A program made the translations under genes and the position numbers. The notes below the pieces were generated by a model. That model was not told the DNA's origin. It searched no databases and saw nothing but the letters and a program-made list of their open reading frames with translations. 52,255 bases of DNA from a virus. Its lineage: Duplodnaviria > Caudoviricetes. Positions within the stretch are counted from its first letter, which is position 1. Every line of letters begins with the position of its first letter. Shown one piece after another: positions 1 through 52,255 of the stretch. The stretch is taken from the IMG/VR virus record IMGVR_UViG_3300025154_000016, positions 1-52,255 of that record; one strand, 5' to 3'.

Positions 1-127
1 AATCATTCATTTAGGGTTGCTCCTTTTCATATCTAATTGTTCTAATGCCTTCCATTTTTCGACTCGTTTTAAGACCCAATCAAAAAATGCGGGTGTTGAA
101 TGATGTTCATCTTCTAAATCTGAAATC
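1..127. repeat. Terminal direct repeat, left copy (circularisation overlap)
   Basis: Bases 1-127 (aatcattcatttagggttgc...ctgaaatc) are identical to 52129-52255. Confidence 0.97.
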
Positions 128-186
128 ATATTCTTGAGATCATAAATAATTTCATTCTTATGATCATGTATCCAAATTCCTTTCAT
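7..186 (-). CDS. Small hypothetical protein, paralogous to the N-terminus of 38284-38805
   Basis: Probable start is MKGIWIH after a GAAAAGGAG SD (the ORF track extends it to 243). It shares DLKNMISDLEDEH with 38284-38805. Confidence 0.7.
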   Translation of the reverse strand: MKGIWIHDHKNEIIYDLKNMISDLEDEHHSTPAFFDWVLKRVEKWKALEQLDMKRSNPK

Positions 187-695
187 TAAGGTTGCTCCTT
201 TTCTATTTGTTCTCTTTTTTGGAAATCTTGACAGAGTCGACATTCATGATAATCTAATATATTTCCTTTTCGAGATTGATGCTTTTCTAACGTGCATTCA
301 CATACTGCATCCATGTTTAATTTTTCCATAGGCACAATCATTTTGGTTTGAGTTTTCCAATCATACACATATTTTTGAGCATGTTGGCATGTCCAATAAT
401 GTTGCTTTTGATAATAACCAATTGTGGTGCATAAAAAAGCTCCTCGACCTTGTTTAGAATCATATAACCATCGAGATCGCAATTCATTATCTTCATCCCA
501 ACCTAATCCATAACGACAATATCGAGTATCAATATCGAGAGTATATTTGGCTCTGATTTCGTCTAAATCGTTGGTTTTAAAGTTCTCTTCTAATATATTC
601 ATATCAATATCTTCTAATCCCACTTTGCCTTTGAAATGCAATTGGTGATCATATTCAAACATAAATTCTTTTTCGTTTTTAGTCATAATTTTCAC
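186..695 (-). CDS. Hypothetical protein, Cys/His-rich C-terminus
   Basis: 169-aa ORF in a tightly packed - strand gene run. Confidence 0.7.
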   Translation of the reverse strand: MKIMTKNEKEFMFEYDHQLHFKGKVGLEDIDMNILEENFKTNDLDEIRAKYTLDIDTRYCRYGLGWDEDNELRSRWLYDSKQGRGAFLCTTIGYYQKQHYWTCQHAQKYVYDWKTQTKMIVPMEKLNMDAVCECTLEKHQSRKGNILDYHECRLCQDFQKREQIEKEQP

Positions 696-716
696 GTCCT
701 GATTCGATTCAAAAAA

Positions 717-1205
717 TTAGGTCTCATGCTCCGTAATTTTGGTATATTTGTTTTTCTTATTAATTTTCATACGCTCAAAGAATTCCCATAAATGCATATA
801 ATCATTCATATATATTTCGATTAATAATTTCTCTGCAGCACAATCCAATAATTCCACATGACATTCAGTCGAATACCCTTTAGGATTAAGTCGTTCAATT
901 TCATTTAAGAAATAATTACATGCTAACAAGGACTCTTTACAGCCCCCTTCATAATGTCCACAATAAAACCATACCGTATATCTCACATGGGGATAACAAT
1001 CTTGTGAGTCTCGGCGTTGAATGATAAAACCACTGTTGTGTTGTCCAACATGTTCGGGAAAAATCTGTCGAAAAATATTAAAAGCATCTTTGAGATAAGA
1101 TTTTACTTTTGTCCACGGGACAACGGTATAGCCATATTCTTTATGATGATAATTGGGGTGTATGTGTTGTAATGCCCAATCGCGATAATAGGTCTCTTTT
1201 TTCAT
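717..1205 (-). CDS. Hypothetical protein
   Basis: 162-aa ORF with an AGGAG SD upstream. Confidence 0.7.
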   Translation of the reverse strand: MKKETYYRDWALQHIHPNYHHKEYGYTVVPWTKVKSYLKDAFNIFRQIFPEHVGQHNSGFIIQRRDSQDCYPHVRYTVWFYCGHYEGGCKESLLACNYFLNEIERLNPKGYSTECHVELLDCAAEKLLIEIYMNDYMHLWEFFERMKINKKNKYTKITEHET

Positions 1206-1238
1206 TGTTGTTTTCTCCTTTCTATTAATTTAAAAAAA

Positions 1239-1481
1239 CTATTGTTCATGCTCCGTGATCCGATAGAGATCGGTTAAGATGTCTTTAATCTGAAGATAAT
1301 TATTCACATATCTTTCCAAAATCTTTACAATTGAGTTTAATTGCGTGAGATTCATCATTGATTCACTTCGTAAATTATATAAAAGCACCCAATCTTCATT
1401 AGATAAAAAGGGCATAATTTTAGAAATTATAATTACTTCTGATTCTAATAAGGTAATTTTATAGCGTTTCTCAATGTTCAT
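1239..1481 (-). CDS. Hypothetical protein
   Basis: 80-aa ORF coupled to the upstream gene (ATGA overlap, GGAGG SD). Confidence 0.6.
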   Translation of the reverse strand: MNIEKRYKITLLESEVIIISKIMPFLSNEDWVLLYNLRSESMMNLTQLNSIVKILERYVNNYLQIKDILTDLYRITEHEQ

Positions 1482-1783
1482 TTAAAGTCCTCCGCTTTGT
1501 CTAAATACTCATGATAAGATTCTTCTTTTGATTCTTCAAATAAATCATCATCATCTTTTATAGTATCAAAAAATGGCGTCCAAGATTGAACTTGATTTTC
1601 TAAAAGAGTTTGATATTCTTCCCGGGACAAGACCACCTTAATCTTAAAATTCCGATGGTCTAATAACATTCGAGTTGCCGTTTCACAACAATGAATTGCT
1701 TCTTGTTCGGTATCAAATAAGCGTTCAAATTCTACCCAATCGTTTAACAAGAATTCATAGGTCACGAGCCACTGCACCATTAT
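1478..1783 (-). CDS. Hypothetical protein, acidic C-terminus
   Basis: The ORF track gives 1478-1846. The likely start is near 1780 after GGAGG. Confidence 0.55.
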   Translation of the reverse strand: MMVQWLVTYEFLLNDWVEFERLFDTEQEAIHCCETATRMLLDHRNFKIKVVLSREEYQTLLENQVQSWTPFFDTIKDDDDLFEESKEESYHEYLDKAEDFK

Positions 1784-1962
1784 TGTTTCCCTCCATAGAG
1801 TTTCGCCCATTTTTGATAAACACCACATTGGTCTTTTCCAATACATATATCAAAAAAACAACAAACACATGGACTCAACACATGGGTATACCCGCAGTCA
1901 CATTCCGCAATCCCTTGATAATAAGTTAAGGGATTTCCACAATCGGGACACTCGTCACTCAT
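1780..1962 (-). CDS. Small zinc-ribbon protein
   Basis: Contains CPDC...CDC...CVCC...C motifs and has a GGAGG SD. Confidence 0.65.
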   Translation of the reverse strand: MSDECPDCGNPLTYYQGIAECDCGYTHVLSPCVCCFFDICIGKDQCGVYQKWAKLYGGKQ

Positions 1963-2220
1963 TTACATTCCCTCCAAATAATGAAATTGTTTTTCTAACC
2001 ACCACTCTTTAATCCACAATCCATTTCCTTCTAACGGGACTTCCATATTCTCTAAAACTGATAAGGGTATCCAAATTGTTCGTTTATTATATAAATTAAA
2101 CGCAATTGCACGAGGTCGCCGTGCTTCAATCTTGCCTATAATATATACATATTCATTCTCTTTACGAGGTAATTGAGCAAACCAATCATTTAGATTTAGC
2201 ATTAGATTAACCCCCACCAA
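1963..2220 (-). CDS. Small conserved phage-type beta protein
   Basis: The pattern RAIAF...IWIPLS...LWIKEWW.EK resembles a common small phage family (KAil..vWiPkS...ipeW). Confidence 0.55.
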   Translation of the reverse strand: MVGVNLMLNLNDWFAQLPRKENEYVYIIGKIEARRPRAIAFNLYNKRTIWIPLSVLENMEVPLEGNGLWIKEWWLEKQFHYLEGM

Positions 2221-2287
2221 TACTCTAACGAGATCCCCCAGTTTTGGAGGGTCTGCATCAATTCAATTTCCGATAAAAGAAAAAAGA

Positions 2288-2824
2288 TCATTTATTGACA
2301 ACCTCCAACAATTGCACCATCCCACACCGAATCTTTCCAGTAGTATTATAGGGAACCACAATAGAACATAATGCTTCAATTGGAATCAAGCATTTCCAAA
2401 TTGGATTTGATCTTGAACAATTACCTTTAACCCAATCTAATGTTGCAACATTAATTCCACATCCACAATCATTGGTCGGTAACGGATTGACATTTTCGGT
2501 TAAAATAGATTGTTGTTCAATCTTCCAATTTGGATTTGGTTGATAATTTTCATGAAAGGTTTTATAACAGATTAATCCTAAATTAATCATTTCAAAATGG
2601 GTTTTAAGATATTGAATAGGATCAAATAGGTTTTCAGCCTCACTTAAATCAGCCCCACTTAAATCTGCCCTACTTAAATCTGCCCTACTTAAATTAGCCC
2701 CACTTAAATCAGCCCCACTTAAATCTGCCCTACTTAAATCAGCCCCACTTAAATCGACGGTATATCCGCAATCGACACAAATTAATTTCCACAAAATTTG
2801 AAAAGTTATCATTAATGTTCCCAC
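2288..2824 (-). CDS. Pentapeptide-repeat protein with a conserved phage C-terminal domain
   Basis: Has (A)DLSG/ADLSR repeats followed by CGCGINVATLDW and VVPYNTTGKIRC. Confidence 0.85.
   Translation of the reverse strand: MGTLMITFQILWKLICVDCGYTVDLSGADLSRADLSGADLSGANLSRADLSRADLSGADLSEAENLFDPIQYLKTHFEMINLGLICYKTFHENYQPNPNWKIEQQSILTENVNPLPTNDCGCGINVATLDWVKGNCSRSNPIWKCLIPIEALCSIVVPYNTTGKIRCGMVQLLEVVNK
2636..2755. repeat. 15-bp tandem repeat encoding the pentapeptide units
   Basis: Eight copies of ACTTAAAT at 15-bp spacing, from 2642 to 2747. Confidence 0.9.
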
Positions 2825-3135
2825 TCCTTCCGGGTAATAATCCGATAACCGATATTTTCGACACCGTGTTGTTTAATAAATTCAATATAGATTTTATTTC
2901 CGTTGACTAAATCCGAATCGATATATTGATTACATTCGGGGGCGGTAGGATTAATCCCTAAAATTCCTTTGACAAGTAATGTGCGGAAATCATAAAATTT
3001 TTTAGCTTCTAATTTTTGAATAATTCTTCCGTCTTCCGCAAAGATTGCAGGAGATCCCCAAACCGACCATAACGAATGTCGTTTGACCATTCGCTTCCAA
3101 TATTGTGCTTTTGATTTTGCCATAGTTTTCACCAT
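2812..3135 (-). CDS. Hypothetical protein
   Basis: 107-aa ORF. The leader ATGGTGAAAACTATG suggests the true start is 3123. Confidence 0.65.
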   Translation of the reverse strand: MVKTMAKSKAQYWKRMVKRHSLWSVWGSPAIFAEDGRIIQKLEAKKFYDFRTLLVKGILGINPTAPECNQYIDSDLVNGNKIYIEFIKQHGVENIGYRIITRKEWEH

Positions 3136-3406
3136 AGAGTTATTTTAAAAAAATTAGAGTTTATAACACGCTTCGCATAAACAAGCAACATCATTTTCAC
3201 GTTCATAATCATCATTTTCTTTCATAATTACTGCCGAAACAATATAACATTCCATTTCGGGAAAGATTCCTTTTTTACATTTAGAGCATTGCATAGTTTT
3301 CACCATGTTATCTGACCTTAAAAAAAGTCATTATAACTCAAATAGAAGACTGAATAAAAAAGGTAAGGCTTATAACTTATAGGTTGTAATCTTAGATTAC
3401 ACTTTA

Positions 3407-3598
3407 TTATTCATAAAACGAATCTAATGGACAAGGATAATTCGCATGACAACACCCTAATTCATCGGCATTTATACATTTTGTATCTGGATGTGCAAGA
3501 CAAGTATGCCCATAGATTTGACGACAATCATAACATACACCACCTTTAACAAAGGGATGTAATTCTGTTTTACAATATCGACAGTATTTTCTTTTCAT
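3407..3598 (-). CDS. Small Cys-rich protein
   Basis: Contains CRYC, CYDC and further Cys/His residues. Confidence 0.55.
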   Translation of the reverse strand: MKRKYCRYCKTELHPFVKGGVCYDCRQIYGHTCLAHPDTKCINADELGCCHANYPCPLDSFYE

Positions 3599-3604
3599 AG
3601 ATAA

Positions 3605-3856
3605 TCACACAAGTGAGTTTTTAGATCGCAATAATTGAAATCGTAACAGGGGTTGCTTGACTAAATAATGTAATTGGATTGCTTTTTGATAATTTGTTTC
3701 AATTAAGCGATTATTGGGATGTGGGGGAGTCGATTTCCAGTTTAACGGATTATTGATATATGGATAATTTAATAGTTCCATCCCAAAGGTTGATGCGGAA
3801 TCCGAGAGATAGATGTGTCGATAGGGATTATAATAAGTATCGTTAGAATCACACAT
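3605..3856 (-). CDS. Hypothetical protein
   Basis: 83-aa ORF in the packed gene run. Confidence 0.45.
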   Translation of the reverse strand: MCDSNDTYYNPYRHIYLSDSASTFGMELLNYPYINNPLNWKSTPPHPNNRLIETNYQKAIQLHYLVKQPLLRFQLLRSKNSLV

Positions 3857-3857
3857 C

Positions 3858-4220
3858 TTAAATTTTCCCTCGCATTTCTAAATCTGGAATATGGTCTTTA
3901 AAGACTTCCACATACAATTCGTAGGGTTTAAACTCGATATAGGGATAGAGTTGACAAATCTTATAATAAGTGTCTAATTCGGAGCAATCAATGACGTAAG
4001 ATTTGTGTTTGGTTTGTGGATTATAGGAAATCCGTAAATTAATAAAATGGGAGAGATCTAAATGGGTATTCTGAAAAAAAGGTAATGTCCCAAATCCGCT
4101 TAACGTAATCTCATTTAACCAATGCACCCGAATCCACATGACTTTAAAGTGCCGTTCGAGTTCCGAACTTAAATTATAAAAAAGGGTTTTAAGATAATCA
4201 CTCATAGGATTTAATGCCAC
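3858..4220 (-). CDS. Hypothetical protein
   Basis: 120-aa ORF in the packed gene run. Confidence 0.6.
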   Translation of the reverse strand: MALNPMSDYLKTLFYNLSSELERHFKVMWIRVHWLNEITLSGFGTLPFFQNTHLDLSHFINLRISYNPQTKHKSYVIDCSELDTYYKICQLYPYIEFKPYELYVEVFKDHIPDLEMRGKI

Positions 4221-4359
4221 ACTCCATTTGTTTTACATTCAATAACCAAAACGGGTTTATCGGCATGATTTTCTTTATCACATTGCTTACAGAACCCGTT
4301 ATGGATAAAAAAGGTCTTAAGACTAATCTTTTTATGACAGTCACCGCATTGGGGCATTT

Positions 4360-4575
4360 TTAATCATCCTTATGCTCACGGGGGCAATACTCTTTAGCGT
4401 CTTCTAAATCGATCAGATCTAATTTGGCTTTGGCATATTTGCAAATTGCTTCGTCAAAGTTCTCAAAGAAATCCCAAAGATCTTTTTCTTTATCGGTTTG
4501 TAAGATTTCTATTGCGCGTTCGATAATATCGTCATTCTCGATTTCAATATCGAAAGTTTGGGTGGTTTTTTTCAT
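4360..4575 (-). CDS. Small acidic hypothetical protein
   Basis: 71 aa, AGGAG SD, overlaps the upstream stop codon. Confidence 0.65.
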   Translation of the reverse strand: MKKTTQTFDIEIENDDIIERAIEILQTDKEKDLWDFFENFDEAICKYAKAKLDLIDLEDAKEYCPREHKDD

Positions 4576-5126
4576 ATTATTTTCTCCTGTTTGATCGTAG
4601 ATTTTAATTGTTCTAATTCATGTTCTAAAAAAAGTTGGGCGGACATAATATTTTGTTTGAGAGTAGAAAGTTTTTCATGGTCTTGGTTCAGATCATTAAT
4701 GGATTTATCAACCATTGTGTGAAAATGTTTCATTTGGGATTCCAACCATGCAACCCGGTCATCTAATCGATCTAATCGTTTTTCCAGATAGGACCGTAAT
4801 TGATTATATTCGGGAGTTGCATCTACATAGGTTTTATAGAGAAATTGGTTTTTATCAAAATCGGTAATCCGTTCAACGAGATAATTTAAAGATTGAAAGA
4901 GAATATGGATATGAGTATTTTGCATTTCCATGATTTGATAAGGGGTCTTTTCTTCGATTGTTTTTGGACCTAATGTATGAACCCGTATATCGAGGGGAAT
5001 ACATTGACTTTCAAAATACCGATTCACATCGTATTTTAATTCAGATAAAAGACTCGCTTTCAGATTCTCGATCAGATTGATTGGTTCCATCATTTTCCCT
5101 CGTTTCGTTGCTATATTCATACACAA
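4572..5126 (-). CDS. Coiled-coil hypothetical protein
   Basis: Heptad-like L/E/Q/K-rich C-terminal half. Confidence 0.65.
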   Translation of the reverse strand: MCMNIATKRGKMMEPINLIENLKASLLSELKYDVNRYFESQCIPLDIRVHTLGPKTIEEKTPYQIMEMQNTHIHILFQSLNYLVERITDFDKNQFLYKTYVDATPEYNQLRSYLEKRLDRLDDRVAWLESQMKHFHTMVDKSINDLNQDHEKLSTLKQNIMSAQLFLEHELEQLKSTIKQEKII

Positions 5127-5153
5127 AATCTAAAAAATAATAGTTCGTGTCAT

Positions 5154-5372
5154 TCAATAATTAAACCACCGTTGTTGGTCAAAGGTATGATATTGTCCAT
5201 CAAAATATTTATCGCCGCTTTCGGGAATAAACTCTCGTTCTAACACTCCATTATGAATTTTTAATTCCCCATTAGAAAAAAGTTCTAACGATAAAATCGA
5301 TGAACGATATTGATAGCCGTTTGGTTTTTCATAGGTAAACCAAAAATATGGATTGGTAGATGAGTTTGTCAT
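5154..5372 (-). CDS. Hypothetical protein
   Basis: 72-aa ORF in the packed gene run. Confidence 0.55.
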   Translation of the reverse strand: MTNSSTNPYFWFTYEKPNGYQYRSSILSLELFSNGELKIHNGVLEREFIPESGDKYFDGQYHTFDQQRWFNY

Positions 5373-5373
5373 A

Positions 5374-5559
5374 TTAATCTTTCCGAATCAATTTAAACAA
5401 TTCACAGAGGTGTTTATTCGGGATAAAAATATCGCTCATCGGTTCCATCTTAGAATTCAATTGAATCGGTTGATTAAATCGAAACTCAATCCCCATTTCC
5501 CCGTTTTGAGAATCAATCCGCAGAGATTCAATTTGGAGGTTCGCTTTGGTAATGCCCAT
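5374..5559 (-). CDS. Hypothetical protein
   Basis: The probable start is MGITK, after a GGAGG SD. Confidence 0.5.
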   Translation of the reverse strand: MGITKANLQIESLRIDSQNGEMGIEFRFNQPIQLNSKMEPMSDIFIPNKHLCELFKLIRKD

Positions 5560-5726
5560 TATTCCACAACCTCCCATTCGAGTAAATCATAAGAATCTCT
5601 TCCTATTTGTTCTAAAATCTCTTTATATTTTTCAGCATCGGTTTTATGTAAAAAGATTTTTTCAATGTGTTGTTCATCGGAAGCACAATGAAAGGAATCA
5701 TTATTACTAATAATATAAATTTTCAT
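5559..5726 (-). CDS. Small phage protein (MKIYII...IEKIF...AEKY type)
   Basis: TAATG coupling to the upstream gene, and a common small phage-protein pattern. Confidence 0.55.
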   Translation of the reverse strand: MKIYIISNNDSFHCASDEQHIEKIFLHKTDAEKYKEILEQIGRDSYDLLEWEVVE

Positions 5727-7279
5727 TAGATCAACCCCCGTGCCAACATATACCGCAATCCCCATGCACAATCTTTGGGAGTCCATTTCCCGTTCGAAGC
5801 TTTTAACATAAATTCTAATCGGTCGTCTTCTTTAACGTTAGTTCCTTTCATGACTTCCGCCATCTTTTCGACCCCTTTGACCATATTAATCATCAATTTA
5901 AAATAGGCCAAATCCACTAAATTCATTGCAGGGGGATTTTCGATCATTGTGCAAGCATCATGATACAAGAGAGCTAAGCGATCTTTTCTGTTAATTGGAT
6001 CATTGCACAGATTTTCAAATTGCTCTTGAATTTTCGCTTTCAATTGCGGACAAATCGGGTCTAACGCAATCTCAAAAGCAACAATATTTTGATCAGTAAT
6101 CACCAATTCTTCCGATTCTTGCAACCCTACGGACGCAAACCAATCTTCCCCAATCCGAATAAAATTCTCTTCGGTTAACAACGATTCATCGGTAATGGTC
6201 ATGGTTTGGAACGGCCACGGTTTAGTAATCTCTTTTTTGATCGGGAGTTCCGGTAAAGTGACTCTTTTAGTTTCATTCAAGGCTTTCAGATCGGGTTTTT
6301 TAGTTTGTTTGGTCTCGGATTTCTTTTCTTTAATTGGTTCTTCAATAATAGGTTCTTCATCAATAACTTCCACATGATCGGGAGGTGGTGGTAATTCCGC
6401 AATCTTATCTTGTTTGATTTGTTCGATTTCTTCTTTGGTAGGAGGACTAAAATTCACAATCTCGGTTTGAACGGGTTCTGCATAAAATTCGGGTTGATGT
6501 ACTTCGGAAACATCCACTTCTTTCATTTCGAGATCTTCTTCTAAATCAACCACTTCAAAGATTTCTTCGACGACGGGTTCTACAATCGGTAAAGGAGCGG
6601 GTTTCGGGGCTTCGGGAATTAATTGAGAAATAGTAATTGGTGCGGATTCTGTTTTAGGAACGGAATTAGTAAAGGAAGTCTGAATCGAATCCATTTCGTA
6701 AAAACCCGTATCCGTAATGGTCATGCCGTGAAGACACCCTCGATCTAACGCCCTTATCGCAAAACTATAATTGTTTTTCGCAATCATATTTTGCTGGTTG
6801 TTGTAGCCTTCCCAATTTTTATTATTCTTTTTGAGTAAACCTTGATCTTGAGCATCTACAATTGAAAATTTAAATAAAGTCCACGGTTTGCTTGGATTCA
6901 CACGGACATTCATTTTATGGATAGTATTCGACATTTCAATAACATCAAATTGAGCATAGGGATGTGCCGATTTAAACAGTGACATCGCGGTATCAATTCC
7001 AATTCCTAATGATCCTTGAATCATCATGAGTTCATTAGCGAAATCTTCGGGAATCCCACGGGCTTTACAATAACTTAACCGAATCGCATATTCATCGCGT
7101 TTATATTGTTCATCACTTTCTTTGCTTTTTGGAACGGGCGGAAAATGTCCGTGATCCATATAAATTTGAGCGACATCCCGATATTTGTAAAACGACGGTT
7201 CTAATTGGGCTTCCACGGCTGCCACTCGTTCCTCAAAATCATCTATTTTTGGTTCTTGTTGTTTGGGTTCTTTCATCAT
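5726..7279 (-). CDS. RecT-like single-strand annealing protein with a long acidic/Pro-rich linker and a C-terminal domain
   Basis: The N-terminal region LMMIQG...FSIVDAQDQGLL...NWEGY...NMI...SFAIRAL...LHGM matches the phage RecT-like pattern (FsmdDA..aGL...nW..YP..Ml...a.fa.R....l.G). Confidence 0.6.
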   Translation of the reverse strand: MMKEPKQQEPKIDDFEERVAAVEAQLEPSFYKYRDVAQIYMDHGHFPPVPKSKESDEQYKRDEYAIRLSYCKARGIPEDFANELMMIQGSLGIGIDTAMSLFKSAHPYAQFDVIEMSNTIHKMNVRVNPSKPWTLFKFSIVDAQDQGLLKKNNKNWEGYNNQQNMIAKNNYSFAIRALDRGCLHGMTITDTGFYEMDSIQTSFTNSVPKTESAPITISQLIPEAPKPAPLPIVEPVVEEIFEVVDLEEDLEMKEVDVSEVHQPEFYAEPVQTEIVNFSPPTKEEIEQIKQDKIAELPPPPDHVEVIDEEPIIEEPIKEKKSETKQTKKPDLKALNETKRVTLPELPIKKEITKPWPFQTMTITDESLLTEENFIRIGEDWFASVGLQESEELVITDQNIVAFEIALDPICPQLKAKIQEQFENLCNDPINRKDRLALLYHDACTMIENPPAMNLVDLAYFKLMINMVKGVEKMAEVMKGTNVKEDDRLEFMLKASNGKWTPKDCAWGLRYMLARGLI

Positions 7280-7527
7280 TGATTTATTCCCTCGATTTCA
7301 TTCCATTCATCTTCTTCGGTACCATCTTCGGTTAACATTGAAATTTGGTCACACCAATCTTTAATGGTATTAAGTCCGCGAAGTTCAATCATTTTTTCTA
7401 AAATGGTGGACATTCCACTTTCATCTAATTCGATAACCAAATTCTCATCTTTTCGATTTAATCGTAATAATAAATTTGGTCCATGTTGTCCCAAATACAT
7501 TGTTTGTGCTTTTTGATCTTCATTCAT
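7276..7527 (-). CDS. Hypothetical protein
   Basis: 83 aa with an AGGAG SD and an acidic tail. Confidence 0.65.
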   Translation of the reverse strand: MNEDQKAQTMYLGQHGPNLLLRLNRKDENLVIELDESGMSTILEKMIELRGLNTIKDWCDQISMLTEDGTEEDEWNEIEGINQ

Positions 7528-7563
7528 TTTAAAATCTCCTGGATCGAATTAATAAAAAAAAGT

Positions 7564-8424
7564 TTAGGTAAACTCGATATGATCAACCGTGCAAGAATAT
7601 TTGTAAAAAGCATTTTTATTATATTTAATTTCAGAAGTGAGAATAAAACAATAGACTTTATCAATATTCTTATTGTTCTTCTTATTATATTCGGCTAACA
7701 GTTGATCGGTAAGTCCAATATTTTTTAGAATTTCTGTTGAATCACAATAACTTTTAACTTGATTAAATTCAAATTCATTATTGGCATTAATTGGAATAGG
7801 ATTATCTTCAGCATCATTTTTATAAACAATTTGTGTGTTTTTCCAAGTATTTTGATAATAAATAAAAGAACCTTTTGTTTTCTTATCATTATATTCAACA
7901 CCACCTAATTTTAATGAAGGTGTATTGTCTTCTTTTATTACATCACGAGTTTGTCGTTTCATGATGGTTTTACCTTCTTTATCTTTAAGTTCATTACCTT
8001 TTTCATCTTTTTTAGGTTCGGTAGTTTCATACCATTCTTTTTCATTTTCCATCATCACAAACCCATAATACAATTTTCTTCCAAGAAATGGATTAGGAAA
8101 CATTTGTTTAATCGAAAGGGTTTTTCCGGTAGGTGTATAATCGCGCCATTTGGCGATTTGGGGATGTTGGATATTCATAAAAACCGTATCGAGATCCACA
8201 TACCCTTGGGTTTTTAAGACTTGTTTGACTCCTAAATCTTTCATAATAATCTGTAAGGAACGTTCAAAGACATTAAACGGGATTACTTTGCCTTCGGCGT
8301 TCTTTTCACCTAATTGTAACACGGGAAATTTGAAGTCCCGAAAAGCGGTTTTGGTTGATTCGGCAGCAGCCAAATCAGGATCATTGTCGGTCCAGAGTTC
8401 CGACGGTTTTAAAAAGTTCACCAT
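7564..8424 (-). CDS. Replication-region protein, possibly ssDNA-binding
   Basis: 286 aa, beta-rich, with an AGGAG SD, close to the RecT-like gene. The function is inferred from context only. Confidence 0.6.
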   Translation of the reverse strand: MVNFLKPSELWTDNDPDLAAAESTKTAFRDFKFPVLQLGEKNAEGKVIPFNVFERSLQIIMKDLGVKQVLKTQGYVDLDTVFMNIQHPQIAKWRDYTPTGKTLSIKQMFPNPFLGRKLYYGFVMMENEKEWYETTEPKKDEKGNELKDKEGKTIMKRQTRDVIKEDNTPSLKLGGVEYNDKKTKGSFIYYQNTWKNTQIVYKNDAEDNPIPINANNEFEFNQVKSYCDSTEILKNIGLTDQLLAEYNKKNNKNIDKVYCFILTSEIKYNKNAFYKYSCTVDHIEFT

Positions 8425-8482
8425 AGTAAAATCTCCTATAAGGATTATATATCAATTAGAATTGTCAATAATAAAGTTCTAT

Positions 8483-8497
8483 CTTATATTTTATAAG
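8483..8497. promoter_or_regulatory. Palindromic operator-like site CTTATA-TTT-TATAAG
   Basis: Exact copies at 12253 and 50568, and variants at 41815, 15286, 15935 and 10415. Confidence 0.7.
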
Positions 8498-8531
8498 GGC
8501 CTTAAAATTTAAAGAAAAAAAGGATACCAAT

Positions 8532-9077
8532 TTAATTATTTTTAGAAGTATGAAACAACGGACATGCCATCGTCTCTTTTAACGGTTGGATTAAGGAACA
8601 ATGCTGATTAATCCGTGGTCGCACACATTCGGGATGTAGTGTTGAGGTAATGGTTTGAACTTCACAATCAATCACTTCTTCATGCGAAAATATACAGCGA
8701 TTAAAGAATAATTTGGCTTGCTCATACGACTCACAACAAATCTTTAAGAGATAATTCCAATGACCCGTTAATCGATAAACTTGTTGAATAAAGGGACAGA
8801 TATGCGTATTAAATAACGAATCACCTCTGGTTTTCAGAAAGATCATCAAATAGACTTGGGATTGAAGTTTGTTCGAATTAAACCCTTTTTGAACAACAAG
8901 TAATTGGTTTTTGAGTAGATAATCAATGCGAGCAAAAATTGCGGGTTGGGATAATTTCATGATTTGTGCAAGTTGGGTATTGTTTAACATTGGATTATCG
9001 GCTAACAATTGGATAATCTGTTCGTTTTTCTGATCATAGTCAATCGATTTCATATTTAATCCTCCTTTTCTAACCAT
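8532..9077 (-). CDS. Lrp/AsnC family transcriptional regulator
   Basis: N-terminal HTH (IIQLLADNPMLNNTQLAQIMKLSQPAIFARIDYL) and an AsnC/RAM-like domain (VYRLTGHWNYLLKI). The likely start is MKSID at 9053. Confidence 0.85.
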   Translation of the reverse strand: MVRKGGLNMKSIDYDQKNEQIIQLLADNPMLNNTQLAQIMKLSQPAIFARIDYLLKNQLLVVQKGFNSNKLQSQVYLMIFLKTRGDSLFNTHICPFIQQVYRLTGHWNYLLKICCESYEQAKLFFNRCIFSHEEVIDCEVQTITSTLHPECVRPRINQHCSLIQPLKETMACPLFHTSKNN

Positions 9078-9361
9078 TTTTGTAAAAGTTCTTTTTGTTT
9101 TTCAATTGGAATCTCAACATTGACTTGAATTATATTACTTAATAAATCAATATATCGACGAAAAGATTCTACAATCGATTCGGCGGGATAATATGTCATA
9201 TTTCCGTAACATCCCGCAACGTGCGTCAATTCATGGCATATAGAAGTATATTGAAAATTAATTAAGAAATTTTGACATGCACTTATAATTTCGTGTTCAT
9301 TTTCTTTTTCAATTTTATTAATATAATCAAATAAAAAATGAAACGGGGTTAAATGTAACAT
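9056..9361 (-). CDS. Hypothetical protein
   Basis: 101-aa ORF between PCNA and Lrp. Confidence 0.55.
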   Translation of the reverse strand: MLHLTPFHFLFDYINKIEKENEHEIISACQNFLINFQYTSICHELTHVAGCYGNMTYYPAESIVESFRRYIDLLSNIIQVNVEIPIEKQKELLQKWLEKED

Positions 9362-9363
9362 AT

Positions 9364-10185
9364 TTAATCCTCCTCATACATCGAATCCAAATCTTCTTCG
9401 ACCCGTGGCGCTAAAAAGTATTGGATATACGATCCATTATCGATTTCCCCTTTCTGGATTTGATTATCGATTAAGAATTTCAAATGAATCGGACTTTCAG
9501 ATTTTAAGCGAATTGAGACTTGATCACAAATCGGACTAATCTTTAAGATATTCTTGAGGAATTGGATTGCGAACGCCCCTTCGGTATTTTCTTCAAATTT
9601 CGAGAGAATTAACTCTTCGGGTTCCACTTCATAACTCATATCGCCCATTGTGCCTTCTGCCCAAAGTCGTAATTGTTTCTCATTGGAATGAATATTCAAG
9701 ACATCAGAGAAAATCTCGGCGTCTTTAATCGCTTCGTCTAAAAGAGAGAGTTTAAAGGTGGCTGTATTCAAATAGGGAATTTCATCTAATTGTTCTAAAT
9801 CGATATTTTCTATTTCTAAATCGATTAATGCCATACTAAATTTCCGGGCTTTCTTTGATCCTTCAACTTGCATTTCAATACCTAATTTTTTATCTTTGGG
9901 GTCATGAATCAAACAGATTTCATCTTTCGGACTCCCTCGTTTAATGATTTTCACGAGATCATTGAGATTCAACCCTAATTGATACTCGTCATCGGTATCA
10001 AAGATGAGAAAATCTTCTTTTTTCAGATGACAATCAAGTAAACAAATATGGGAGCCATCCATGCCCGTAATTTGGAGTTCTTCTTTAGATATCATTAACC
10101 GTGTTTCGGTTAAGATGCCTTCGACTGCTTCGAATAAACCCTTCACAAATTTGGGATTGCTAAATTTTAGTTTAAAACCTTTCAT
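9364..10185 (-). CDS. pcn: Archaeal-type DNA sliding clamp (PCNA)
   Basis: Contains GMDGSHICLL, LGLNLNDLVKIIKR, KFSMALID, F..QFLKNILK and C-terminal YFLAPRVEE with an acidic tail. Confidence 0.95.
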   Translation of the reverse strand: MKGFKLKFSNPKFVKGLFEAVEGILTETRLMISKEELQITGMDGSHICLLDCHLKKEDFLIFDTDDEYQLGLNLNDLVKIIKRGSPKDEICLIHDPKDKKLGIEMQVEGSKKARKFSMALIDLEIENIDLEQLDEIPYLNTATFKLSLLDEAIKDAEIFSDVLNIHSNEKQLRLWAEGTMGDMSYEVEPEELILSKFEENTEGAFAIQFLKNILKISPICDQVSIRLKSESPIHLKFLIDNQIQKGEIDNGSYIQYFLAPRVEEDLDSMYEED

Positions 10186-10433
10186 TGTTTAGACTCCTTT
10201 ATGGATTCTTTTAATTCATTCATTTCTTCTTGTAAATCTTCACATTTGGCGGCTAATGCTTTAATATATGTAACTAATTCAACCGTCGATAAGTGGGTTT
10301 TATTAGTATTTTTAATAATTAATACTAATCATGTATAATCAATTAATTGATCTGTGTGCATAAACTGATCTCCTGATCGATCTCTATTTAGAATCAAAAT
10401 ATATAAAAAAACGGGTTATGAATTATAAGGACT

Positions 10434-11444
10434 TTATTCTTTATTTTTAAGTAAAAATTGGGGATCAACCGCTTTAAAACTGAGTCGTCCATCACAAGCC
10501 GAATCTGTTAATGTGCCATCTATGGCTCTTACGACAATTCCTTCTCGTAATACTGAAATATTTGAATTAACGACACTAAATCCATGTGCATATTCTAATA
10601 TCTCATCAACTGTTTGATCTAAATAATATTGATCATTTATAATTGGAACCATAGGTAATTCTAATTGATTACAAATCGATTTCATTGCGTCTAATGAAAG
10701 ATAGCGATGATTAGGAATATCATAGAGACTAAAGAAATGCATTTGATAATCAGTGAGTTTATATTTATTACCGCCAATTTTAGGACCAATACATTCGCCT
10801 TGAAGGGCTAACCCTTCTAATAATCGGTCTTCTAAATGATATTTCCAAGCCATTTTCCATTGAAAGGAATCTTCATTACAAACTAACTCTTGATTGCGAC
10901 TACAGACACCAAAAACACCTTGATATTTATAAAATGTTAAGGAAGTTCCATCGACTTTTTCTGTCACGTAAAAGGGTTCATCTTTCCATCGTTGTAAGAA
11001 AGTTGGAATTGTTTGAATTCGTACTTCATCTGTTTTTGGAATAAACGAAGGAAAAGATCCTTTTGCATTCGGATTGGATACCACATCAATAATGGGTTCC
11101 CATTTAGTGACACCTAATAATTCTGTTACATCTAACCCATTAACTAAATTGACATTAGATAATTCAGGAAATTTAGGATAAATCGGTAAGGCTAATCCTT
11201 GACTAATTTGACCTTTCATTTTGACGGTTCGTAAATGATGGCGATCTTCGGCTTTCGCATTTTCATTAATCCAACTTAATGGAATAACAGAATCGATTTC
11301 AATATAGAGACATAAATCTCCTTTTTTAAATTCTCCTTTTCGAGCGACTAAATCCCAACCTAATACTTTAAGTCGTTCGATTTTATCGGCATCTTGAATA
11401 GGTTGAACATCCAAGACTTCTTGAATACTGGCTAATTTTCGCAT
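10434..11444 (-). CDS. RNA ligase, DRB0094/Rnl5 family
   Basis: Has an MRKLASI N-terminus, motif I EKVDGTS, LQGEC, REGIV and SFKAV. Confidence 0.92.
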   Translation of the reverse strand: MRKLASIQEVLDVQPIQDADKIERLKVLGWDLVARKGEFKKGDLCLYIEIDSVIPLSWINENAKAEDRHHLRTVKMKGQISQGLALPIYPKFPELSNVNLVNGLDVTELLGVTKWEPIIDVVSNPNAKGSFPSFIPKTDEVRIQTIPTFLQRWKDEPFYVTEKVDGTSLTFYKYQGVFGVCSRNQELVCNEDSFQWKMAWKYHLEDRLLEGLALQGECIGPKIGGNKYKLTDYQMHFFSLYDIPNHRYLSLDAMKSICNQLELPMVPIINDQYYLDQTVDEILEYAHGFSVVNSNISVLREGIVVRAIDGTLTDSACDGRLSFKAVDPQFLLKNKE

Positions 11445-11478
11445 AGTAGTTCACTTTATTTATTTTTTACTAAAAAAA

Positions 11479-11769
11479 TTATTTAATTTCTAAAATCGGG
11501 AATTGGCACATTTTACAATTGCGGGTTTTTCCGCGTTGTGTGGTATCTTTGATGAGATTCGGTTGCCCGCATTTTTGACAGCGTAAAACTAAAAACTCGA
11601 AATTGGGCTTTTCAAAGACCTTGAGCTGCGGTAAACTTTTTAGGGAATGTAACAAATGGTGATGAATGGGAGTTATAGAAGAGATTTCTGAGCGAGCAAT
11701 CAATTGATTTAACAATCCTTGAATCTCTAATGGATTACACTCTAACGGGATTTCCAGATTGACGATCAT
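11479..11769 (-). CDS. Zinc-ribbon protein
   Basis: Contains CQKC...CKMC. Confidence 0.6.
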   Translation of the reverse strand: MIVNLEIPLECNPLEIQGLLNQLIARSEISSITPIHHHLLHSLKSLPQLKVFEKPNFEFLVLRCQKCGQPNLIKDTTQRGKTRNCKMCQFPILEIK

Positions 11770-12065
11770 TTAACTTTCCATCCTTTTTCCTTTAATTTCG
11801 CTTCGATTTCAATTAATTTGGCATTCCACAACGCTAATTCTTGTTGTTGCTCCGTAAATTGTAGGCAAGTCTTCGGGAATGCTTTGAGTTCTTGATAGAC
11901 CGCTAAACTGCGGGTCACTTCTTGGACTTCTTTGAGATAATCGGCTTTGGAGCAACAATATTGTCCTAAACAGACCAGATTATCGATTTGATTATTACAA
12001 TCGGCATTTGCAATCTGGATGAGAATATTGTCGCAGTGTTTCAGTTCAAATTGATACGAAGTCAT
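11766..12065 (-). CDS. Hypothetical protein
   Basis: 99 aa with an AGGTG SD. Confidence 0.6.
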   Translation of the reverse strand: MTSYQFELKHCDNILIQIANADCNNQIDNLVCLGQYCCSKADYLKEVQEVTRSLAVYQELKAFPKTCLQFTEQQQELALWNAKLIEIEAKLKEKGWKVK

Positions 12066-12252
12066 CTTATTTACACCTACAAATCCGTTTTTTACTGCCC
12101 GTATGTTTCCAGAACCAATCGTCTCCCCGTTGTTGTTCGTCAGGGGTTTTTTCGTGATAAAATTTTGGATCGAGGGTCAGATCCACATCGTCAATAATGG
12201 GTGTTTTTTCACTCATAGATGATTATTAGAATACGAATAAAAAAAGAGTGAT

Positions 12253-12267
12253 CTTATATTTTATAAG
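12253..12267. promoter_or_regulatory. Palindromic operator-like site CTTATA-TTT-TATAAG
   Basis: ATCTTATATTTTATAAG is identical to 8481-8497. Confidence 0.7.
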
Positions 12268-12824
12268 TAGATCGGGAATTGGTTCGAAAGTAAAATTGGA
12301 AAATCCCAGTGTCCGAATTTAATGATTAGATTCCATAAATAATCTAAATTATATGGATTACGAAAATAGAGTTTATCCAAAACTTCATTACGCAAAAAAT
12401 CTTTAACAAGCTCGGGAGGAACCCATCCTTTTTTAAAGACAAATCGTTTATTCCGTAAAGATGTTAATTCTTCTTCTTCGTAATTGATTTTAGGACTTTT
12501 AACAATTCCCGAATAAGATATAGTTGTCCAACCCGTCTCCTTATCTGTATTTCCTACTACAAATCCCAGACTGTGATCGGACGATGGATCAACCGCCATA
12601 AACCCTCTTGACGCAGATGAAGTTACTAATTGACCGGGATATGTAGGTGTCGATAATTTGATTTGAAAATTTTCTTTGGGAGTTACAAATAACGCAAAGT
12701 CAGTTGTAGACGAAACGGCTGCGGATTCAAGAAAGGGGTTTGTTATAATTTTTTCTTTAAATTCTTTAATGTAATTGGATTCTTTTTTAAATTCCCATTT
12801 CGACGACAAGCATGTATAAGTCAT
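12261..12824 (-). CDS. Hypothetical protein
   Basis: 187-aa ORF directly downstream of the helicase. Confidence 0.6.
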   Translation of the reverse strand: MTYTCLSSKWEFKKESNYIKEFKEKIITNPFLESAAVSSTTDFALFVTPKENFQIKLSTPTYPGQLVTSSASRGFMAVDPSSDHSLGFVVGNTDKETGWTTISYSGIVKSPKINYEEEELTSLRNKRFVFKKGWVPPELVKDFLRNEVLDKLYFRNPYNLDYLWNLIIKFGHWDFPILLSNQFPIYL

Positions 12825-12826
12825 GA

Positions 12827-14305
12827 TTAATTCTCCGTTAAATCCGTAAATCCATCAAATAATAATTTCGAAATATCTTCGTCCGATGGGGGGGCTTCGG
12901 AAGTTTCTTTACCAAATTCTTTAACTTTGAGACAAATCCCTTGATAGATATAGGTTTTTTCCTGCCCAACTGTAATTGTTCGAACTCCATTTTGATGGAG
13001 ATATTGCCCGAAATATTTGACGGATAAAGGTTTCTCTTTCGAGACCGCCGATTCGCAATATTCACAATAGGCATCATATAACAAACTGGTGGGAATCGAT
13101 ACATCATCCCGTAATTCACACATATCCCGTAAGAACGAATAGACATTCGACGCATATTTCTGCCAAAAAGTTTTATTATAAGTTTCATCCAAATCTAATA
13201 ACCCCGTAAAATCCGAATAATTGGTAAACAAATAACAGATTAATTTTTCTCGTTCATATTCTAAAACATCTTGCTTCCGGGTTAAATCCTTATTATGAAT
13301 GTATGATTGATCGGAATACCAGCATTTCCATCGTCGACAAATTCCATCATCATAAGAATATAAGCGAGGAAGATAATTAGCCGTAACCCATAAATGATTC
13401 TTATTCTTCTTTTTGACGGGATGTCCAAATAACCGTCTTCCTGTAATATAAGATGTGGTGATTAAATGTTTTAAGCCTCCAATCACTTCCGATGCCCAAT
13501 ACGCCGACGATTCAATCTCATCACAATTCACAATCAAAGAATCTAAAATAATCCCATACATCACTTCCCGTTCGCGTTTGACAAACCCTAATGGATTATA
13601 ATCCACAAAATGATCTAATCCCACCATATTTTGAAGGATTTCCATTAATGTAGATTTCCCACAATTCGATCGACCTAATAATACAAACCCAATTTGATAG
13701 GTAATATTATTCGTTAAGGAATAACATATTGCCGTCAGAATCTCTTCTTGAATAACGGGATCATTCGGAAACATTTGAGCAACATGAAATAAGAATAAAA
13801 TTGGTTTCTCTTGCCAATCTGTGGTTTTTGGGATTTCATGAAAACAAAAATTAAACCCTTCTGTAAAATGATATGCTGAATTACAACCTGGTAAAAAACA
13901 CCGATGTTTGAGATCATAATATCCATTTTGAAACGGGACCAATTCAGTAGGAATATTGAGTTTTTCAATAGTGATCACATTCTTTTGTTTTAAGCGATTA
14001 TAAACTTCATTGCCATGTTTAATAAAAAATGTGTCGGGATACACTTTACTCCACCATTTTTCAACAATCGCGGTTACCTCTTCTTGGGTTTTGAGTTGAT
14101 AATAAGACCCATTAAAGAAATAGGTATCTCCATATAAAGTCGCCCATTTTTGCGTTCCAAAAATGGATGTTAACGCATCATTAATTTTAAACCCTAAGGA
14201 AACTTTCTGATTCCGAAGTGAACTATCACACGCTTGAAGAGCGGGATCATCATCAGCCCAAAATTCCGAAGCGGTTTGAAACGGACTTTCCACCATTTCA
14301 CTCAC
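12827..14305 (-). CDS. D5/P4-family SF3 DNA helicase (no primase domain evident)
   Basis: D5_N-like LVPFQNGYYDL, Walker A GRSNCGKST, Walker B IVNCDE, TANYLP, GICRRW, and a C-terminal winged helix (LYDAYCEYC...FGQYL). Confidence 0.9.
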   Translation of the reverse strand: MSEMVESPFQTASEFWADDDPALQACDSSLRNQKVSLGFKINDALTSIFGTQKWATLYGDTYFFNGSYYQLKTQEEVTAIVEKWWSKVYPDTFFIKHGNEVYNRLKQKNVITIEKLNIPTELVPFQNGYYDLKHRCFLPGCNSAYHFTEGFNFCFHEIPKTTDWQEKPILFLFHVAQMFPNDPVIQEEILTAICYSLTNNITYQIGFVLLGRSNCGKSTLMEILQNMVGLDHFVDYNPLGFVKREREVMYGIILDSLIVNCDEIESSAYWASEVIGGLKHLITTSYITGRRLFGHPVKKKNKNHLWVTANYLPRLYSYDDGICRRWKCWYSDQSYIHNKDLTRKQDVLEYEREKLICYLFTNYSDFTGLLDLDETYNKTFWQKYASNVYSFLRDMCELRDDVSIPTSLLYDAYCEYCESAVSKEKPLSVKYFGQYLHQNGVRTITVGQEKTYIYQGICLKVKEFGKETSEAPPSDEDISKLLFDGFTDLTEN

Positions 14306-14523
14306 TCCGTCTTAATCACTTTCGATTGTAACCATTCATGGAATTTAAATCGAATAATACGGGAAATATTCATATTATGCTCTTGAGCGAGTTTTAAATC
14401 CGATTCGAATAATTCGACCATAAAGATTTTCTTTGGGGTTTTCGTCTCTAACAAGACTTCTTCAGAAGTCAAGACGGAAAGAAGGCGGGTTTGATATTTA
14501 GGATCAATACAAATTTCAGTCAT
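14302..14523 (-). CDS. Small ribbon-helix-helix (CcdA-like) DNA-binding protein
   Basis: Contains MVELFESDLKLAQEHNMNISRIIR and is the first gene after the divergent control region. Confidence 0.55.
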   Translation of the reverse strand: MTEICIDPKYQTRLLSVLTSEEVLLETKTPKKIFMVELFESDLKLAQEHNMNISRIIRFKFHEWLQSKVIKTE

Positions 14524-14990
14524 ACTATTCTATTAGTCAAACCTATATTTAAATTCTAAGATTAAACCTTGACTTGACTTGATCCTAACCTTTGTTCTTA
14601 TGATCTTGATCTTGAGATTTTAGGGGATTCCTTCACCTTGAGACCCTTCGAAAAAAGGGTGGGGGAGTATTTAGGGTCTTGAAAATGATAATAAAATTAA
14701 AGAAAGAATTCCCGACACAAATCAAAAGCAAAATAAAAAATTAAAAAACAAAAATCCTTTTTTTGATTATTATTTTATAATGATAATAAAATAAATTCTT
14801 TTTCAAATTGTTTTTTCCGGATCTAAAATACTAAAAAAAACAATTTTTCAATAGTTAATTTAACAGGATCTATTCATAAAAATCTCATTCTCATAAATTT
14901 CTCATGAATTTATAATTTATAATGAGATAATTTAAATAGACTCTCTCTATAATATAAGTATACTCAAACAATTAAAATCAACGAAGGAGA
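14524..14990. promoter_or_regulatory. Divergent control region / candidate replication origin
   Basis: A 467-bp non-coding strand-switch point with seven CTTGA repeats, a G-run and a long AT-rich tract, adjacent to the helicase operon. Confidence 0.55.
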
Positions 14991-15263
14991 TTGTTTAAAA
15001 TGACTGATTTAGATACATTATTTGATTCAATTAAAGAATTGAACGAGTTGAATCATTCAGAGAATATCAATGATCAACATTTATTATTAGATCGATTAAC
15101 AGATGAAAAACGCTATCGGCTCATCGCGGCGTTTTTTGAAGCGAAGGCGGATCTGGTTAAGAAATTTAACGAATTACAACACAAACAAAAACAACTTGCT
15201 CAAATCGATGACATGATGCATGAATTAGAGATCTTTCGAGTATTTAAAGACGAGCTTTTCTAA
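14991..15263 (+). CDS. Helical hypothetical protein
   Basis: 90 aa, AGGAG SD, followed by a T-run. Confidence 0.65.
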   Translation: MFKMTDLDTLFDSIKELNELNHSENINDQHLLLDRLTDEKRYRLIAAFFEAKADLVKKFNELQHKQKQLAQIDDMMHELEIFRVFKDELF

Positions 15264-15368
15264 GATAAGTTTTTTTTCTCAAATTCTTATAAATTATAAT
15301 CTCATGATTTCTAATCGCTTATAACTCTAAATCAATCAATTCATTACAACCAAATCTAAGATATATTT

Positions 15369-15605
15369 ATGATTCGAAAAACTTTGTATTTATTTCAGTC
15401 TAAATATTTTTTAAATGATTCTCGTCGAATTCAAGAAATCTGTTTAATTAAAAAAGGGACAAAAACATCTAAATTAATTATAAAAGAATCTGATCGATTT
15501 TTTGATGTTCTCTCTAATTGCTGTAAAAATCAATTAATTGAATTGATTGAAGAACAACAAACTGGGGATTGGAGATGGAATAAAAGAGAAGTTCGAATTA
15601 TATAA
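15369..15605 (+). CDS. Hypothetical protein
   Basis: 78-aa ORF after a palindrome-containing spacer. Confidence 0.5.
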   Translation: MIRKTLYLFQSKYFLNDSRRIQEICLIKKGTKTSKLIIKESDRFFDVLSNCCKNQLIELIEEQQTGDWRWNKREVRII

Positions 15606-15611
15606 AAAAAG

Positions 15612-15884
15612 GTGAAATTTATGGTACAAATTGGAATTATTTCAAACAGACAATCTTTATTGTCTGAAATTGATGAAAGATTTGAATTTGCAGTAAAACG
15701 AATTGCAAATTTATTTGAATTACAAAAAATGGAAAATCTTGAAAAAAGATATCCTGATCCGGTTGAATGTAATAAAATTTGGAATGAAATTAATAATGAA
15801 ATTGAAAAAACGAGTAAGGAACGAGATACATTACAAGACATGTATCAAATGTTAATTCGAAATTATGAAATTAAATTTTTATAA
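15612..15884 (+). CDS. Hypothetical protein
   Basis: An AGGTGA SD points to a probable ATG start at 15621. Confidence 0.6.
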   Translation: MKFMVQIGIISNRQSLLSEIDERFEFAVKRIANLFELQKMENLEKRYPDPVECNKIWNEINNEIEKTSKERDTLQDMYQMLIRNYEIKFL

Positions 15885-16024
15885 TCTCTATATAAACCTC
15901 GCTTTATTTTTTATAACTTTTTACCCTTGAAAATCCTATAAATTATAAGAGATTTAATTCCCGACATTATAATCTAAACGAGTGAACTTATTCTAATCTC
16001 ATTCTAATACTCATATAGAGTCTT

Positions 16025-16288
16025 ATGATATTACAACCTATTTGTTTAGTGAACTGGTTTGGTCTTTATTCTGACCTAAAAACTGATCTTTTACCTGCTG
16101 AAAAATCTGGATTAATTGAAGCTTTTTGGTGTGATCTTCAATCAATTAAATGTGACATTCGCTTTTTACAGATCAAATTAGGTTTTTCTGATCTCGCATC
16201 TTATCAAGCTCCGATTTTAGCTCGCATTGTAGAATTAAAATTGATCTTAAAAACAATTAGTGAAATCGGATTAGAACTTCTTTTTTAA
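16025..16288 (+). CDS. Hypothetical protein
   Basis: 87-aa ORF after a palindrome-containing spacer. Confidence 0.5.
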   Translation: MILQPICLVNWFGLYSDLKTDLLPAEKSGLIEAFWCDLQSIKCDIRFLQIKLGFSDLASYQAPILARIVELKLILKTISEIGLELLF

Positions 16289-16315
16289 ATCAAATTCAAA
16301 CAAGAGAACCTTAAC

Positions 16316-16618
16316 ATGTCAACACAACTCTATCGGATTCATTTTCAAAATCCCGTTAAATGGCGGGAAGATGTCGATTGTATTATTCGACCGCTCGAAG
16401 AAAAACGACAATTAAAAACCTTTATTCGAGATAGTGAAGAAAAAGGGTATTTAATCCTTCGTTTAAAGAAAGGATCAACCGATTTAACCAAATTAGAATC
16501 CTTCGAGAAATATAATCAACATTCTCAAAAATGGGAGACATTATTTGTTACTAAATTAAATCAAATCTATTATCTCGATTATATTCATAAAATCGAAAGG
16601 AGAAAGAAAAATGTATAA
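16316..16618 (+). CDS. Hypothetical protein
   Basis: 100-aa ORF. Confidence 0.6.
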   Translation: MSTQLYRIHFQNPVKWREDVDCIIRPLEEKRQLKTFIRDSEEKGYLILRLKKGSTDLTKLESFEKYNQHSQKWETLFVTKLNQIYYLDYIHKIERRKKNV

Positions 16619-16841
16619 TTACCTCTGCGATCCGGGCATTCTCATTCACAATCAAAAGATTAAAGGCTGGGTGATTTGCTTCATTAATGATAGCAATCAA
16701 TTAGATCTCTATAAAGACCCTTATCAATATGAACTCGATCAGAAAAAATACAGTGATAATTTATTCTTTAAAACGCTTAAAGAGTTTAAAAACTGGTGCA
16801 AGCGGAACGAAATAGACGACAAGTATATAAAGAGAGTTTAA
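16611..16841 (+). CDS. Hypothetical protein
   Basis: 76 aa with an AGGAG SD. Confidence 0.6.
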   Translation: MYNYLCDPGILIHNQKIKGWVICFINDSNQLDLYKDPYQYELDQKKYSDNLFFKTLKEFKNWCKRNEIDDKYIKRV

Positions 16842-16923
16842 TTTTTTCTATACTTTTCAAAAAAGATCATCTTAATATCTCTTTTTGATCACGAACCATT
16901 AAAATGATCAGAACCCACCAAAA

Positions 16924-17146
16924 TGTAACTAAACCAACTAAACTTCAATACTCTTAATAAACTAATAGATGACGGATAATAAGATCCTTAATCTCACTAA
17001 GAACAATAAGAAGAAATTTTGTACTATTTATCTCTAATTACTATAATACTAAGATCTTCGAGATCCAAACTGACGATTGAAAAATGAGTATGCGAATCTT
17101 ATTGTCCGTCAACCCTGGTTTTTCCCCTTTAGTTGGTTTACTTACA
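16924..17146. repeat. Two nested inverted repeats (19 bp and 16 bp)
   Basis: 16924-16942 pairs with 17128-17146 (18/19), and 16970-16985 pairs with 17096-17111 (15/16). Confidence 0.9.
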
Positions 17147-17203
17147 AAATGATCCATTCCGATCTTTTACATTCTTGTCATTTTTTCCTTTGGCTTTGCA
17201 GAA

Positions 17204-17548
17204 ATGCAAACCCTTAAGAATGATCTTTTTCTCTATCCTCCTATGAATACTGACTCTATGAAAAAATCCCGGGCTAAATACAATTTAACCCATAAAAAAG
17301 AACGCGCTCAACATTCTCATGACATTCATCAACAAAAAAAAGCGCAAATTCATCAACAATATTATACAAATATCGCTTGTTCTCAATGTGGTGCAACGAA
17401 TAAACGAATTATTTATCATCACCTTGACCCAACCTCTAAACAACGTGATCCTATTACCGCTTTTCACCGTAATCATTTAGAAGAACTTTCTAATTGTATT
17501 CCACTCTGTTATTCTTGTCATCAAAAATTACATCATCAAAAAAAATAA
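17204..17548 (+). CDS. HNH endonuclease
   Basis: Contains CSQC...YHHLDP...NCIPLCYSCHQKLH and lies immediately upstream of the terminase. The true start may be 17243 or 17258. Confidence 0.85.
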   Translation: MQTLKNDLFLYPPMNTDSMKKSRAKYNLTHKKERAQHSHDIHQQKKAQIHQQYYTNIACSQCGATNKRIIYHHLDPTSKQRDPITAFHRNHLEELSNCIPLCYSCHQKLHHQKK

Positions 17549-17587
17549 TACAAAGTATTAAGTATTCTTATAGTCTTTATATAAAAC

Positions 17588-19441
17588 ATGGTCAAGGGGA
17601 AAGTCACGGATGAGACCTTACGGGAAATCGCGAAATATGAAGGTTATCTCGCACAAGGTAAGACCATTATTGAAATGGGAGAAATTGAACACGTCCCCAA
17701 ACAAACCATTTCCTATAGGTTAAAGAAATTAGGACTAACCCCTAACAAAACCAAACAAGCTGAAGTGTCAAAAAAAGAGGTATTGGACAAGAAAAGTCAA
17801 AAAGAAAATTTAGACTCAATCAGTAAATCACGCCATAAAAATTCTCCTGGTTCAAATGATGAGAATAAACAATCTGATGAAATCATGGAGATCATCAAAA
17901 CAGCGATCTTAGAAGGAAAGGATATTCCACCTAATGTGTTATATCTAATCGCGGTGCAGAATTTCACGGCGAATCCTTCCCCGCAGTGGTTCTCCGCGTT
18001 GCAAACGTTTATGAAAGATAAAGAGAAAATCGCTAAAGCAGATAATAAAGAATCAAACAAACCGCTGGTCTATCTCCGTCCGCCCAAATTTCATGCGAAG
18101 CAGCACGAAGTCGTGGAAGCGATTAAAGATCCTCGCTATAAACTGATTTTTGTGGAAGGGTGTCAACGTTCCGGGAAGTCTACATCTGTGTTTGCAGGAT
18201 TACATGAATTGACATTGGAATCCCCCCGACCGTTACGAATTGCGTTGTTAGCGGGAAAAGGAGGAAAAAATGGGCGAGATGGGGGATCAAAGGGTATTTT
18301 AGCGGATGTTCTCCGGGACCCGATTTTAGATAAAGTCAATAAACAAGTGTTGGATTTGTCCTCCCGCACGAATGACACGATCAAATGGTATAATGGGTCT
18401 GAACTGGTCGCGATGGATCTCACGGTCGCTTCCATTAAAGGGGCGGATAAAGAAATCGTGTGGATTGATGAGTTAGATGTAGCGATTAGTGAAGGGAATG
18501 ATAAACGGGAAGCGGTCGTGTCTGCCGTCAATACTATGCTCGCCACATCCGATTTCAAATTAATTCTTTCTTCGAATTTGGATAAAGGGCTTTACCAAAT
18601 CTTACGAGACGAGATTTTCAAATTACAAGAAGAGTGTGTCTGTTCGATTTCTATTCGGAAAGAAGATTGCCCACACTTAAACAGAGAGGATATTGCTTCG
18701 AATTATCGGATTGCAAAAACTATGTCGGATGCTCTACTCGGAGAAGGCTTTGGGCAAATGCGACTCGAAGGAGAGATGACGGGGCAGGGGGATTGCTTCA
18801 ATTTCGCAGCCGTGAATGATGCGTTCGATCGTTATACTCTTTATATGAGTATTATCAATAACAAATTGCCACCCATAAGATTTATGGCGATTGATCCTTC
18901 CGGCACAGGACATCCCTTCGGAGTCTTTATCGGAGCCTACGATCCCGATAAGGACGAACACGTGGAGATTGAATCGTTTGAGATTCAGATGGGTGATCCC
19001 AATACGCGAATTCAAGAGAAATCGAGTCCCCAACGGATTAATGAACTACTTTTAACGAAATGTCGCGAGAACGGGATTAAAAAGGTAGTCATCGAGTCCA
19101 ATAGTGGGGGACAAGCGATTGCCATCTTTTTACGGAACTATGGAATACAAGTGATCGAGCAGAATTTTGGGGGCAAGCAGTGCTATAATTCTCGGGCTAA
19201 TTATGTGACGCTCGCAAACTATCTACTCGATAATCGGAAGATCGTGTTAAAGAACGACAAACTCAAATCGGAATTAATTATCTATAACCCGTCAATTAAT
19301 AAAGAAGAGTTTAAGGGGGACGTGGCGGATGCCTTCTTGCATTATTGTTGGATTGCCGTCGGTGGGATGACCTATTTAGCCAAAAAAGCCCGTCAATCCA
19401 ACAAATCCCCAACATACACGAAATCATTCTGTGTGGGATAA
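17588..19441 (+). CDS. terL: Terminase large subunit with an N-terminal HTH extension
   Basis: Walker A GCQRSGKST, Walker B IVWIDE, nuclease motifs AIDPSG, VVIESN and DVADA. The N-terminal HTH is GKTIIEMGEIEHVPKQTISYRLKKLG. Confidence 0.9.
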   Translation: MVKGKVTDETLREIAKYEGYLAQGKTIIEMGEIEHVPKQTISYRLKKLGLTPNKTKQAEVSKKEVLDKKSQKENLDSISKSRHKNSPGSNDENKQSDEIMEIIKTAILEGKDIPPNVLYLIAVQNFTANPSPQWFSALQTFMKDKEKIAKADNKESNKPLVYLRPPKFHAKQHEVVEAIKDPRYKLIFVEGCQRSGKSTSVFAGLHELTLESPRPLRIALLAGKGGKNGRDGGSKGILADVLRDPILDKVNKQVLDLSSRTNDTIKWYNGSELVAMDLTVASIKGADKEIVWIDELDVAISEGNDKREAVVSAVNTMLATSDFKLILSSNLDKGLYQILRDEIFKLQEECVCSISIRKEDCPHLNREDIASNYRIAKTMSDALLGEGFGQMRLEGEMTGQGDCFNFAAVNDAFDRYTLYMSIINNKLPPIRFMAIDPSGTGHPFGVFIGAYDPDKDEHVEIESFEIQMGDPNTRIQEKSSPQRINELLLTKCRENGIKKVVIESNSGGQAIAIFLRNYGIQVIEQNFGGKQCYNSRANYVTLANYLLDNRKIVLKNDKLKSELIIYNPSINKEEFKGDVADAFLHYCWIAVGGMTYLAKKARQSNKSPTYTKSFCVG

Positions 19442-19494
19442 ATTGTAAACCTTTTTAAATATAAGTACAATCTATTTAAGTAATGAAAATATAG

Positions 19495-22464
19495 GTGTTC
19501 TTCTTGGCCAAGAAAAATACACAAACCAAAGCCCTTACCGTTAAACGGAACGGGACTGTAAAGAGAAATGCCAACCCAGCGACGGGGTTAGACTTAACCG
19601 ACCAATATCAGTATTCTATGGGGCGGTATGTTGATCCGTTAATTCTCTATAAGATTCATAATAAAGCGAATGCCGAGATGCGAGAAGTGGTCGCCGAGGC
19701 TGATCCGATTGCGTCCGTGTTGACTCATCATTTCGCAGAATCCGCCAATACGAAAATGATTAAATTCTATGAATCGGATCAATTGGGGAGTCCTGAGATT
19801 CTACAAGATTTTCGATCAATGCTTAAACTGTTTAAATTCCAAGAGCATTGTAAAATGGTGATGCTCCGCGGGCAAACCCACGGTTGGTATATTGTGTATC
19901 CCTTTGTGGATGAGAATGGAATCCCGTTGTGTGAAATCTATAGCGAATATGAATGCAAAGCGGAATATATCAATTATGATCTTCAGAATAATATTCAGAC
20001 CTATCTCGTGCAATTTATTCCTCGCGTCGGATTTAGTCGCAATACCCATCTCCGACAAGTCCGTCGAATGTTCCAGAAAGACCAAGTAATTCATGGGACG
20101 AGAGGAACGTGGTGCTATGGGTTTGGGCATTCGATTCTGGAAGCGGCGTGGGATGCGATTACCAAACTCCGAGAAGAATCGCATACCAATGCCTTTAAAC
20201 AGAAGATCATGCCGTTTGTGCGAGTCCCGGACAATTGGGAAGATTCACAAATTGAAGATTTCATGAAAGCACTCTCTAAAATCGATCAAATGTCGGCGCT
20301 TGTGATGAAAGGGCATATTAATGAGAATACGGGGGAATATACTGATTTACCTGCAATTACATGGGCCACACCCGCGAATCAAACGCCCGCTAAACAGAGT
20401 CAAGGGTCTGGGGGATCGGTCTCTGATTTAAGTTCAGAATGGTCTCGTCTTACTGGTTCTACACGGAGAAGTGTTGCCTATTTCGTGGGTGGAGGAGCCA
20501 TTAGTGCTTCGCTCTCTGCCGCTGCCGTCGACTCGCTCGATGATGTGCAAGCCGATATCTCCGATTTTAACCAATATATCGATGAATTTATTGTGCCGTT
20601 CTGTAAATGGTTTGCCGAAGCCATCGGTTATAAATTACCAGAGACCTTTACGGTCAAAGGGTGGTGGGAATGGACCCGTGATGAAGCAGTTTACAATCAA
20701 CAACTCCAAACCCAACAACAACTTAAACAAGATGCAGAGACTCAAATTGAAGACGCTCAAAAAGAAAAGCGGAATTCGTATATTTTAGAGTATATTAAAG
20801 ATCAAGCATCGAAAGCGGATTTAACTCCGTTTGATCGGGAACTACAAGCCCGCTTAAATCAACGCATGAATGAATCTACCAAGCATCCCGATCAAATTTT
20901 AATGAGTGTTATCACCGAGATTACTCATGAAGCCTTAAATAATAGCGTCCAAACCGAATTAAGTAATTGTATCAAACAGAATATGAATATGCCGATGCAA
21001 GTCGTCGCTTCGTCGACTGTGAAAGGAGTCGGATTACAAGGATCAAAATTATTGGTGGAATTCCATAGCGGTACCAAATATAAAGGCGCCAAATATGCTT
21101 ACGAGTTAGGCGATAACGCCGAACAAGCGTGGTCCGATATGTTACAATCGACCTCGAAAGGAGGGTATGTCTGGGATAATTTGCGAGGAACCCAAATTGG
21201 GCCTGCATGGGGGACGGGCAATCCGACACCCGGAGGTACCACCGCATCGTTAGTCCCCTATGAAAAAACGGGACGGTTAGGACCGGGCTATATGGCGGGG
21301 TCTCGTCAAGAATATGAAAAGCAAGCGGCGGAATCCAAAGAATTCAAAGAAGAATCGTTAGGTGCGGATGGGAAAGCATTAGGGTCTAAACGATATGCTT
21401 ATCCCGAAGAACGCGGGTTTGAAAGTGGCCAACCTTCCGAGTTTTATACTGAAGAGCAAATGTATGGGGGACAAGGCCCTCAAACGGGAACTCCTTCAAT
21501 TTCCTCCGATAATACTACTGCAAATCCCGCTCAATCTGAACTCTCGATTACCGATTATCAAGGAATCGGAGATAACTTATCTACCAATACCCCTAAAAAA
21601 GAAGCCTATACTGCCGAATTCGTGTGGGGATCATCGAAAAATCCTCAAGGGTATGCCCAACGACCCAAAGGCATGAAAACGAAAACGGAAGCAAAAACAA
21701 CAGGAGTTGGGTTTGATTCGACTATCGACGGGAACTTTCCGTCGTTTTTTAATAGTTCGGTTATGAATCGCCGCAATATTGGAATCCAGATCGAGAAATT
21801 GGAAGATTTGCCACCCGCTGTGTTTATTCATCCACTTTTACAAGAGCATAATTCGATCTCTGGAATGCGTAAGAATCTTCATATCGGGTACGAGACGGCT
21901 CATAAACTTCTTGAACAAGATGATTTGAACGTCACTCGTTGTAATTTAGCAGCCGTGTCAACTGCTATGCATACAGCGAACCCCTTCTTATATAAAGTTG
22001 AAGGGGGATATCGGGCAGAATATATTTGTCCAGACTCGTTGAGACTGTTGGAGGGGGTCGAAGTGCCGTATGGACTATGGCATAACCTGGATGATGAGTC
22101 ATCTGCTGAATTACCCGAATGGCAAATTATCGGAACTTATAAAGTAGACCAGATTACGGGCGAGAAAGACCTATCAACTATTACGTATTTGGATAATTGG
22201 GAAGAAAAAGCGAATGAAGTCTTTACCAGACTGAAGGAAACTACCTATTATCAAGATCCGAAAGTCCAATGGTGGGTTGATAATTATATTGACAACGTCA
22301 AAAAAGGGATACATGGGGATGTGTCCACGGGAATTGTCACCGACGTGAAATACGACACAAAGCGAAATAAATGGATTCAAAAGAATATCAGACTGAAATC
22401 CGTTTCGGCAGTACCCATCGGAAACTGTACCAGACCGTTTTGCATGACCAAAGATAAAAAATAG
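19495..22464 (+). CDS. Portal protein fused to a KTSC-like domain and a C-terminal prohead protease
   Basis: Follows the terminase. The N-terminal ~410 aa are portal-like (RGQTHGW, YGFGHSILE). A KTSC pattern (SSTVKGVG...LLVEFHSG..Y.Y...SKGGYVWDNLR) and a protease-like C-terminus (VP..LWHN, DVSTG, SVSAVPIGNC) follow. The probable start is TTG at 19504. Confidence 0.75.
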   Translation: MFFLAKKNTQTKALTVKRNGTVKRNANPATGLDLTDQYQYSMGRYVDPLILYKIHNKANAEMREVVAEADPIASVLTHHFAESANTKMIKFYESDQLGSPEILQDFRSMLKLFKFQEHCKMVMLRGQTHGWYIVYPFVDENGIPLCEIYSEYECKAEYINYDLQNNIQTYLVQFIPRVGFSRNTHLRQVRRMFQKDQVIHGTRGTWCYGFGHSILEAAWDAITKLREESHTNAFKQKIMPFVRVPDNWEDSQIEDFMKALSKIDQMSALVMKGHINENTGEYTDLPAITWATPANQTPAKQSQGSGGSVSDLSSEWSRLTGSTRRSVAYFVGGGAISASLSAAAVDSLDDVQADISDFNQYIDEFIVPFCKWFAEAIGYKLPETFTVKGWWEWTRDEAVYNQQLQTQQQLKQDAETQIEDAQKEKRNSYILEYIKDQASKADLTPFDRELQARLNQRMNESTKHPDQILMSVITEITHEALNNSVQTELSNCIKQNMNMPMQVVASSTVKGVGLQGSKLLVEFHSGTKYKGAKYAYELGDNAEQAWSDMLQSTSKGGYVWDNLRGTQIGPAWGTGNPTPGGTTASLVPYEKTGRLGPGYMAGSRQEYEKQAAESKEFKEESLGADGKALGSKRYAYPEERGFESGQPSEFYTEEQMYGGQGPQTGTPSISSDNTTANPAQSELSITDYQGIGDNLSTNTPKKEAYTAEFVWGSSKNPQGYAQRPKGMKTKTEAKTTGVGFDSTIDGNFPSFFNSSVMNRRNIGIQIEKLEDLPPAVFIHPLLQEHNSISGMRKNLHIGYETAHKLLEQDDLNVTRCNLAAVSTAMHTANPFLYKVEGGYRAEYICPDSLRLLEGVEVPYGLWHNLDDESSAELPEWQIIGTYKVDQITGEKDLSTITYLDNWEEKANEVFTRLKETTYYQDPKVQWWVDNYIDNVKKGIHGDVSTGIVTDVKYDTKRNKWIQKNIRLKSVSAVPIGNCTRPFCMTKDKK

Positions 22465-22590
22465 TCCAGACTAATTTGTCGGCAGTCTACCTTAGTCTGA
22501 TAAGTCTGGCTTTAAATACATGGGCTTAAATAGCCGTTTTTTTTATATTTAATCAATTAAGGTCTATTTAAAGATCTTATAATTGATAAG

Positions 22591-23052
22591 GTGTGTCTCC
22601 TTTTGAAAAAGAAAGTCAAAAAAATGGTTGACGGCGTTGAACAAGAAGTCGAAGTCGATGTCGAAGACGAAGAGAAACGCAACGAATTACCTGACGGCTT
22701 ATTTGCCAAACGAATGATTTTAATGAAATCGGGGAATATGTCCGAAGAAGAAGTCAATCGGTGCAATAGTCTGAAAGATGCCGATGCGTTAATTGAATAT
22801 TATGGGTTAGCAAAGCAAAATAAAGCCCCCGAACCCGAACATAAAGGATCTGTGAGTGGTATTTCGCTTTTACCAAAAACAACCAATCCCGATCCCCGCA
22901 AACAATCCAATCAACGATTGAATAACGAACCCGAAGCCTATTCTGCTGAAGAATTGCTTGATCCGTTAGCAACCGCTGATAGTCGATTGAATCGGTATAT
23001 GGATAGTCCCGAAGTGCGGTTTATCCGCAATCCCGAAGGGAGGCTAATCTAA
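22591..23052 (+). CDS. Capsid scaffold-like protein
   Basis: A charged 153-aa protein between the protease and the decoration/capsid genes. Confidence 0.6.
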   Translation: MCLLLKKKVKKMVDGVEQEVEVDVEDEEKRNELPDGLFAKRMILMKSGNMSEEEVNRCNSLKDADALIEYYGLAKQNKAPEPEHKGSVSGISLLPKTTNPDPRKQSNQRLNNEPEAYSAEELLDPLATADSRLNRYMDSPEVRFIRNPEGRLI

Positions 23053-23053
23053 A

Positions 23054-23521
23054 ATGACTGCGAAAACAGCCGCATCTCATGTGGGTCCAACCATTTGTGT
23101 CTCTCGGAATTATAAAGCCGAATGGGGAGAACTCGCCGATGCGTATTATCCCGGAACTTTAGTGTATGAATCTGCACCGGGGATTTGGACTGCTGCGACT
23201 ACATCCGCAGGAAATTTAAACCGTGTAGGAATTGTGGGATTTAAAGCCCGCGTTGATTCGAATTTTGCTCGTAAAGATATTGATGATGCCTATTCAGCGG
23301 GTGATTCTGTCGAAATTATCGGCACTGGAGTGTGTACTGCTCGTATTGGAGATTTGAATGCAACGGCACTTCGAGGAGTCCGATTAACTTATTCTGCATC
23401 TGCGGGAATTTTCGCATTAATGGCCGCCACTGAAATCTGTTTAGCCACCGTGCATGAACCCGTTGCAGATAACGATACTTATCTCCGTGTCCGCTTAGAA
23501 GGCACGGGTTGGAGGGATTAA
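23054..23521 (+). CDS. Head decoration/cement protein
   Basis: Ala/Gly-rich, 155 aa, directly before the MCP, with PGTLV and IDDAYSAGDSVEI beta-tulip-like patterns. Confidence 0.7.
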   Translation: MTAKTAASHVGPTICVSRNYKAEWGELADAYYPGTLVYESAPGIWTAATTSAGNLNRVGIVGFKARVDSNFARKDIDDAYSAGDSVEIIGTGVCTARIGDLNATALRGVRLTYSASAGIFALMAATEICLATVHEPVADNDTYLRVRLEGTGWRD

Positions 23522-23522
23522 A

Positions 23523-24662
23523 ATGGCACTCAAAAAAATTAATGTTGCGTATGAAAATTCGAATTTTTATTCGAACTTAGATGATAAAGATAAAGCATTA
23601 GTCGACAAAGGAGTCAGTCGTGTTAATGCTCAAATCATGAATGTCCGTAAAAACGGATTACCCGATGCTTATATCGGGAAAGGCAAACAAATGGCCGAAC
23701 GGTTAAACGCTAATCCATCCTATCTTACCGATGAAGCGGTTTATGCTCTTGATTCGGTTATTGCGATGACGGTTGAAGACCAGAATATGTATGGGGAAAT
23801 CATAGCCCCCGTAACCACCCCGCAAAGCGGAGTGAAGTGGTATAACAAATCCTATAAACTCGATGAATTGGATGTCAATAATGCTAAAACATGGCCACAT
23901 CCCGACAAGACCTTTAAAGATGTCGTGCAGTTTGGCTTAGGTGTCGAACCCGAGCAAGCGGAAGGGATGGGGTTCTCCATTGGATATGAAATTCCGTGGA
24001 CAGAAATCGCTGAAAGTGGGGGGTCTATTTATAGTCCTGATTTCTTCTATGCACTCAAAGCGGCAGAACGGATGGGAGTCATTATCGATGAAAACGGATT
24101 CCTTGGGGGACTCGGTGAACACATGTATTATGATTTCGGACTCAAAGGTCTCTTGAATCATGCATCGGCTCAAACCTTTACGACTTCAACTTTAACAACT
24201 TATGGAAATCTCCGATCGGGTCTTTGGAACGGGTTAGGGGATTTGAAAAAGCAATATGCTCCGGGCGAAACTGTATTGGTCATGAGTTCGGGAATTGCAT
24301 CCCAATTGTTCTATAACCGATTTACTTATCACGACACACCCGAATATGATTCGATTGCGAAAGAATTGCGACCGTTTATTTCCCGTGCGTATGTCGATGA
24401 TCGAATTATCGGTGCTACCGCAACCAACGCCAATCAAAAATGGGCTTTAATCAAGATTGGACGCACACTCCAATCTCGGAAATTGGTCTATCCTCTCCAA
24501 ACCAAGCCCCGCATGGATAAAACCTACGCTGAAGATATTAAAGAAGTCTTGATTCATGGGGATGTGTTAGCCCAATATGGACAATCACCTTTCCCAGTGA
24601 CTGTTAGTGCTTCGTTAACAACCACCGATACCGGGTATATCCCGAACGGAAGACTGTGGTAA
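23523..24662 (+). CDS. Major capsid protein (HK97 fold)
   Basis: 379 aa in the expected position. Contains IGYEIPWTEI, AAERMG...DENGFLG and GLKGLLN, typical of DUF2184/linocin-like capsids. Followed by a T-run. Confidence 0.85.
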   Translation: MALKKINVAYENSNFYSNLDDKDKALVDKGVSRVNAQIMNVRKNGLPDAYIGKGKQMAERLNANPSYLTDEAVYALDSVIAMTVEDQNMYGEIIAPVTTPQSGVKWYNKSYKLDELDVNNAKTWPHPDKTFKDVVQFGLGVEPEQAEGMGFSIGYEIPWTEIAESGGSIYSPDFFYALKAAERMGVIIDENGFLGGLGEHMYYDFGLKGLLNHASAQTFTTSTLTTYGNLRSGLWNGLGDLKKQYAPGETVLVMSSGIASQLFYNRFTYHDTPEYDSIAKELRPFISRAYVDDRIIGATATNANQKWALIKIGRTLQSRKLVYPLQTKPRMDKTYAEDIKEVLIHGDVLAQYGQSPFPVTVSASLTTTDTGYIPNGRLW

Positions 24663-24679
24663 TCTTTCTTCTTTTTTTT
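24663..24679 (+). terminator. Oligo-T (archaeal-type) terminator after the MCP
   Basis: TCTTTCTTCTTTTTTTT directly after the stop codon. Confidence 0.6.
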
Positions 24680-24828
24680 ATTAACTCATCTAAAATCCCT
24701 TTGACAAATGTTCAATTCATTTGGGGATTGTTCCGATAGCGGTCACGGACACCAAATAAACCCGCTGCTATGTTTGTACCTCCACGGAGGCTAAATGCAA
24801 TGAAAAACAACACAATAGGTGATCGCTA

Positions 24829-27800
24829 ATGGCAGCGGGAGCGAAATGTAAAGTCCGATTATTTGAACCGTCATCCGAATATGTTAAAAAATCCAAATGT
24901 TTTCAAGATATCATGCAACTCGGAGTCGGGTTTAGTAATACGCTTCATTTATTTGAACTCGAATATGGAGCTTCGTTTAGTAACGGCTTAACAGAAATCT
25001 CAGCGCCCAATGCGGTCTTTAATGGCACGGCAACCAGTGTCCCGTTAGGGATCGTATCTTCCAATGCTGCCGATGATAAAGATAGTACCGCGGTGCAAAA
25101 GGTCAAAGTCATTAGTCTTGATAGTAATGGCGAACCCGATATCACCGAATATACCATGGAAGGCACAACTGCTGTGCCAATTGACACGTATCCCGAACGA
25201 TTGATGCATATGTATAGCACACAATGGGGAGCGGATACCGATGCAACGGGCAATATTATTCTCGCTCGACGAGGCTATCATCAACTCGCAACACCCGCAG
25301 ATATTACGGGCGATACCGAAACGGGCTTAACTGCCAATACTTTATATTATTTTAAAGTCAACATTAACGGCGCTGGGGTGTTAGAATATTATATAACCGT
25401 CACGACTGCATCATGCACATTTGCGACGCTTTTAACTTTATTGGCAGCTGCAAAAGCGGTCGTTGGGGGAGCCACCATTAGTGGAGTGACTTGGTCATTA
25501 GAAAGTGGGGATTTACGATGTACATCCAATTCGACTTTAGATACCGCTTCAATTGCGATTACTGCCGGAACCACTGGCACAGATTTATTAGCTTCGTTAA
25601 CTGGGTTTAGTTCGGTCGATACTGCCGTTGGGTCGGGGTATCAAGAAATTGGTTTAACGGGGATTACGGGTGCGTCTGAAACAGGACTCACACCACAAGC
25701 GGAATATTATTTTACGATTGATATCGATGGCGCGGGTGCAGTCGAATACTATATAACCACTTCTACCGTAGCCGTCACGTTTGATCAATTAATTAGCTTG
25801 TTAAATTCGGCGATTTTAGAATCTGATGATGTCACTGTCATCTCCGGGGTAACCTTTTCCTTAACGGGAGGGGATATTCGTTGCACTTCGAGTTCGACTG
25901 CGACCACCGCATCTATTGATATTACCGCAGGATCAACGGGAACGGATCTATTAGCATCGTTAACGGGATTTACAGCGGTCGATGCAGAAGTCGAAAGTGG
26001 GTATCAAGAGATCGGGTTAACGGGTAAAACCGAATCAACAGAAACGGGTTTAACTCCCAGCACATTATATTATTTTACCTTAACGCTTAATGGAGGAGCT
26101 GCAACCGAATATTATATAACGACAACTACCGTAGCGGTTACTTTTACCCAATTATTAGTGTTACTTGCCGCAGCCAAAAAAGTGTCAGATGATGCGGCAA
26201 TTAGCGGGATTACCTTTAGTTTATCGGGAGGAGATTTAGTTGCTACTTCCAATGAACGGGGAGCCACATCAGCAGTTTTAATTGCAGCGGGAACTACGGG
26301 TACCGATTTGTTAGCAACATTAACGGATTTCTCTGCAATGGATGCTGCGGCCTATATTGCCTATCAAGAAGTGGGATTAAGTGGAAAAGAAACTGAAAAT
26401 CTCACGGGATTATTAGCAACCTCGCAATATTATTTTAAAATTAACGTAGATGGCGCGGGTGTCACAGAATTTGATATAACGACTTCTACCGATTTATCGT
26501 TTACTGCGATTATTGCGTTAATGAATACTGCCACCACATCTGCCGCCACATGGTCATTAACAGGAGGCGATCTCCGATGCACTTCCGATGCGGTTGATGG
26601 TACTGGTTCAATTGCTCTCTCTGCGGGAACTACGGGAGATGATCTCTTTGCACAATTAACGGGATGGTCTACCTTTGATACCGCACAATATATCGGCTAT
26701 CAAGAGTTTGGACTTTCTGGTAAAACTGGAAGCACTGCCACGGGATTAACCACCACATCCACATATTATTATAAAATCAATATTGATGGTGCGGGTGAAG
26801 CGGAAGAATCTATCATCGTAACAGCTGGATCAACCCTCTTTTCTGATATAATTACCTTATTAGATGCGGGAATAAGCGGAGCGGCATTTACAATTGTAGG
26901 GGGAGATCTCCGATGTACCTCTGCGGATACAACGGCTTCGGCAGCGATTGCTCTCTCTATTACGGCTTTAAGTGGCACTTCGTTGTTTGAATCAATGACG
27001 GGATTTAGTGCGTTAGAAACCGCTAAAGGTTCTGCTTATCAAGAATTTGGATTAAGCGGCAAAACGGGCACCGATGCGACCGGATTAACTGCCGTGCAAA
27101 CCTATTATTATAAAGCGAATGTGGATGGAACGGGAGTCGCCGAAAAAAACTTTAATGTCACCGCGGGATCAACAACCTTTACTGATATAATGACTGCCTT
27201 AAATGCTTCCATTGCGGGAGCGGTCTGGTCTGTTACGGGTGGAGATTTACGATTAACATCATCAACATCCATCGCAACCTCAGCCATAGCCTTAAGTTAT
27301 GCATCCTTAACGGGAGCATCCTTTATTGAAGGCTTAACGGGTTTTAGTGCCTTAGAAACTGCGGCTGGGATTGGCTACCAAGAATTTGGACTTACAGGTA
27401 AAACCACCACTACCGAAACGGGCTTAACCGCATCAAATACCTATTATTTCAAAGTGAATGTGAATGGTGCGGGAGTTGTGGAATACGATATAACAGTCGA
27501 TACGACAACCGATACCACTTACGATGGCATAATTGCGTTAATGAATGCAGCATTAACAACAGGTGCAGTGGGGGCTGAATTTGGCTATCCCGATCTTAAA
27601 CTCCGTTGCACTTCTGATAGTGCTGCGGCAGCATCTGCAATTGCGTTAAGTGCGGGATCGACGGGATTAGATCTTTTTGCAACCTTAACGGGTTGGACCG
27701 CGTTTGAATCCGCAGTAGCATATGAATTGTATTTAACCATTGCTGCGGGAGCAAATGAATCCGACGGAGCGGCGTTATGGGTTCCCGAAGATTGGAATAT

Positions 27801-28110
27801 GAGTATTCGAGAGTTAATCTTGAGTCCGACTTCCTACGCCGCCGTTGCACGAGCGGTCGAAGTGAAAGCCGCCCGCACATATATGGATGGTATTGGCGCT
27901 GATCCCGATTTTAGTTATGAGATTATTCGGGTAGCCGCTGAATCAACATCTACCGCGGAAAATCCATGTCGAATACGGAATGCGGATGCCAATGCTAAAT
28001 TAACCTTTTCAGAGACCTACCTCGGTGGGGCGATGGATGGCTTTTTTCATGCCGTTGTGGCGATCTTTGATCCAACCAATACGGGCAGAGGAATAGATAC
28101 ACGGAGTTGA
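24829..28110 (+). CDS. Large virion fibre-like protein with seven ~115-125-aa repeats
   Basis: Thr/Gly/Ala-rich. The repeat consensus is YQE.GL.GKT...TGLT....YYFK.N.DGAG..E...GGDLRCTS...TG.DL...LTGF. AGGTGA SD. Confidence 0.8.
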   Translation: MAAGAKCKVRLFEPSSEYVKKSKCFQDIMQLGVGFSNTLHLFELEYGASFSNGLTEISAPNAVFNGTATSVPLGIVSSNAADDKDSTAVQKVKVISLDSNGEPDITEYTMEGTTAVPIDTYPERLMHMYSTQWGADTDATGNIILARRGYHQLATPADITGDTETGLTANTLYYFKVNINGAGVLEYYITVTTASCTFATLLTLLAAAKAVVGGATISGVTWSLESGDLRCTSNSTLDTASIAITAGTTGTDLLASLTGFSSVDTAVGSGYQEIGLTGITGASETGLTPQAEYYFTIDIDGAGAVEYYITTSTVAVTFDQLISLLNSAILESDDVTVISGVTFSLTGGDIRCTSSSTATTASIDITAGSTGTDLLASLTGFTAVDAEVESGYQEIGLTGKTESTETGLTPSTLYYFTLTLNGGAATEYYITTTTVAVTFTQLLVLLAAAKKVSDDAAISGITFSLSGGDLVATSNERGATSAVLIAAGTTGTDLLATLTDFSAMDAAAYIAYQEVGLSGKETENLTGLLATSQYYFKINVDGAGVTEFDITTSTDLSFTAIIALMNTATTSAATWSLTGGDLRCTSDAVDGTGSIALSAGTTGDDLFAQLTGWSTFDTAQYIGYQEFGLSGKTGSTATGLTTTSTYYYKINIDGAGEAEESIIVTAGSTLFSDIITLLDAGISGAAFTIVGGDLRCTSADTTASAAIALSITALSGTSLFESMTGFSALETAKGSAYQEFGLSGKTGTDATGLTAVQTYYYKANVDGTGVAEKNFNVTAGSTTFTDIMTALNASIAGAVWSVTGGDLRLTSSTSIATSAIALSYASLTGASFIEGLTGFSALETAAGIGYQEFGLTGKTTTTETGLTASNTYYFKVNVNGAGVVEYDITVDTTTDTTYDGIIALMNAALTTGAVGAEFGYPDLKLRCTSDSAAAASAIALSAGSTGLDLFATLTGWTAFESAVAYELYLTIAAGANESDGAALWVPEDWNMSIRELILSPTSYAAVARAVEVKAARTYMDGIGADPDFSYEIIRVAAESTSTAENPCRIRNADANAKLTFSETYLGGAMDGFFHAVVAIFDPTNTGRGIDTRS

Positions 28111-28691
28111 ACAATATGAATCACGGACAAGTTAAACAATTTGAGACCCTGTTAAATCAAGGGGATTTTTCACGTGCGCTCATATTACTCGACAAAATTA
28201 AAACGGATTTGGATCGAAGTAATGTGCGCCGTCGAACTGAGCTGAAAAACATGGAGCAGTTGTTAATCATTCAAGCAGAACAACGAGCAATGCAAGACAA
28301 AATCATGGCAGATGTGCAAAAAGACCATGATACCTTGAAGGAAACATGGGAATATTGCAAAGGACAATTAGCCACCGATAAAAATAAAACCAAAGCCCAA
28401 AATTTAGTGAATGAAGCCGAATATGCACTTAAGGCTCTTAATAAACCCAAATTAGAAGCAATGGATAAACAATTAGAGCAAATTTTGCTTTTAGATCCTT
28501 CGAAAGCGGAATGGGCGGCGAAATTTAAACTCACAGTTGAAAAGATTTTAGGGATTGTGTCGGTTGCTCATCAAACTGATCCTGCGGTGAAAGCTCGGAT
28601 TGAAGCCAAAAAAGAAGTGATTGATCCGAATAAAACCCAACCTCGCAAGAAAAAGGTCCTCAAGACTATCGAAATGGAAGTGGATGAATAA
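28107..28691 (+). CDS. Coiled-coil hypothetical protein in the morphogenesis module
   Basis: 194 aa, helical and charged. Confidence 0.65.
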   Translation: MNNMNHGQVKQFETLLNQGDFSRALILLDKIKTDLDRSNVRRRTELKNMEQLLIIQAEQRAMQDKIMADVQKDHDTLKETWEYCKGQLATDKNKTKAQNLVNEAEYALKALNKPKLEAMDKQLEQILLLDPSKAEWAAKFKLTVEKILGIVSVAHQTDPAVKARIEAKKEVIDPNKTQPRKKKVLKTIEMEVDE

Positions 28692-28724
28692 TCCTTTTTT
28701 TCTCTATAAAGGAGTGGAATACTT

Positions 28725-29150
28725 ATGACCTATGCATCCGTGTCTGAAGTCAAAAACCGATTGTTAAATGCCAATTTAGGGGTAAGTACAAGTATTGTGT
28801 GTACCGATACTGAAATTGCGGATTTACTCACCGAAGCGGATGATATGCTCAATTTTGAGTTAGAAATTACCACCAATACAACCAACGCTTCCTTTACACC
28901 GATTCTCAAAAAAATTGCAATTGATTTAGTGTCTATGTCAATTCTCCGAGGTCGGCATTATAAAGAAACCACGACCGAAGTGAATGTGGAACGTTATTAT
29001 ACCATTACTCCTGATTTTACCCGGGAACATATGCGACGATTACGGCGAATTCGCGAGCGATTACGGGGAGGAAATAATGTTTGGGTGTTTAATACCGCAA
29101 CGGGATTAGAAGTTGATAAAAATGCATCCAATTGGGGAGGGTATTATTAA
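28725..29150 (+). CDS. Head-tail adaptor protein
   Basis: Pattern MTYASVSEVK...LLTEADDMLN...ILKKIAIDL, plus its position. Confidence 0.75.
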   Translation: MTYASVSEVKNRLLNANLGVSTSIVCTDTEIADLLTEADDMLNFELEITTNTTNASFTPILKKIAIDLVSMSILRGRHYKETTTEVNVERYYTITPDFTREHMRRLRRIRERLRGGNNVWVFNTATGLEVDKNASNWGGYY

Positions 29151-29860
29151 TGGTGGATTTTAGTGAACTCTCTACAGAACTCAATGCGAGTTGGCATCAT
29201 GATTTTCCGATTACAGGAACCGAAGATTTGAGCGCGGGGCATAATTGTAGTGTCGATACTCATAATTTTGGGATTTCATATGATGGAGGTGCTGTTGCAA
29301 CAATAACATTAGACCAAAATTATACTTTAGCCACATTAATTACCGCGTTACAAACCAAAATTGATGCGGGTATTGGGTCCAGTTTAGTGACCGTATCTTC
29401 GACATCATCAATGTATATTACCTTTGAATTAATCGGTGGACATTATATTACCTTAAGTGCGGGTGCATTAGACTTTTTAGTCGTGATGGGTATAACTGCG
29501 GGAACTTATCATGCGACCATTGCCGAACCGACCTTTTTAGACGGGTCCCTTATTAAAGCCACCAAATATGTCGATACCCAAGTCATTATCGATATCAACG
29601 GGGATATCAATTTAGGCCCTCGTGCAACAAACAATACCTTACAAATGCGATCTCAATTTTTTACCATTAATATTCCCGCATCTTCTCGTTCTAATTTAGA
29701 ACAATTAGTTGGGGAAACCCGACGGATTATTTTAGCTAAAGCGATCAGCGGAGGAATGTGGAAAGTGAATAAAATTAATAATGTCAAAAAAGCAACCATG
29801 TTGCAAGCGGATTTATATTGTGAAGAAGTAAAACTCATAGCAAGTAGTGGATGGGATTAA
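29150..29860 (+). CDS. Putative neck/tail-completion protein with an inserted beta module
   Basis: Lies between the adaptor and the tail tube, with TAATG coupling. The C-terminal SRSNLEQLVGETRRII resembles tail terminators. Confidence 0.55.
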   Translation: MVDFSELSTELNASWHHDFPITGTEDLSAGHNCSVDTHNFGISYDGGAVATITLDQNYTLATLITALQTKIDAGIGSSLVTVSSTSSMYITFELIGGHYITLSAGALDFLVVMGITAGTYHATIAEPTFLDGSLIKATKYVDTQVIIDINGDINLGPRATNNTLQMRSQFFTINIPASSRSNLEQLVGETRRIILAKAISGGMWKVNKINNVKKATMLQADLYCEEVKLIASSGWD

Positions 29861-30807
29861 TCATGACCGATTCAGTCGTCTTACATACAAGTACAACCAA
29901 AGTGGGATGGTCGACCGAGACCAATTATGCGGGAGGCGTAGCGGGTGTCAAATATGCGTGTACGCAAATTGCAAACGATGCTTCCCTAACTGCATTAAAT
30001 CTTCAAAAAGAAGATTTAAATTTAGGGTTTGCCGAAGTCGAACGGGTACAAATCAAACCAGCAACCGCCGCACCCGATACCAAATTTATTCTCAATAAAG
30101 GATATCGATATAAAGAATTTACTATTTCGCAATATGTCCAGAATGAAACATGGGCTGCGCAAGCGGGTGCAACCATTACTCCCGGCACATTACCGACATC
30201 TTATTGTTTCCATTGTGAATTATTAGGGGTAAATGGAGTGATTGATTATTTCGATATCTTTGGTTGTGTGTTAATTAATTATGAACTCGATCAATCCGAA
30301 AGCGATTTTCCAACAGAGAAATTAACGTTCTCATATTATGATGTCAAAGATGGGGTTGCTCATTCAACCTTAGCAGGTTGGCTTGCGACTGCACCTTCTA
30401 CCCATAAAGATATTGGGTTATCAATTGATGCCGAAGCGGTGTTAAGCGTGTTAAAGAGTAATCTTAAAATTACCATCAATACTTTGGATAAAATGGTTGC
30501 CACGAAATACCAACGCTTTGATCCGCATATTATGAGTCGGGATGTCGATTTAGAAGCGACCTTTTACGCCAATCAAACCGTAGAAAAATCTGTGGTGGGG
30601 GATGAGTTGGCATTAGGGGGAACCTTAACTGCGTTAAATGAAGTTGCAATTGCCTATACTTACAATTCCGCTTCAGCGAATCTTTCTGCGTCTAAAATGT
30701 ATGTGGAAACCTCTTCAATTGGGAAGATTCCCGCAGAAATGGGTATTTATGAAATTAGTGTCACGATGAAATCGGGAACCGCAAACGTTGTTGCTCATAA
30801 TACATAG
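29851..30807 (+). CDS. Major tail tube protein
   Basis: 318 aa, beta-rich, with N-terminal KVGWSTETNYAG, followed by a chaperone pair and the tape measure gene. The probable start is 29863. Confidence 0.7.
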   Translation: MGLIMTDSVVLHTSTTKVGWSTETNYAGGVAGVKYACTQIANDASLTALNLQKEDLNLGFAEVERVQIKPATAAPDTKFILNKGYRYKEFTISQYVQNETWAAQAGATITPGTLPTSYCFHCELLGVNGVIDYFDIFGCVLINYELDQSESDFPTEKLTFSYYDVKDGVAHSTLAGWLATAPSTHKDIGLSIDAEAVLSVLKSNLKITINTLDKMVATKYQRFDPHIMSRDVDLEATFYANQTVEKSVVGDELALGGTLTALNEVAIAYTYNSASANLSASKMYVETSSIGKIPAEMGIYEISVTMKSGTANVVAHNT

Positions 30808-30818
30808 GAGTTGTTAAT

Positions 30819-31229
30819 ATGTTGATTAAATTAAAAAATGGAACTGAATTCCAGTTTATGGATAAACCCACTATGGGTGTCTTTTATGCGATTTTACCTT
30901 TACGGGAAAAGATTGCGTTAGAAGTCCAGAAAAAGAAAAAAGAATTGAAATTATTATCGGAAGAAGATCAAATTCAATTACAATCACAAATCGATGCATT
31001 AATTGCCAAAATCAAAGAATCCAATCCAAATCTTGATGAAAAGCAATATCGTGAAAGTATGGAACTCATGCAATTAATTCCTCAAATGCTCTTTTATCAA
31101 TATTTAGATACAATCATTCAAGCCAGTGCGATGAAAGCGATTGAGATTAAAAATCTGACCATTGATGATTATAACGAGTTGATTCAACATCCCGACTTTC
31201 AGCGATTGCTCTTAATGGCGAATGGATAG
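30819..31229 (+). CDS. Tail assembly chaperone (G-like)
   Basis: Lies between the tail tube and tape measure genes and is helical. Confidence 0.65.
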   Translation: MLIKLKNGTEFQFMDKPTMGVFYAILPLREKIALEVQKKKKELKLLSEEDQIQLQSQIDALIAKIKESNPNLDEKQYRESMELMQLIPQMLFYQYLDTIIQASAMKAIEIKNLTIDDYNELIQHPDFQRLLLMANG

Positions 31230-31499
31230 GTGAGTTCGATACCGCAACTCACGGATGAAATGATGTTTTTTTTGATGGTGATTTGCCATCAACCCTATTC
31301 CGAAATTGTTGGGGAAGTTGATCCTGACGGGTTTGTTCGGAAACAAGGGATTCCGTTTGAATTGGTGCAAAGTCTGATGAAAATCTTTGAAGAAAAACTA
31401 AATGCGATCTTTGGGAAATCCAAAAAAGATAATCTTCGCAAATTTGTAACGGGCATTGATCGGCAAGCGTTTGAAGACCTCTGGAGGCCAAAAGAATGA
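31230..31499 (+). CDS. Tail assembly chaperone, second part (T-like)
   Basis: In frame directly after the TAG of the upstream chaperone and overlaps the tape measure start. Confidence 0.6.
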   Translation: MSSIPQLTDEMMFFLMVICHQPYSEIVGEVDPDGFVRKQGIPFELVQSLMKIFEEKLNAIFGKSKKDNLRKFVTGIDRQAFEDLWRPKE

Positions 31500-32659
31500 G
31501 TCAAAATACAAATCAACCCACAGTAATTCAAGCACCTGATAATGCCTTATTAACCAATCTTACGCTTCAAATGGTCAATATGTTGGGACAACAAACCACG
31601 TTGTTTAAAAACATGACCACCATTATGAGTACGCTTTCGCAAGGGTTTAATGCCTTAACCCAAGCGATTCGGAAGAATACCGAAGTCATGATGAAATTGA
31701 CGGTGGGTCCAAAAGTGGGAATGGCTAATATCTTAAGCGGAGCCTTACCCAAATCGCCCGCAACCGCTCAAAAATTTACTGATATTGATGCATGGTTAAA
31801 AGGCGCATTTACAACCATGTTACCCGTAATTCCTTCTTCGACTTTAACAGGCCCAGGAGGAGTTCAAGCGTTAACTGCAGCAAAACCATCTAACGAAGAT
31901 GCGATCATGTCGGCTTTGAAGAGTTTATTTCAATCCAATAAAGCGTATAATATTCAACAAGTTGATTTAGGAAAACCAATGGCACAAGTCGGCAAATTAG
32001 GACAAGGATTAGTGCAAGCGGGAAAATTTGCAGCGCCGTTGGCATCATCGTTTGGGGCTATGTTTCCTCAAATGGCAGCTATGGCTTTAGTGATGGAACC
32101 GATTGTTGCGTTTATTGGTGGATTGTTAGAACCATTTAGTATGATTACCGATATGTTTGGAGCGTTTGGAGAAATATTAGGTCAAGCATTTCTACCGATT
32201 TTACAAGATGCTATTATGCCGCTATTACAAGCGTTTATGCCGATTTTCGTGAGTTTAGCGCAAGTATTAGCACCGATTATTCAACTCTTATTTAGTTTTA
32301 GTGGGATTGGGATTTTGATTCAAATTATTACTCCGTTAATGCCCATTTTACAATTATTGTTTAGTGCCTTAGGACAAATTATGACTGCGTTAAATCCTCT
32401 CTTTGAAGTGTTTAGTTCCATTATTTCGTTAGGGATTGGTGCAGTGTTAAATTGGATTGTAGGATTATTTGGAGATTTAACGGGTGCTGCAGATGGGTTT
32501 GCGAATGCAATTAAATCTTTAGGGGATTGGATTGAGAAAGTTGCGCAAATGATTAAAGGATTCTTTGAATTCTTATCGGGAGATATATCATGGCAAGGCT
32601 ATCAAGCTCGGGGTGTTGAAGTCACGGGCGGGGGAGCCGATAAAAAGGGGTGGTTTTAA
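31496..32659 (+). CDS. Short tape measure protein
   Basis: Amphipathic Leu/Pro/Ala/Gly repeats (LLEPF, FLPIL, FMPIF, LAPII, LMPIL, LNPLF), plus its position. Confidence 0.8.
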   Translation: MSQNTNQPTVIQAPDNALLTNLTLQMVNMLGQQTTLFKNMTTIMSTLSQGFNALTQAIRKNTEVMMKLTVGPKVGMANILSGALPKSPATAQKFTDIDAWLKGAFTTMLPVIPSSTLTGPGGVQALTAAKPSNEDAIMSALKSLFQSNKAYNIQQVDLGKPMAQVGKLGQGLVQAGKFAAPLASSFGAMFPQMAAMALVMEPIVAFIGGLLEPFSMITDMFGAFGEILGQAFLPILQDAIMPLLQAFMPIFVSLAQVLAPIIQLLFSFSGIGILIQIITPLMPILQLLFSALGQIMTALNPLFEVFSSIISLGIGAVLNWIVGLFGDLTGAADGFANAIKSLGDWIEKVAQMIKGFFEFLSGDISWQGYQARGVEVTGGGADKKGWF

Positions 32660-33150
32660 TGACCGATTATGATTCAACAGTGTATGGAATTTGTATTTCC
32701 ACATCGATTACGGGTTCGGGAACCACTGCGTATCCCGCGGGGGATCGAATGTTTTTTATAACCGATAAAATTAATGGGAATGAAACCTTTCTCCAGAAAA
32801 TTAAAGAAGTTGCGGGAGGCAATTCTTATTCGAATAAAGACGGTAAACGCACATGTATTATAACTTTAGGGGATTGTCCTATTGTAAGCGGGTCTTCTGT
32901 CTTTAATACAATGATTCCGAAATTGAAGGATGAACACCGAGCGGGGCAAGGGGTCTTATATTTTTGGATTAAAACCTTAAGTAGTGGCGCACCGAATTGG
33001 GGTGCTGCTGCAAATACATTATATATTGGATATACGGCAGCGGGAGCAGAAACCAACTATATGAGTGGGTATTGCACGACTTTCAAATGGGAAATCGAAG
33101 GGAATTTATATTGGATTAAAAGTTTGAGTTTTAAGGAGTGTTTGGTTTGA
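32659..33150 (+). CDS. Putative distal tail protein
   Basis: A beta-rich protein directly after the tape measure gene, with TAATG coupling. Confidence 0.5.
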   Translation: MTDYDSTVYGICISTSITGSGTTAYPAGDRMFFITDKINGNETFLQKIKEVAGGNSYSNKDGKRTCIITLGDCPIVSGSSVFNTMIPKLKDEHRAGQGVLYFWIKTLSSGAPNWGAAANTLYIGYTAAGAETNYMSGYCTTFKWEIEGNLYWIKSLSFKECLV

Positions 33151-36100
33151 TATGGTACTCATTTTTTATAATATTATTAACAATAACACCAATAGGAGAA
33201 ACAAATATGGTTAAAAAATTAGATGCAGTAGATAGCACAATTGATTTAGATATAACTAAAAGTGGAATTCGAAACATTTGGTTTGATGGAACCTATTATT
33301 TTATCGCTGATGTCGTTTTAGGAACGGGAAAGATCTATCGTTATAATTCTTCATGGGGTTCAAAAACAGAAGTCTGGTCGGGAACGATCTTTAAACAAGC
33401 CACTAATCAAGTTTCAGCAATCCCTTCAATCGGATATGTTAATTCTACATATTATGTTTTATTTTCTACAACATCTGGGGATGGAGCTTTATCCTATAAT
33501 AATATGGCGGTTCGCGTAGTCTCATCGACTGCGGGAGGAGGGGCAGCCACATGGACAGCCACAACTATTATTGATTCTGCTCCAGGTATAGCTCCCGTTA
33601 TAAATCAAATTCAAATTTTAGGAATTAGTACGACCCCTTATTTAGCGATAATTGGAGGCGCAAGTGGATCATCTAAATCTGGGTTAGCCATGACAGATAT
33701 AGATGGAGTACCTTTACATGTTTTGACATCTACAGGGCAATATACGGGATGTTTTTCTGATGGTACATACATCTGGTTTTTACATTGGTTAGCCGCAAAT
33801 ACATATGCAATCTATAAATGGTCGGCTGCGGGCGGCTTTGTTAGTGATTCAACTCCAACTTTAACGGGAGGATCGAATATTAATATGGATTATGCTCAAT
33901 ATTGGCGTGTAGGTCCTGCCCAATACATTATCTGGAAAGATATTTTTTATTATTGGTTGAATACAACCGATGGGTGGAAATTAGTGCCTAATTTAGATTC
34001 AGATAATCCTATTCCGCATTGGTCATTAGATGGCACCACGTTAGAAATTAATGCGGTCACGTATGGCAATCGCTATATAGAAGTCTTTGGATCGCAAATT
34101 GGAATGTATGCGTTATCCACCACATTAGTGCCAAAATTTGCATGGGATACCTATGTGGGAGAAGCAACTAATTTATATCAAATTACGACTGTGTCAGATA
34201 CAACCATCTTTGGCAAAGGAACTTATAAAATTGAAACGTATCCAACAGCCGATTTAGATTATCCGATCGAACCCTTTGAAGATCAAGCGATTAAACTCTA
34301 CGATTCCAACGATACCCAATTGATTCGGGGTTCCATGACCATCAGTAATGATGATAATATTGCCCCGTATATTATAACGGTGGAATCCTTTGCCAAAATT
34401 GATTTAAGTAAACCGATTACCTATTCGGGTACGAATAAAACTTTAGATGAAGCGATTACGGCAATCTTACCCTTAAATTGTGATTATATCATTAAAGGGA
34501 CATTTTCCACATCTGCTACGCCCCGGGATTATTCATGTATTGATATTCAACTCCAAGATTTGTTAACCGATTGGTGTCATGCCGATGGTAAAATTTGGTA
34601 TCTCGATGGGGAAGATCAACTCTATATTGATGCGGGAGCGGAAGATTCAACCAAAGATGTCTTAAGTGCGTCAGGGGTGTTTTGTGACATTAAACCCGCT
34701 CGGTTATTAAAGAAAGTCGGGACTGTCGAAGTGTGGGGGCAAGATGGGGCGTATTATAAGAAATCTTCAAATACTTCAAATGGGTATGTGTCGGATATTA
34801 AATACAGTATGCCTCAAGCTCAGATTGAAGAATGGGCAAATAGCGTCTTAACTAATACCTCCGTGAAAGTCCAACAATATATCTTAGGGAATGTGAATGT
34901 GGGGTTCTTTATTATTGGACAACAGATTACGCTCGAACAGAATTTTGCACCTTATAATATTACTTCCGATCAATATTATACCAAAGAAGGGGTGTTTGAT
35001 TATGTGACCGAACAATGGGACAAGATTATTGTACATGATGTGTTGCATTATTCGGTGGAAGCAATGGAACTTTCGGTTGAAAAAGTCGAAGATCATGTCA
35101 CGTATGTGGAAAATCGAATCGGAGAAGTGATTGAGACCGAGGTTGTGAAAGTGGATTCTTCGATTTCAAGCACGGTCGATGACTACAAGCGGGCGGGGGC
35201 ATTGGAGTGGGGTAGTTCGGGTGATCCCACTATTGGATCTATTGTAGAGCAAACCAATTGTGATGTGTCGATTCAAAGTAATTATTTGGATCATAATTAT
35301 CCATTAGAAATCTCCGATCAAGATGCCAGTTATTATGGACGTTGGTATTATGATTTCGGTGCAACATCAACACCTCAATATTTTAGTTGTTGGGTATCTG
35401 TTGATACAGCAGCTAAATCAACTTATTTATCAATTACTGCAAATGCATCTGGATTTACTACAGCTAATTTATCATTATTTCTGATCTTTGAATCAGATAA
35501 TAATATTAAAATCTACAATGGAGCAACATTAACAACAATCATGGCATACAGCCCAGCGACATGGTATCATATTGAATCATATTTAGATTGCTCAACTGAT
35601 ACATATACTTTATTTATTGATGGCACATATATCAATACATATGCTTTTAGAACAGTATTATCTGAAATACAATTTGTTACATTTTCAACTGTTGCTGGAA
35701 CTACTGGTTATAAATCCTATTTAGATGCGGTTTATATTGGCACAGACTACAAAGCCGCATGGGGTTCGCTCTATCCCGATCCGATCTTGAGTCGGCAATT
35801 GATTGCAGAAGATGGTTTTCGGCATGTGGATCGCTTTACAGACCAAGAAGTGGCGGGGGTCAAGACGTTTAGTGACTATATTCTGCTTTCTACCCCTTCC
35901 GCATTTTGTGTGGATAAAAATGATGCTCAAGCAATTCCTACGGCAGATGATACCAAAATAGCATTTGATGATGAAGATTATGATGATAATAGCGAATATG
36001 ATGCAGCAACTAATTATCGGTTTACGTGTAAGCGGGCGGGACTTTATCATTTTGATACCAGTGTATTATTAGCGGCTTCGGCTTGGACGGCGGGACAATA

Positions 36101-36326
36101 TACGTGGATTGCATTTTATAAGGGTGGTTCTAATTATAGAGTAGTTGATTCTTTTGAAATCGAAGCAAATGGTACGTTTGAGGTTCAATTATCAGGATCA
36201 ATGGATATTAAACTTGCGATTAATGATTATATTGAAGTTTGGGTTTACCATACGCGAGGAGCAGATACAAACACATCAGCCAGTGCGTTATATAATTATT
36301 TCAACGGACATCGGGTGATTGGATAA
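33138..36326 (+). CDS. Tail tip/receptor-binding protein (propeller-like N-terminus, hub-like middle, ConA-like domain, C-terminal C1q-like domain)
   Basis: Hub-like KIWYLDGEDQLYI, ConA-like TWYHIESYLDCSTDTYTLFIDG, and C1q-like KIAFDDEDYD...RFTCKRAGLYHF...IKLAINDYIEVWVY. The probable start is MVKK at 33207 after AGGAG. Confidence 0.75.
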   Translation: MFGLIWYSFFIILLTITPIGETNMVKKLDAVDSTIDLDITKSGIRNIWFDGTYYFIADVVLGTGKIYRYNSSWGSKTEVWSGTIFKQATNQVSAIPSIGYVNSTYYVLFSTTSGDGALSYNNMAVRVVSSTAGGGAATWTATTIIDSAPGIAPVINQIQILGISTTPYLAIIGGASGSSKSGLAMTDIDGVPLHVLTSTGQYTGCFSDGTYIWFLHWLAANTYAIYKWSAAGGFVSDSTPTLTGGSNINMDYAQYWRVGPAQYIIWKDIFYYWLNTTDGWKLVPNLDSDNPIPHWSLDGTTLEINAVTYGNRYIEVFGSQIGMYALSTTLVPKFAWDTYVGEATNLYQITTVSDTTIFGKGTYKIETYPTADLDYPIEPFEDQAIKLYDSNDTQLIRGSMTISNDDNIAPYIITVESFAKIDLSKPITYSGTNKTLDEAITAILPLNCDYIIKGTFSTSATPRDYSCIDIQLQDLLTDWCHADGKIWYLDGEDQLYIDAGAEDSTKDVLSASGVFCDIKPARLLKKVGTVEVWGQDGAYYKKSSNTSNGYVSDIKYSMPQAQIEEWANSVLTNTSVKVQQYILGNVNVGFFIIGQQITLEQNFAPYNITSDQYYTKEGVFDYVTEQWDKIIVHDVLHYSVEAMELSVEKVEDHVTYVENRIGEVIETEVVKVDSSISSTVDDYKRAGALEWGSSGDPTIGSIVEQTNCDVSIQSNYLDHNYPLEISDQDASYYGRWYYDFGATSTPQYFSCWVSVDTAAKSTYLSITANASGFTTANLSLFLIFESDNNIKIYNGATLTTIMAYSPATWYHIESYLDCSTDTYTLFIDGTYINTYAFRTVLSEIQFVTFSTVAGTTGYKSYLDAVYIGTDYKAAWGSLYPDPILSRQLIAEDGFRHVDRFTDQEVAGVKTFSDYILLSTPSAFCVDKNDAQAIPTADDTKIAFDDEDYDDNSEYDAATNYRFTCKRAGLYHFDTSVLLAASAWTAGQYTWIAFYKGGSNYRVVDSFEIEANGTFEVQLSGSMDIKLAINDYIEVWVYHTRGADTNTSASALYNYFNGHRVIG

Positions 36327-36475
36327 TGAATAACAATCATTTAGATTATAACGAATTAGAAAACTATGCAAAAACATTAGAGCAGCGGATCGCCACGCTC
36401 GAAGGATTAGTCTTGGAAATGCGTAACGATCTTAAAACAATCAAGGAAGCGATACAAGATGCCCAAAAACCATAG
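36326..36475 (+). CDS. Small coiled-coil protein (49 aa, not in the ORF track)
   Basis: MNNNHLDYNELENYAKTLEQRIATLEGLVLEMRNDLKTIKEAIQDAQKP, with a GGTGA SD and TAATG overlap. Confidence 0.6.
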   Translation: MNNNHLDYNELENYAKTLEQRIATLEGLVLEMRNDLKTIKEAIQDAQKP

Positions 36476-36533
36476 TTTGTTATATTATCAAGCCTATTAT
36501 TTTTTTCATAAACACAAAAAGAGGAAATCCAAA

Positions 36534-36950
36534 ATGAGTGAACCAATTGATCACCCCATTGTCGAATCAAATCCGACACCCAAGCCGTCTCCGTTTCCTA
36601 TTTCCATCGAGAATACAGAGAAGAAAGAGATCCCACCCATTACCGCAACGAAAATCGATAAATTTAGTCAAACTGCGAAAAAGTTGGGATTCGTGAAAAT
36701 ATCCAAATATTCCTTTGAAAAGGTCTTTTGGGTGGTGGCATGGTTACAATTCCTTTCCGCTACCCTTATGATTTGTATCGAATACCTTTCCAGTGTAGGA
36801 TTAGTCTGGAACGTGATTGCATTTACGGGACTCTTAATCTCGATGATCCGATCGTTTAATATTGTCGTGGTCGGAGCAATGATTAAATTCTTTAGCTCGT
36901 TGTTAGATAAAAAGAATGCCGATGAAACCGTTCCCGAACAAATCATCTAA
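36534..36950 (+). CDS. Two-TM membrane protein (holin-like candidate)
   Basis: Hydrophobic segments VFWVVAWLQFLSATLMICI and LVWNVIAFTGLLISMI. It is the last late gene before a T-run and has a GAGG SD before MSEP. Confidence 0.55.
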   Translation: MSEPIDHPIVESNPTPKPSPFPISIENTEKKEIPPITATKIDKFSQTAKKLGFVKISKYSFEKVFWVVAWLQFLSATLMICIEYLSSVGLVWNVIAFTGLLISMIRSFNIVVVGAMIKFFSSLLDKKNADETVPEQII

Positions 36951-36985
36951 AGTTTTTTTAAAATCTCTTTTTTTCTTTCTTTTCC
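36951..36985 (+). terminator. Oligo-T terminator of the late operon
   Basis: GTTTTTTTAAAATCTCTTTTTTCTTTCTTTTCC after the stop codon. Confidence 0.55.
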
Positions 36986-37021
36986 TAACCTTTATTTAGT
37001 TGCTCTCGATCTTAAGATCAT

Positions 37022-37201
37022 ATGTCGCGACCCTTACTTGCCATAAAGAAAAAGTGTTTAGAAGATTGTTGTGCCGGAGATTATACAGAATGGAAAGAAT
37101 GTCCAATCAAAGATTGTGCGTTATTTCCCTATCGATTAGGACATAATGAAAAACGAAAAGGAATTGGGAACCATAATGCCCAAGCCCCCAAAAAAACATG
37201 A
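37022..37201 (+). CDS. Small Cys-rich phage protein (59 aa, not in the ORF track)
   Basis: MSRPLLAIKKKCLEDCCAGDYTEWKECPIKDCALFPYRLG matches the common phage AIr.kCldC...C....CpL.pyR.G pattern. Confidence 0.7.
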   Translation: MSRPLLAIKKKCLEDCCAGDYTEWKECPIKDCALFPYRLGHNEKRKGIGNHNAQAPKKT

Positions 37202-37473
37202 ACTCAAGTTAATCTTTTTTTACGTAATTTTCTATTTCATGAATCAATTCACAGAACCACCATATTTTTAGTTCTGTTGTGAGATCTTGAATGTGATCAG
37301 GATCAAAAGTGACCATGTGTTCACCCCTATGGGATATCGTGATCAGATATAAAAAGATAGCGCTTAGAAAAAATAAAAAAGCATTCTAAAGGGTCCAGCT
37401 TTAGAACTGCAATGAATGAAAACGACTTCCAATCTTATAAGAAAAAGAAGGAAAAAAGGGTATTTATAGTTAT

Positions 37474-37716
37474 TTAAAATAGATTCGCTAATTCCTTGGT
37501 CATTTTTTCTTTATTCTCTCGGCTTAAAGGTGGTTGCATGATATATTGTTTCATTTCATCTGGGATGTAATCTGAATCCCAGAAATTAAAGATACCAACT
37601 TTTAAAATTGGAGAATATCCCACATGGATTAAAGCAAATGGGACATTCGAATAAAGCACGTCCCGAATCGCTTCAAATTGTTTATAGTCTAAATTAGGTA
37701 TTTTACACAGTCGCAT
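37474..37716 (-). CDS. Hypothetical protein
   Basis: A strong AGGAGGTGA SD precedes MRLCK. Confidence 0.7.
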   Translation of the reverse strand: MRLCKIPNLDYKQFEAIRDVLYSNVPFALIHVGYSPILKVGIFNFWDSDYIPDEMKQYIMQPPLSRENKEKMTKELANLF

Positions 37717-38053
37717 AGTTGTTTCACCTCCTAAAAGATTTCTTCCCATGATCCGCTTTCTTCAAAGCATTCACAACATGGAAAATGATTTAACATATAC
37801 TCGTTCCATTCCACTTCCGTCTTAATGATGCACGGAGACTTTCGATGAGAACAAAGACAGCGATAGGTATGGGCAGTCGGCTCACTCATGCCTTATCCCT
37901 CTGCATTTAAGAGTTCATCAATACTCATGATACAATCTTCTGCCAATTCAACCGCATCTTCATCGGTATAATCATATGTTGATTTCTTATTGCGATATGC
38001 TTGAATTGTTTTATTAATCGCTTTTCGCATGGCTTCTAAGGCTTTATTCTCGG

Positions 38054-38284
38054 TCATTGATTTTCCCGTTCCTTTTTTAAATTCGTAATCTCTTCCGTTA
38101 ATTCATTTAAGATGAGATTATTTTCTTTAACAATCATTTGTGTAATTCTTTTGATTAATATCTGATCCCAAATATCTAATATTTGATCCCAATCAGTTTG
38201 AGGTAATATATTAATTACAGTGGGAATTTGTTTTAAGACTTCAAACAATTTGGTGGTAAGTTCTTTGATTTCTTCTTTATCCAT
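38054..38284 (-). CDS. Hypothetical protein
   Basis: 76 aa, coupled to neighbouring genes. Confidence 0.55.
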   Translation of the reverse strand: MDKEEIKELTTKLFEVLKQIPTVINILPQTDWDQILDIWDQILIKRITQMIVKENNLILNELTEEITNLKKERENQ

Positions 38285-38805
38285 TATATAATCACTTCTT
38301 TTTGATATTTAGAACATTCACAAAATCCCAGTCGATACCGCCATTTTAATTGATCTAATGGTCTTCCATTTGCCCCACATTCAAAATCACAAATGGGATA
38401 GATTTCTGGATCGGGATGTTCCAAATCTAAATAATCTCTGGTGGGTAAATAATCTGAAAATTGACATGTAAAACATTGGTAAGGAACAATATTGGTTTTG
38501 AATCTATTCCATAATTGAATTAATTTAAGTTGATCCTTTGTTAAAGGTTTTTCTTCTGCTTCTTTGCATTTTTGTTGTAAAATCAAATCATCAGAATCTA
38601 ATTTGGCTTGAATCTCGGCTTTCCATTTAATGGAATCTTCATCCATTTTCATCCATTGTTTCCATTGTTGCACTTTTCGTTCTACCATCTCAAAGAATGA
38701 ATGGGAACTATAATGCTCGTCTTCTAAATCACTAATCATATTCTTCAAATCAGCGATTAATGTATTTTTGTGTTTATGTATATAAATTTCATCCATTATT
38801 AACAC
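38284..38805 (-). CDS. Hypothetical protein with a Cys-rich C-terminus; N-terminus paralogous to 7-186
   Basis: Shares DLKNMISDLEDEH with 7-186 and contains CFTC...C..C...CEC. Confidence 0.7.
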   Translation of the reverse strand: MLIMDEIYIHKHKNTLIADLKNMISDLEDEHYSSHSFFEMVERKVQQWKQWMKMDEDSIKWKAEIQAKLDSDDLILQQKCKEAEEKPLTKDQLKLIQLWNRFKTNIVPYQCFTCQFSDYLPTRDYLDLEHPDPEIYPICDFECGANGRPLDQLKWRYRLGFCECSKYQKEVII

Positions 38806-39013
38806 CTATTATCTTATTCCATAATCTTTCAACATTATATAAACAGATCCATAATAATGAATAAAGATCTTTTTTAGGGGTAAAATAATGCCCATTTCGA
38901 CATAACATATAACCAATATAATCTGAAGTCATATCGGTTTCTTCAGCAATTTCCAATGTCCCACAAATCGGACATTCTAATTCTTTTTGTTGATTTTTTT
39001 TCATTCTATTCAT
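38789..39013 (-). CDS. Zinc-ribbon protein
   Basis: Contains CPIC...CRNGH. Confidence 0.6.
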   Translation of the reverse strand: MNRMKKNQQKELECPICGTLEIAEETDMTSDYIGYMLCRNGHYFTPKKDLYSLLWICLYNVERLWNKIIGVNNG

Positions 39014-39182
39014 TCCACCATTGTTCTTCTTCTAAAATATATTTCTTCATTTCGGCAATCCAAAATCGCAATCCTTTCTTCCAATCTTCTCGTTCTGTTT
39101 GAGAATAATTCTTATCGGCTTGTAATAACTGTTTGAGTTGGGCTATATGTCTGGCTCCATGTTCCAATTTTGATTCACTCAT
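39006..39182 (-). CDS. Hypothetical protein
   Basis: The probable start is MSES. Confidence 0.5.
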   Translation of the reverse strand: MSESKLEHGARHIAQLKQLLQADKNYSQTEREDWKKGLRFWIAEMKKYILEEEQWWNE

Positions 39183-39199
39183 TGTATTCACTTCCAAAT

Positions 39200-39436
39200 T
39201 TATGTTAAAAAAAGCAGGTCGCCCCATAAGGTTAATTGTTGAGGTTCGTTATTGATGGTTTTAATATATTTTAAACCATAGAAATCAATTTTAGGTCGCC
39301 CTTTCATAAAATAACACCTATCACACATATATATAGTAGGTCGTTCGCCGCGATAATAGATTTCATGATAATGCATTTCTAATGATTCTAAACCACACAA
39401 ATTACATTTGTATTTCGTTGGATTCATATCGGACAC
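39200..39436 (-). CDS. Zinc-finger protein
   Basis: Contains CNLC...CDRC. Confidence 0.55.
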   Translation of the reverse strand: MSDMNPTKYKCNLCGLESLEMHYHEIYYRGERPTIYMCDRCYFMKGRPKIDFYGLKYIKTINNEPQQLTLWGDLLFLT

Positions 39437-39569
39437 CCTCGCATAGTATTACAGATTGGACACATATAGAGTTCCACTTTGGGGGTTTTAAAGACTTTCA
39501 CTAATGTCCAATGAATTTTATCCGTAGGAACTATCGAATAGCCTTTTTTACAGATAAAACAAAAAAGCA

Positions 39570-40115
39570 TCATAAAGCGAAACCCTCCCACTTTTCTATT
39601 GGTTGGGTTAACGCCGTCTTCAAATCAATGACTAATATATGATTCGCTTGCATGAATTCATATTCTTGAACCACGCCTTTCGAATATTTTGATTGTAAAA
39701 GATCTATTCTTTCTTTGGTTATTTGCATGCGAATGTATTGCACGGTTTCCGAAGCAGATTCCAGAACCACGCCGACCACGCCCGAATCATAATTCTTCTT
39801 TTTGGAATCACAAGATGCTGTTATGATTTGATTACATGTTGGACAAATACACCGACCTAAAGCATCTTTTTTCATGAATCGAGAGAGATAAAACAAATCC
39901 TCCGCCACGTAGTCGGGTTGAAAGAGTTCTTTGCGTTGTTTAAACTCTTGGGCAGACCGTTCAACTTCAATGCAATGGCTATGCGTAATCGGACTAAAGG
40001 CATGATAGCCCTTTGCATTCAATTCCAGATAGGCTTTGATATTCTCATCTAATGATGCTTGTTCCCGACCCGTATATTTGCTCATCAGATAGCAACAGAC
40101 TTCTTGTGGGTTCAT
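39570..40115 (-). CDS. DUF1937 / nucleoside 2-deoxyribosyltransferase-like fold protein
   Basis: Pattern YLMSKYT...AFSPITHSH...SKGVVQEYEF...HILV, with a Cys-containing insertion. Confidence 0.65.
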   Translation of the reverse strand: MNPQEVCCYLMSKYTGREQASLDENIKAYLELNAKGYHAFSPITHSHCIEVERSAQEFKQRKELFQPDYVAEDLFYLSRFMKKDALGRCICPTCNQIITASCDSKKKNYDSGVVGVVLESASETVQYIRMQITKERIDLLQSKYSKGVVQEYEFMQANHILVIDLKTALTQPIEKWEGFAL

Positions 40116-40306
40116 TGTGATTGCTCCTTTTCCGTTAATGGTAATCCATATAATTCTTCATCAGAAATATGCTCTCGTAATCGATTAAAATAATCCCCCG
40201 TAAAATCTCCCCCATTAAATCGTAAACACCGAAAACAGACTTCATCATCTTCATCGGGAGCATAACGAATACAGAGCCAACATTTCGGATATTCGATTTT
40301 AATCAT
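40112..40306 (-). CDS. Small Cys-rich protein
   Basis: Contains CWLC...CFRC and has a GAGGTG SD. Confidence 0.6.
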   Translation of the reverse strand: MIKIEYPKCWLCIRYAPDEDDEVCFRCLRFNGGDFTGDYFNRLREHISDEELYGLPLTEKEQSQ

Positions 40307-40614
40307 TCATGGGACACCTCGCGGGGTTGCCAATTCTTCATATCATTATCATGTTTTGTTCCCCAACATAAACACCCACCCATTTCCGATTCCTCGCACG
40401 GATGATCTAATTCATCTATAGGCATGTCTTCATCAAGTTCATGTTCTTTATCACAAATCCATGTTTGCCTACACCAACGACATAAAGATTTGAGTTGGGC
40501 GATCTGCTGGCGGATTTCTTTGGATTTCTCTAATAATATATGATTATCTCGAAATATTCCTTTATAAATATCAATTAAATCCAACAATTCTTCTAATAAC
40601 GCTCGATCACTCAT
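40303..40614 (-). CDS. Hypothetical Cys-rich protein
   Basis: The probable start is MSDR, after AGGTG. Confidence 0.6.
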   Translation of the reverse strand: MSDRALLEELLDLIDIYKGIFRDNHILLEKSKEIRQQIAQLKSLCRWCRQTWICDKEHELDEDMPIDELDHPCEESEMGGCLCWGTKHDNDMKNWQPREVSHE

Positions 40615-40910
40615 CGTATTAACACCTTTGTTTCTTTCAAAATTAATTGATTTATTTTTTTCATTTTTATGATTTGTAGATGTATTTTTTGATGGCAGGA
40701 AGCACATAAGGGTATGCATTTGTTGATTTCTTCTTGAATCATTTGATCAGATTTTCCCAGACATGTCCGATAATTTATTTCGAAATATTTTGTAGTTGAA
40801 TCGATATGATGCCAAGCAATATTTATTTTTGTTTTTGTATTATTACAAAGAAAACATGGTTTTCTCCATTTATTATTAAATTCAATTTTTTTCATTAATC
40901 CCAACAACAT
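40611..40910 (-). CDS. HNH endonuclease (second copy)
   Basis: Contains CFLC...WHHIDSTTK...EEINKCIPLCASCHQKIH. Confidence 0.8.
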   Translation of the reverse strand: MLLGLMKKIEFNNKWRKPCFLCNNTKTKINIAWHHIDSTTKYFEINYRTCLGKSDQMIQEEINKCIPLCASCHQKIHLQIIKMKKINQLILKETKVLIR

Positions 40911-40952
40911 TCAATTTTTATTTGTCTGTAGTTTTTGAGAATTAATTTATCA

Positions 40953-41174
40953 TCATTCATTATTATCACTCATGTTTGGTTCTTTTTGAAAAAAATCCCG
41001 TAATGTATAGAGTTCTTTCGGATCAATTTCGGATTCTTTATGCGTAAAATAGATTTCGGTTAATTTACATGCAATCTCTTCTTTTTTCGGATAACAAATC
41101 GCTTTCGCACAAAAATACCCAAAAATCATAAAGATTTGATCGGCTAATTGTTTATTTTCGTCACAAATATTCAT
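40953..41174 (-). CDS. Hypothetical protein
   Basis: 73 aa with a GGAG SD. Confidence 0.55.
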   Translation of the reverse strand: MNICDENKQLADQIFMIFGYFCAKAICYPKKEEIACKLTEIYFTHKESEIDPKELYTLRDFFQKEPNMSDNNE

Positions 41175-41175
41175 C

Positions 41176-41625
41176 TTAAATCTTTCTCCATACTTGATAT
41201 TCTTTCGTTGATCGTAAGGGACAATCGCCCGGCAAACAGATCATCTTCTTTTTCGGATTATAATTACAATCGGAATAACCCTTAAAATAACACGAATGTT
41301 CGAGACGGATACATTTGAACTCGTTACACTCATCGTCATCCATGAGTTCTTTTCCGCAGACTTGAAAATCTTGGCACAATTGACACATGAGACACGCATC
41401 GTGAGGTTTCTTGGATTCGATCTTCTCAATCTCATGTTCCGTTACGGTTATTTCCGATTTCTTAATCTTTATCCGTTCTTTTAAATCGTTCTTCTTATGA
41501 ATCATTTCCATTTCGATATTTTCTAATTGCAATTGCAAATAGGCTAACATCTTTTCTTCTTGGTCTAACGTTTTATTTAAATCTTTCAAATCATTCATGG
41601 TAATCTCTCCTTGCAGAACCGACAT
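41176..41625 (-). CDS. Coiled-coil plus Cys-rich protein
   Basis: A heptad N-terminal half and a multi-Cys C-terminal half. The probable start is 41598. Confidence 0.65.
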   Translation of the reverse strand: MSVLQGEITMNDLKDLNKTLDQEEKMLAYLQLQLENIEMEMIHKKNDLKERIKIKKSEITVTEHEIEKIESKKPHDACLMCQLCQDFQVCGKELMDDDECNEFKCIRLEHSCYFKGYSDCNYNPKKKMICLPGDCPLRSTKEYQVWRKI

Positions 41626-41812
41626 TCATGAATAATCTTATCGGTTTTCATCCAGTTGGTCACTTCAAACCATATCCCGTTTATTTTGAGCATCGTGCCG
41701 CCAAATTCTTTTTCTATTTGTTGCGGACACACATGCCAATCATCAAATTCTTTTTTCATAAAGTAAATAACACACCTTATTATAAGGTTAGAAAGAAGGA
41801 AAAAATAGATTG

Positions 41813-41831
41813 ACCTTATAAATTATAAGGT
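41813..41831. promoter_or_regulatory. Palindromic operator-like site ACCTTATA-AAT-TATAAGGT
   Basis: Perfect 8-bp arms, with a related palindrome ACCTTAT-T-ATAAGGT at 41774-41788. Confidence 0.7.
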
Positions 41832-42545
41832 TTTAGGATATGGTAAAATCGGATATTTCAATTGAGATAATAATTCTTTCTTTCGTTTTTTTTTATATTC
41901 TTTACAAATAGGATTAAGAAAGACATATCTATGTTTAATCGACCGTTCTTCAAAGGATACTTTATCCCCAAATGTTTCTTTAATTTGTTCAATTGACATT
42001 CCATGTGCAAATGTTGCATGATGTTGATTTTCTAATCCTTTTACTTTTGGATCTTGAAATGGAATTGATTTTCCAGTATAATATGCCGAACATGCTTGAT
42101 AGATAATTCCTAAATGATTTTGCTTTGTATCGGCATAACTTACAATAATTTCTTTATCAAGTAAAGGAATTGTGTGCATAACAAACCAAGATTCTCCATT
42201 TTTAGGAACAGATTTATCTATCCAAAGACGGTTTAATTCATAAACATTATGTTGATTTTGTTCTCCCGCAATACCTTTTAGTAGTGTCGAACTTGGACTA
42301 ACTCCATAAGTTATAACTCCTTTTAAGATATTTTGAGGATATTCAAATAAACCAAATGCTTTTGAAATAGGGCATGAACGATGAAGATAATGATTTTTTA
42401 CCACAATATTGATTGCTCTTTGAGAATTAATCATCTTAATATAATATTTATCTTTGAATAATTCTTTGGGTTTTTGAAAAGAATAAAACAAATCTTGACA
42501 ATCAAAGGAACTTATTTTTGAAATTAATTTCGTCATAATAATCAC
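41823..42545 (-). CDS. Mom-family adenine modification enzyme (GNAT-like)
   Basis: Contains HYLH, GVITYG, YELNRLW...KNGESWF, IVSYAD..QNH.GIIYQA...YTG, KHRY and C-terminal PYPK. Confidence 0.85.
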   Translation of the reverse strand: MIIMTKLISKISSFDCQDLFYSFQKPKELFKDKYYIKMINSQRAINIVVKNHYLHRSCPISKAFGLFEYPQNILKGVITYGVSPSSTLLKGIAGEQNQHNVYELNRLWIDKSVPKNGESWFVMHTIPLLDKEIIVSYADTKQNHLGIIYQACSAYYTGKSIPFQDPKVKGLENQHHATFAHGMSIEQIKETFGDKVSFEERSIKHRYVFLNPICKEYKKKRKKELLSQLKYPILPYPKTL

Positions 42546-42593
42546 CTAATAAAGATAATGAAAAAAGATTGAGATAATCTATTATAAGATCGG

Positions 42594-42887
42594 TTATTTG
42601 AGTAAGAACGGATACACTCGTTCCAAATCACTCATCATTTTGAGAATCTTTTCTGATAATGATTCTAAGATCGGATATTCACTATACGAAAAGGTATGCC
42701 ATTGTTCGATAGTAGCCCACATATCCGAATACAAATAATCCGCTTCTTCAGATTCTTTCTCTTGGTTCGTCCATAAATAATTATTGAAATGGATAAACCG
42801 ATTGGACAGATCAGCAAATTTCAACTTAAATGACAAGACCCGTTGATCAGGATGATACATCACAGTTTGACACATAGTTTTCACCAT
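42594..42887 (-). CDS. Hypothetical protein
   Basis: 97 aa with the ATGGTGAAAACTATG leader. Confidence 0.6.
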   Translation of the reverse strand: MVKTMCQTVMYHPDQRVLSFKLKFADLSNRFIHFNNYLWTNQEKESEEADYLYSDMWATIEQWHTFSYSEYPILESLSEKILKMMSDLERVYPFLLK

Positions 42888-43119
42888 AATTCAATAATAA
42901 AAAAATTATTTCGTTAATCCATAGATTAATTCTTCAATGTATAAACATTGGTCAAGGACTTCAACTTCTTTTTCTGTATTGGGAATAAGTTGAAGTGTTT
43001 TTTTTAACATAGATAATTTCGTTTTTAACCGTAAGGTCATATCTTGAAGTATTTCGATTTCAATAAAATCCATACATTTCACTCCTAAAATTAATTAAGA
43101 AATCGAACTATTTAACTCT

Positions 43120-43204
43120 TACTATAGGATTACTATAGATAAGATACTATATAAAGACTTGATAAAATAGAAATATATAAATACTATAGGGTTTACTATA
43201 GTAA
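43120..43204. promoter_or_regulatory. Divergent promoter region with TACTATAG repeats
   Basis: TACTATAG at 43120, 43131, 43182 and 43194, and TACTATAT at 43145. Confidence 0.7.
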
Positions 43205-43213
43205 TAGATTGTT

Positions 43214-43399
43214 ATGAATTCTCAAAAAAAACGAACAATTAGTTTTTATATGCCTAAAGAGATTGAAGGAAATCCCAAAGAAATCCTTCAAGAACTCGGT
43301 CAGTTGTTTATGGCTTTTGCAAGTCATGTCACTGAAGATGATTTAAATGAAATGAAAGAAGCCTATCCTAAAGCATTTAATTTTGTGGAGGCTATTTAA
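43214..43399 (+). CDS. Small putative DNA-binding protein (RHH-like N-terminal strand)
   Basis: KKRTISFYMP forms an alternating beta-strand followed by helices. Confidence 0.45.
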   Translation: MNSQKKRTISFYMPKEIEGNPKEILQELGQLFMAFASHVTEDDLNEMKEAYPKAFNFVEAI

Positions 43400-43730
43400 A
43401 ATGCCAAAATTAATCGCGGGTAAAACGAAAATTATTAAAGAAGAAAAGAAAGAATTATTAAATCCCGACGATGCGGAATGGTATGATCGCGAGACGCTCC
43501 AAGAACTTAAAGTCCAACTGAAAGCAAAACCCGTTAAAGAATCTAAAAAGAAAGCCGACAAACCTTCCTTAATTTCGATAACGGAAAAAGAGAAGTTTAT
43601 CAACTGGCTCCGAACGTCCACTTCGAATAATCCCCAACTCAAACGTATCAGACTCAAAGATGGCGGCTTCCGCGATTGTGTGCCACGAGGGATGATCGAT
43701 TTGTTCAATGAATATGTGGAGGAAACATAA
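43383..43730 (+). CDS. Basic hypothetical protein
   Basis: The probable start is MPKL at 43401, after GGAGG. Confidence 0.6.
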   Translation: MWRLFKMPKLIAGKTKIIKEEKKELLNPDDAEWYDRETLQELKVQLKAKPVKESKKKADKPSLISITEKEKFINWLRTSTSNNPQLKRIRLKDGGFRDCVPRGMIDLFNEYVEET

Positions 43731-44431
43731 TGAAATTCATTCAAACCGATTTTTTTACCTATCCGTTTACCGAAACAATTCAAGGAATAGTCACGGACGT
43801 TCCCTATAAAGGATGTCTGACCAATAAACTCGAAGAAAAAGATTTCGATGTCGCGTGGTTCCTTCAAAAATGTGATGAATTAACTCCCCCAAATTCCTTT
43901 TTAATTACGTTTTCCAATATGGCAATGATTTTAGATATGCGGAGTTTAGCTAAAGATACTAAATGGGAATTTCAAACTTATCAAATCTGGAATAAAGAAC
44001 CTGTGAGAACATGGATTGCATGGTCAAGACCCTTACGCACATGTGAGTTTGTGTTATATTTTACGAAAGGTAATTATAAACTTAATTTTAAAAATGGAGA
44101 AGTTAAACCTATGAAAAAACGGAATTCATTTGGAGGTTCCCTTAAACAAACTAATCCTAATACCAATAAAGAATCATTTGGAATGTATTCTGAAATAGTT
44201 AATTATCATACCCCTAAAACTAAAATTCATCCAACCCAAAAACCAACAGAATTTAGTTCTATGTTTAAGCAAGTGTTGGGAAATCCCGAAGGAATTATAT
44301 TAGATCCATTTTGTGGTTCGGGTTCCTTATTACATTCCTTTTCTAATTCGATTGGCATTGATGTGAAAGATTGGATTTATCCCAAAAATAAAACGCTTGC
44401 ACAATGTATGGAAGAGGTGAAATCTAAGTGA
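43730..44431 (+). CDS. DNA methyltransferase (N4-C/N6-A, beta class)
   Basis: Motif IV variant TDVPY, IHPTQKP, and motif I ILDPFCGSGS. Confidence 0.85.
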   Translation: MKFIQTDFFTYPFTETIQGIVTDVPYKGCLTNKLEEKDFDVAWFLQKCDELTPPNSFLITFSNMAMILDMRSLAKDTKWEFQTYQIWNKEPVRTWIAWSRPLRTCEFVLYFTKGNYKLNFKNGEVKPMKKRNSFGGSLKQTNPNTNKESFGMYSEIVNYHTPKTKIHPTQKPTEFSSMFKQVLGNPEGIILDPFCGSGSLLHSFSNSIGIDVKDWIYPKNKTLAQCMEEVKSK

Positions 44432-45225
44432 TTTTCATGACGGATATTTCGACTGATTGTTCGAACTATTGTTTACTTAATATTAAGAAATATGATGATC
44501 CACGCAAAGCAAAGAAGAAATTAATCTTTGTTGATCCTGATGTGATGAGTTTACGCACCCATCGAGAATATCCTTTAATTGATAAACTTTTATGGTTAGC
44601 TAATGGTCATTTACAACCCAACGAATATTTAGGTTTAGACATGCCTTCCGACATGAATCATCAATATGAAGATGAATTTATTCGCAAATCCATTGAACGA
44701 AATTGGCAATTTAAAGACAATCTGCAATATATTTGTGGGATACAATATAAGTTTTTGGATATAAACAATTTTAAGATTCAAATGAAAGCATTAGAACCCA
44801 TTTATGATCATAAACAAAAGATAGTGGGATTAGGAAATTTATGTCGATTATTATTAGGAAGGCGAAAGAAAACCAATCCCGAATATGTTTACTTTCAACA
44901 AATTATTAATTATATAATTGAGAATAAAGAAAAGTTTTATTGGATTCATATTTATGGCATGTCCAAATTTGCGATTTGTTCATTTATTCCCTTACTGCAA
45001 AAACACGCACCAAAGATTATTATTAGTGTCGATAATACCAAATGGACTAAATGCGGGAATAAAGAATTACATGATAAATATGTCTTACCCAAAGGTCAAT
45101 CGCAATTACTTCCGACTACACATAAAATGACAGGTGTGGGTTGCACAAAAGCCAATCGGAATGAGTTTTTAGAGATTGGATATATAAAAGATTTTAAAAA
45201 AGCAAACATTAAGATTCAATATTAG
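44428..45225 (+). CDS. TGT/DpdA-like (queuine tRNA-ribosyltransferase-fold) protein
   Basis: Contains FVDPDV, LDMP, GIQ, IVGLGNLCR, WIHIYGM and ISVDNTKW, in the order seen in phage DpdA-like transglycosylases. Confidence 0.6.
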   Translation: MIFMTDISTDCSNYCLLNIKKYDDPRKAKKKLIFVDPDVMSLRTHREYPLIDKLLWLANGHLQPNEYLGLDMPSDMNHQYEDEFIRKSIERNWQFKDNLQYICGIQYKFLDINNFKIQMKALEPIYDHKQKIVGLGNLCRLLLGRRKKTNPEYVYFQQIINYIIENKEKFYWIHIYGMSKFAICSFIPLLQKHAPKIIISVDNTKWTKCGNKELHDKYVLPKGQSQLLPTTHKMTGVGCTKANRNEFLEIGYIKDFKKANIKIQY

Positions 45226-45228
45226 ATC

Positions 45229-45987
45229 TTACAAAAACGCCGTGATCTTTTTTCGCTTGTTCTTTTTGTTGCGATCTTGTCCTAATTGAATCCGATGTAA
45301 AATATCTAAATCGTAACCCGCTGGTAATCCTTTATCGGAAAGATTCAATTCGGTACCAATCCATTTAATACCTAACGATTCCCCGACTTCAGCTAAACAA
45401 CCCGATCCCATAAATGGATCATATACTAAACTCGGTTTAAGATCTTGTATCATTTCAGCCCATGTTTTATAATCTTTGGGAGATGGATGGTTGTATTTAT
45501 ATTCTTCGTCTCGCAAGAATCCGTTATGGATATAAGTTTCATAGACATCCCGATGAAATTTATGCTCTTTCCACCATTGCTCGTCCCCAAAACAGTAATA
45601 ATCCATTTTTGCAGAATAGTGAGAGATTTTAGTTGATCCTTGCCCATTTTTATAATAGAGTGTTACCCAGTCAATAGGTTGAAAAGATTCAATCCACCAT
45701 TGTTTATGTTTGCGTCCAACACAGATTATTTGAGCTTTGGAGACCCGTTGGGCTTCTAAAAACCAGTTTATATGAAATTCGGGATTCCATTGATCATTAT
45801 AAGGCACACGATCTTGTTTATGGGCTTTTTGATTAATACCCATTGGTTTTTGGGCATGATCTTGATAATCATGTCCCCATAATGTGTCGGTAAAAATAAG
45901 ATCGATGGATTTGTCGGGTAAGGATTGCATATATTCCAGACAATCTTTAATAATACACATTCCATAAGTGCCTTCAATCAGATTCAT
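45229..45987 (-). CDS. DNA methyltransferase-like protein (beta class) with an atypical motif IV
   Basis: Contains DCLEYMQSLPDKSIDLIFTDTLWG, HPSPK, VYDPFMGSG and WIGTEL. Confidence 0.85.
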   Translation of the reverse strand: MNLIEGTYGMCIIKDCLEYMQSLPDKSIDLIFTDTLWGHDYQDHAQKPMGINQKAHKQDRVPYNDQWNPEFHINWFLEAQRVSKAQIICVGRKHKQWWIESFQPIDWVTLYYKNGQGSTKISHYSAKMDYYCFGDEQWWKEHKFHRDVYETYIHNGFLRDEEYKYNHPSPKDYKTWAEMIQDLKPSLVYDPFMGSGCLAEVGESLGIKWIGTELNLSDKGLPAGYDLDILHRIQLGQDRNKKNKRKKITAFL

Positions 45988-46131
45988 CCTAAAGTCTCCT
46001 CCAAATGGTCTCGGGTATATTCATAGAGTCGTTTAAAACAATTCTTTAAGGTATTGACTTTATAGATGATTTTCTGCCCGTTGGCTTGGGTAATGGTTAC
46101 CACAAATCGACATGTCGAGTGTTGTTTAATA

Positions 46132-46344
46132 TCAAAAGATAAAGGCATTTTTCTTTTCTCCTTTAGATTCTTCTATAAATTCTTTTACAACTAAATTTAA
46201 ATCATACAAATCTTGATCAGTCAAATTATGGTCTTTGCAAAACTGTAAAAACTTTTGAGCAAAAGCAAGCGTTCCATCAGTAGTTCCTTTTAAAATTGTT
46301 TGCCAACAACGAATCGAAAAACGGGTTTCAAGATCATCACTCAT
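46132..46344 (-). CDS. Hypothetical protein
   Basis: 70 aa with a GGAGG SD. Confidence 0.6.
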   Translation of the reverse strand: MSDDLETRFSIRCWQTILKGTTDGTLAFAQKFLQFCKDHNLTDQDLYDLNLVVKEFIEESKGEKKNAFIF

Positions 46345-46550
46345 GAAACTTCCTCCAATGATTTATAAAAGGTCTTCCCATCCTTGGAATAGCGATAACT
46401 CCCAATATTATCTTCTAAATCGAGACACCGACTACAAAAAAAGGTGAGAATTCCGGTAATATTGTCTTTTCCCATGACCGACATGGGAGTCTTCCGTGGA
46501 AACCCGTTATGATTCAGACAAAACGGACATTTCGATGTATTATCTTTCAT
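46341..46550 (-). CDS. Zinc-ribbon protein
   Basis: Contains CPFC...CSRC and has a GGAGG SD. Confidence 0.6.
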   Translation of the reverse strand: MKDNTSKCPFCLNHNGFPRKTPMSVMGKDNITGILTFFCSRCLDLEDNIGSYRYSKDGKTFYKSLEEVS

Positions 46551-46707
46551 TTAGATTTTTCCTCCCGTTCTTTTCGCCAGTTTTCATACCAACTCATATC
46601 TTCGCCAAACAATTTCAAAAGTTTCTCTAATTCCATTAATGAATGTAACATATCATCATGCATCGAATGCAAGATTGCAAGAATTGCTTCTTTGATTTGC
46701 GATTCAC

Positions 46708-46971
46708 TCATGCGTAATGATTCCCCTTTTTGATTAATTGCCGGACTGTGCCGTCTTGAAATTGGATTAAGGTCGGATCAATAGTATCTTGTACTACAAA
46801 AGGTTTGGGATGATATTTCACGGGAAGCGGATTGCGGTCTAATTGATAGACTAAATATTTATGCAACGCTTCTCGAATAAAATCCGAAAGGGATTTGGCA
46901 TATTCCGCCGCGATTAATTGACGAATCCGTGCAATTTGATCAAACGTTAAACTAAAACTGATATGATCTAT
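46708..46971 (-). CDS. Ribbon-helix-helix protein with an apparent ATA start (not in the ORF track)
   Basis: An 87-codon open frame, (I/M)DHISFSLTFDQIARIRQLIAAEYAKSLSDFIREALHKYL. GGAGG lies 7 nt before the ATA. Confidence 0.65.
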   Translation of the reverse strand: MDHISFSLTFDQIARIRQLIAAEYAKSLSDFIREALHKYLVYQLDRNPLPVKYHPKPFVVQDTIDPTLIQFQDGTVRQLIKKGNHYA

Positions 46972-47141
46972 AACGATCCCTCCAAGATCTTCTTTTCATG
47001 TTCCATTTCATCTAAATACCACGTAACGGCATTTCGGGCAAATTCCGCAATGGTTGGATATCGTTGCAATGTAATGATTTTATCAATTAATTGTTTTTCC
47101 AATGTGGCAATCTCTAAATTGACGGCTTTGAGTTTTTTCAT
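46968..47141 (-). CDS. Ribbon-helix-helix protein (57 aa, not in the ORF track)
   Basis: MKKLKAVNLEIATLEKQLIDKIITLQRYPTIAEFARNAVTWYL, with a GGAGG SD. Confidence 0.7.
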   Translation of the reverse strand: MKKLKAVNLEIATLEKQLIDKIITLQRYPTIAEFARNAVTWYLDEMEHEKKILEGSL

Positions 47142-47365
47142 AAACTATTCCTCCGAATTTGATGTTTTTCGATTTCTTTATCACATTCCGCTTGCATCCG
47201 TTCATACTCCTTACATTTGATAATTTGGCGGTTAATATCTTGCATCATAGATAAGAGAATATTCTGTAAACATTCTAAATCGACGGGTTTGGTTTGTTGG
47301 CGGATATAATGCTGTAACGTAAACATCGCGTGGGTATATTGGTCGTTAGTAATTTGTTCACTCAT
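47138..47365 (-). CDS. Hypothetical protein
   Basis: The probable start is MSEQ, after GAGG. Confidence 0.55.
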   Translation of the reverse strand: MSEQITNDQYTHAMFTLQHYIRQQTKPVDLECLQNILLSMMQDINRQIIKCKEYERMQAECDKEIEKHQIRRNSL

Positions 47366-47679
47366 GGTTGTTCCGCCTCGATATTTTGGTACCATTTCAG
47401 ATAATCTTCGATTTGTTTTTTGACTTGAAGTTTATGAGCTGTCGCTTCTTTTAACCAATCACGATGTTTGAGTATCCGTTCTTTATGAAAAGCATTATCT
47501 CGCCAGACATCATGATTATCAATACAATGCCCTTGGCCCGCTTGGAAATACATCGGATTAGGACATGGGGTTTTATATATATCATGTTCATAAAGTTGGT
47601 CGACTTTAACAATACATTCGCCCGTAAACCCGTCCAACCAATAACAATTTACACAACAATTCGGCACTAAATCACTCAT
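47362..47679 (-). CDS. Cys-rich hypothetical protein
   Basis: Contains CCVNC. The probable start is MSDL, after GGAGG. Confidence 0.6.
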   Translation of the reverse strand: MSDLVPNCCVNCYWLDGFTGECIVKVDQLYEHDIYKTPCPNPMYFQAGQGHCIDNHDVWRDNAFHKERILKHRDWLKEATAHKLQVKKQIEDYLKWYQNIEAEQP

Positions 47680-47822
47680 TCTAATTTCCTCCCACAAAAC
47701 GGACAATTGTTTATATAAACCACATCATTTAGAATAAATACCCATTTTCGTTGATAATTTATATAAATTGAGTTCCGATATTCTTTGGGCATCTTTTCAC
47801 AATCATGATAATTTTCATTCAT
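47676..47822 (-). CDS. Small phage protein with C-terminal CPFCGRKL
   Basis: The INNCPFCGRKL motif is common in phage microproteins. A GGAGGAG SD precedes MNEN. Confidence 0.6.
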   Translation of the reverse strand: MNENYHDCEKMPKEYRNSIYINYQRKWVFILNDVVYINNCPFCGRKLE

Positions 47823-48432
47823 CGCGAAACTCCTCCTCGGATCGATCAGGCGATGAACGGGCTTTATGTTTGATTTGCGGATCACCAACTTTAAAGATTA
47901 ACTGATCTTTCAATTCCTTTTCAATCTTCTTCTTATCGAGATCATATTCAATCCGTTGAATCTTATAGTTGAGTTGGTCTTCGGGAGATAATTGGGCTAA
48001 AGTCGCTAAATAGTCTTTAGTCATCCGACCTTTGGCAAAAGTCCATTTGGTTGAATCAATAAAGATACCTTGAGATTGTAACTCTTCTAATTCTTTGGCT
48101 AATTGATTCTTGGCTTCGATATAAGTTGTTTTATCATCTATAAAGGATTTAGAGACTCTGGCTTGTTCTTCAACCAATACTCTAATTTTTGGTTCAAACT
48201 CTTCTTGGATTAACCCTAATTGATAATCACAATCATCGATTAAATGCATAATATTATCAATATAGAGAAAGAGATCTTTCTTTTTTGATTTCATTTTGGG
48301 ATTGGTTTTAAATAAATCCCGTTCCTTCGCAAACTTTCGCAGATTCTCGGCTTGGGCTTTCTGGATCGCCGATTGGCGTTTGTCGTCTTTACTCATCGTC
48401 TTCATCCTCTTTATTTTCTTCAATTTCTTCAT
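47815..48432 (-). CDS. Coiled-coil protein, possibly Gam/Gp157-like
   Basis: A long helix followed by YDLDKKKIEKELK. The family call is weak. Confidence 0.5.
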   Translation of the reverse strand: MKKLKKIKRMKTMSKDDKRQSAIQKAQAENLRKFAKERDLFKTNPKMKSKKKDLFLYIDNIMHLIDDCDYQLGLIQEEFEPKIRVLVEEQARVSKSFIDDKTTYIEAKNQLAKELEELQSQGIFIDSTKWTFAKGRMTKDYLATLAQLSPEDQLNYKIQRIEYDLDKKKIEKELKDQLIFKVGDPQIKHKARSSPDRSEEEFRDE

Positions 48433-48826
48433 TATAATTCATGGGTGCTAAAGTAATTGAATATTCAAAATATTTATTTGTCGGAGTTATGATTAATGGA
48501 TAATCTTCTTGTACAGTTAAACTGATTTGGTCTTCGGAAATGGCTTCTAATATTTTAATTAATTCTAATCGATTAAAATAAGCATTTTGATCTTTGCCAT
48601 TAGTGCGAGTAGATTCATGTCCGACAATTAAACCTGTAATTGCGCCCTCATCTACACAAATTACATCACAACTCATTTCAGTTAATTGTAATATATCATT
48701 TTTCGGATTGGGATTAACTCGTAATGGAGGTAACGGACATAAAGATTGAATCTTTGGATGTGTCTCAATAAATTGAAGATATTGCCCTTGTAACCATCCT
48801 TGAAAAGAAAGTTTTAAAGATTCCAT
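48389..48826 (-). CDS. Protein with a sliding-clamp-like C-terminal half-domain
   Basis: YFNRLELIKILEAISEDQISLTVQEDYPLII...ITLAPM followed by an acidic tail. Confidence 0.55.
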   Translation of the reverse strand: MESLKLSFQGWLQGQYLQFIETHPKIQSLCPLPPLRVNPNPKNDILQLTEMSCDVICVDEGAITGLIVGHESTRTNGKDQNAYFNRLELIKILEAISEDQISLTVQEDYPLIITPTNKYFEYSITLAPMNYNEEIEENKEDEDDE

Positions 48827-48827
48827 T

Positions 48828-49103
48828 TTAAATCCCTTCTGTTTGGATACTTTTAATCGTTTGGAGATTCTTCGTTTTCAAGGTTTTGAGATATTTATCA
48901 ATCCCTTCATTGTATTCCGCGAGTTTGGTTTCTAACCATGCGAAACACGTTTTATAATCTTGAAAGTCTTTTTCTTCCTTATTGAAAGGAGTCGGCCATG
49001 TGTAGGCATTAAAACTAACATGCCATTTGCTGATTTCGGGTTTATATTCAAGATTCCAATTCCAGCGGGGAGGTTGTTGGTTTTCCATATGAGTCAAATC
49101 CAA
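48828..49103 (-). CDS. Hypothetical protein
   Basis: 91-aa ORF. Confidence 0.55.
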   Translation of the reverse strand: MDLTHMENQQPPRWNWNLEYKPEISKWHVSFNAYTWPTPFNKEEKDFQDYKTCFAWLETKLAEYNEGIDKYLKTLKTKNLQTIKSIQTEGI

Positions 49104-49135
49104 TTAGTTAAATTTAAAAAAGGGTAAAGAATCTA

Positions 49136-49516
49136 TTATTCTTTCAGTTGTTTGGTTGGAAGATACTTTGAAAGCGAACTTGCTAACTCTTTCTGTTTAT
49201 CTGCTTCCGCTTTATTCCGTTCAATTTCTCGGATCTCTTGTTGCTTCTTGATCTCTTCTTGAGCATTGCGATATAAGCCCATCAGATAATCTAAGACTAA
49301 TTGATCTCGGTCATCTTCAGTCATGGCAATATCCCCTCGAATATAGGAAGGGAATTGGAGATTATCTTCTTTGATTTCAAATTGTGGGATTCCATTAAGG
49401 AATAAGACAATCTGATCGGTTTTAAAACTGCGAGATTTACTCGACTTAAGGCCATTACGTTCTCCATAATTAATAGAGATTTCCATATCGGTACTACTGT
49501 CTTTGTCATTAGACAT
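49136..49516 (-). CDS. Hypothetical protein
   Basis: 126 aa with a coiled-coil C-terminus. Confidence 0.6.
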   Translation of the reverse strand: MSNDKDSSTDMEISINYGERNGLKSSKSRSFKTDQIVLFLNGIPQFEIKEDNLQFPSYIRGDIAMTEDDRDQLVLDYLMGLYRNAQEEIKKQQEIREIERNKAEADKQKELASSLSKYLPTKQLKE

Positions 49517-49518
49517 AT

Positions 49519-49779
49519 TTAATCGATTTCCTTCTTAAATTGTTTAAAAAAATCTTGTAAATCTGTTTCTGTTTTACCATAAAAAATCTTAAAGATCGAT
49601 TGATCTTCTAATTCGATTCCCATTCTAAAGATTTCATGGGGATGTTGTTCCATTTCTTTTCGAGAGACTTGAAACCGTTTTAAGGCTTCTGTAATTAAAA
49701 ACCAATCTTGTTCGGTATAAGGAATATGAGGAATGATATCCTTAATCGAATCAAACGGTTTAAAAGGTTCTATTTCCAT
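49519..49779 (-). CDS. Hypothetical protein
   Basis: 86 aa with an AGGAG SD. Confidence 0.6.
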   Translation of the reverse strand: MEIEPFKPFDSIKDIIPHIPYTEQDWFLITEALKRFQVSRKEMEQHPHEIFRMGIELEDQSIFKIFYGKTETDLQDFFKQFKKEID

Positions 49780-49780
49780 A

Positions 49781-50539
49781 TTAAATAATCTCCTTGGCTT
49801 GCGTGGTTAATAATTTTTGGTTGTGTTGAAAAAAGGTCGGACCAAAATCCGGCACATTACTATTCGTTCCTTTGAGTTTATTATTTCGAGTATAAGTGAG
49901 TTGAGTTTCGAGTATCCATTTAAGAATACAAAGCGGGGTTTTAAACAATTCTAAAAGAATGAGCGATTGTTTTTTCCCGATCCCAATTAATCCACTTAAG
50001 AAATATCGTTGTTGGTCGATTAAAGCGGTTTCCTTTTTTGCTTTATTCGTAGGATCGTGGTGGTCTTTCTTTTCAATGCTTGTTAAGAAGAAATCCATAA
50101 TAATTTGCCATGTTTCTTCATGAGACGTGCTATATTCGATATGTTGATCATAATCTAAGATTAATTCTGTTTTAATCTTAACCCACATCTTTTCGGTAAA
50201 ATGTTGATTAAAAAACTTTGATCCTGGTTCGATTTGGATAATAATAATGGACCGTTTAAAATTCGCATAGCGGGATGCGGATTGCTCCCACAATCGTCCA
50301 TCATAAAGCGACGCTAACAAATCCGACGCATTCATGTGCATTTGGGGATTCCATGATTTCGAGATTCTCTTGATTTCAAAGACAATCTCTTCTGAGACTT
50401 GCACGTCCCCAATATTCAAATTATCAAAGACGGGTTTCCAAATACAATTTTCATTATATTGAGTTATGATATAATCTTTAAACCCGCTGGCTGCCTCACG
50501 ATTATCAACGGGAATCGGATGTTGATCCATATTAAACAA
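49781..50539 (-). CDS. ERCC4/XPF-family structure-specific nuclease with HhH
   Basis: Contains VDNRE, LNIGD, FEIKR, DLLASLYDGRLWEQ and the HhH motif LSGLIGIGKK. Confidence 0.9.
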   Translation of the reverse strand: MFNMDQHPIPVDNREAASGFKDYIITQYNENCIWKPVFDNLNIGDVQVSEEIVFEIKRISKSWNPQMHMNASDLLASLYDGRLWEQSASRYANFKRSIIIIQIEPGSKFFNQHFTEKMWVKIKTELILDYDQHIEYSTSHEETWQIIMDFFLTSIEKKDHHDPTNKAKKETALIDQQRYFLSGLIGIGKKQSLILLELFKTPLCILKWILETQLTYTRNNKLKGTNSNVPDFGPTFFQHNQKLLTTQAKEII

Positions 50540-50567
50540 TTAAGAAGAAAAAAAGATTAAGGTTGAC

Positions 50568-50582
50568 CTTATATTTTATAAG
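50568..50582. promoter_or_regulatory. Palindromic operator-like site CTTATA-TTT-TATAAG
   Basis: An exact copy of the motif, upstream of the ERCC4 nuclease gene. Confidence 0.7.
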
Positions 50583-50583
50583 A

Positions 50584-50832
50584 TCATTCTTTCGTCCATT
50601 TAGACGTTATATCTTTATAATCTGACGTGGAACTCGCAAAATTCGTGTAGGTAATTGTCGGATAATAGGGATAATATGGAATTGAAAGTGGATAATAAGT
50701 CTTTTCTGTTTCAATAATCTCCCATTTATTTTCGACATTCTTTTCGACAAACACACTATATTTGAAGTATTCGAGTTTTAATCGATTTAATTCCATTTCG
50801 GTAGTCGTAGCAGGGGCTAATAATAAAATCAT
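50584..50832 (-). CDS. Hypothetical protein
   Basis: An AGGAGGTGA SD precedes MILLL. Confidence 0.55.
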   Translation of the reverse strand: MILLLAPATTTEMELNRLKLEYFKYSVFVEKNVENKWEIIETEKTYYPLSIPYYPYYPTITYTNFASSTSDYKDITSKWTKE

Positions 50833-51060
50833 AAATTGGTCACCTCCTTGTCTGCTTCCGTAATCTCCGTCACAGACGGAATAATATAATGGACTTTGTA
50901 ATCTTGCCAAATTTTTAAACATTTACTTATTTGTTCTACAATTTTATAATCTATATCACCAAACTCTAAATCAGACCAAAGATCATCGAGTTTGTTAAGT
51001 AATTTGGCTTTCAAGAGAATTTCATGCCCACATGTTGGACACTTTTCAAGATAGTTGTCT

Positions 51061-51297
51061 TTATTCAATTTTAAGATCCTCCTTCTGTTTGGGTATCTCG
51101 ATTTGGTCGCCCCCATAACTCCACTCCTTATGATAAGGAATCTCAAAAAAGCGACAGATTACTTGAATTTCATGAGATACAATTGTTTGAGGTAATGGTT
51201 GACAAATATTCGATCCTTCTTTCAACAACAGAATCGTATAATGATCGCTCGATTCTTTAAGTTGTAAACTTTTAATCAGTTGAAATTCTTTGCTCAT
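51061..51297 (-). CDS. Hypothetical protein
   Basis: The probable start is MSKEF, after AGGAG. Confidence 0.5.
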   Translation of the reverse strand: MSKEFQLIKSLQLKESSDHYTILLLKEGSNICQPLPQTIVSHEIQVICRFFEIPYHKEWSYGGDQIEIPKQKEDLKIE

Positions 51298-51613
51298 ATT
51301 CTTTTCTCTCCTTTTGTAAGTTTTCATACGAAAAAAGATAGACATCTTTTTCAAATTGTTCATTTTCACGATCTTCTTGTAATGTATAACAAATATAACT
51401 ATATTGTTTATAATAATCTTGTCCAAATTCCGTTTTCACTGTTCCATCAAAACGATTAATCCATACAATAAGTTCTTGAGCATATAATATTTCTTTATGG
51501 ATTTCACAAATAACCCCATCATTAAAATCATCTTTATTACAATCCTTTTTTGCTCGAGGATCAGCATCAGACACAATATATTGAATATGTACTTGAATTG
51601 GTTGAGGATTCAT
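51272..51613 (-). CDS. Hypothetical protein
   Basis: 113 aa with an AGGAG SD. Confidence 0.6.
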   Translation of the reverse strand: MNPQPIQVHIQYIVSDADPRAKKDCNKDDFNDGVICEIHKEILYAQELIVWINRFDGTVKTEFGQDYYKQYSYICYTLQEDRENEQFEKDVYLFSYENLQKERKEYEQRISTD

Positions 51614-51813
51614 TTTACTTTCTCCTTTATTCGTAAATCATTGATCTTATATTTAGTTAAAAAATTGACAAATTGGATTCGAAATTCTTCAATAGTTGTA
51701 ATGGGATTATCTAAATGATATGATTTGACTTTCATGCGTTCCATGACGCTCATTACATCCATATAATTTAAGATGAGTTTAATGAAATCAATTATAAAAG
51801 AAAATAGTTTCAT
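51610..51813 (-). CDS. Hypothetical protein
   Basis: 67 aa, coupled by ATGA overlaps. Confidence 0.5.
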   Translation of the reverse strand: MKLFSFIIDFIKLILNYMDVMSVMERMKVKSYHLDNPITTIEEFRIQFVNFLTKYKINDLRIKEKVK

Positions 51814-52004
51814 TTATCTTCATGCTCCTTTAACATGATTAAGAGTTTGACCCAATTTATTAATCGTGTAATCGCAAGATCGGGTTCTTTGGTGGGTAAA
51901 GCATTTTCTAATATTTTCACTAATAACTCAAGGTGGGTATTCGGTAAAGTCATAGTTTTAGCATACACAAACCAAATTCGATTAAAGTCTTCTTGGGTAA
52001 TCAT
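51810..52004 (-). CDS. Hypothetical protein
   Basis: 64 aa with an AGGAG SD. Confidence 0.55.
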   Translation of the reverse strand: MITQEDFNRIWFVYAKTMTLPNTHLELLVKILENALPTKEPDLAITRLINWVKLLIMLKEHEDK

Positions 52005-52128
52005 TTATGATTCTCCTTACGATGTTTTTTACATTCCATATCTTTACAACGGAAGCAATGCCACCATCGAGTAATTCGATTCGATATCAACCAACGTAAA
52101 TGATGATTGGCTAACCAAAGATAAATAA

Positions 52129-52255
52129 AATCATTCATTTAGGGTTGCTCCTTTTCATATCTAATTGTTCTAATGCCTTCCATTTTTCGACTCGTTTTAA
52201 GACCCAATCAAAAAATGCGGGTGTTGAATGATGTTCATCTTCTAAATCTGAAATC
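52129..52255. repeat. Terminal direct repeat, right copy
   Basis: Identical to 1-127. Confidence 0.97.

What the first reader, a model, noticed from the sequence alone, without database searches (positions are those of the whole stretch)
1..52255. Complete tailed-virus genome with archaeal, possibly Asgard, host markers
Seen: the terminal overlap, a full head-tail module, PCNA, an ERCC4 nuclease, Lrp, GGTGA SD sites and oligo-T terminators. Known: PCNA and XPF/ERCC4 are archaeo-eukaryotic, and few Asgard viruses are described. Inference: the PCNA with an acidic tail and the Cys-containing Lrp look Lokiarchaeia-like. I recognised no polymerase, primase, integrase or endolysin.
Basis: partly seen in the sequence, partly recalled or inferred. 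Interest (0 to 1): 0.7.

Follow-up and report, generated by a model that had tools for sequence, protein, structure and literature searches.

The report
Complete tailed virus, probable Lokiarchaeia host
This is the whole genome of a previously undescribed head-and-tail virus whose DNA-clamp gene comes from Loki-type Asgard archaea, the closest microbial relatives of complex cells, so it most likely infects them.

Summary
The window is a whole IMG/VR virus record. Its ends repeat exactly over 127 bp, so the unique length is 52,128 bp. It is 92% coding and has no tRNA.

Confirmed genes include PCNA, an Lrp/AsnC regulator, an ERCC4 nuclease, a D5-type helicase, an RNA ligase, Mom, DNA methyltransferases, HNH plus large terminase, a capsid protein, a tape measure and a C1q-tipped fibre. 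The portal, protease and tail tube are inferred from position only.

The Asgard reading holds for PCNA. All 12 organism-named relatives are Asgard. In 400 Asgard genomes, every match stronger than E 1e-33 lies in the class of Ca. Lokiarchaeum ossiferum, and the nine best lie in its 14-genome family. The tree nests the viral clade there with 100/99 support, and the acidic tail matches. One methyltransferase and the RNA ligase also match Lokiarchaeia best.

Lrp and ERCC4 carry no host signal. No CRISPR spacer or provirus link was found.

Capsid and terminase match none of 50,697 GenBank phage records, and only one IMG/VR relative exists. I read it as a new lineage of a known kind. An earlier unverified note (e1-5977671) reported a Lokiarchaeia-like PCNA on another genome.

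The parts
1..127 (.). Terminal direct repeat, left copy. It is identical to 52129-52255, so the unique genome is 52,128 bp.
   Evidence: Exact 127-bp match. IMG/VR classes the ends as direct terminal repeats, with completeness 100.
52129..52255 (.). Terminal direct repeat, right copy.
2288..2824 (-). Pentapeptide-repeat protein. I infer a possible DNA mimic with an anti-restriction role.
   Evidence: PF00805 E 3e-15. A partial homolog exists in the relative G001.
5726..7279 (-). 517-aa protein of the replication arm. It is a candidate RecT-like single-strand annealing protein, as a lead only.
   Evidence: Atlas feature score 0.91 to RecT clusters. No Pfam, PHROG, NCBIfam or PDB hit. A 34% homolog lies next to PCNA in metagenome locus L099.
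7564..8424 (-). 286-aa protein of unknown function that travels with PCNA.
   Evidence: A 32% homolog lies directly after PCNA in L099. No family hit.
8532..9077 (-). Divergent Lrp/AsnC-type regulator.
   Evidence: PF01037 25.7 bits against a cut-off of 25, plus helix-turn-helix hits. 87 relatives at E <= 1e-3 among 1.84 billion representatives; the next cluster shares 33% identity.
9364..10185 (-). PCNA sliding clamp of Lokiarchaeia type with the acidic tail ...EEDLDSMYEED.
   Evidence: Pfam. 116 relatives. 52-54% identity to Ca. Lokiarchaeum ossiferum. Trees. Tail comparison.
10434..11444 (-). RNA ligase with an N-terminal PHA02142 OB-fold domain.
   Evidence: PF09414 E 9e-29 and PF21189 E 2e-24. 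phrog_968 E 1e-64. 46-49% identity to two Lokiarchaeia genomes.
12827..14305 (-). D5-type superfamily 3 helicase with no detected primase domain.
   Evidence: DUF5906, D5_N and Pox_D5. phrog_1829 E 3e-36, aligned only to profile positions 350-758 of 772.
17204..17548 (+). HNH endonuclease directly upstream of the terminase.
   Evidence: PF01844 22.2 bits against a cut-off of 21.4.
17588..19441 (+). Large terminase subunit.
   Evidence: phrog_38 E 1.2e-3. GCQRSGKST and WIDELD are invariant between this protein and its 43-46% homolog in G001. No tblastn match in 50,697 phage records.
19495..22464 (+). 989-aa protein. I infer a portal, perhaps fused to further head-maturation domains, from its position.
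   Evidence: Position after the terminase. A 59% homolog over 403 aa exists in G001. No Pfam, PHROG, NCBIfam or PDB hit. The AF2 model was unusable, pLDDT 33.
23054..23521 (+). Head decoration or minor capsid protein.
   Evidence: PF23982 E 3.7e-4, below cut-off. phrog_766 E 4.2e-4.
23523..24662 (+). Major capsid protein of HK97 type.
   Evidence: Atlas score 0.98 to PF09950, DUF6260 and Linocin_M18 clusters, with the ten best hits all in one family or clan. The family has only 10 proteins among 5.8 billion clusters. The AF2 model was unusable, pLDDT 38.
24829..28110 (+). 1093-aa repeat-bearing virion protein with beta-sandwich-like repeats.
   Evidence: Sub-threshold PhoD_N and Pur_ac_phosph_N hits. 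A 51% homolog exists in G001.
31496..32659 (+). Tail tape measure protein of 387 aa, which implies a short non-contractile tail.
   Evidence: Eight PHROG tape-measure families, best E 1.3e-7.
33138..36326 (+). Tail fibre or adhesin with a sialidase-like CBM and a C-terminal C1q domain.
   Evidence: PF00386 E 3.4e-8 and PF22585 E 9.3e-8, both over cut-off.
41823..42545 (-). Mom-family DNA-modification protein.
   Evidence: PF25680 E 5.3e-35.
43730..44431 (+). N6/N4 DNA methyltransferase.
   Evidence: PF01555 E 9.2e-14.
45229..45987 (-). Second DNA methyltransferase. Its best Asgard match lies in the L. ossiferum family.
   Evidence: PF01555 E 3.8e-5, below cut-off. 4 of 400 Asgard genomes match, all in the class, with the best at 51% in G021.
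49781..50539 (-). ERCC4 (XPF/Mus81/Hef-like) nuclease with a C-terminal helix-hairpin-helix region.
   Evidence: PF02732 E 2.1e-9. Invariant E-x-K-R and GxGK columns in a 9-sequence alignment. A 36% homolog exists in G001.

Best explanation
The window is the complete genome (52,128 unique bp) of a lytic, non-integrating head-and-tail virus of the class Caudoviricetes. Its host is most likely a Lokiarchaeia-type Asgard archaeon close to the family of Lokiarchaeum.

A 22-kb rightward block makes and fills the particle. It encodes HNH plus large terminase, an inferred portal, a decoration protein, an HK97-type capsid protein, a short tape measure and a C1q-tipped fibre.

A 29-kb leftward block, which continues across the circular junction, runs early functions. 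The virus has no DNA polymerase or primase of its own. I infer that it brings a D5-type helicase and its own copy of the host-family sliding clamp (PCNA) to load the host's polymerases and clamp loader onto viral DNA.

I also infer the following roles. A RecT-like protein, the ERCC4 nuclease and the ligase process recombination and replication intermediates. Mom, two methyltransferases and a pentapeptide-repeat protein shield the DNA from host restriction. An Lrp-type regulator times expression.

Shown here: genome completeness, the gene identities named above, and the Lokiarchaeia origin of PCNA. Inferred: the host, the clamp's role, the lytic lifestyle and the packaging mode.
For: Completeness: a 127-bp exact end repeat and CheckV 100%. 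The same proteins occur on 6-9 contigs, the longest 52,298 bp.

Virus identity: the capsid scores 0.98 to HK97-type clusters. There are tape-measure PHROG hits, terminase motifs with a weak PHROG hit, and a fibre with C1q and CBM domains.

Host, from PCNA:
- 12 of 12 organism-named relatives are Asgard.
- The best species-representative genome is Ca. L. ossiferum, at 52% identity.
- 361 of 400 Asgard genomes match. Every match stronger than E 1e-33 lies in the 161-genome class of L. ossiferum, and the nine best lie in its 14-genome family.
- In the careful tree, the viral clade plus the core of that family has 100/99 support. Another family member, G012, branches outside this group with 100/93 support.
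- The family-specific acidic tail is shared.

The PCNA clade is viral. Metagenome contigs that carry it also carry homologs of neighbouring virus genes in the same order.

Second and third genes: methyltransferase 45229-45987 matches 4 of 400 Asgard genomes, all in the class, with the best at 51% in a family member. The RNA ligase matches 7 of 400, and its three best matches are in the class.

Composition: the non-structural arms are 33% GC. Six PCNA loci from genomes of the family are 30-36% GC.
Against: No CRISPR-spacer link was found. DNA searches of all three window chunks against 161 class genomes scored only 2 candidates per genome. Deeper searches scored 40 candidates per genome in six family genomes; G002 was searched for bases 1-20000 only. 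All gave only low-complexity near-matches outside repeat arrays.

No related capsid gene was found in 161 class genomes, so there is no provirus or binned relative.

Lrp and ERCC4 carry no host signal.

The RNA ligase is absent from all 14 family genomes, and one out-of-class Asgard genome holds a 38% copy.

The methyltransferase and the ligase were compared with Asgard genomes only, so better non-Asgard matches are not excluded.

PCNA identity to cells is only 47-54%. The capture is therefore old, and a later host shift is possible.

No non-Asgard PCNA was in the tree.

The portal, protease and tail tube are unverified. Both structure models failed.
Confidence: 0.7

Rival explanations
1. The virus infects a different archaeon, either another Asgard class or a non-Asgard groundwater archaeon such as a DPANN member. 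On this view it merely carries a PCNA captured long ago from Lokiarchaeia or from one of their viruses.
For: No spacer or provirus link to Lokiarchaeia was found. PCNA identity to cellular copies is only 47-54%, on a long stem. One non-Lokiarchaeia Asgard genome has a 38% RNA ligase copy. The holders are groundwater metagenome runs, where many other archaea live; that last point is recalled.
Against: Three separate genes have their best Asgard matches in Lokiarchaeia. The viral PCNA clade of 17-18 sequences keeps the host family's tail motif, which suggests continued work with that family's clamp partners. No relative named to an organism is non-Asgard.
Confidence: 0.2
2. It is a bacteriophage that happens to carry archaeal-type genes.
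For: GGAGG and GGTGA ribosome-binding sites, HNH plus terminase, Mom, and a phage-type RNA ligase (phrog_968) are all common in phages.
Against: By established knowledge, a PCNA clamp has no partner in a bacterial replisome. The virus has no polymerase of its own (Pfam on 70 proteins). Terminase and capsid match none of 50,697 GenBank phage records. PCNA, one methyltransferase and the ligase match Asgard genomes at 46-54%.
Confidence: 0.04
3. The record is not a complete free virus. It would instead be a misassembled chimera, or a fragment of a larger element whose ends repeat by chance.
For: GC differs between the structural block (42-45%) and the arms (about 33%). The relative G001 shares only the head module and a few other genes, 12 in all.
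Against: The end repeat is an exact 127 bp. The same proteins recur on 6-9 contigs up to 52,298 bp. Four runs hold all sampled words of a 10-kb stretch. The GC gap is mostly at codon positions 1 and 2 (0.47/0.41 against 0.43/0.30), with a smaller shift at position 3 (0.365 against 0.301). The gene set is that of a whole tailed virus, at 92% coding density.
Confidence: 0.04

Closest known systems
IMG/VR record IMGVR_UViG_3300037067_010960 (handle G001), which I did not find described in any paper
   Same: A complete genome with terminal repeats, 48,964 bp. It shares the head module: terminase 46%, presumed portal 59%, capsid 57%, decoration 39% and the large repeat protein 51%. It also shares ERCC4 (36%), a D5-type helicase (24%) and two small genes, making 12 shared genes in all.
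   Different: It has no PCNA. Its tail and most replication genes differ. Its GC is 40% against about 36% here, and its end repeat is 59 bp.
Skoll virus of Lokiarchaeota (Rambo et al., preprint 10.1101/2021.07.29.454249; passages read)
   Same: A tailed-virus-like genome linked to Lokiarchaeota that carries a PCNA closest to Lokiarchaeota.
   Different: The paper gives 36.5% protein similarity for Skoll's PCNA, against 52-54% identity here. Skoll also has a ribonucleotide reductase and is linked to its host by spacers. The terminase and capsid of this virus found no tblastn match among 50,697 GenBank phage records. Whether Skoll is in that collection was not checked.
Verdandiviridae (Medvedeva et al., preprint 10.1101/2021.07.29.453957; passages read)
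   Same: Tailed viruses associated with Asgard archaea. They have a short tape measure, a decoration protein gene just before the capsid gene, no integrase, and proteins that are mostly unrecognisable.
   Different: Verdandiviruses are about 20 kb or less and encode no replication proteins. This genome is 52 kb and has a helicase, PCNA, a ligase and nucleases. No sequence similarity of capsid or terminase to GenBank phage records was detected.
Jinchivirus, Guangzhivirus, HodV and Chiranvirus (PMC13700489; section 15 and passages read)
   Same: Recently described Asgard Caudoviricetes, some complete with terminal repeats and several methyltransferases.
   Different: Their hosts are Kariarchaeaceae, Heimdallarchaeaceae, Hodarchaeales and Thorarchaeia. 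They come from marine or vent sediments, with sizes of 19.6-56.9 kb. The main text mentions neither PCNA, groundwater nor aquifer. The supplementary contig lists could not be seen.
Halobacterium phage phiH, a tailed archaeal virus with PCNA
   Same: A tailed archaeal virus of similar size (58 kb) that encodes its own sliding clamp.
   Different: Its PCNA is only 23.7% identical, and no other gene matched.

Membership tests
Caudoviricetes (tailed dsDNA viruses) | HK97-fold major capsid protein | tested here: inconclusive
   The language-model feature search scores 0.98 to PF09950, DUF6260 and Linocin_M18 capsid clusters, with the ten best hits in one clan. No Pfam, PHROG, NCBIfam or PDB sequence hit. 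The fold could not be modelled, pLDDT 38.
Caudoviricetes (tailed dsDNA viruses) | Large terminase subunit with an ATPase and a nuclease domain | tested here: inconclusive
   phrog_38 E 1.2e-3 over residues 412-523. GCQRSGKST and WIDELD are invariant between two homologs; their reading as Walker A and B is mine. No PDB hit of meaning.
Caudoviricetes (tailed dsDNA viruses) | Portal protein | tested here: inconclusive
   The 989-aa gene after the terminase has no family or PDB hit. The AF2 model had pLDDT 33. The assignment rests on gene order only.
Caudoviricetes (tailed dsDNA viruses) | Tail genes (tape measure, fibre) | tested here: met
   Eight tape-measure PHROG families, best E 1.3e-7. The fibre has C1q and CBM domains over cut-off.
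Viruses of Asgard archaea (Lokiarchaeia) | CRISPR spacer match from an Asgard genome, the criterion used in the published studies | tested here: not met
   No match in an array context was found in 161 class genomes, at low sensitivity. None was found in six family genomes at 40 candidates each; G002 was searched for bases 1-20000 only. The near-matches are low-complexity. Only species representatives were searched, with no dedicated spacer database.
Viruses of Asgard archaea (Lokiarchaeia) | Host-derived genes that nest within the host lineage | tested here: met
   PCNA nests in the family of L. ossiferum with 100/99 support. Methyltransferase 45229-45987 matches class genomes only. The three best RNA ligase matches are in the class.
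Viruses of Asgard archaea (Lokiarchaeia) | Provirus or binned relative in an Asgard genome | tested here: not met
   The capsid profile A1 matched 0 of 161 class genomes. Other Asgard classes were not searched with it.
Verdandiviridae | Capsid and terminase sequence similarity; a genome of about 20 kb without replication genes | tested here: not met
   No tblastn match of capsid or terminase in the GenBank phage collection. Whether that collection holds verdandiviruses was not checked. The genome is 52 kb and has a replication module.
PCNA (archaeo-eukaryotic sliding clamp) | PCNA_N and PCNA_C domains in one protein of about 250-270 aa | tested here: met
   PF00705 at 58.4 bits and PF02747 at 35 bits, both over cut-off, in a 273-aa protein.
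ERCC4/XPF-Mus81-Hef nucleases | ERCC4 nuclease domain with acidic and lysine catalytic residues, followed by a helix-hairpin-helix region | tested here: met
   PF02732 at 37.9 bits, over cut-off. Invariant E52, K54, R55 and a GxGK column in 9 sequences. The motif names are recalled. Activity was not tested.

The most novel reading that the evidence does not exclude
This would be the founding complete genome of a new family-level lineage of tailed viruses of terrestrial-subsurface Lokiarchaeia. Its hallmark would be a virus-maintained PCNA clade: 17 viral-type sequences that keep the host family's acidic C-terminal tail. That clamp would act as an adaptor, diverting the Asgard host's own polymerases, clamp loader and clamp-binding enzymes to viral DNA. 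If so, it offers a natural handle on the eukaryote-like replication machinery of Asgard archaea.
Probability: 0.35. Interest if true: 0.65.

Novelty: new member of a known kind. Interest (0 to 1): 0.5.

Why it matters
Few viruses of Asgard archaea are known. One 2026 study counted 16 published ones before adding 23 (PMC13700489, passages read). The Asgard virus papers I read draw on marine, hydrothermal-vent or hot-spring sediments and on enrichment cultures.

This genome is complete and sits in groundwater metagenome runs. Its particle genes match no GenBank phage record. Its clamp gene points to the very family that holds a cultured Lokiarchaeon, Ca. L. ossiferum.

That makes the host hypothesis testable. 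It also offers a viral PCNA that can be assayed against the replication proteins of a cultured host, and it widens the known habitat and gene repertoire of Asgard-linked viruses.

It does not change the picture that Asgard viruses are typical prokaryotic viruses.

Tried and rejected
Structure prediction:
- The capsid alignment of 10 sequences gave pLDDT 38.
- The N-terminal 435 aa of the presumed portal, with 2 sequences, gave pLDDT 33.
- Both models were unusable, so no fold search was run.

Sequence searches for the unexplained proteins:
- PDB sequence searches of terminase, presumed portal, capsid profile and the 517-aa protein gave nothing meaningful.
- NCBIfam on 10 proteins gave nothing meaningful.
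- Pfam on 20 small proteins gave one sub-threshold hit.

IMG/VR scans:
- Single-protein scans with capsid and terminase found no relative.
- Alignment scans found only G001.
- The PCNA alignment found only a 25% hit on an unrelated record.
- The one metagenome scan gave 8 short contigs.

Spacer search:
- There were three class-wide DNA searches.
- There were four deeper searches on six family genomes; G002 was searched for bases 1-20000 only.
- I fetched 23 near-matches and examined one more. None lies in a repeat array. The best are A/T-rich or acidic-repeat low complexity.
- A 112-bp tandem repeat in the L. ossiferum genome matched bases 1197-1242 only at E 0.1-0.2. I dismissed it as chance.

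Other host and function tests:
- The capsid profile matched 0 of 161 Lokiarchaeia genomes.
- Cluster look-ups for Lrp relatives and for PCNA relatives added no organism names, except that one cluster holds the L. ossiferum clamp.
- PIP-box motifs: 3 observed against 3.4 expected, with none at a terminus of a replication protein. There is no support for clamp-docking peptides here.
- No RNA holder is listed among the sequencing runs.
- GC heterogeneity as a sign of a chimera was rejected because it is mostly an amino-acid effect.

Not used or not available: complex prediction, read laying and fold search were not used. Paper supplements were closed, so the contig lists of PMC13700489 and the other Asgard-virus papers could not be checked for this record.

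None turned up a description of this virus.

Full report
WHAT THE WINDOW IS

The 52,255-base window is one whole virus record of IMG/VR, classed as having direct terminal repeats and rated 100% complete by CheckV. Bases 1-127 are identical to 52129-52255, so the unique genome is 52,128 bp. A 127-bp overlap is what a de Bruijn assembler with a largest k of 127 leaves on a circular path. That point is recalled, not tested. If it holds, the repeat shows a closed assembly and not necessarily physical ends.

The same PCNA, capsid and ERCC4 proteins are on record from 6, 7 and 9 contigs, the longest 52,298 bp. Four coded runs labelled groundwater metagenome hold all sampled words of a 10-kb stretch, though they may be the source of this DNA. 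Two further runs hold 47% of the words.

There is no tRNA. A greedy set of 98 non-overlapping ORFs covers 92% of the sequence under table 11.

Genes run leftward at 1-14.5 kb and 37.4-52 kb. These two stretches form one 29-kb block across the junction. Genes run rightward at 15-37 kb.

GC is 29-35% in the leftward block and 42-45% at 18-28 kb. The gap lies mostly at codon positions 1 and 2, because the structural proteins are richer in Ala, Gly and Thr. Position 3 shifts less, 0.365 against 0.301.

GENE CONTENT

I scanned 70 proteins against Pfam. Seventeen have some family at E <= 0.01, and 10 pass a curated cut-off. Those passing are:
- PCNA
- an RNA ligase with a PHA02142 OB domain
- a D5-type helicase
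- an Lrp/AsnC regulator (barely over cut-off)
- a pentapeptide-repeat protein
- Mom
- an N6/N4 methyltransferase
- ERCC4
- an HNH endonuclease
- a 1062-aa fibre with C1q and sialidase-like CBM domains

PHROGs add a tape measure (eight families, best E 1.3e-7). They also show that the helicase matches 'DNA primase' families only over their helicase part, profile positions 350-758 of 772.

The terminase has only a weak PHROG hit, E 1.2e-3. However, GCQRSGKST and WIDELD are invariant between it and its homolog in a related virus. I read these as Walker A and B.

The 379-aa protein after the decoration gene scores 0.98 in the Atlas feature search to HK97-type capsid clusters. The 517-aa protein at 5726-7279 scores 0.91 to RecT clusters, which is a lead only.

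The 989-aa protein after the terminase, presumably the portal, has no hit in any library.

Both structure predictions failed, with pLDDT 38 and 33. The HK97 fold and the portal are therefore not shown structurally.

No polymerase, primase domain, integrase or lysin family was seen.

EXPRESSION SIGNALS

GGTGA precedes an ORF start at 12 of its 42 occurrences, and GGAGG at 25 of 59. Runs of five or more T follow 37 of 98 stops within 50 nt, against a 14.7% background. These signals are real but are not specific to archaea.

HOST: PCNA

A search of 5.8 billion protein clusters gave 116 relatives. The 12 rows that name an organism are all Asgard: Promethearchaeota, Promethearchaeia, Lokiarchaeota, and one Atabeyarchaeum at 26% identity.

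The only species-representative genome confirmed with the single-protein query was Ca. Lokiarchaeum ossiferum B35, at 52% identity.

Against 400 genomes of its phylum, 361 matched at E <= 1e-5. Every match stronger than E 1e-33 lies in handles G002-G162, which are the 161 genomes of the class of L. ossiferum. The best out-of-class match is 113 bits, against 248 bits in-class. The nine best matches (47-54% identity) all lie in its 14-genome family.

A careful IQ-TREE run of 60 rows, rooted on other Asgard classes, gives this picture:
- The virus and 16 metagenome PCNAs form one clade (94/92).
- This clade is joined by one sequence from a 218-kb contig.
- That group is sister to the core of the family, with 100/99 support for the union.
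- Another family member, G012, branches outside the union (100/93).
- The rest of the class branches outside that (99/90).

The quick 88-row tree agrees.

The viral tail ...APRVEEDLDSMYEED matches the family's ...APRVEEDDDSMYED. It differs from other Lokiarchaeia families (...EFEDEDDMDEF) and from other Asgard classes (...APRVEAE).

The clade is viral rather than cellular. Locus L099 carries PCNA (59%) followed by homologs of 7564-8424 (32%) and 5726-7279 (34%), in the virus's order. L097 pairs PCNA (68%) with a relative of methyltransferase 45229-45987. L101 has weak matches to the two genes upstream.

HOST: OTHER GENES

Methyltransferase 45229-45987 matches 4 of 400 Asgard genomes at E <= 1e-10. 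All four are in the class, and the best (51% identity) is in family member G021.

The RNA ligase matches 7 of 400. The three best, at 49%, 46% and 41%, are in the class. One out-of-class genome has a 38% copy, and none of the 14 family genomes has one.

These two genes were compared with Asgard genomes only.

ERCC4 has just 8 relatives, on unnamed contigs of 22 kb or less. The Lrp has 87 relatives at E <= 1e-3 among 1.84 billion representatives. Apart from its own cluster, the nearest shares 33% identity, and none of the 10 I looked up names an organism. Neither gene says anything about the host.

HOST: NEGATIVE RESULTS

No CRISPR-type match was found. The class-wide DNA searches scored only two candidates per genome. 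The deeper searches covered six family genomes, with G002 searched for bases 1-20000 only. Every near-match I inspected lies outside repeat arrays and is low-complexity.

The capsid profile matched 0 of 161 class genomes.

These blanks are therefore weak evidence.

RELATIVES AND NOVELTY

The capsid family has 10 members among 5.8 billion clusters. IMG/VR holds one relative, G001: 48,964 bp, a 59-bp end repeat and 40% GC. It shares 12 genes, namely the head module, ERCC4, the helicase and a few small genes, but it has no PCNA.

Terminase and capsid have no tblastn match in 50,697 GenBank phage records. PCNA matches only Halobacterium phage phiH, at 23.7%.

Published Asgard tailed viruses differ in size, gene content, host or habitat. 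These are the verdandiviruses, Fenrir, Skoll, the Jinchi-, Guangzhi- and Chiran-viruses, HodV, and NMV1/2. Skoll also has a Lokiarchaeota-like PCNA, given as 36.5% similarity, so the kind is known.

Three literature searches found no description of this virus. Supplements were closed.

HOW IT MOST LIKELY WORKS

The following is inferred.

The virus has no polymerase, so it depends on the host replisome. Its helicase would open the DNA. Its own copy of the host-family clamp would engage the host clamp loader, polymerases and flap nuclease. A RecT-like protein, the ERCC4 nuclease and the ligase would handle recombination-dependent replication and repair.

Mom, two methyltransferases and a pentapeptide-repeat protein would guard against restriction. 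The Lrp-type regulator may act on a 15-bp palindrome, found 7 times against 0.08 expected, mostly 30-60 nt upstream of leftward genes.

The HNH gene next to the terminase suggests cos-type cutting (recalled). The 387-aa tape measure suggests a short non-contractile tail.

The absence of an integrase, and of any provirus relative, suggests a lytic or non-integrating cycle.

VERDICT

The host is probably Lokiarchaeia, with confidence about 0.7. The virus is a new, probably family-level, member of a known kind.

Noticed in passing
window 8483-8497, 12253-12267, 41815-41829, 50568-50582 (exact); 15286-15300, 15935-15949, 22576-22590 (one mismatch): The 15-bp palindrome CTTATA-WWW-TATAAG occurs 7 times, against 0.08 expected by shuffling. 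Several copies lie 30-60 nt upstream of leftward gene starts. It is a candidate operator for the viral Lrp-type regulator, or a promoter element.
   Followed up: partly
window 18000-28000 compared with the rest: The head genes are 42-45% GC and the rest about 33%. The gap is mostly due to amino-acid make-up. GC at codon position 3 is raised only to 0.40-0.45 in the genes shared with the 40%-GC relative G001. This may reflect exchange of the head module.
   Followed up: partly
window 19495-22464; L004 5360-8890: The gene after the terminase is unusually long, 989 aa here and up to 1177 aa in G001. Only the first 400 aa or so are conserved between the two, at 59%. This fits a portal fused to variable extra domains, but no tool could name any domain.
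   Followed up: partly
window 44428-45225: A 265-aa protein sits between the two methyltransferases. It has no Pfam, PHROG or NCBIfam hit.
   Followed up: partly
L124 (G021:C357, whole 6,634-bp contig): The Lokiarchaeia genome that holds the closest methyltransferase carries it on a short 31%-GC contig of small ORFs. None of the other ORFs has a match to the virus. It may be a piece of another mobile element.
   Followed up: no
L130 651-1305 (G002:C1, about 201,450-202,100): The Ca. Lokiarchaeum ossiferum chromosome has a 112-bp tandem repeat of 5.8 copies at 96% match. Its weak similarity to window 1197-1242 looks like chance.
   Followed up: partly
window 14524-15529: The lowest-GC stretch (28.5% in the 14-16 kb bin) has the largest non-coding gaps, 467 and 266 bp. 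It lies at the point where the leftward and rightward gene blocks diverge. It is a candidate origin or early promoter region.
   Followed up: no

Follow-up and report, generated by a model that had tools for sequence, protein, structure and literature searches.

Does a tailed virus carry its portal protein and its prohead protease in one polypeptide chain, and if so, what would such a chain do during head assembly? The question is raised by a long reading frame in the viral genome analyzed here (the window, the whole stretch of DNA that was analyzed, a complete genome of 52,255 bases). We consider it probable that the protein is a portal with a tethered capsid maturation protease, which is brought into the procapsid by way of the portal dodecamer. 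An earlier note had described a single uninterrupted 989-aa frame, and the ORF listing and translation bore this out, with 989 codons and no internal stop in a single ORF at 19495-22464 on the plus strand. TTG 19504 is probably a likelier start than GTG 19495, since AGGTG lies 7 nt upstream of it and the N-termini of relatives read MAKK, MGKK or MVKSK; the protein would then begin with MAKKNTQ.... The gene and its parts are as follows.

19504..22464, plus strand: fused portal / KTSC-like / protease gene; frame open from GTG 19495, stop codon TAG at 22462-22464
19627..20754, plus strand: portal domain, about residues 45-420, placed by fold search
20755..20979, plus strand: long helices after the portal core, residues 421-495 (AF2 helices 421-439, 445-460 and 465-495)
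20986..21189, plus strand: KTSC-like domain, residues 498-565; AF2 shows four strands followed by two helices
21190..21294, plus strand: Gly/Pro-rich conserved motif after KTSC, residues 566-600; GPAWGTGNPTPGGTTASLVPY...
21295..21801, plus strand: linker, residues 601-769; a helix at 604-620 and, behind it, a disordered stretch rich in Gly/Ser/Thr/Pro
21607..21699, plus strand: conserved linear motif in the linker, residues about 705-735; ..FVWGSSKNPQGYAQRPKGMKTKTEAKT
21814..21912, plus strand: small helical element between linker and protease domain, residues 774-806; its helices are confident in the AF2 model of the C-terminal part
21922..22461, plus strand: prohead-protease-like domain, residues 810-989; His863 at nt 22081-22083 (LWHN), Ser944 at nt 22324-22326 (DVSTG)

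According to its predicted structure, the N-terminus of the fused protein has a portal fold. The AF2 pLDDT of this domain was mostly 85-97, and a Foldseek search of the portal part against the PDB gave 87 matches at E≤1e-3 with target-normalised TM up to 0.55; all of the best 50 matches listed were portal proteins, led by 9yin (E 1.1e-7), with the HFTV1 portal 8qsy at E 2.4e-6. Sequence models for portals were found on the fused protein neither in Pfam (E≤1) nor in PHROGs (E≤0.01). The helices that follow the portal core are Gln/Glu-rich and vary in length across relatives.

Residues 498-565 are a divergent KTSC-like domain, placed by fold and by transitive sequence links. Pfam did not find PF13619 KTSC on the whole fused protein; on the isolated segment it scored 16.6 bits (E 0.0064), below the 25-bit gathering cut-off. 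At E 0.0013 the family profile of this region matched residues 4-64, nearly the whole chain, of the PDB entry 7x8c_A ('KTSC domain-containing protein'), and it also matched 4rgi_A at E 0.034. PF13619 itself was matched by 4 of the 58 proteins with a KTSC-like module (best 1.2e-8). The Gly/Pro motif behind the module, for which we built the 'postK' HMM, accompanies it in portal and non-portal proteins alike, with G565 and G580 invariant across 58 sequences. The linker is strongly variable in length across relatives and has pLDDT <50 (AF2) at residues 646-763. A regex for its conserved motif matched 8 of 154 other proteins, which all belong to the close subfamily, and 4 of them carry the motif twice; it may serve as a docking or cleavage site. 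The element at 774-806 showed weak likeness only, to FtsK_gamma (E 0.022) and, in the relative P0069, to NUMOD1 (E 4.9e-4). Neither Pfam nor the AF2 model revealed an effector-enzyme domain between portal and protease.

The AF2 model of residues 770-989 had a pLDDT of 90.1 and a pTM of 0.85, and on this model residues 810-989 have an HK97/DUF2213/assemblin-type prohead protease fold, with a conserved His followed by a conserved Ser along the domain. When we compared the C-terminal model with the PDB using Foldseek, T4 gp21 took ranks 1-3 (5jbl, E 2.4e-3, prob 1.0) and herpesvirus proteases/assemblins came next; no PDB match reached E≤1e-3, the best being 2.4e-3. The same search against BFVD gave 29 matches at E≤1e-3, mostly prohead proteases and DUF2213 proteins; among the leading ones were a 'putative prohead protease' of phage POR1 (1.6e-6), DUF2213, COG3740 and the HSTV-2 prohead protease. 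At the sequence level, phrog_530 (head maturation protease) was matched by 1 of 22 relatives (E 4e-6), the C-terminal family profile had 0 matches to PDB sequences at E≤10, and its hhalign alignments to HK97 gp4 and T4 gp21 were not significant (probability 0.1% or less), so that the equivalence of His863 and Ser944 to the catalytic residues of known enzymes is putative.

Structure prediction of the three segments of the chain thus matched the portal, KTSC-like and HK97/DUF2213-type folds that had been proposed for them. The portal-like region assigned up to about 20750 ended near nt 20754, the helical linkers behind it appeared in the AF2 model, and the KTSC-like domain at about 20989-21189 was corroborated by the family-profile match and by the relatives that match PF13619. 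The long Gly/Ser/Thr-rich linker was present and disordered, and the protease-like domain with the LWHN His and the DVSTG Ser, given as about 21943-22464, was located at residues 810-989. Two statements of the earlier note found no support in that form. For the binding of single-stranded nucleic acid by KTSC domains, the excerpts of the two papers offer predictions only, one describing KTSC as DNA-binding by prediction (PMC9503650) and the other giving its function as unknown, possibly RNA-binding (PMC8541194). The term head polyprotein presupposes a processing that is hypothetical here, the linker motif being at most a candidate cleavage site.

All three parts lie under Pfam thresholds, so that membership is by fold and by transitive sequence links. 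The whole fused protein gave nothing meaningful in Pfam or PHROGs, 0 matches by phmmer against the PDB and no match by tblastn against 50,697 phage records, and Pfam on ten distant relatives gave weak NUMOD1, ATLF and DnaJ matches only, under cut-offs.

Portal and protease domain occurred in one chain in 54 of 154 related proteins, 32 of which also had the KTSC module, and the portal-protease fusion is a family trait. The search for the same architecture found continuous fusions in independent assemblies of relatives as well, among them L002, whose gene order is that of the window, and L014. The 'portal-only' relative that was checked, P0033, proved to be a contig-end fragment of an 893-aa fused gene; its relatives in metagenome contigs were fused (L014) or ran off the contig (L013), and P0033 and P0052 themselves were not found in viral contigs. 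A word-index search for shorter proteins gave one match for a stand-alone C-terminal domain, a 410-aa protein on a 1,342-base contig, which was rejected as probably cut. The earlier note had held that these parts are usually separate genes, and this agrees with the split arrangement in Halorubrum virus BJ1 (portal-KTSC, then XkdF protease) and at the related locus L003, where portal, stand-alone KTSC protein, scaffold and major head protein are four genes.

The neighbors of the fused gene that bear on head assembly are listed below.

17588..19441, plus strand: 617-aa ORF, presumed large terminase from position and size only
22591..23052, plus strand: 153-aa acidic ORF, possible scaffolding protein, judged by position
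23054..23521, plus strand: 155-aa ORF, weak head-decoration / minor capsid resemblance (phrog_766, E 4.2e-4)
23523..24662, plus strand: 379-aa major capsid protein candidate, from language-model matches

The fused gene is flanked upstream by the 617-aa ORF, only a presumed TerL, and has the capsid protein candidate downstream. The 617-aa ORF matched nothing in Pfam or PHROGs and nothing meaningful among PDB sequences; L002 has a 603-aa ORF at the same position. The 153-aa ORF had no family match in Pfam or PHROGs, and its position and sequence are conserved in L002. The 155-aa ORF also resembled PF23982 XM1_gp53, under the cut-off (E 3.7e-4). For the 379-aa ORF we found no Pfam or PHROG match; Atlas language-model matches at 0.98 led to clusters with PF09950 Major_capside / DUF6260. 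The hosts are probably archaeal, the one basis being resemblance to a PCNA-type clamp. A scan of 185,579 species genomes with the family alignment found no provirus, and no tRNA genes were found in the genome.

We compared this arrangement with BJ1 (Graaviviridae, an archaeal tailed virus), in which ORF50 carries a portal (PF04860, 1e-19) and KTSC (PF13619, 9.4e-12) and ORF52 an XkdF protease (8.8e-27). Like the window, BJ1 has KTSC at the C-terminal end of the portal, a prohead protease next and a 360-aa ORF in the capsid position, and the two KTSC regions align as SKGGYVWDNLR against SHGGYHYDNIR (E 0.0026, low probability). Unlike in the window, the BJ1 protease has a gene of its own (447 aa) and bears the protease domain N-terminally, and the BJ1 domains are above Pfam thresholds whereas those of the window are below; outside KTSC the two portals have no detectable sequence similarity. 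HK97 gp4, T4 gp21, DUF2213, XkdF and herpesvirus assemblin share the fold, the His-then-Ser order and the head-module location with the window's domain. Those enzymes are free or fused to a scaffold or capsid protein and enter by scaffold-like tails, whereas the window's domain hangs on the portal, has no sequence-model match and carries three conserved cysteines.

A further likeness is to the polyvalent proteins, in which a portal or MuF domain takes additional domains, fused to it, into the capsid (Iyer et al. 2017, PMC5512222). As the consulted portion of that paper presents them, they have two to fifteen domains per chain, are packaged by their virion domain, often include a processing peptidase and are scarce in archaea. 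By the definition given there, the fused protein is polyvalent, with portal, KTSC-like and C-terminal assemblin-fold domains in one chain. It differs from the proteins described there in its cargo, which is only a KTSC-like domain where they carry conflict-related effector enzymes, and in its peptidase, which, unlike theirs, is apparently the virus's only prohead protease. The consulted portion of PMC5512222 mentions neither KTSC (0 occurrences) nor a portal joined directly to a peptidase; the figures or supplements of the paper may list such architectures. Portal fusions and C-terminal assemblin-like peptidases have thus already been described among polyvalent proteins, and the direct portal-KTSC-protease chain is a variant of them. 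Our literature search, judged from titles and the beginnings of abstracts, found no portal-protease fusion of this kind, and two archaeal-virus papers apply 'fused' to other proteins.

How might such a chain work? The C-terminus of a portal protein points into the capsid, and assembly of the procapsid starts from the portal as its nucleus. In the proposed mechanism, the protein would be a portal with a C-terminal extension of ~560 residues, made up of helices, the KTSC-like domain with its Gly/Pro motif, a disordered tether of ~150 residues and a serine protease domain. Since portals nucleate assembly with their C-termini inward, each procapsid would receive twelve copies of the KTSC module and of the tethered protease domain through the dodecamer, without a separate targeting signal. 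The protease would most likely serve as the virus's capsid maturation enzyme, digesting the scaffold, trimming capsid proteins or both, and would probably cut itself free in the linker. Catalysis, substrates, self-release, location in the head and the role of KTSC are what we infer here.

Two observations on T4 were set beside this mechanism, both from the excerpt of PMC9958956. Bulky C-terminal GFP fusions of the T4 portal are tolerated at about half of the twelve positions, which we counted towards the physical plausibility of a portal-borne protease. The T4 prohead holds roughly 55 copies of gp21; twelve copies are fewer, which we counted against the main explanation.

Protease-less phages exist, and in these the capsid matures without general proteolysis. 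The domain might accordingly be a peptidase that acts in cis only and cuts its own chain, for example releasing the KTSC module or itself, in a virus whose capsid matures in that way; we regard this as unlikely. The low dose of twelve copies relative to T4 speaks for it, as does the capsid protein candidate, in which no propeptide or cleavage motif was found. The C-terminal assemblin-like peptidases of polyvalent proteins are likewise read, in the consulted portion of PMC5512222, as enzymes that process their own polyvalent proteins in the course of assembly. Against a cis-only role, the gene stands where the BJ1 maturation protease stands, between the portal and capsid genes, and the next ORF is the acidic, scaffold-like one of 153 aa, which would need removal; the disordered tether of ~150 residues also suggests reach.

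The conserved residues of the domain bear on whether it is an enzyme at all. Ser944 was present in 74 of 74 aligned sequences, within a D/P-x-S-T motif. The His863 loop was covered by 74 of 75 sequences, all 74 of which carry a His there, at the column itself in 54/75 and 4-8 residues downstream in 20/75. In the protease-domain alignment we also noted three near-invariant cysteines, Cys845 (70/74), Cys978 and Cys983 (74/74 each), which are atypical for the HK97/assemblin-type protease class and, with His863, might make up a metal site where an active site is assumed. The domain could then be a non-catalytic protease-fold module, structural, scaffold-like or metal-binding, in which His863 and Cys845/978/983 bind zinc. 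Besides the cysteines, the displaced His in 20 of the 75 sequences and the lack of a match to any active protease family model favor such a module. We nevertheless hold it to be quite improbable, given the full conservation of Ser944 in its motif and a His that always falls in the same loop; in the hhalign output the Ser was also aligned with that of the T4 gp21 GVSS motif, an alignment that was not significant.

The fusion would set the number of protease copies only if the enzyme is not made in another form. When the complete genome was searched with the family's own profile, exactly one copy of the protease domain was found, and a six-frame search of the 52,255 bases found no PF04586, PF09979, PF14550, PF03420, PF00574, PF01343 or phrog_530. 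Since the fused domain itself escaped the Pfam/PHROG models with which no second protease was found, the 'sole protease' reading rests mainly on the family's own profile; as far as sequence comparison goes, the fused domain is apparently the only recognisable prohead protease of the genome. Separate synthesis from an internal start, by which the fusion would not fix the copy number, is very improbable. There are in-frame ATGs at residues 757 and 791, and initiation could be independent of a Shine-Dalgarno motif if the host is archaeal. Ahead of the protease domain we found no in-frame start codon that has a Shine-Dalgarno-like motif: both ATGs lack a GGAG/GGTG-type motif before them, although such a motif stands at 12 of the 21 gene starts listed in the window. 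The C-terminal domain does occur without a portal in 24 proteins, but these measure 86-825 aa and many of them resemble gene-call fragments; P0092, for example, begins inside the portal's end. Since the domain lies in a C-terminal extension and the searches gave no second protease and no internal start, it is reasonable to suppose, as was suggested earlier, that the protease enters the prohead in portal stoichiometry.

The continuity of the frame was examined in sequencing runs, of which none listed as containing the sequence is an RNA run. In run X2, which is possibly the source sample and hence not independent support, one 8,564-base contig covered 19400-22600 without a single difference or gap, at a word depth of ~52. 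Short contigs from runs X5, X6 and X8, which belong to two other studies, covered 23, 20 and 18 of 30 bins and differed from the fused gene by substitutions only, without insertions or deletions, and the same continuous architecture occurred in independent assemblies of relatives. The read-support check proposed for the frame, made on contigs, came out in its favor. That separate genes were joined by an assembly or sequencing artefact is refuted as far as contigs can show, by the identical X2 contig at 52x, the absence of indels in X5/X6/X8, the same fusion in 54 independent cluster representatives and the continuous frames of 1176 aa (L002) and 893 aa (L014).

Returning to the portal with a tethered maturation protease, we tentatively suggest a wider possibility: a whole family (at least 54 cluster representatives, with hosts that are probably archaeal) may do without a free maturation protease, its sole protease being borne on the portal in exactly twelve copies per procapsid. 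The tether might then let the enzymes sweep the interior, and after self-release the KTSC module might stay on the portal crown and hold the DNA end. We estimate the contour length of the ~150-residue tether at roughly 50 nm, which would be long enough for the inside of a capsid that takes a 52-kb genome. If true, this would be a natural test of the minimum number of proteases per capsid, and of a covalent tether versus a scaffold-binding tail.

The family is deeply divergent and is not annotated by current Pfam/PHROG models, which the alignments from this analysis could seed. The finding extends the haloarchaeal portal-KTSC fusion and the polyvalent idea of the portal as a carrier to such a family. 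Maturation proteases normally enter the procapsid via scaffold-like tails or by fusion to a scaffold or capsid protein, and to our knowledge the control of their copy number is poorly understood. A sole protease borne on the portal would fix the dose at twelve and the location at the nucleus of assembly, and would therefore make these viruses a simple system for studying protease number, the timing of activation and the clearing of the portal channel before packaging.

The record is complete (52,255 bases, direct terminal repeats, completeness estimate 100%), and one ORF at 19495-22464 (+) runs for 989 codons with no internal stops. An 8,564-base contig from sequencing run X2 spanned 19400-22600 with no differences and no gaps at a word depth of ~52; this support is not independent because X2 is possibly the sample that the record came from. 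Three further runs, from two other studies, gave short contigs over 23, 20 and 18 of 30 bins, with substitutions as the sole differences. The uninterrupted frame described in the earlier note was confirmed, and since the contigs from X2 and the three other runs leave it intact, it is not an assembly artefact hiding stop codons. Translation more likely starts at TTG 19504 than at the frame's first codon. This TTG has AGGTG 7 nt upstream and gives a product predicted to begin MAKKNTQ..., and the relatives of the fused protein begin MAKK, MGKK or MVKSK. Just past the stop codon, an inverted repeat followed by a T run (22465-22560) looks terminator-like by eye.

Pfam and PHROGs returned no meaningful family for the whole fused protein, and it had no match in a PDB sequence search or by tblastn against 50,697 phage records. 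We modeled the whole protein with AlphaFold2 (input alignment of 56 sequences; mean pLDDT 75.8) and found residues 45-240, 310-565 and 770-989 to be ordered and residues 646-763 disordered. A Foldseek search of the PDB with this model gave 87 matches at E<=1e-3. The best 50 matches listed were all portal proteins, including those of Sf11 (1.1e-7), the archaeal virus HFTV1 (2.4e-6), G20c, T4, lambda and HK97, which bears out the portal-like N-terminal region proposed earlier. The KTSC-like segment (residues 498-565) was modeled as four strands and two helices. In isolation it matched Pfam KTSC at E 0.0064 with 16.6 bits, below the 25-bit cut-off. The family profile aligned with nearly the entire chain of 7x8c_A, a 'KTSC domain-containing protein', at E 0.0013, and a second match to the KTSC region was 4rgi_A at 0.034; the remaining 10 of the 12 PDB matches listed fall in the helical region and are of the Gln-rich low-complexity kind. 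PF13619 was matched by four of 58 module-bearing proteins (best 1.2e-8). We read residues 498-565 as a divergent yet genuine KTSC domain, again as proposed.

We modeled the C-terminal residues 770-989 in a separate run with 75 sequences (pLDDT 90.1, pTM 0.85). In the PDB, the top three Foldseek ranks went to chains of gp21, the prohead protease of T4 (E 2.4e-3, probability 1.0, TM 0.52 on target), followed by herpesvirus proteases; no PDB match reached E<=1e-3. Against predicted viral structures there were 29 matches with E<=1e-3, the first being a phage POR1 protein annotated as a putative prohead protease (1.6e-6). Among them are COG3740 head maturation proteases, members of DUF2213 and the prohead protease of HSTV-2, a haloarchaeal virus (E 8.9e-4); the ChaoS9 prohead protease lies just beyond (1.2e-3). 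The protease-like assignment of this domain was therefore upheld by its fold, and the three-domain architecture given in the earlier note, portal, KTSC and protease, is in our view nearly certain. Among relatives, phrog_530 (head maturation protease) was matched by 1 of 22, at 4e-6. Just ahead of the domain lies a confidently modeled helical element (21814-21912) with weak FtsK-gamma / NUMOD1 helix-turn-helix likeness.

Conservation was counted in the 75-sequence alignment, 74 members of which span the domain. Y833, E842, G880, S944, Q962, V973, C978 and C983 were invariant in all 74, and C845 was present in 70. His863 occupied its own column in 54 of the 75 sequences; in 20 others that position is E, D, R, S, P, Y, C or V and a His comes 4-8 residues further on, as part of an xHGG or HGD motif, and one 86-aa fragment was without the region. 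The domain thus universally has a His-then-Ser pair, as expected of this protease class. The family profile did not align significantly with HK97 gp4 or T4 gp21 at their catalytic residues (probability 0.1% or less); in the non-significant gp21 alignment Ser944 stood opposite the Ser of the GVSS motif. The three nearly invariant cysteines, Cys845 (22027-22029), Cys978 (22426-22428) and Cys983 (22441-22443), the latter two in a terminal GNCxxxxC motif, are unusual for the HK97-type class and could leave room for a metal site or disulfide.

Seven protease families searched for in all six frames of the whole genome gave no match. The family's own profile found exactly one copy, which is more telling because the seven models miss even the fused domain. 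The genome thus shows no other recognisable protease. Ahead of the protease domain, none of the in-frame start codons has a GGAG/GGTG-type motif; such a motif precedes 12 of the 21 gene starts listed in the window. Downstream, the 379-aa ORF is a candidate for the capsid protein, reaching 0.98 in language-model similarity to clusters that carry PF09950 Major_capside. The 155-aa ORF bears a weak likeness to head decoration or minor capsid proteins, and the acidic 153-aa ORF, which has no family match, we take as a putative scaffold on position alone. Directly 3' of the capsid gene is a 1093-aa ORF (24829-28110, +), its position conserved in the related locus L002 (11929-15516); we suspect that its weak sub-threshold PhoD_N and Pur_ac_phosph_N matches reflect an FN3-like fold. 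An HNH endonuclease gene (17204-17548, +; PHROG 6.2e-8, Pfam HNH 1.6e-4) is the immediate 5' neighbour of the presumed large terminase, a pairing common in cos-type phages.

The same architecture was found elsewhere. A word-index search gave 10 relatives of 825-1638 aa beyond the protein's own cluster, and an exhaustive profile search gave 159 proteins at E<=1e-3 (best 150 of 159 listed). We ran domain HMMs built from alignment A1 on all 154 proteins (query and identical representative left out), of which 10 are A1 members that match by construction.

Domain content of the 154 related proteins
Portal and C-terminal domain in one chain: 54 proteins (KTSC also detected in 32), 437-1638 aa
Portal without C-terminal domain: 25 proteins (23 are <=534 aa), 62-727 aa
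C-terminal domain without portal: 24 proteins, 86-825 aa
KTSC module only: 50 proteins, 217-1733 aa

One further protein matched only the post-KTSC motif. P0033 (458 aa), the sole portal-only case followed to its locus, was rejected as a genuine portal-only form; it is a fragment, since a 96%-identical locus runs off a contig end. At L014, 83% identical to the P0033 locus, an 893-aa ORF carries portal, KTSC and C-terminal domains. L002 (48,964 bases) has the gene order of the window, with ORFs of 603, 1176 (fused), 155, 162 and 388 aa and then a long ORF, against 617, 989 (fused), 153, 155, 379 and 1093 aa. Judging from these sequences, the fusion characterises the family.

The KTSC domain and a conserved Gly/Pro motif (GP..G.G.PT.GGT.AS..PY) form a module, carried also by the 50 non-portal proteins; four of 58 module proteins have weak ATLF-family matches. 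On other viral contigs the KTSC module has a separate gene that sits among the head genes.

Separate KTSC-module genes
L003 1589-2080: 163-aa protein
L005 5401-6468: 355-aa protein, downstream of large terminase
L009 5347-6480: 377-aa protein, downstream of large terminase

The order in L003 is portal (phrog_533, 7.3e-60), the 163-aa KTSC protein, scaffold and major head protein. Because this placement recurs, it suggests a role in head assembly or the head interior. KTSC has been called DNA-binding by prediction (PMC9503650) and described as of unknown function, possibly RNA-binding (PMC8541194).

In the cultured archaeal Halorubrum virus BJ1, ORF50 (651 aa) also joins Phage_portal (1e-19) to KTSC (9.4e-12, residues 559-620), whereas the XkdF-type protease domain (8.8e-27) is in a separate gene, ORF52 (447 aa), followed by ORF53 (360 aa). 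The window's gene resembles a fusion of ORF50 with the protease portion of ORF52, with the protease within the portal chain. BJ1, with its separate protease gene, and L003, with separate portal and KTSC genes, agree with the earlier statement that these parts are usually separate genes. Phage polyvalent proteins are known to include portals fused to other domains (Iyer et al. 2017, PMC5512222). In the literature searched, which for that paper meant passages of its text, we found no portal-KTSC-protease protein or portal-borne sole maturation protease, and current models leave the fused family entirely unannotated.

Other genome features
9364-10185 (-): PCNA-type sliding clamp, PCNA_N 7.7e-16, nearest PDB clamps archaeal
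10434-11444 (-): RNA ligase with PHA02142 OB domain, 9.1e-29
12827-14305 (-): D5/DUF5906-type primase-helicase
33138-36326 (+): 1062-aa ORF, C1q domain (3.4e-8) at the C-terminus and a sialidase-like carbohydrate-binding module (9.3e-8) ahead of it
41823-42545 (-): Mom-family protein, 5.3e-35
43730-44431 (+): N6/N4 DNA methylase, 9.2e-14

The solved structures closest to the clamp are archaeal (about 1e-25, versus about 1e-16 for most eukaryotic clamps), and this hints at an archaeal host. A provirus search in species genomes found none; the runs are labeled as groundwater and soil metagenomes. The virus probably modifies its own DNA, and the 1062-aa ORF is likely a receptor-binding fibre. G+C steps sharply within this small genome, from 0.40-0.45 in the structural module (18001-30000) to 0.29-0.36 in the remaining modules, replication included.

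In portal structures, C-termini point to the interior (crown) side. A portal dodecamer of the fused protein would supply the procapsid with twelve copies each of the KTSC module and the protease, and the disordered tether, about 150 residues long, could reach several tens of nanometres (estimated at about 0.35 nm per residue). In T4, the portal nucleates core and shell assembly and tolerates bulky C-terminal GFP fusions at about half of its twelve positions, and proheads hold about 55 gp21 copies (PMC9958956). Of the 154 relatives, 8 share a conserved linker motif of ~31 residues (..FVWGSSKNPQGYAQRPKGMKTKTEAKT), duplicated in four of them; we speculate that cutting or docking could take place at this candidate site. 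The protease would then degrade the scaffold and/or trim capsid proteins, and would probably free itself. We thus favor, with reasonable though not strong confidence, an active maturation protease delivered into the prohead by a portal tether.
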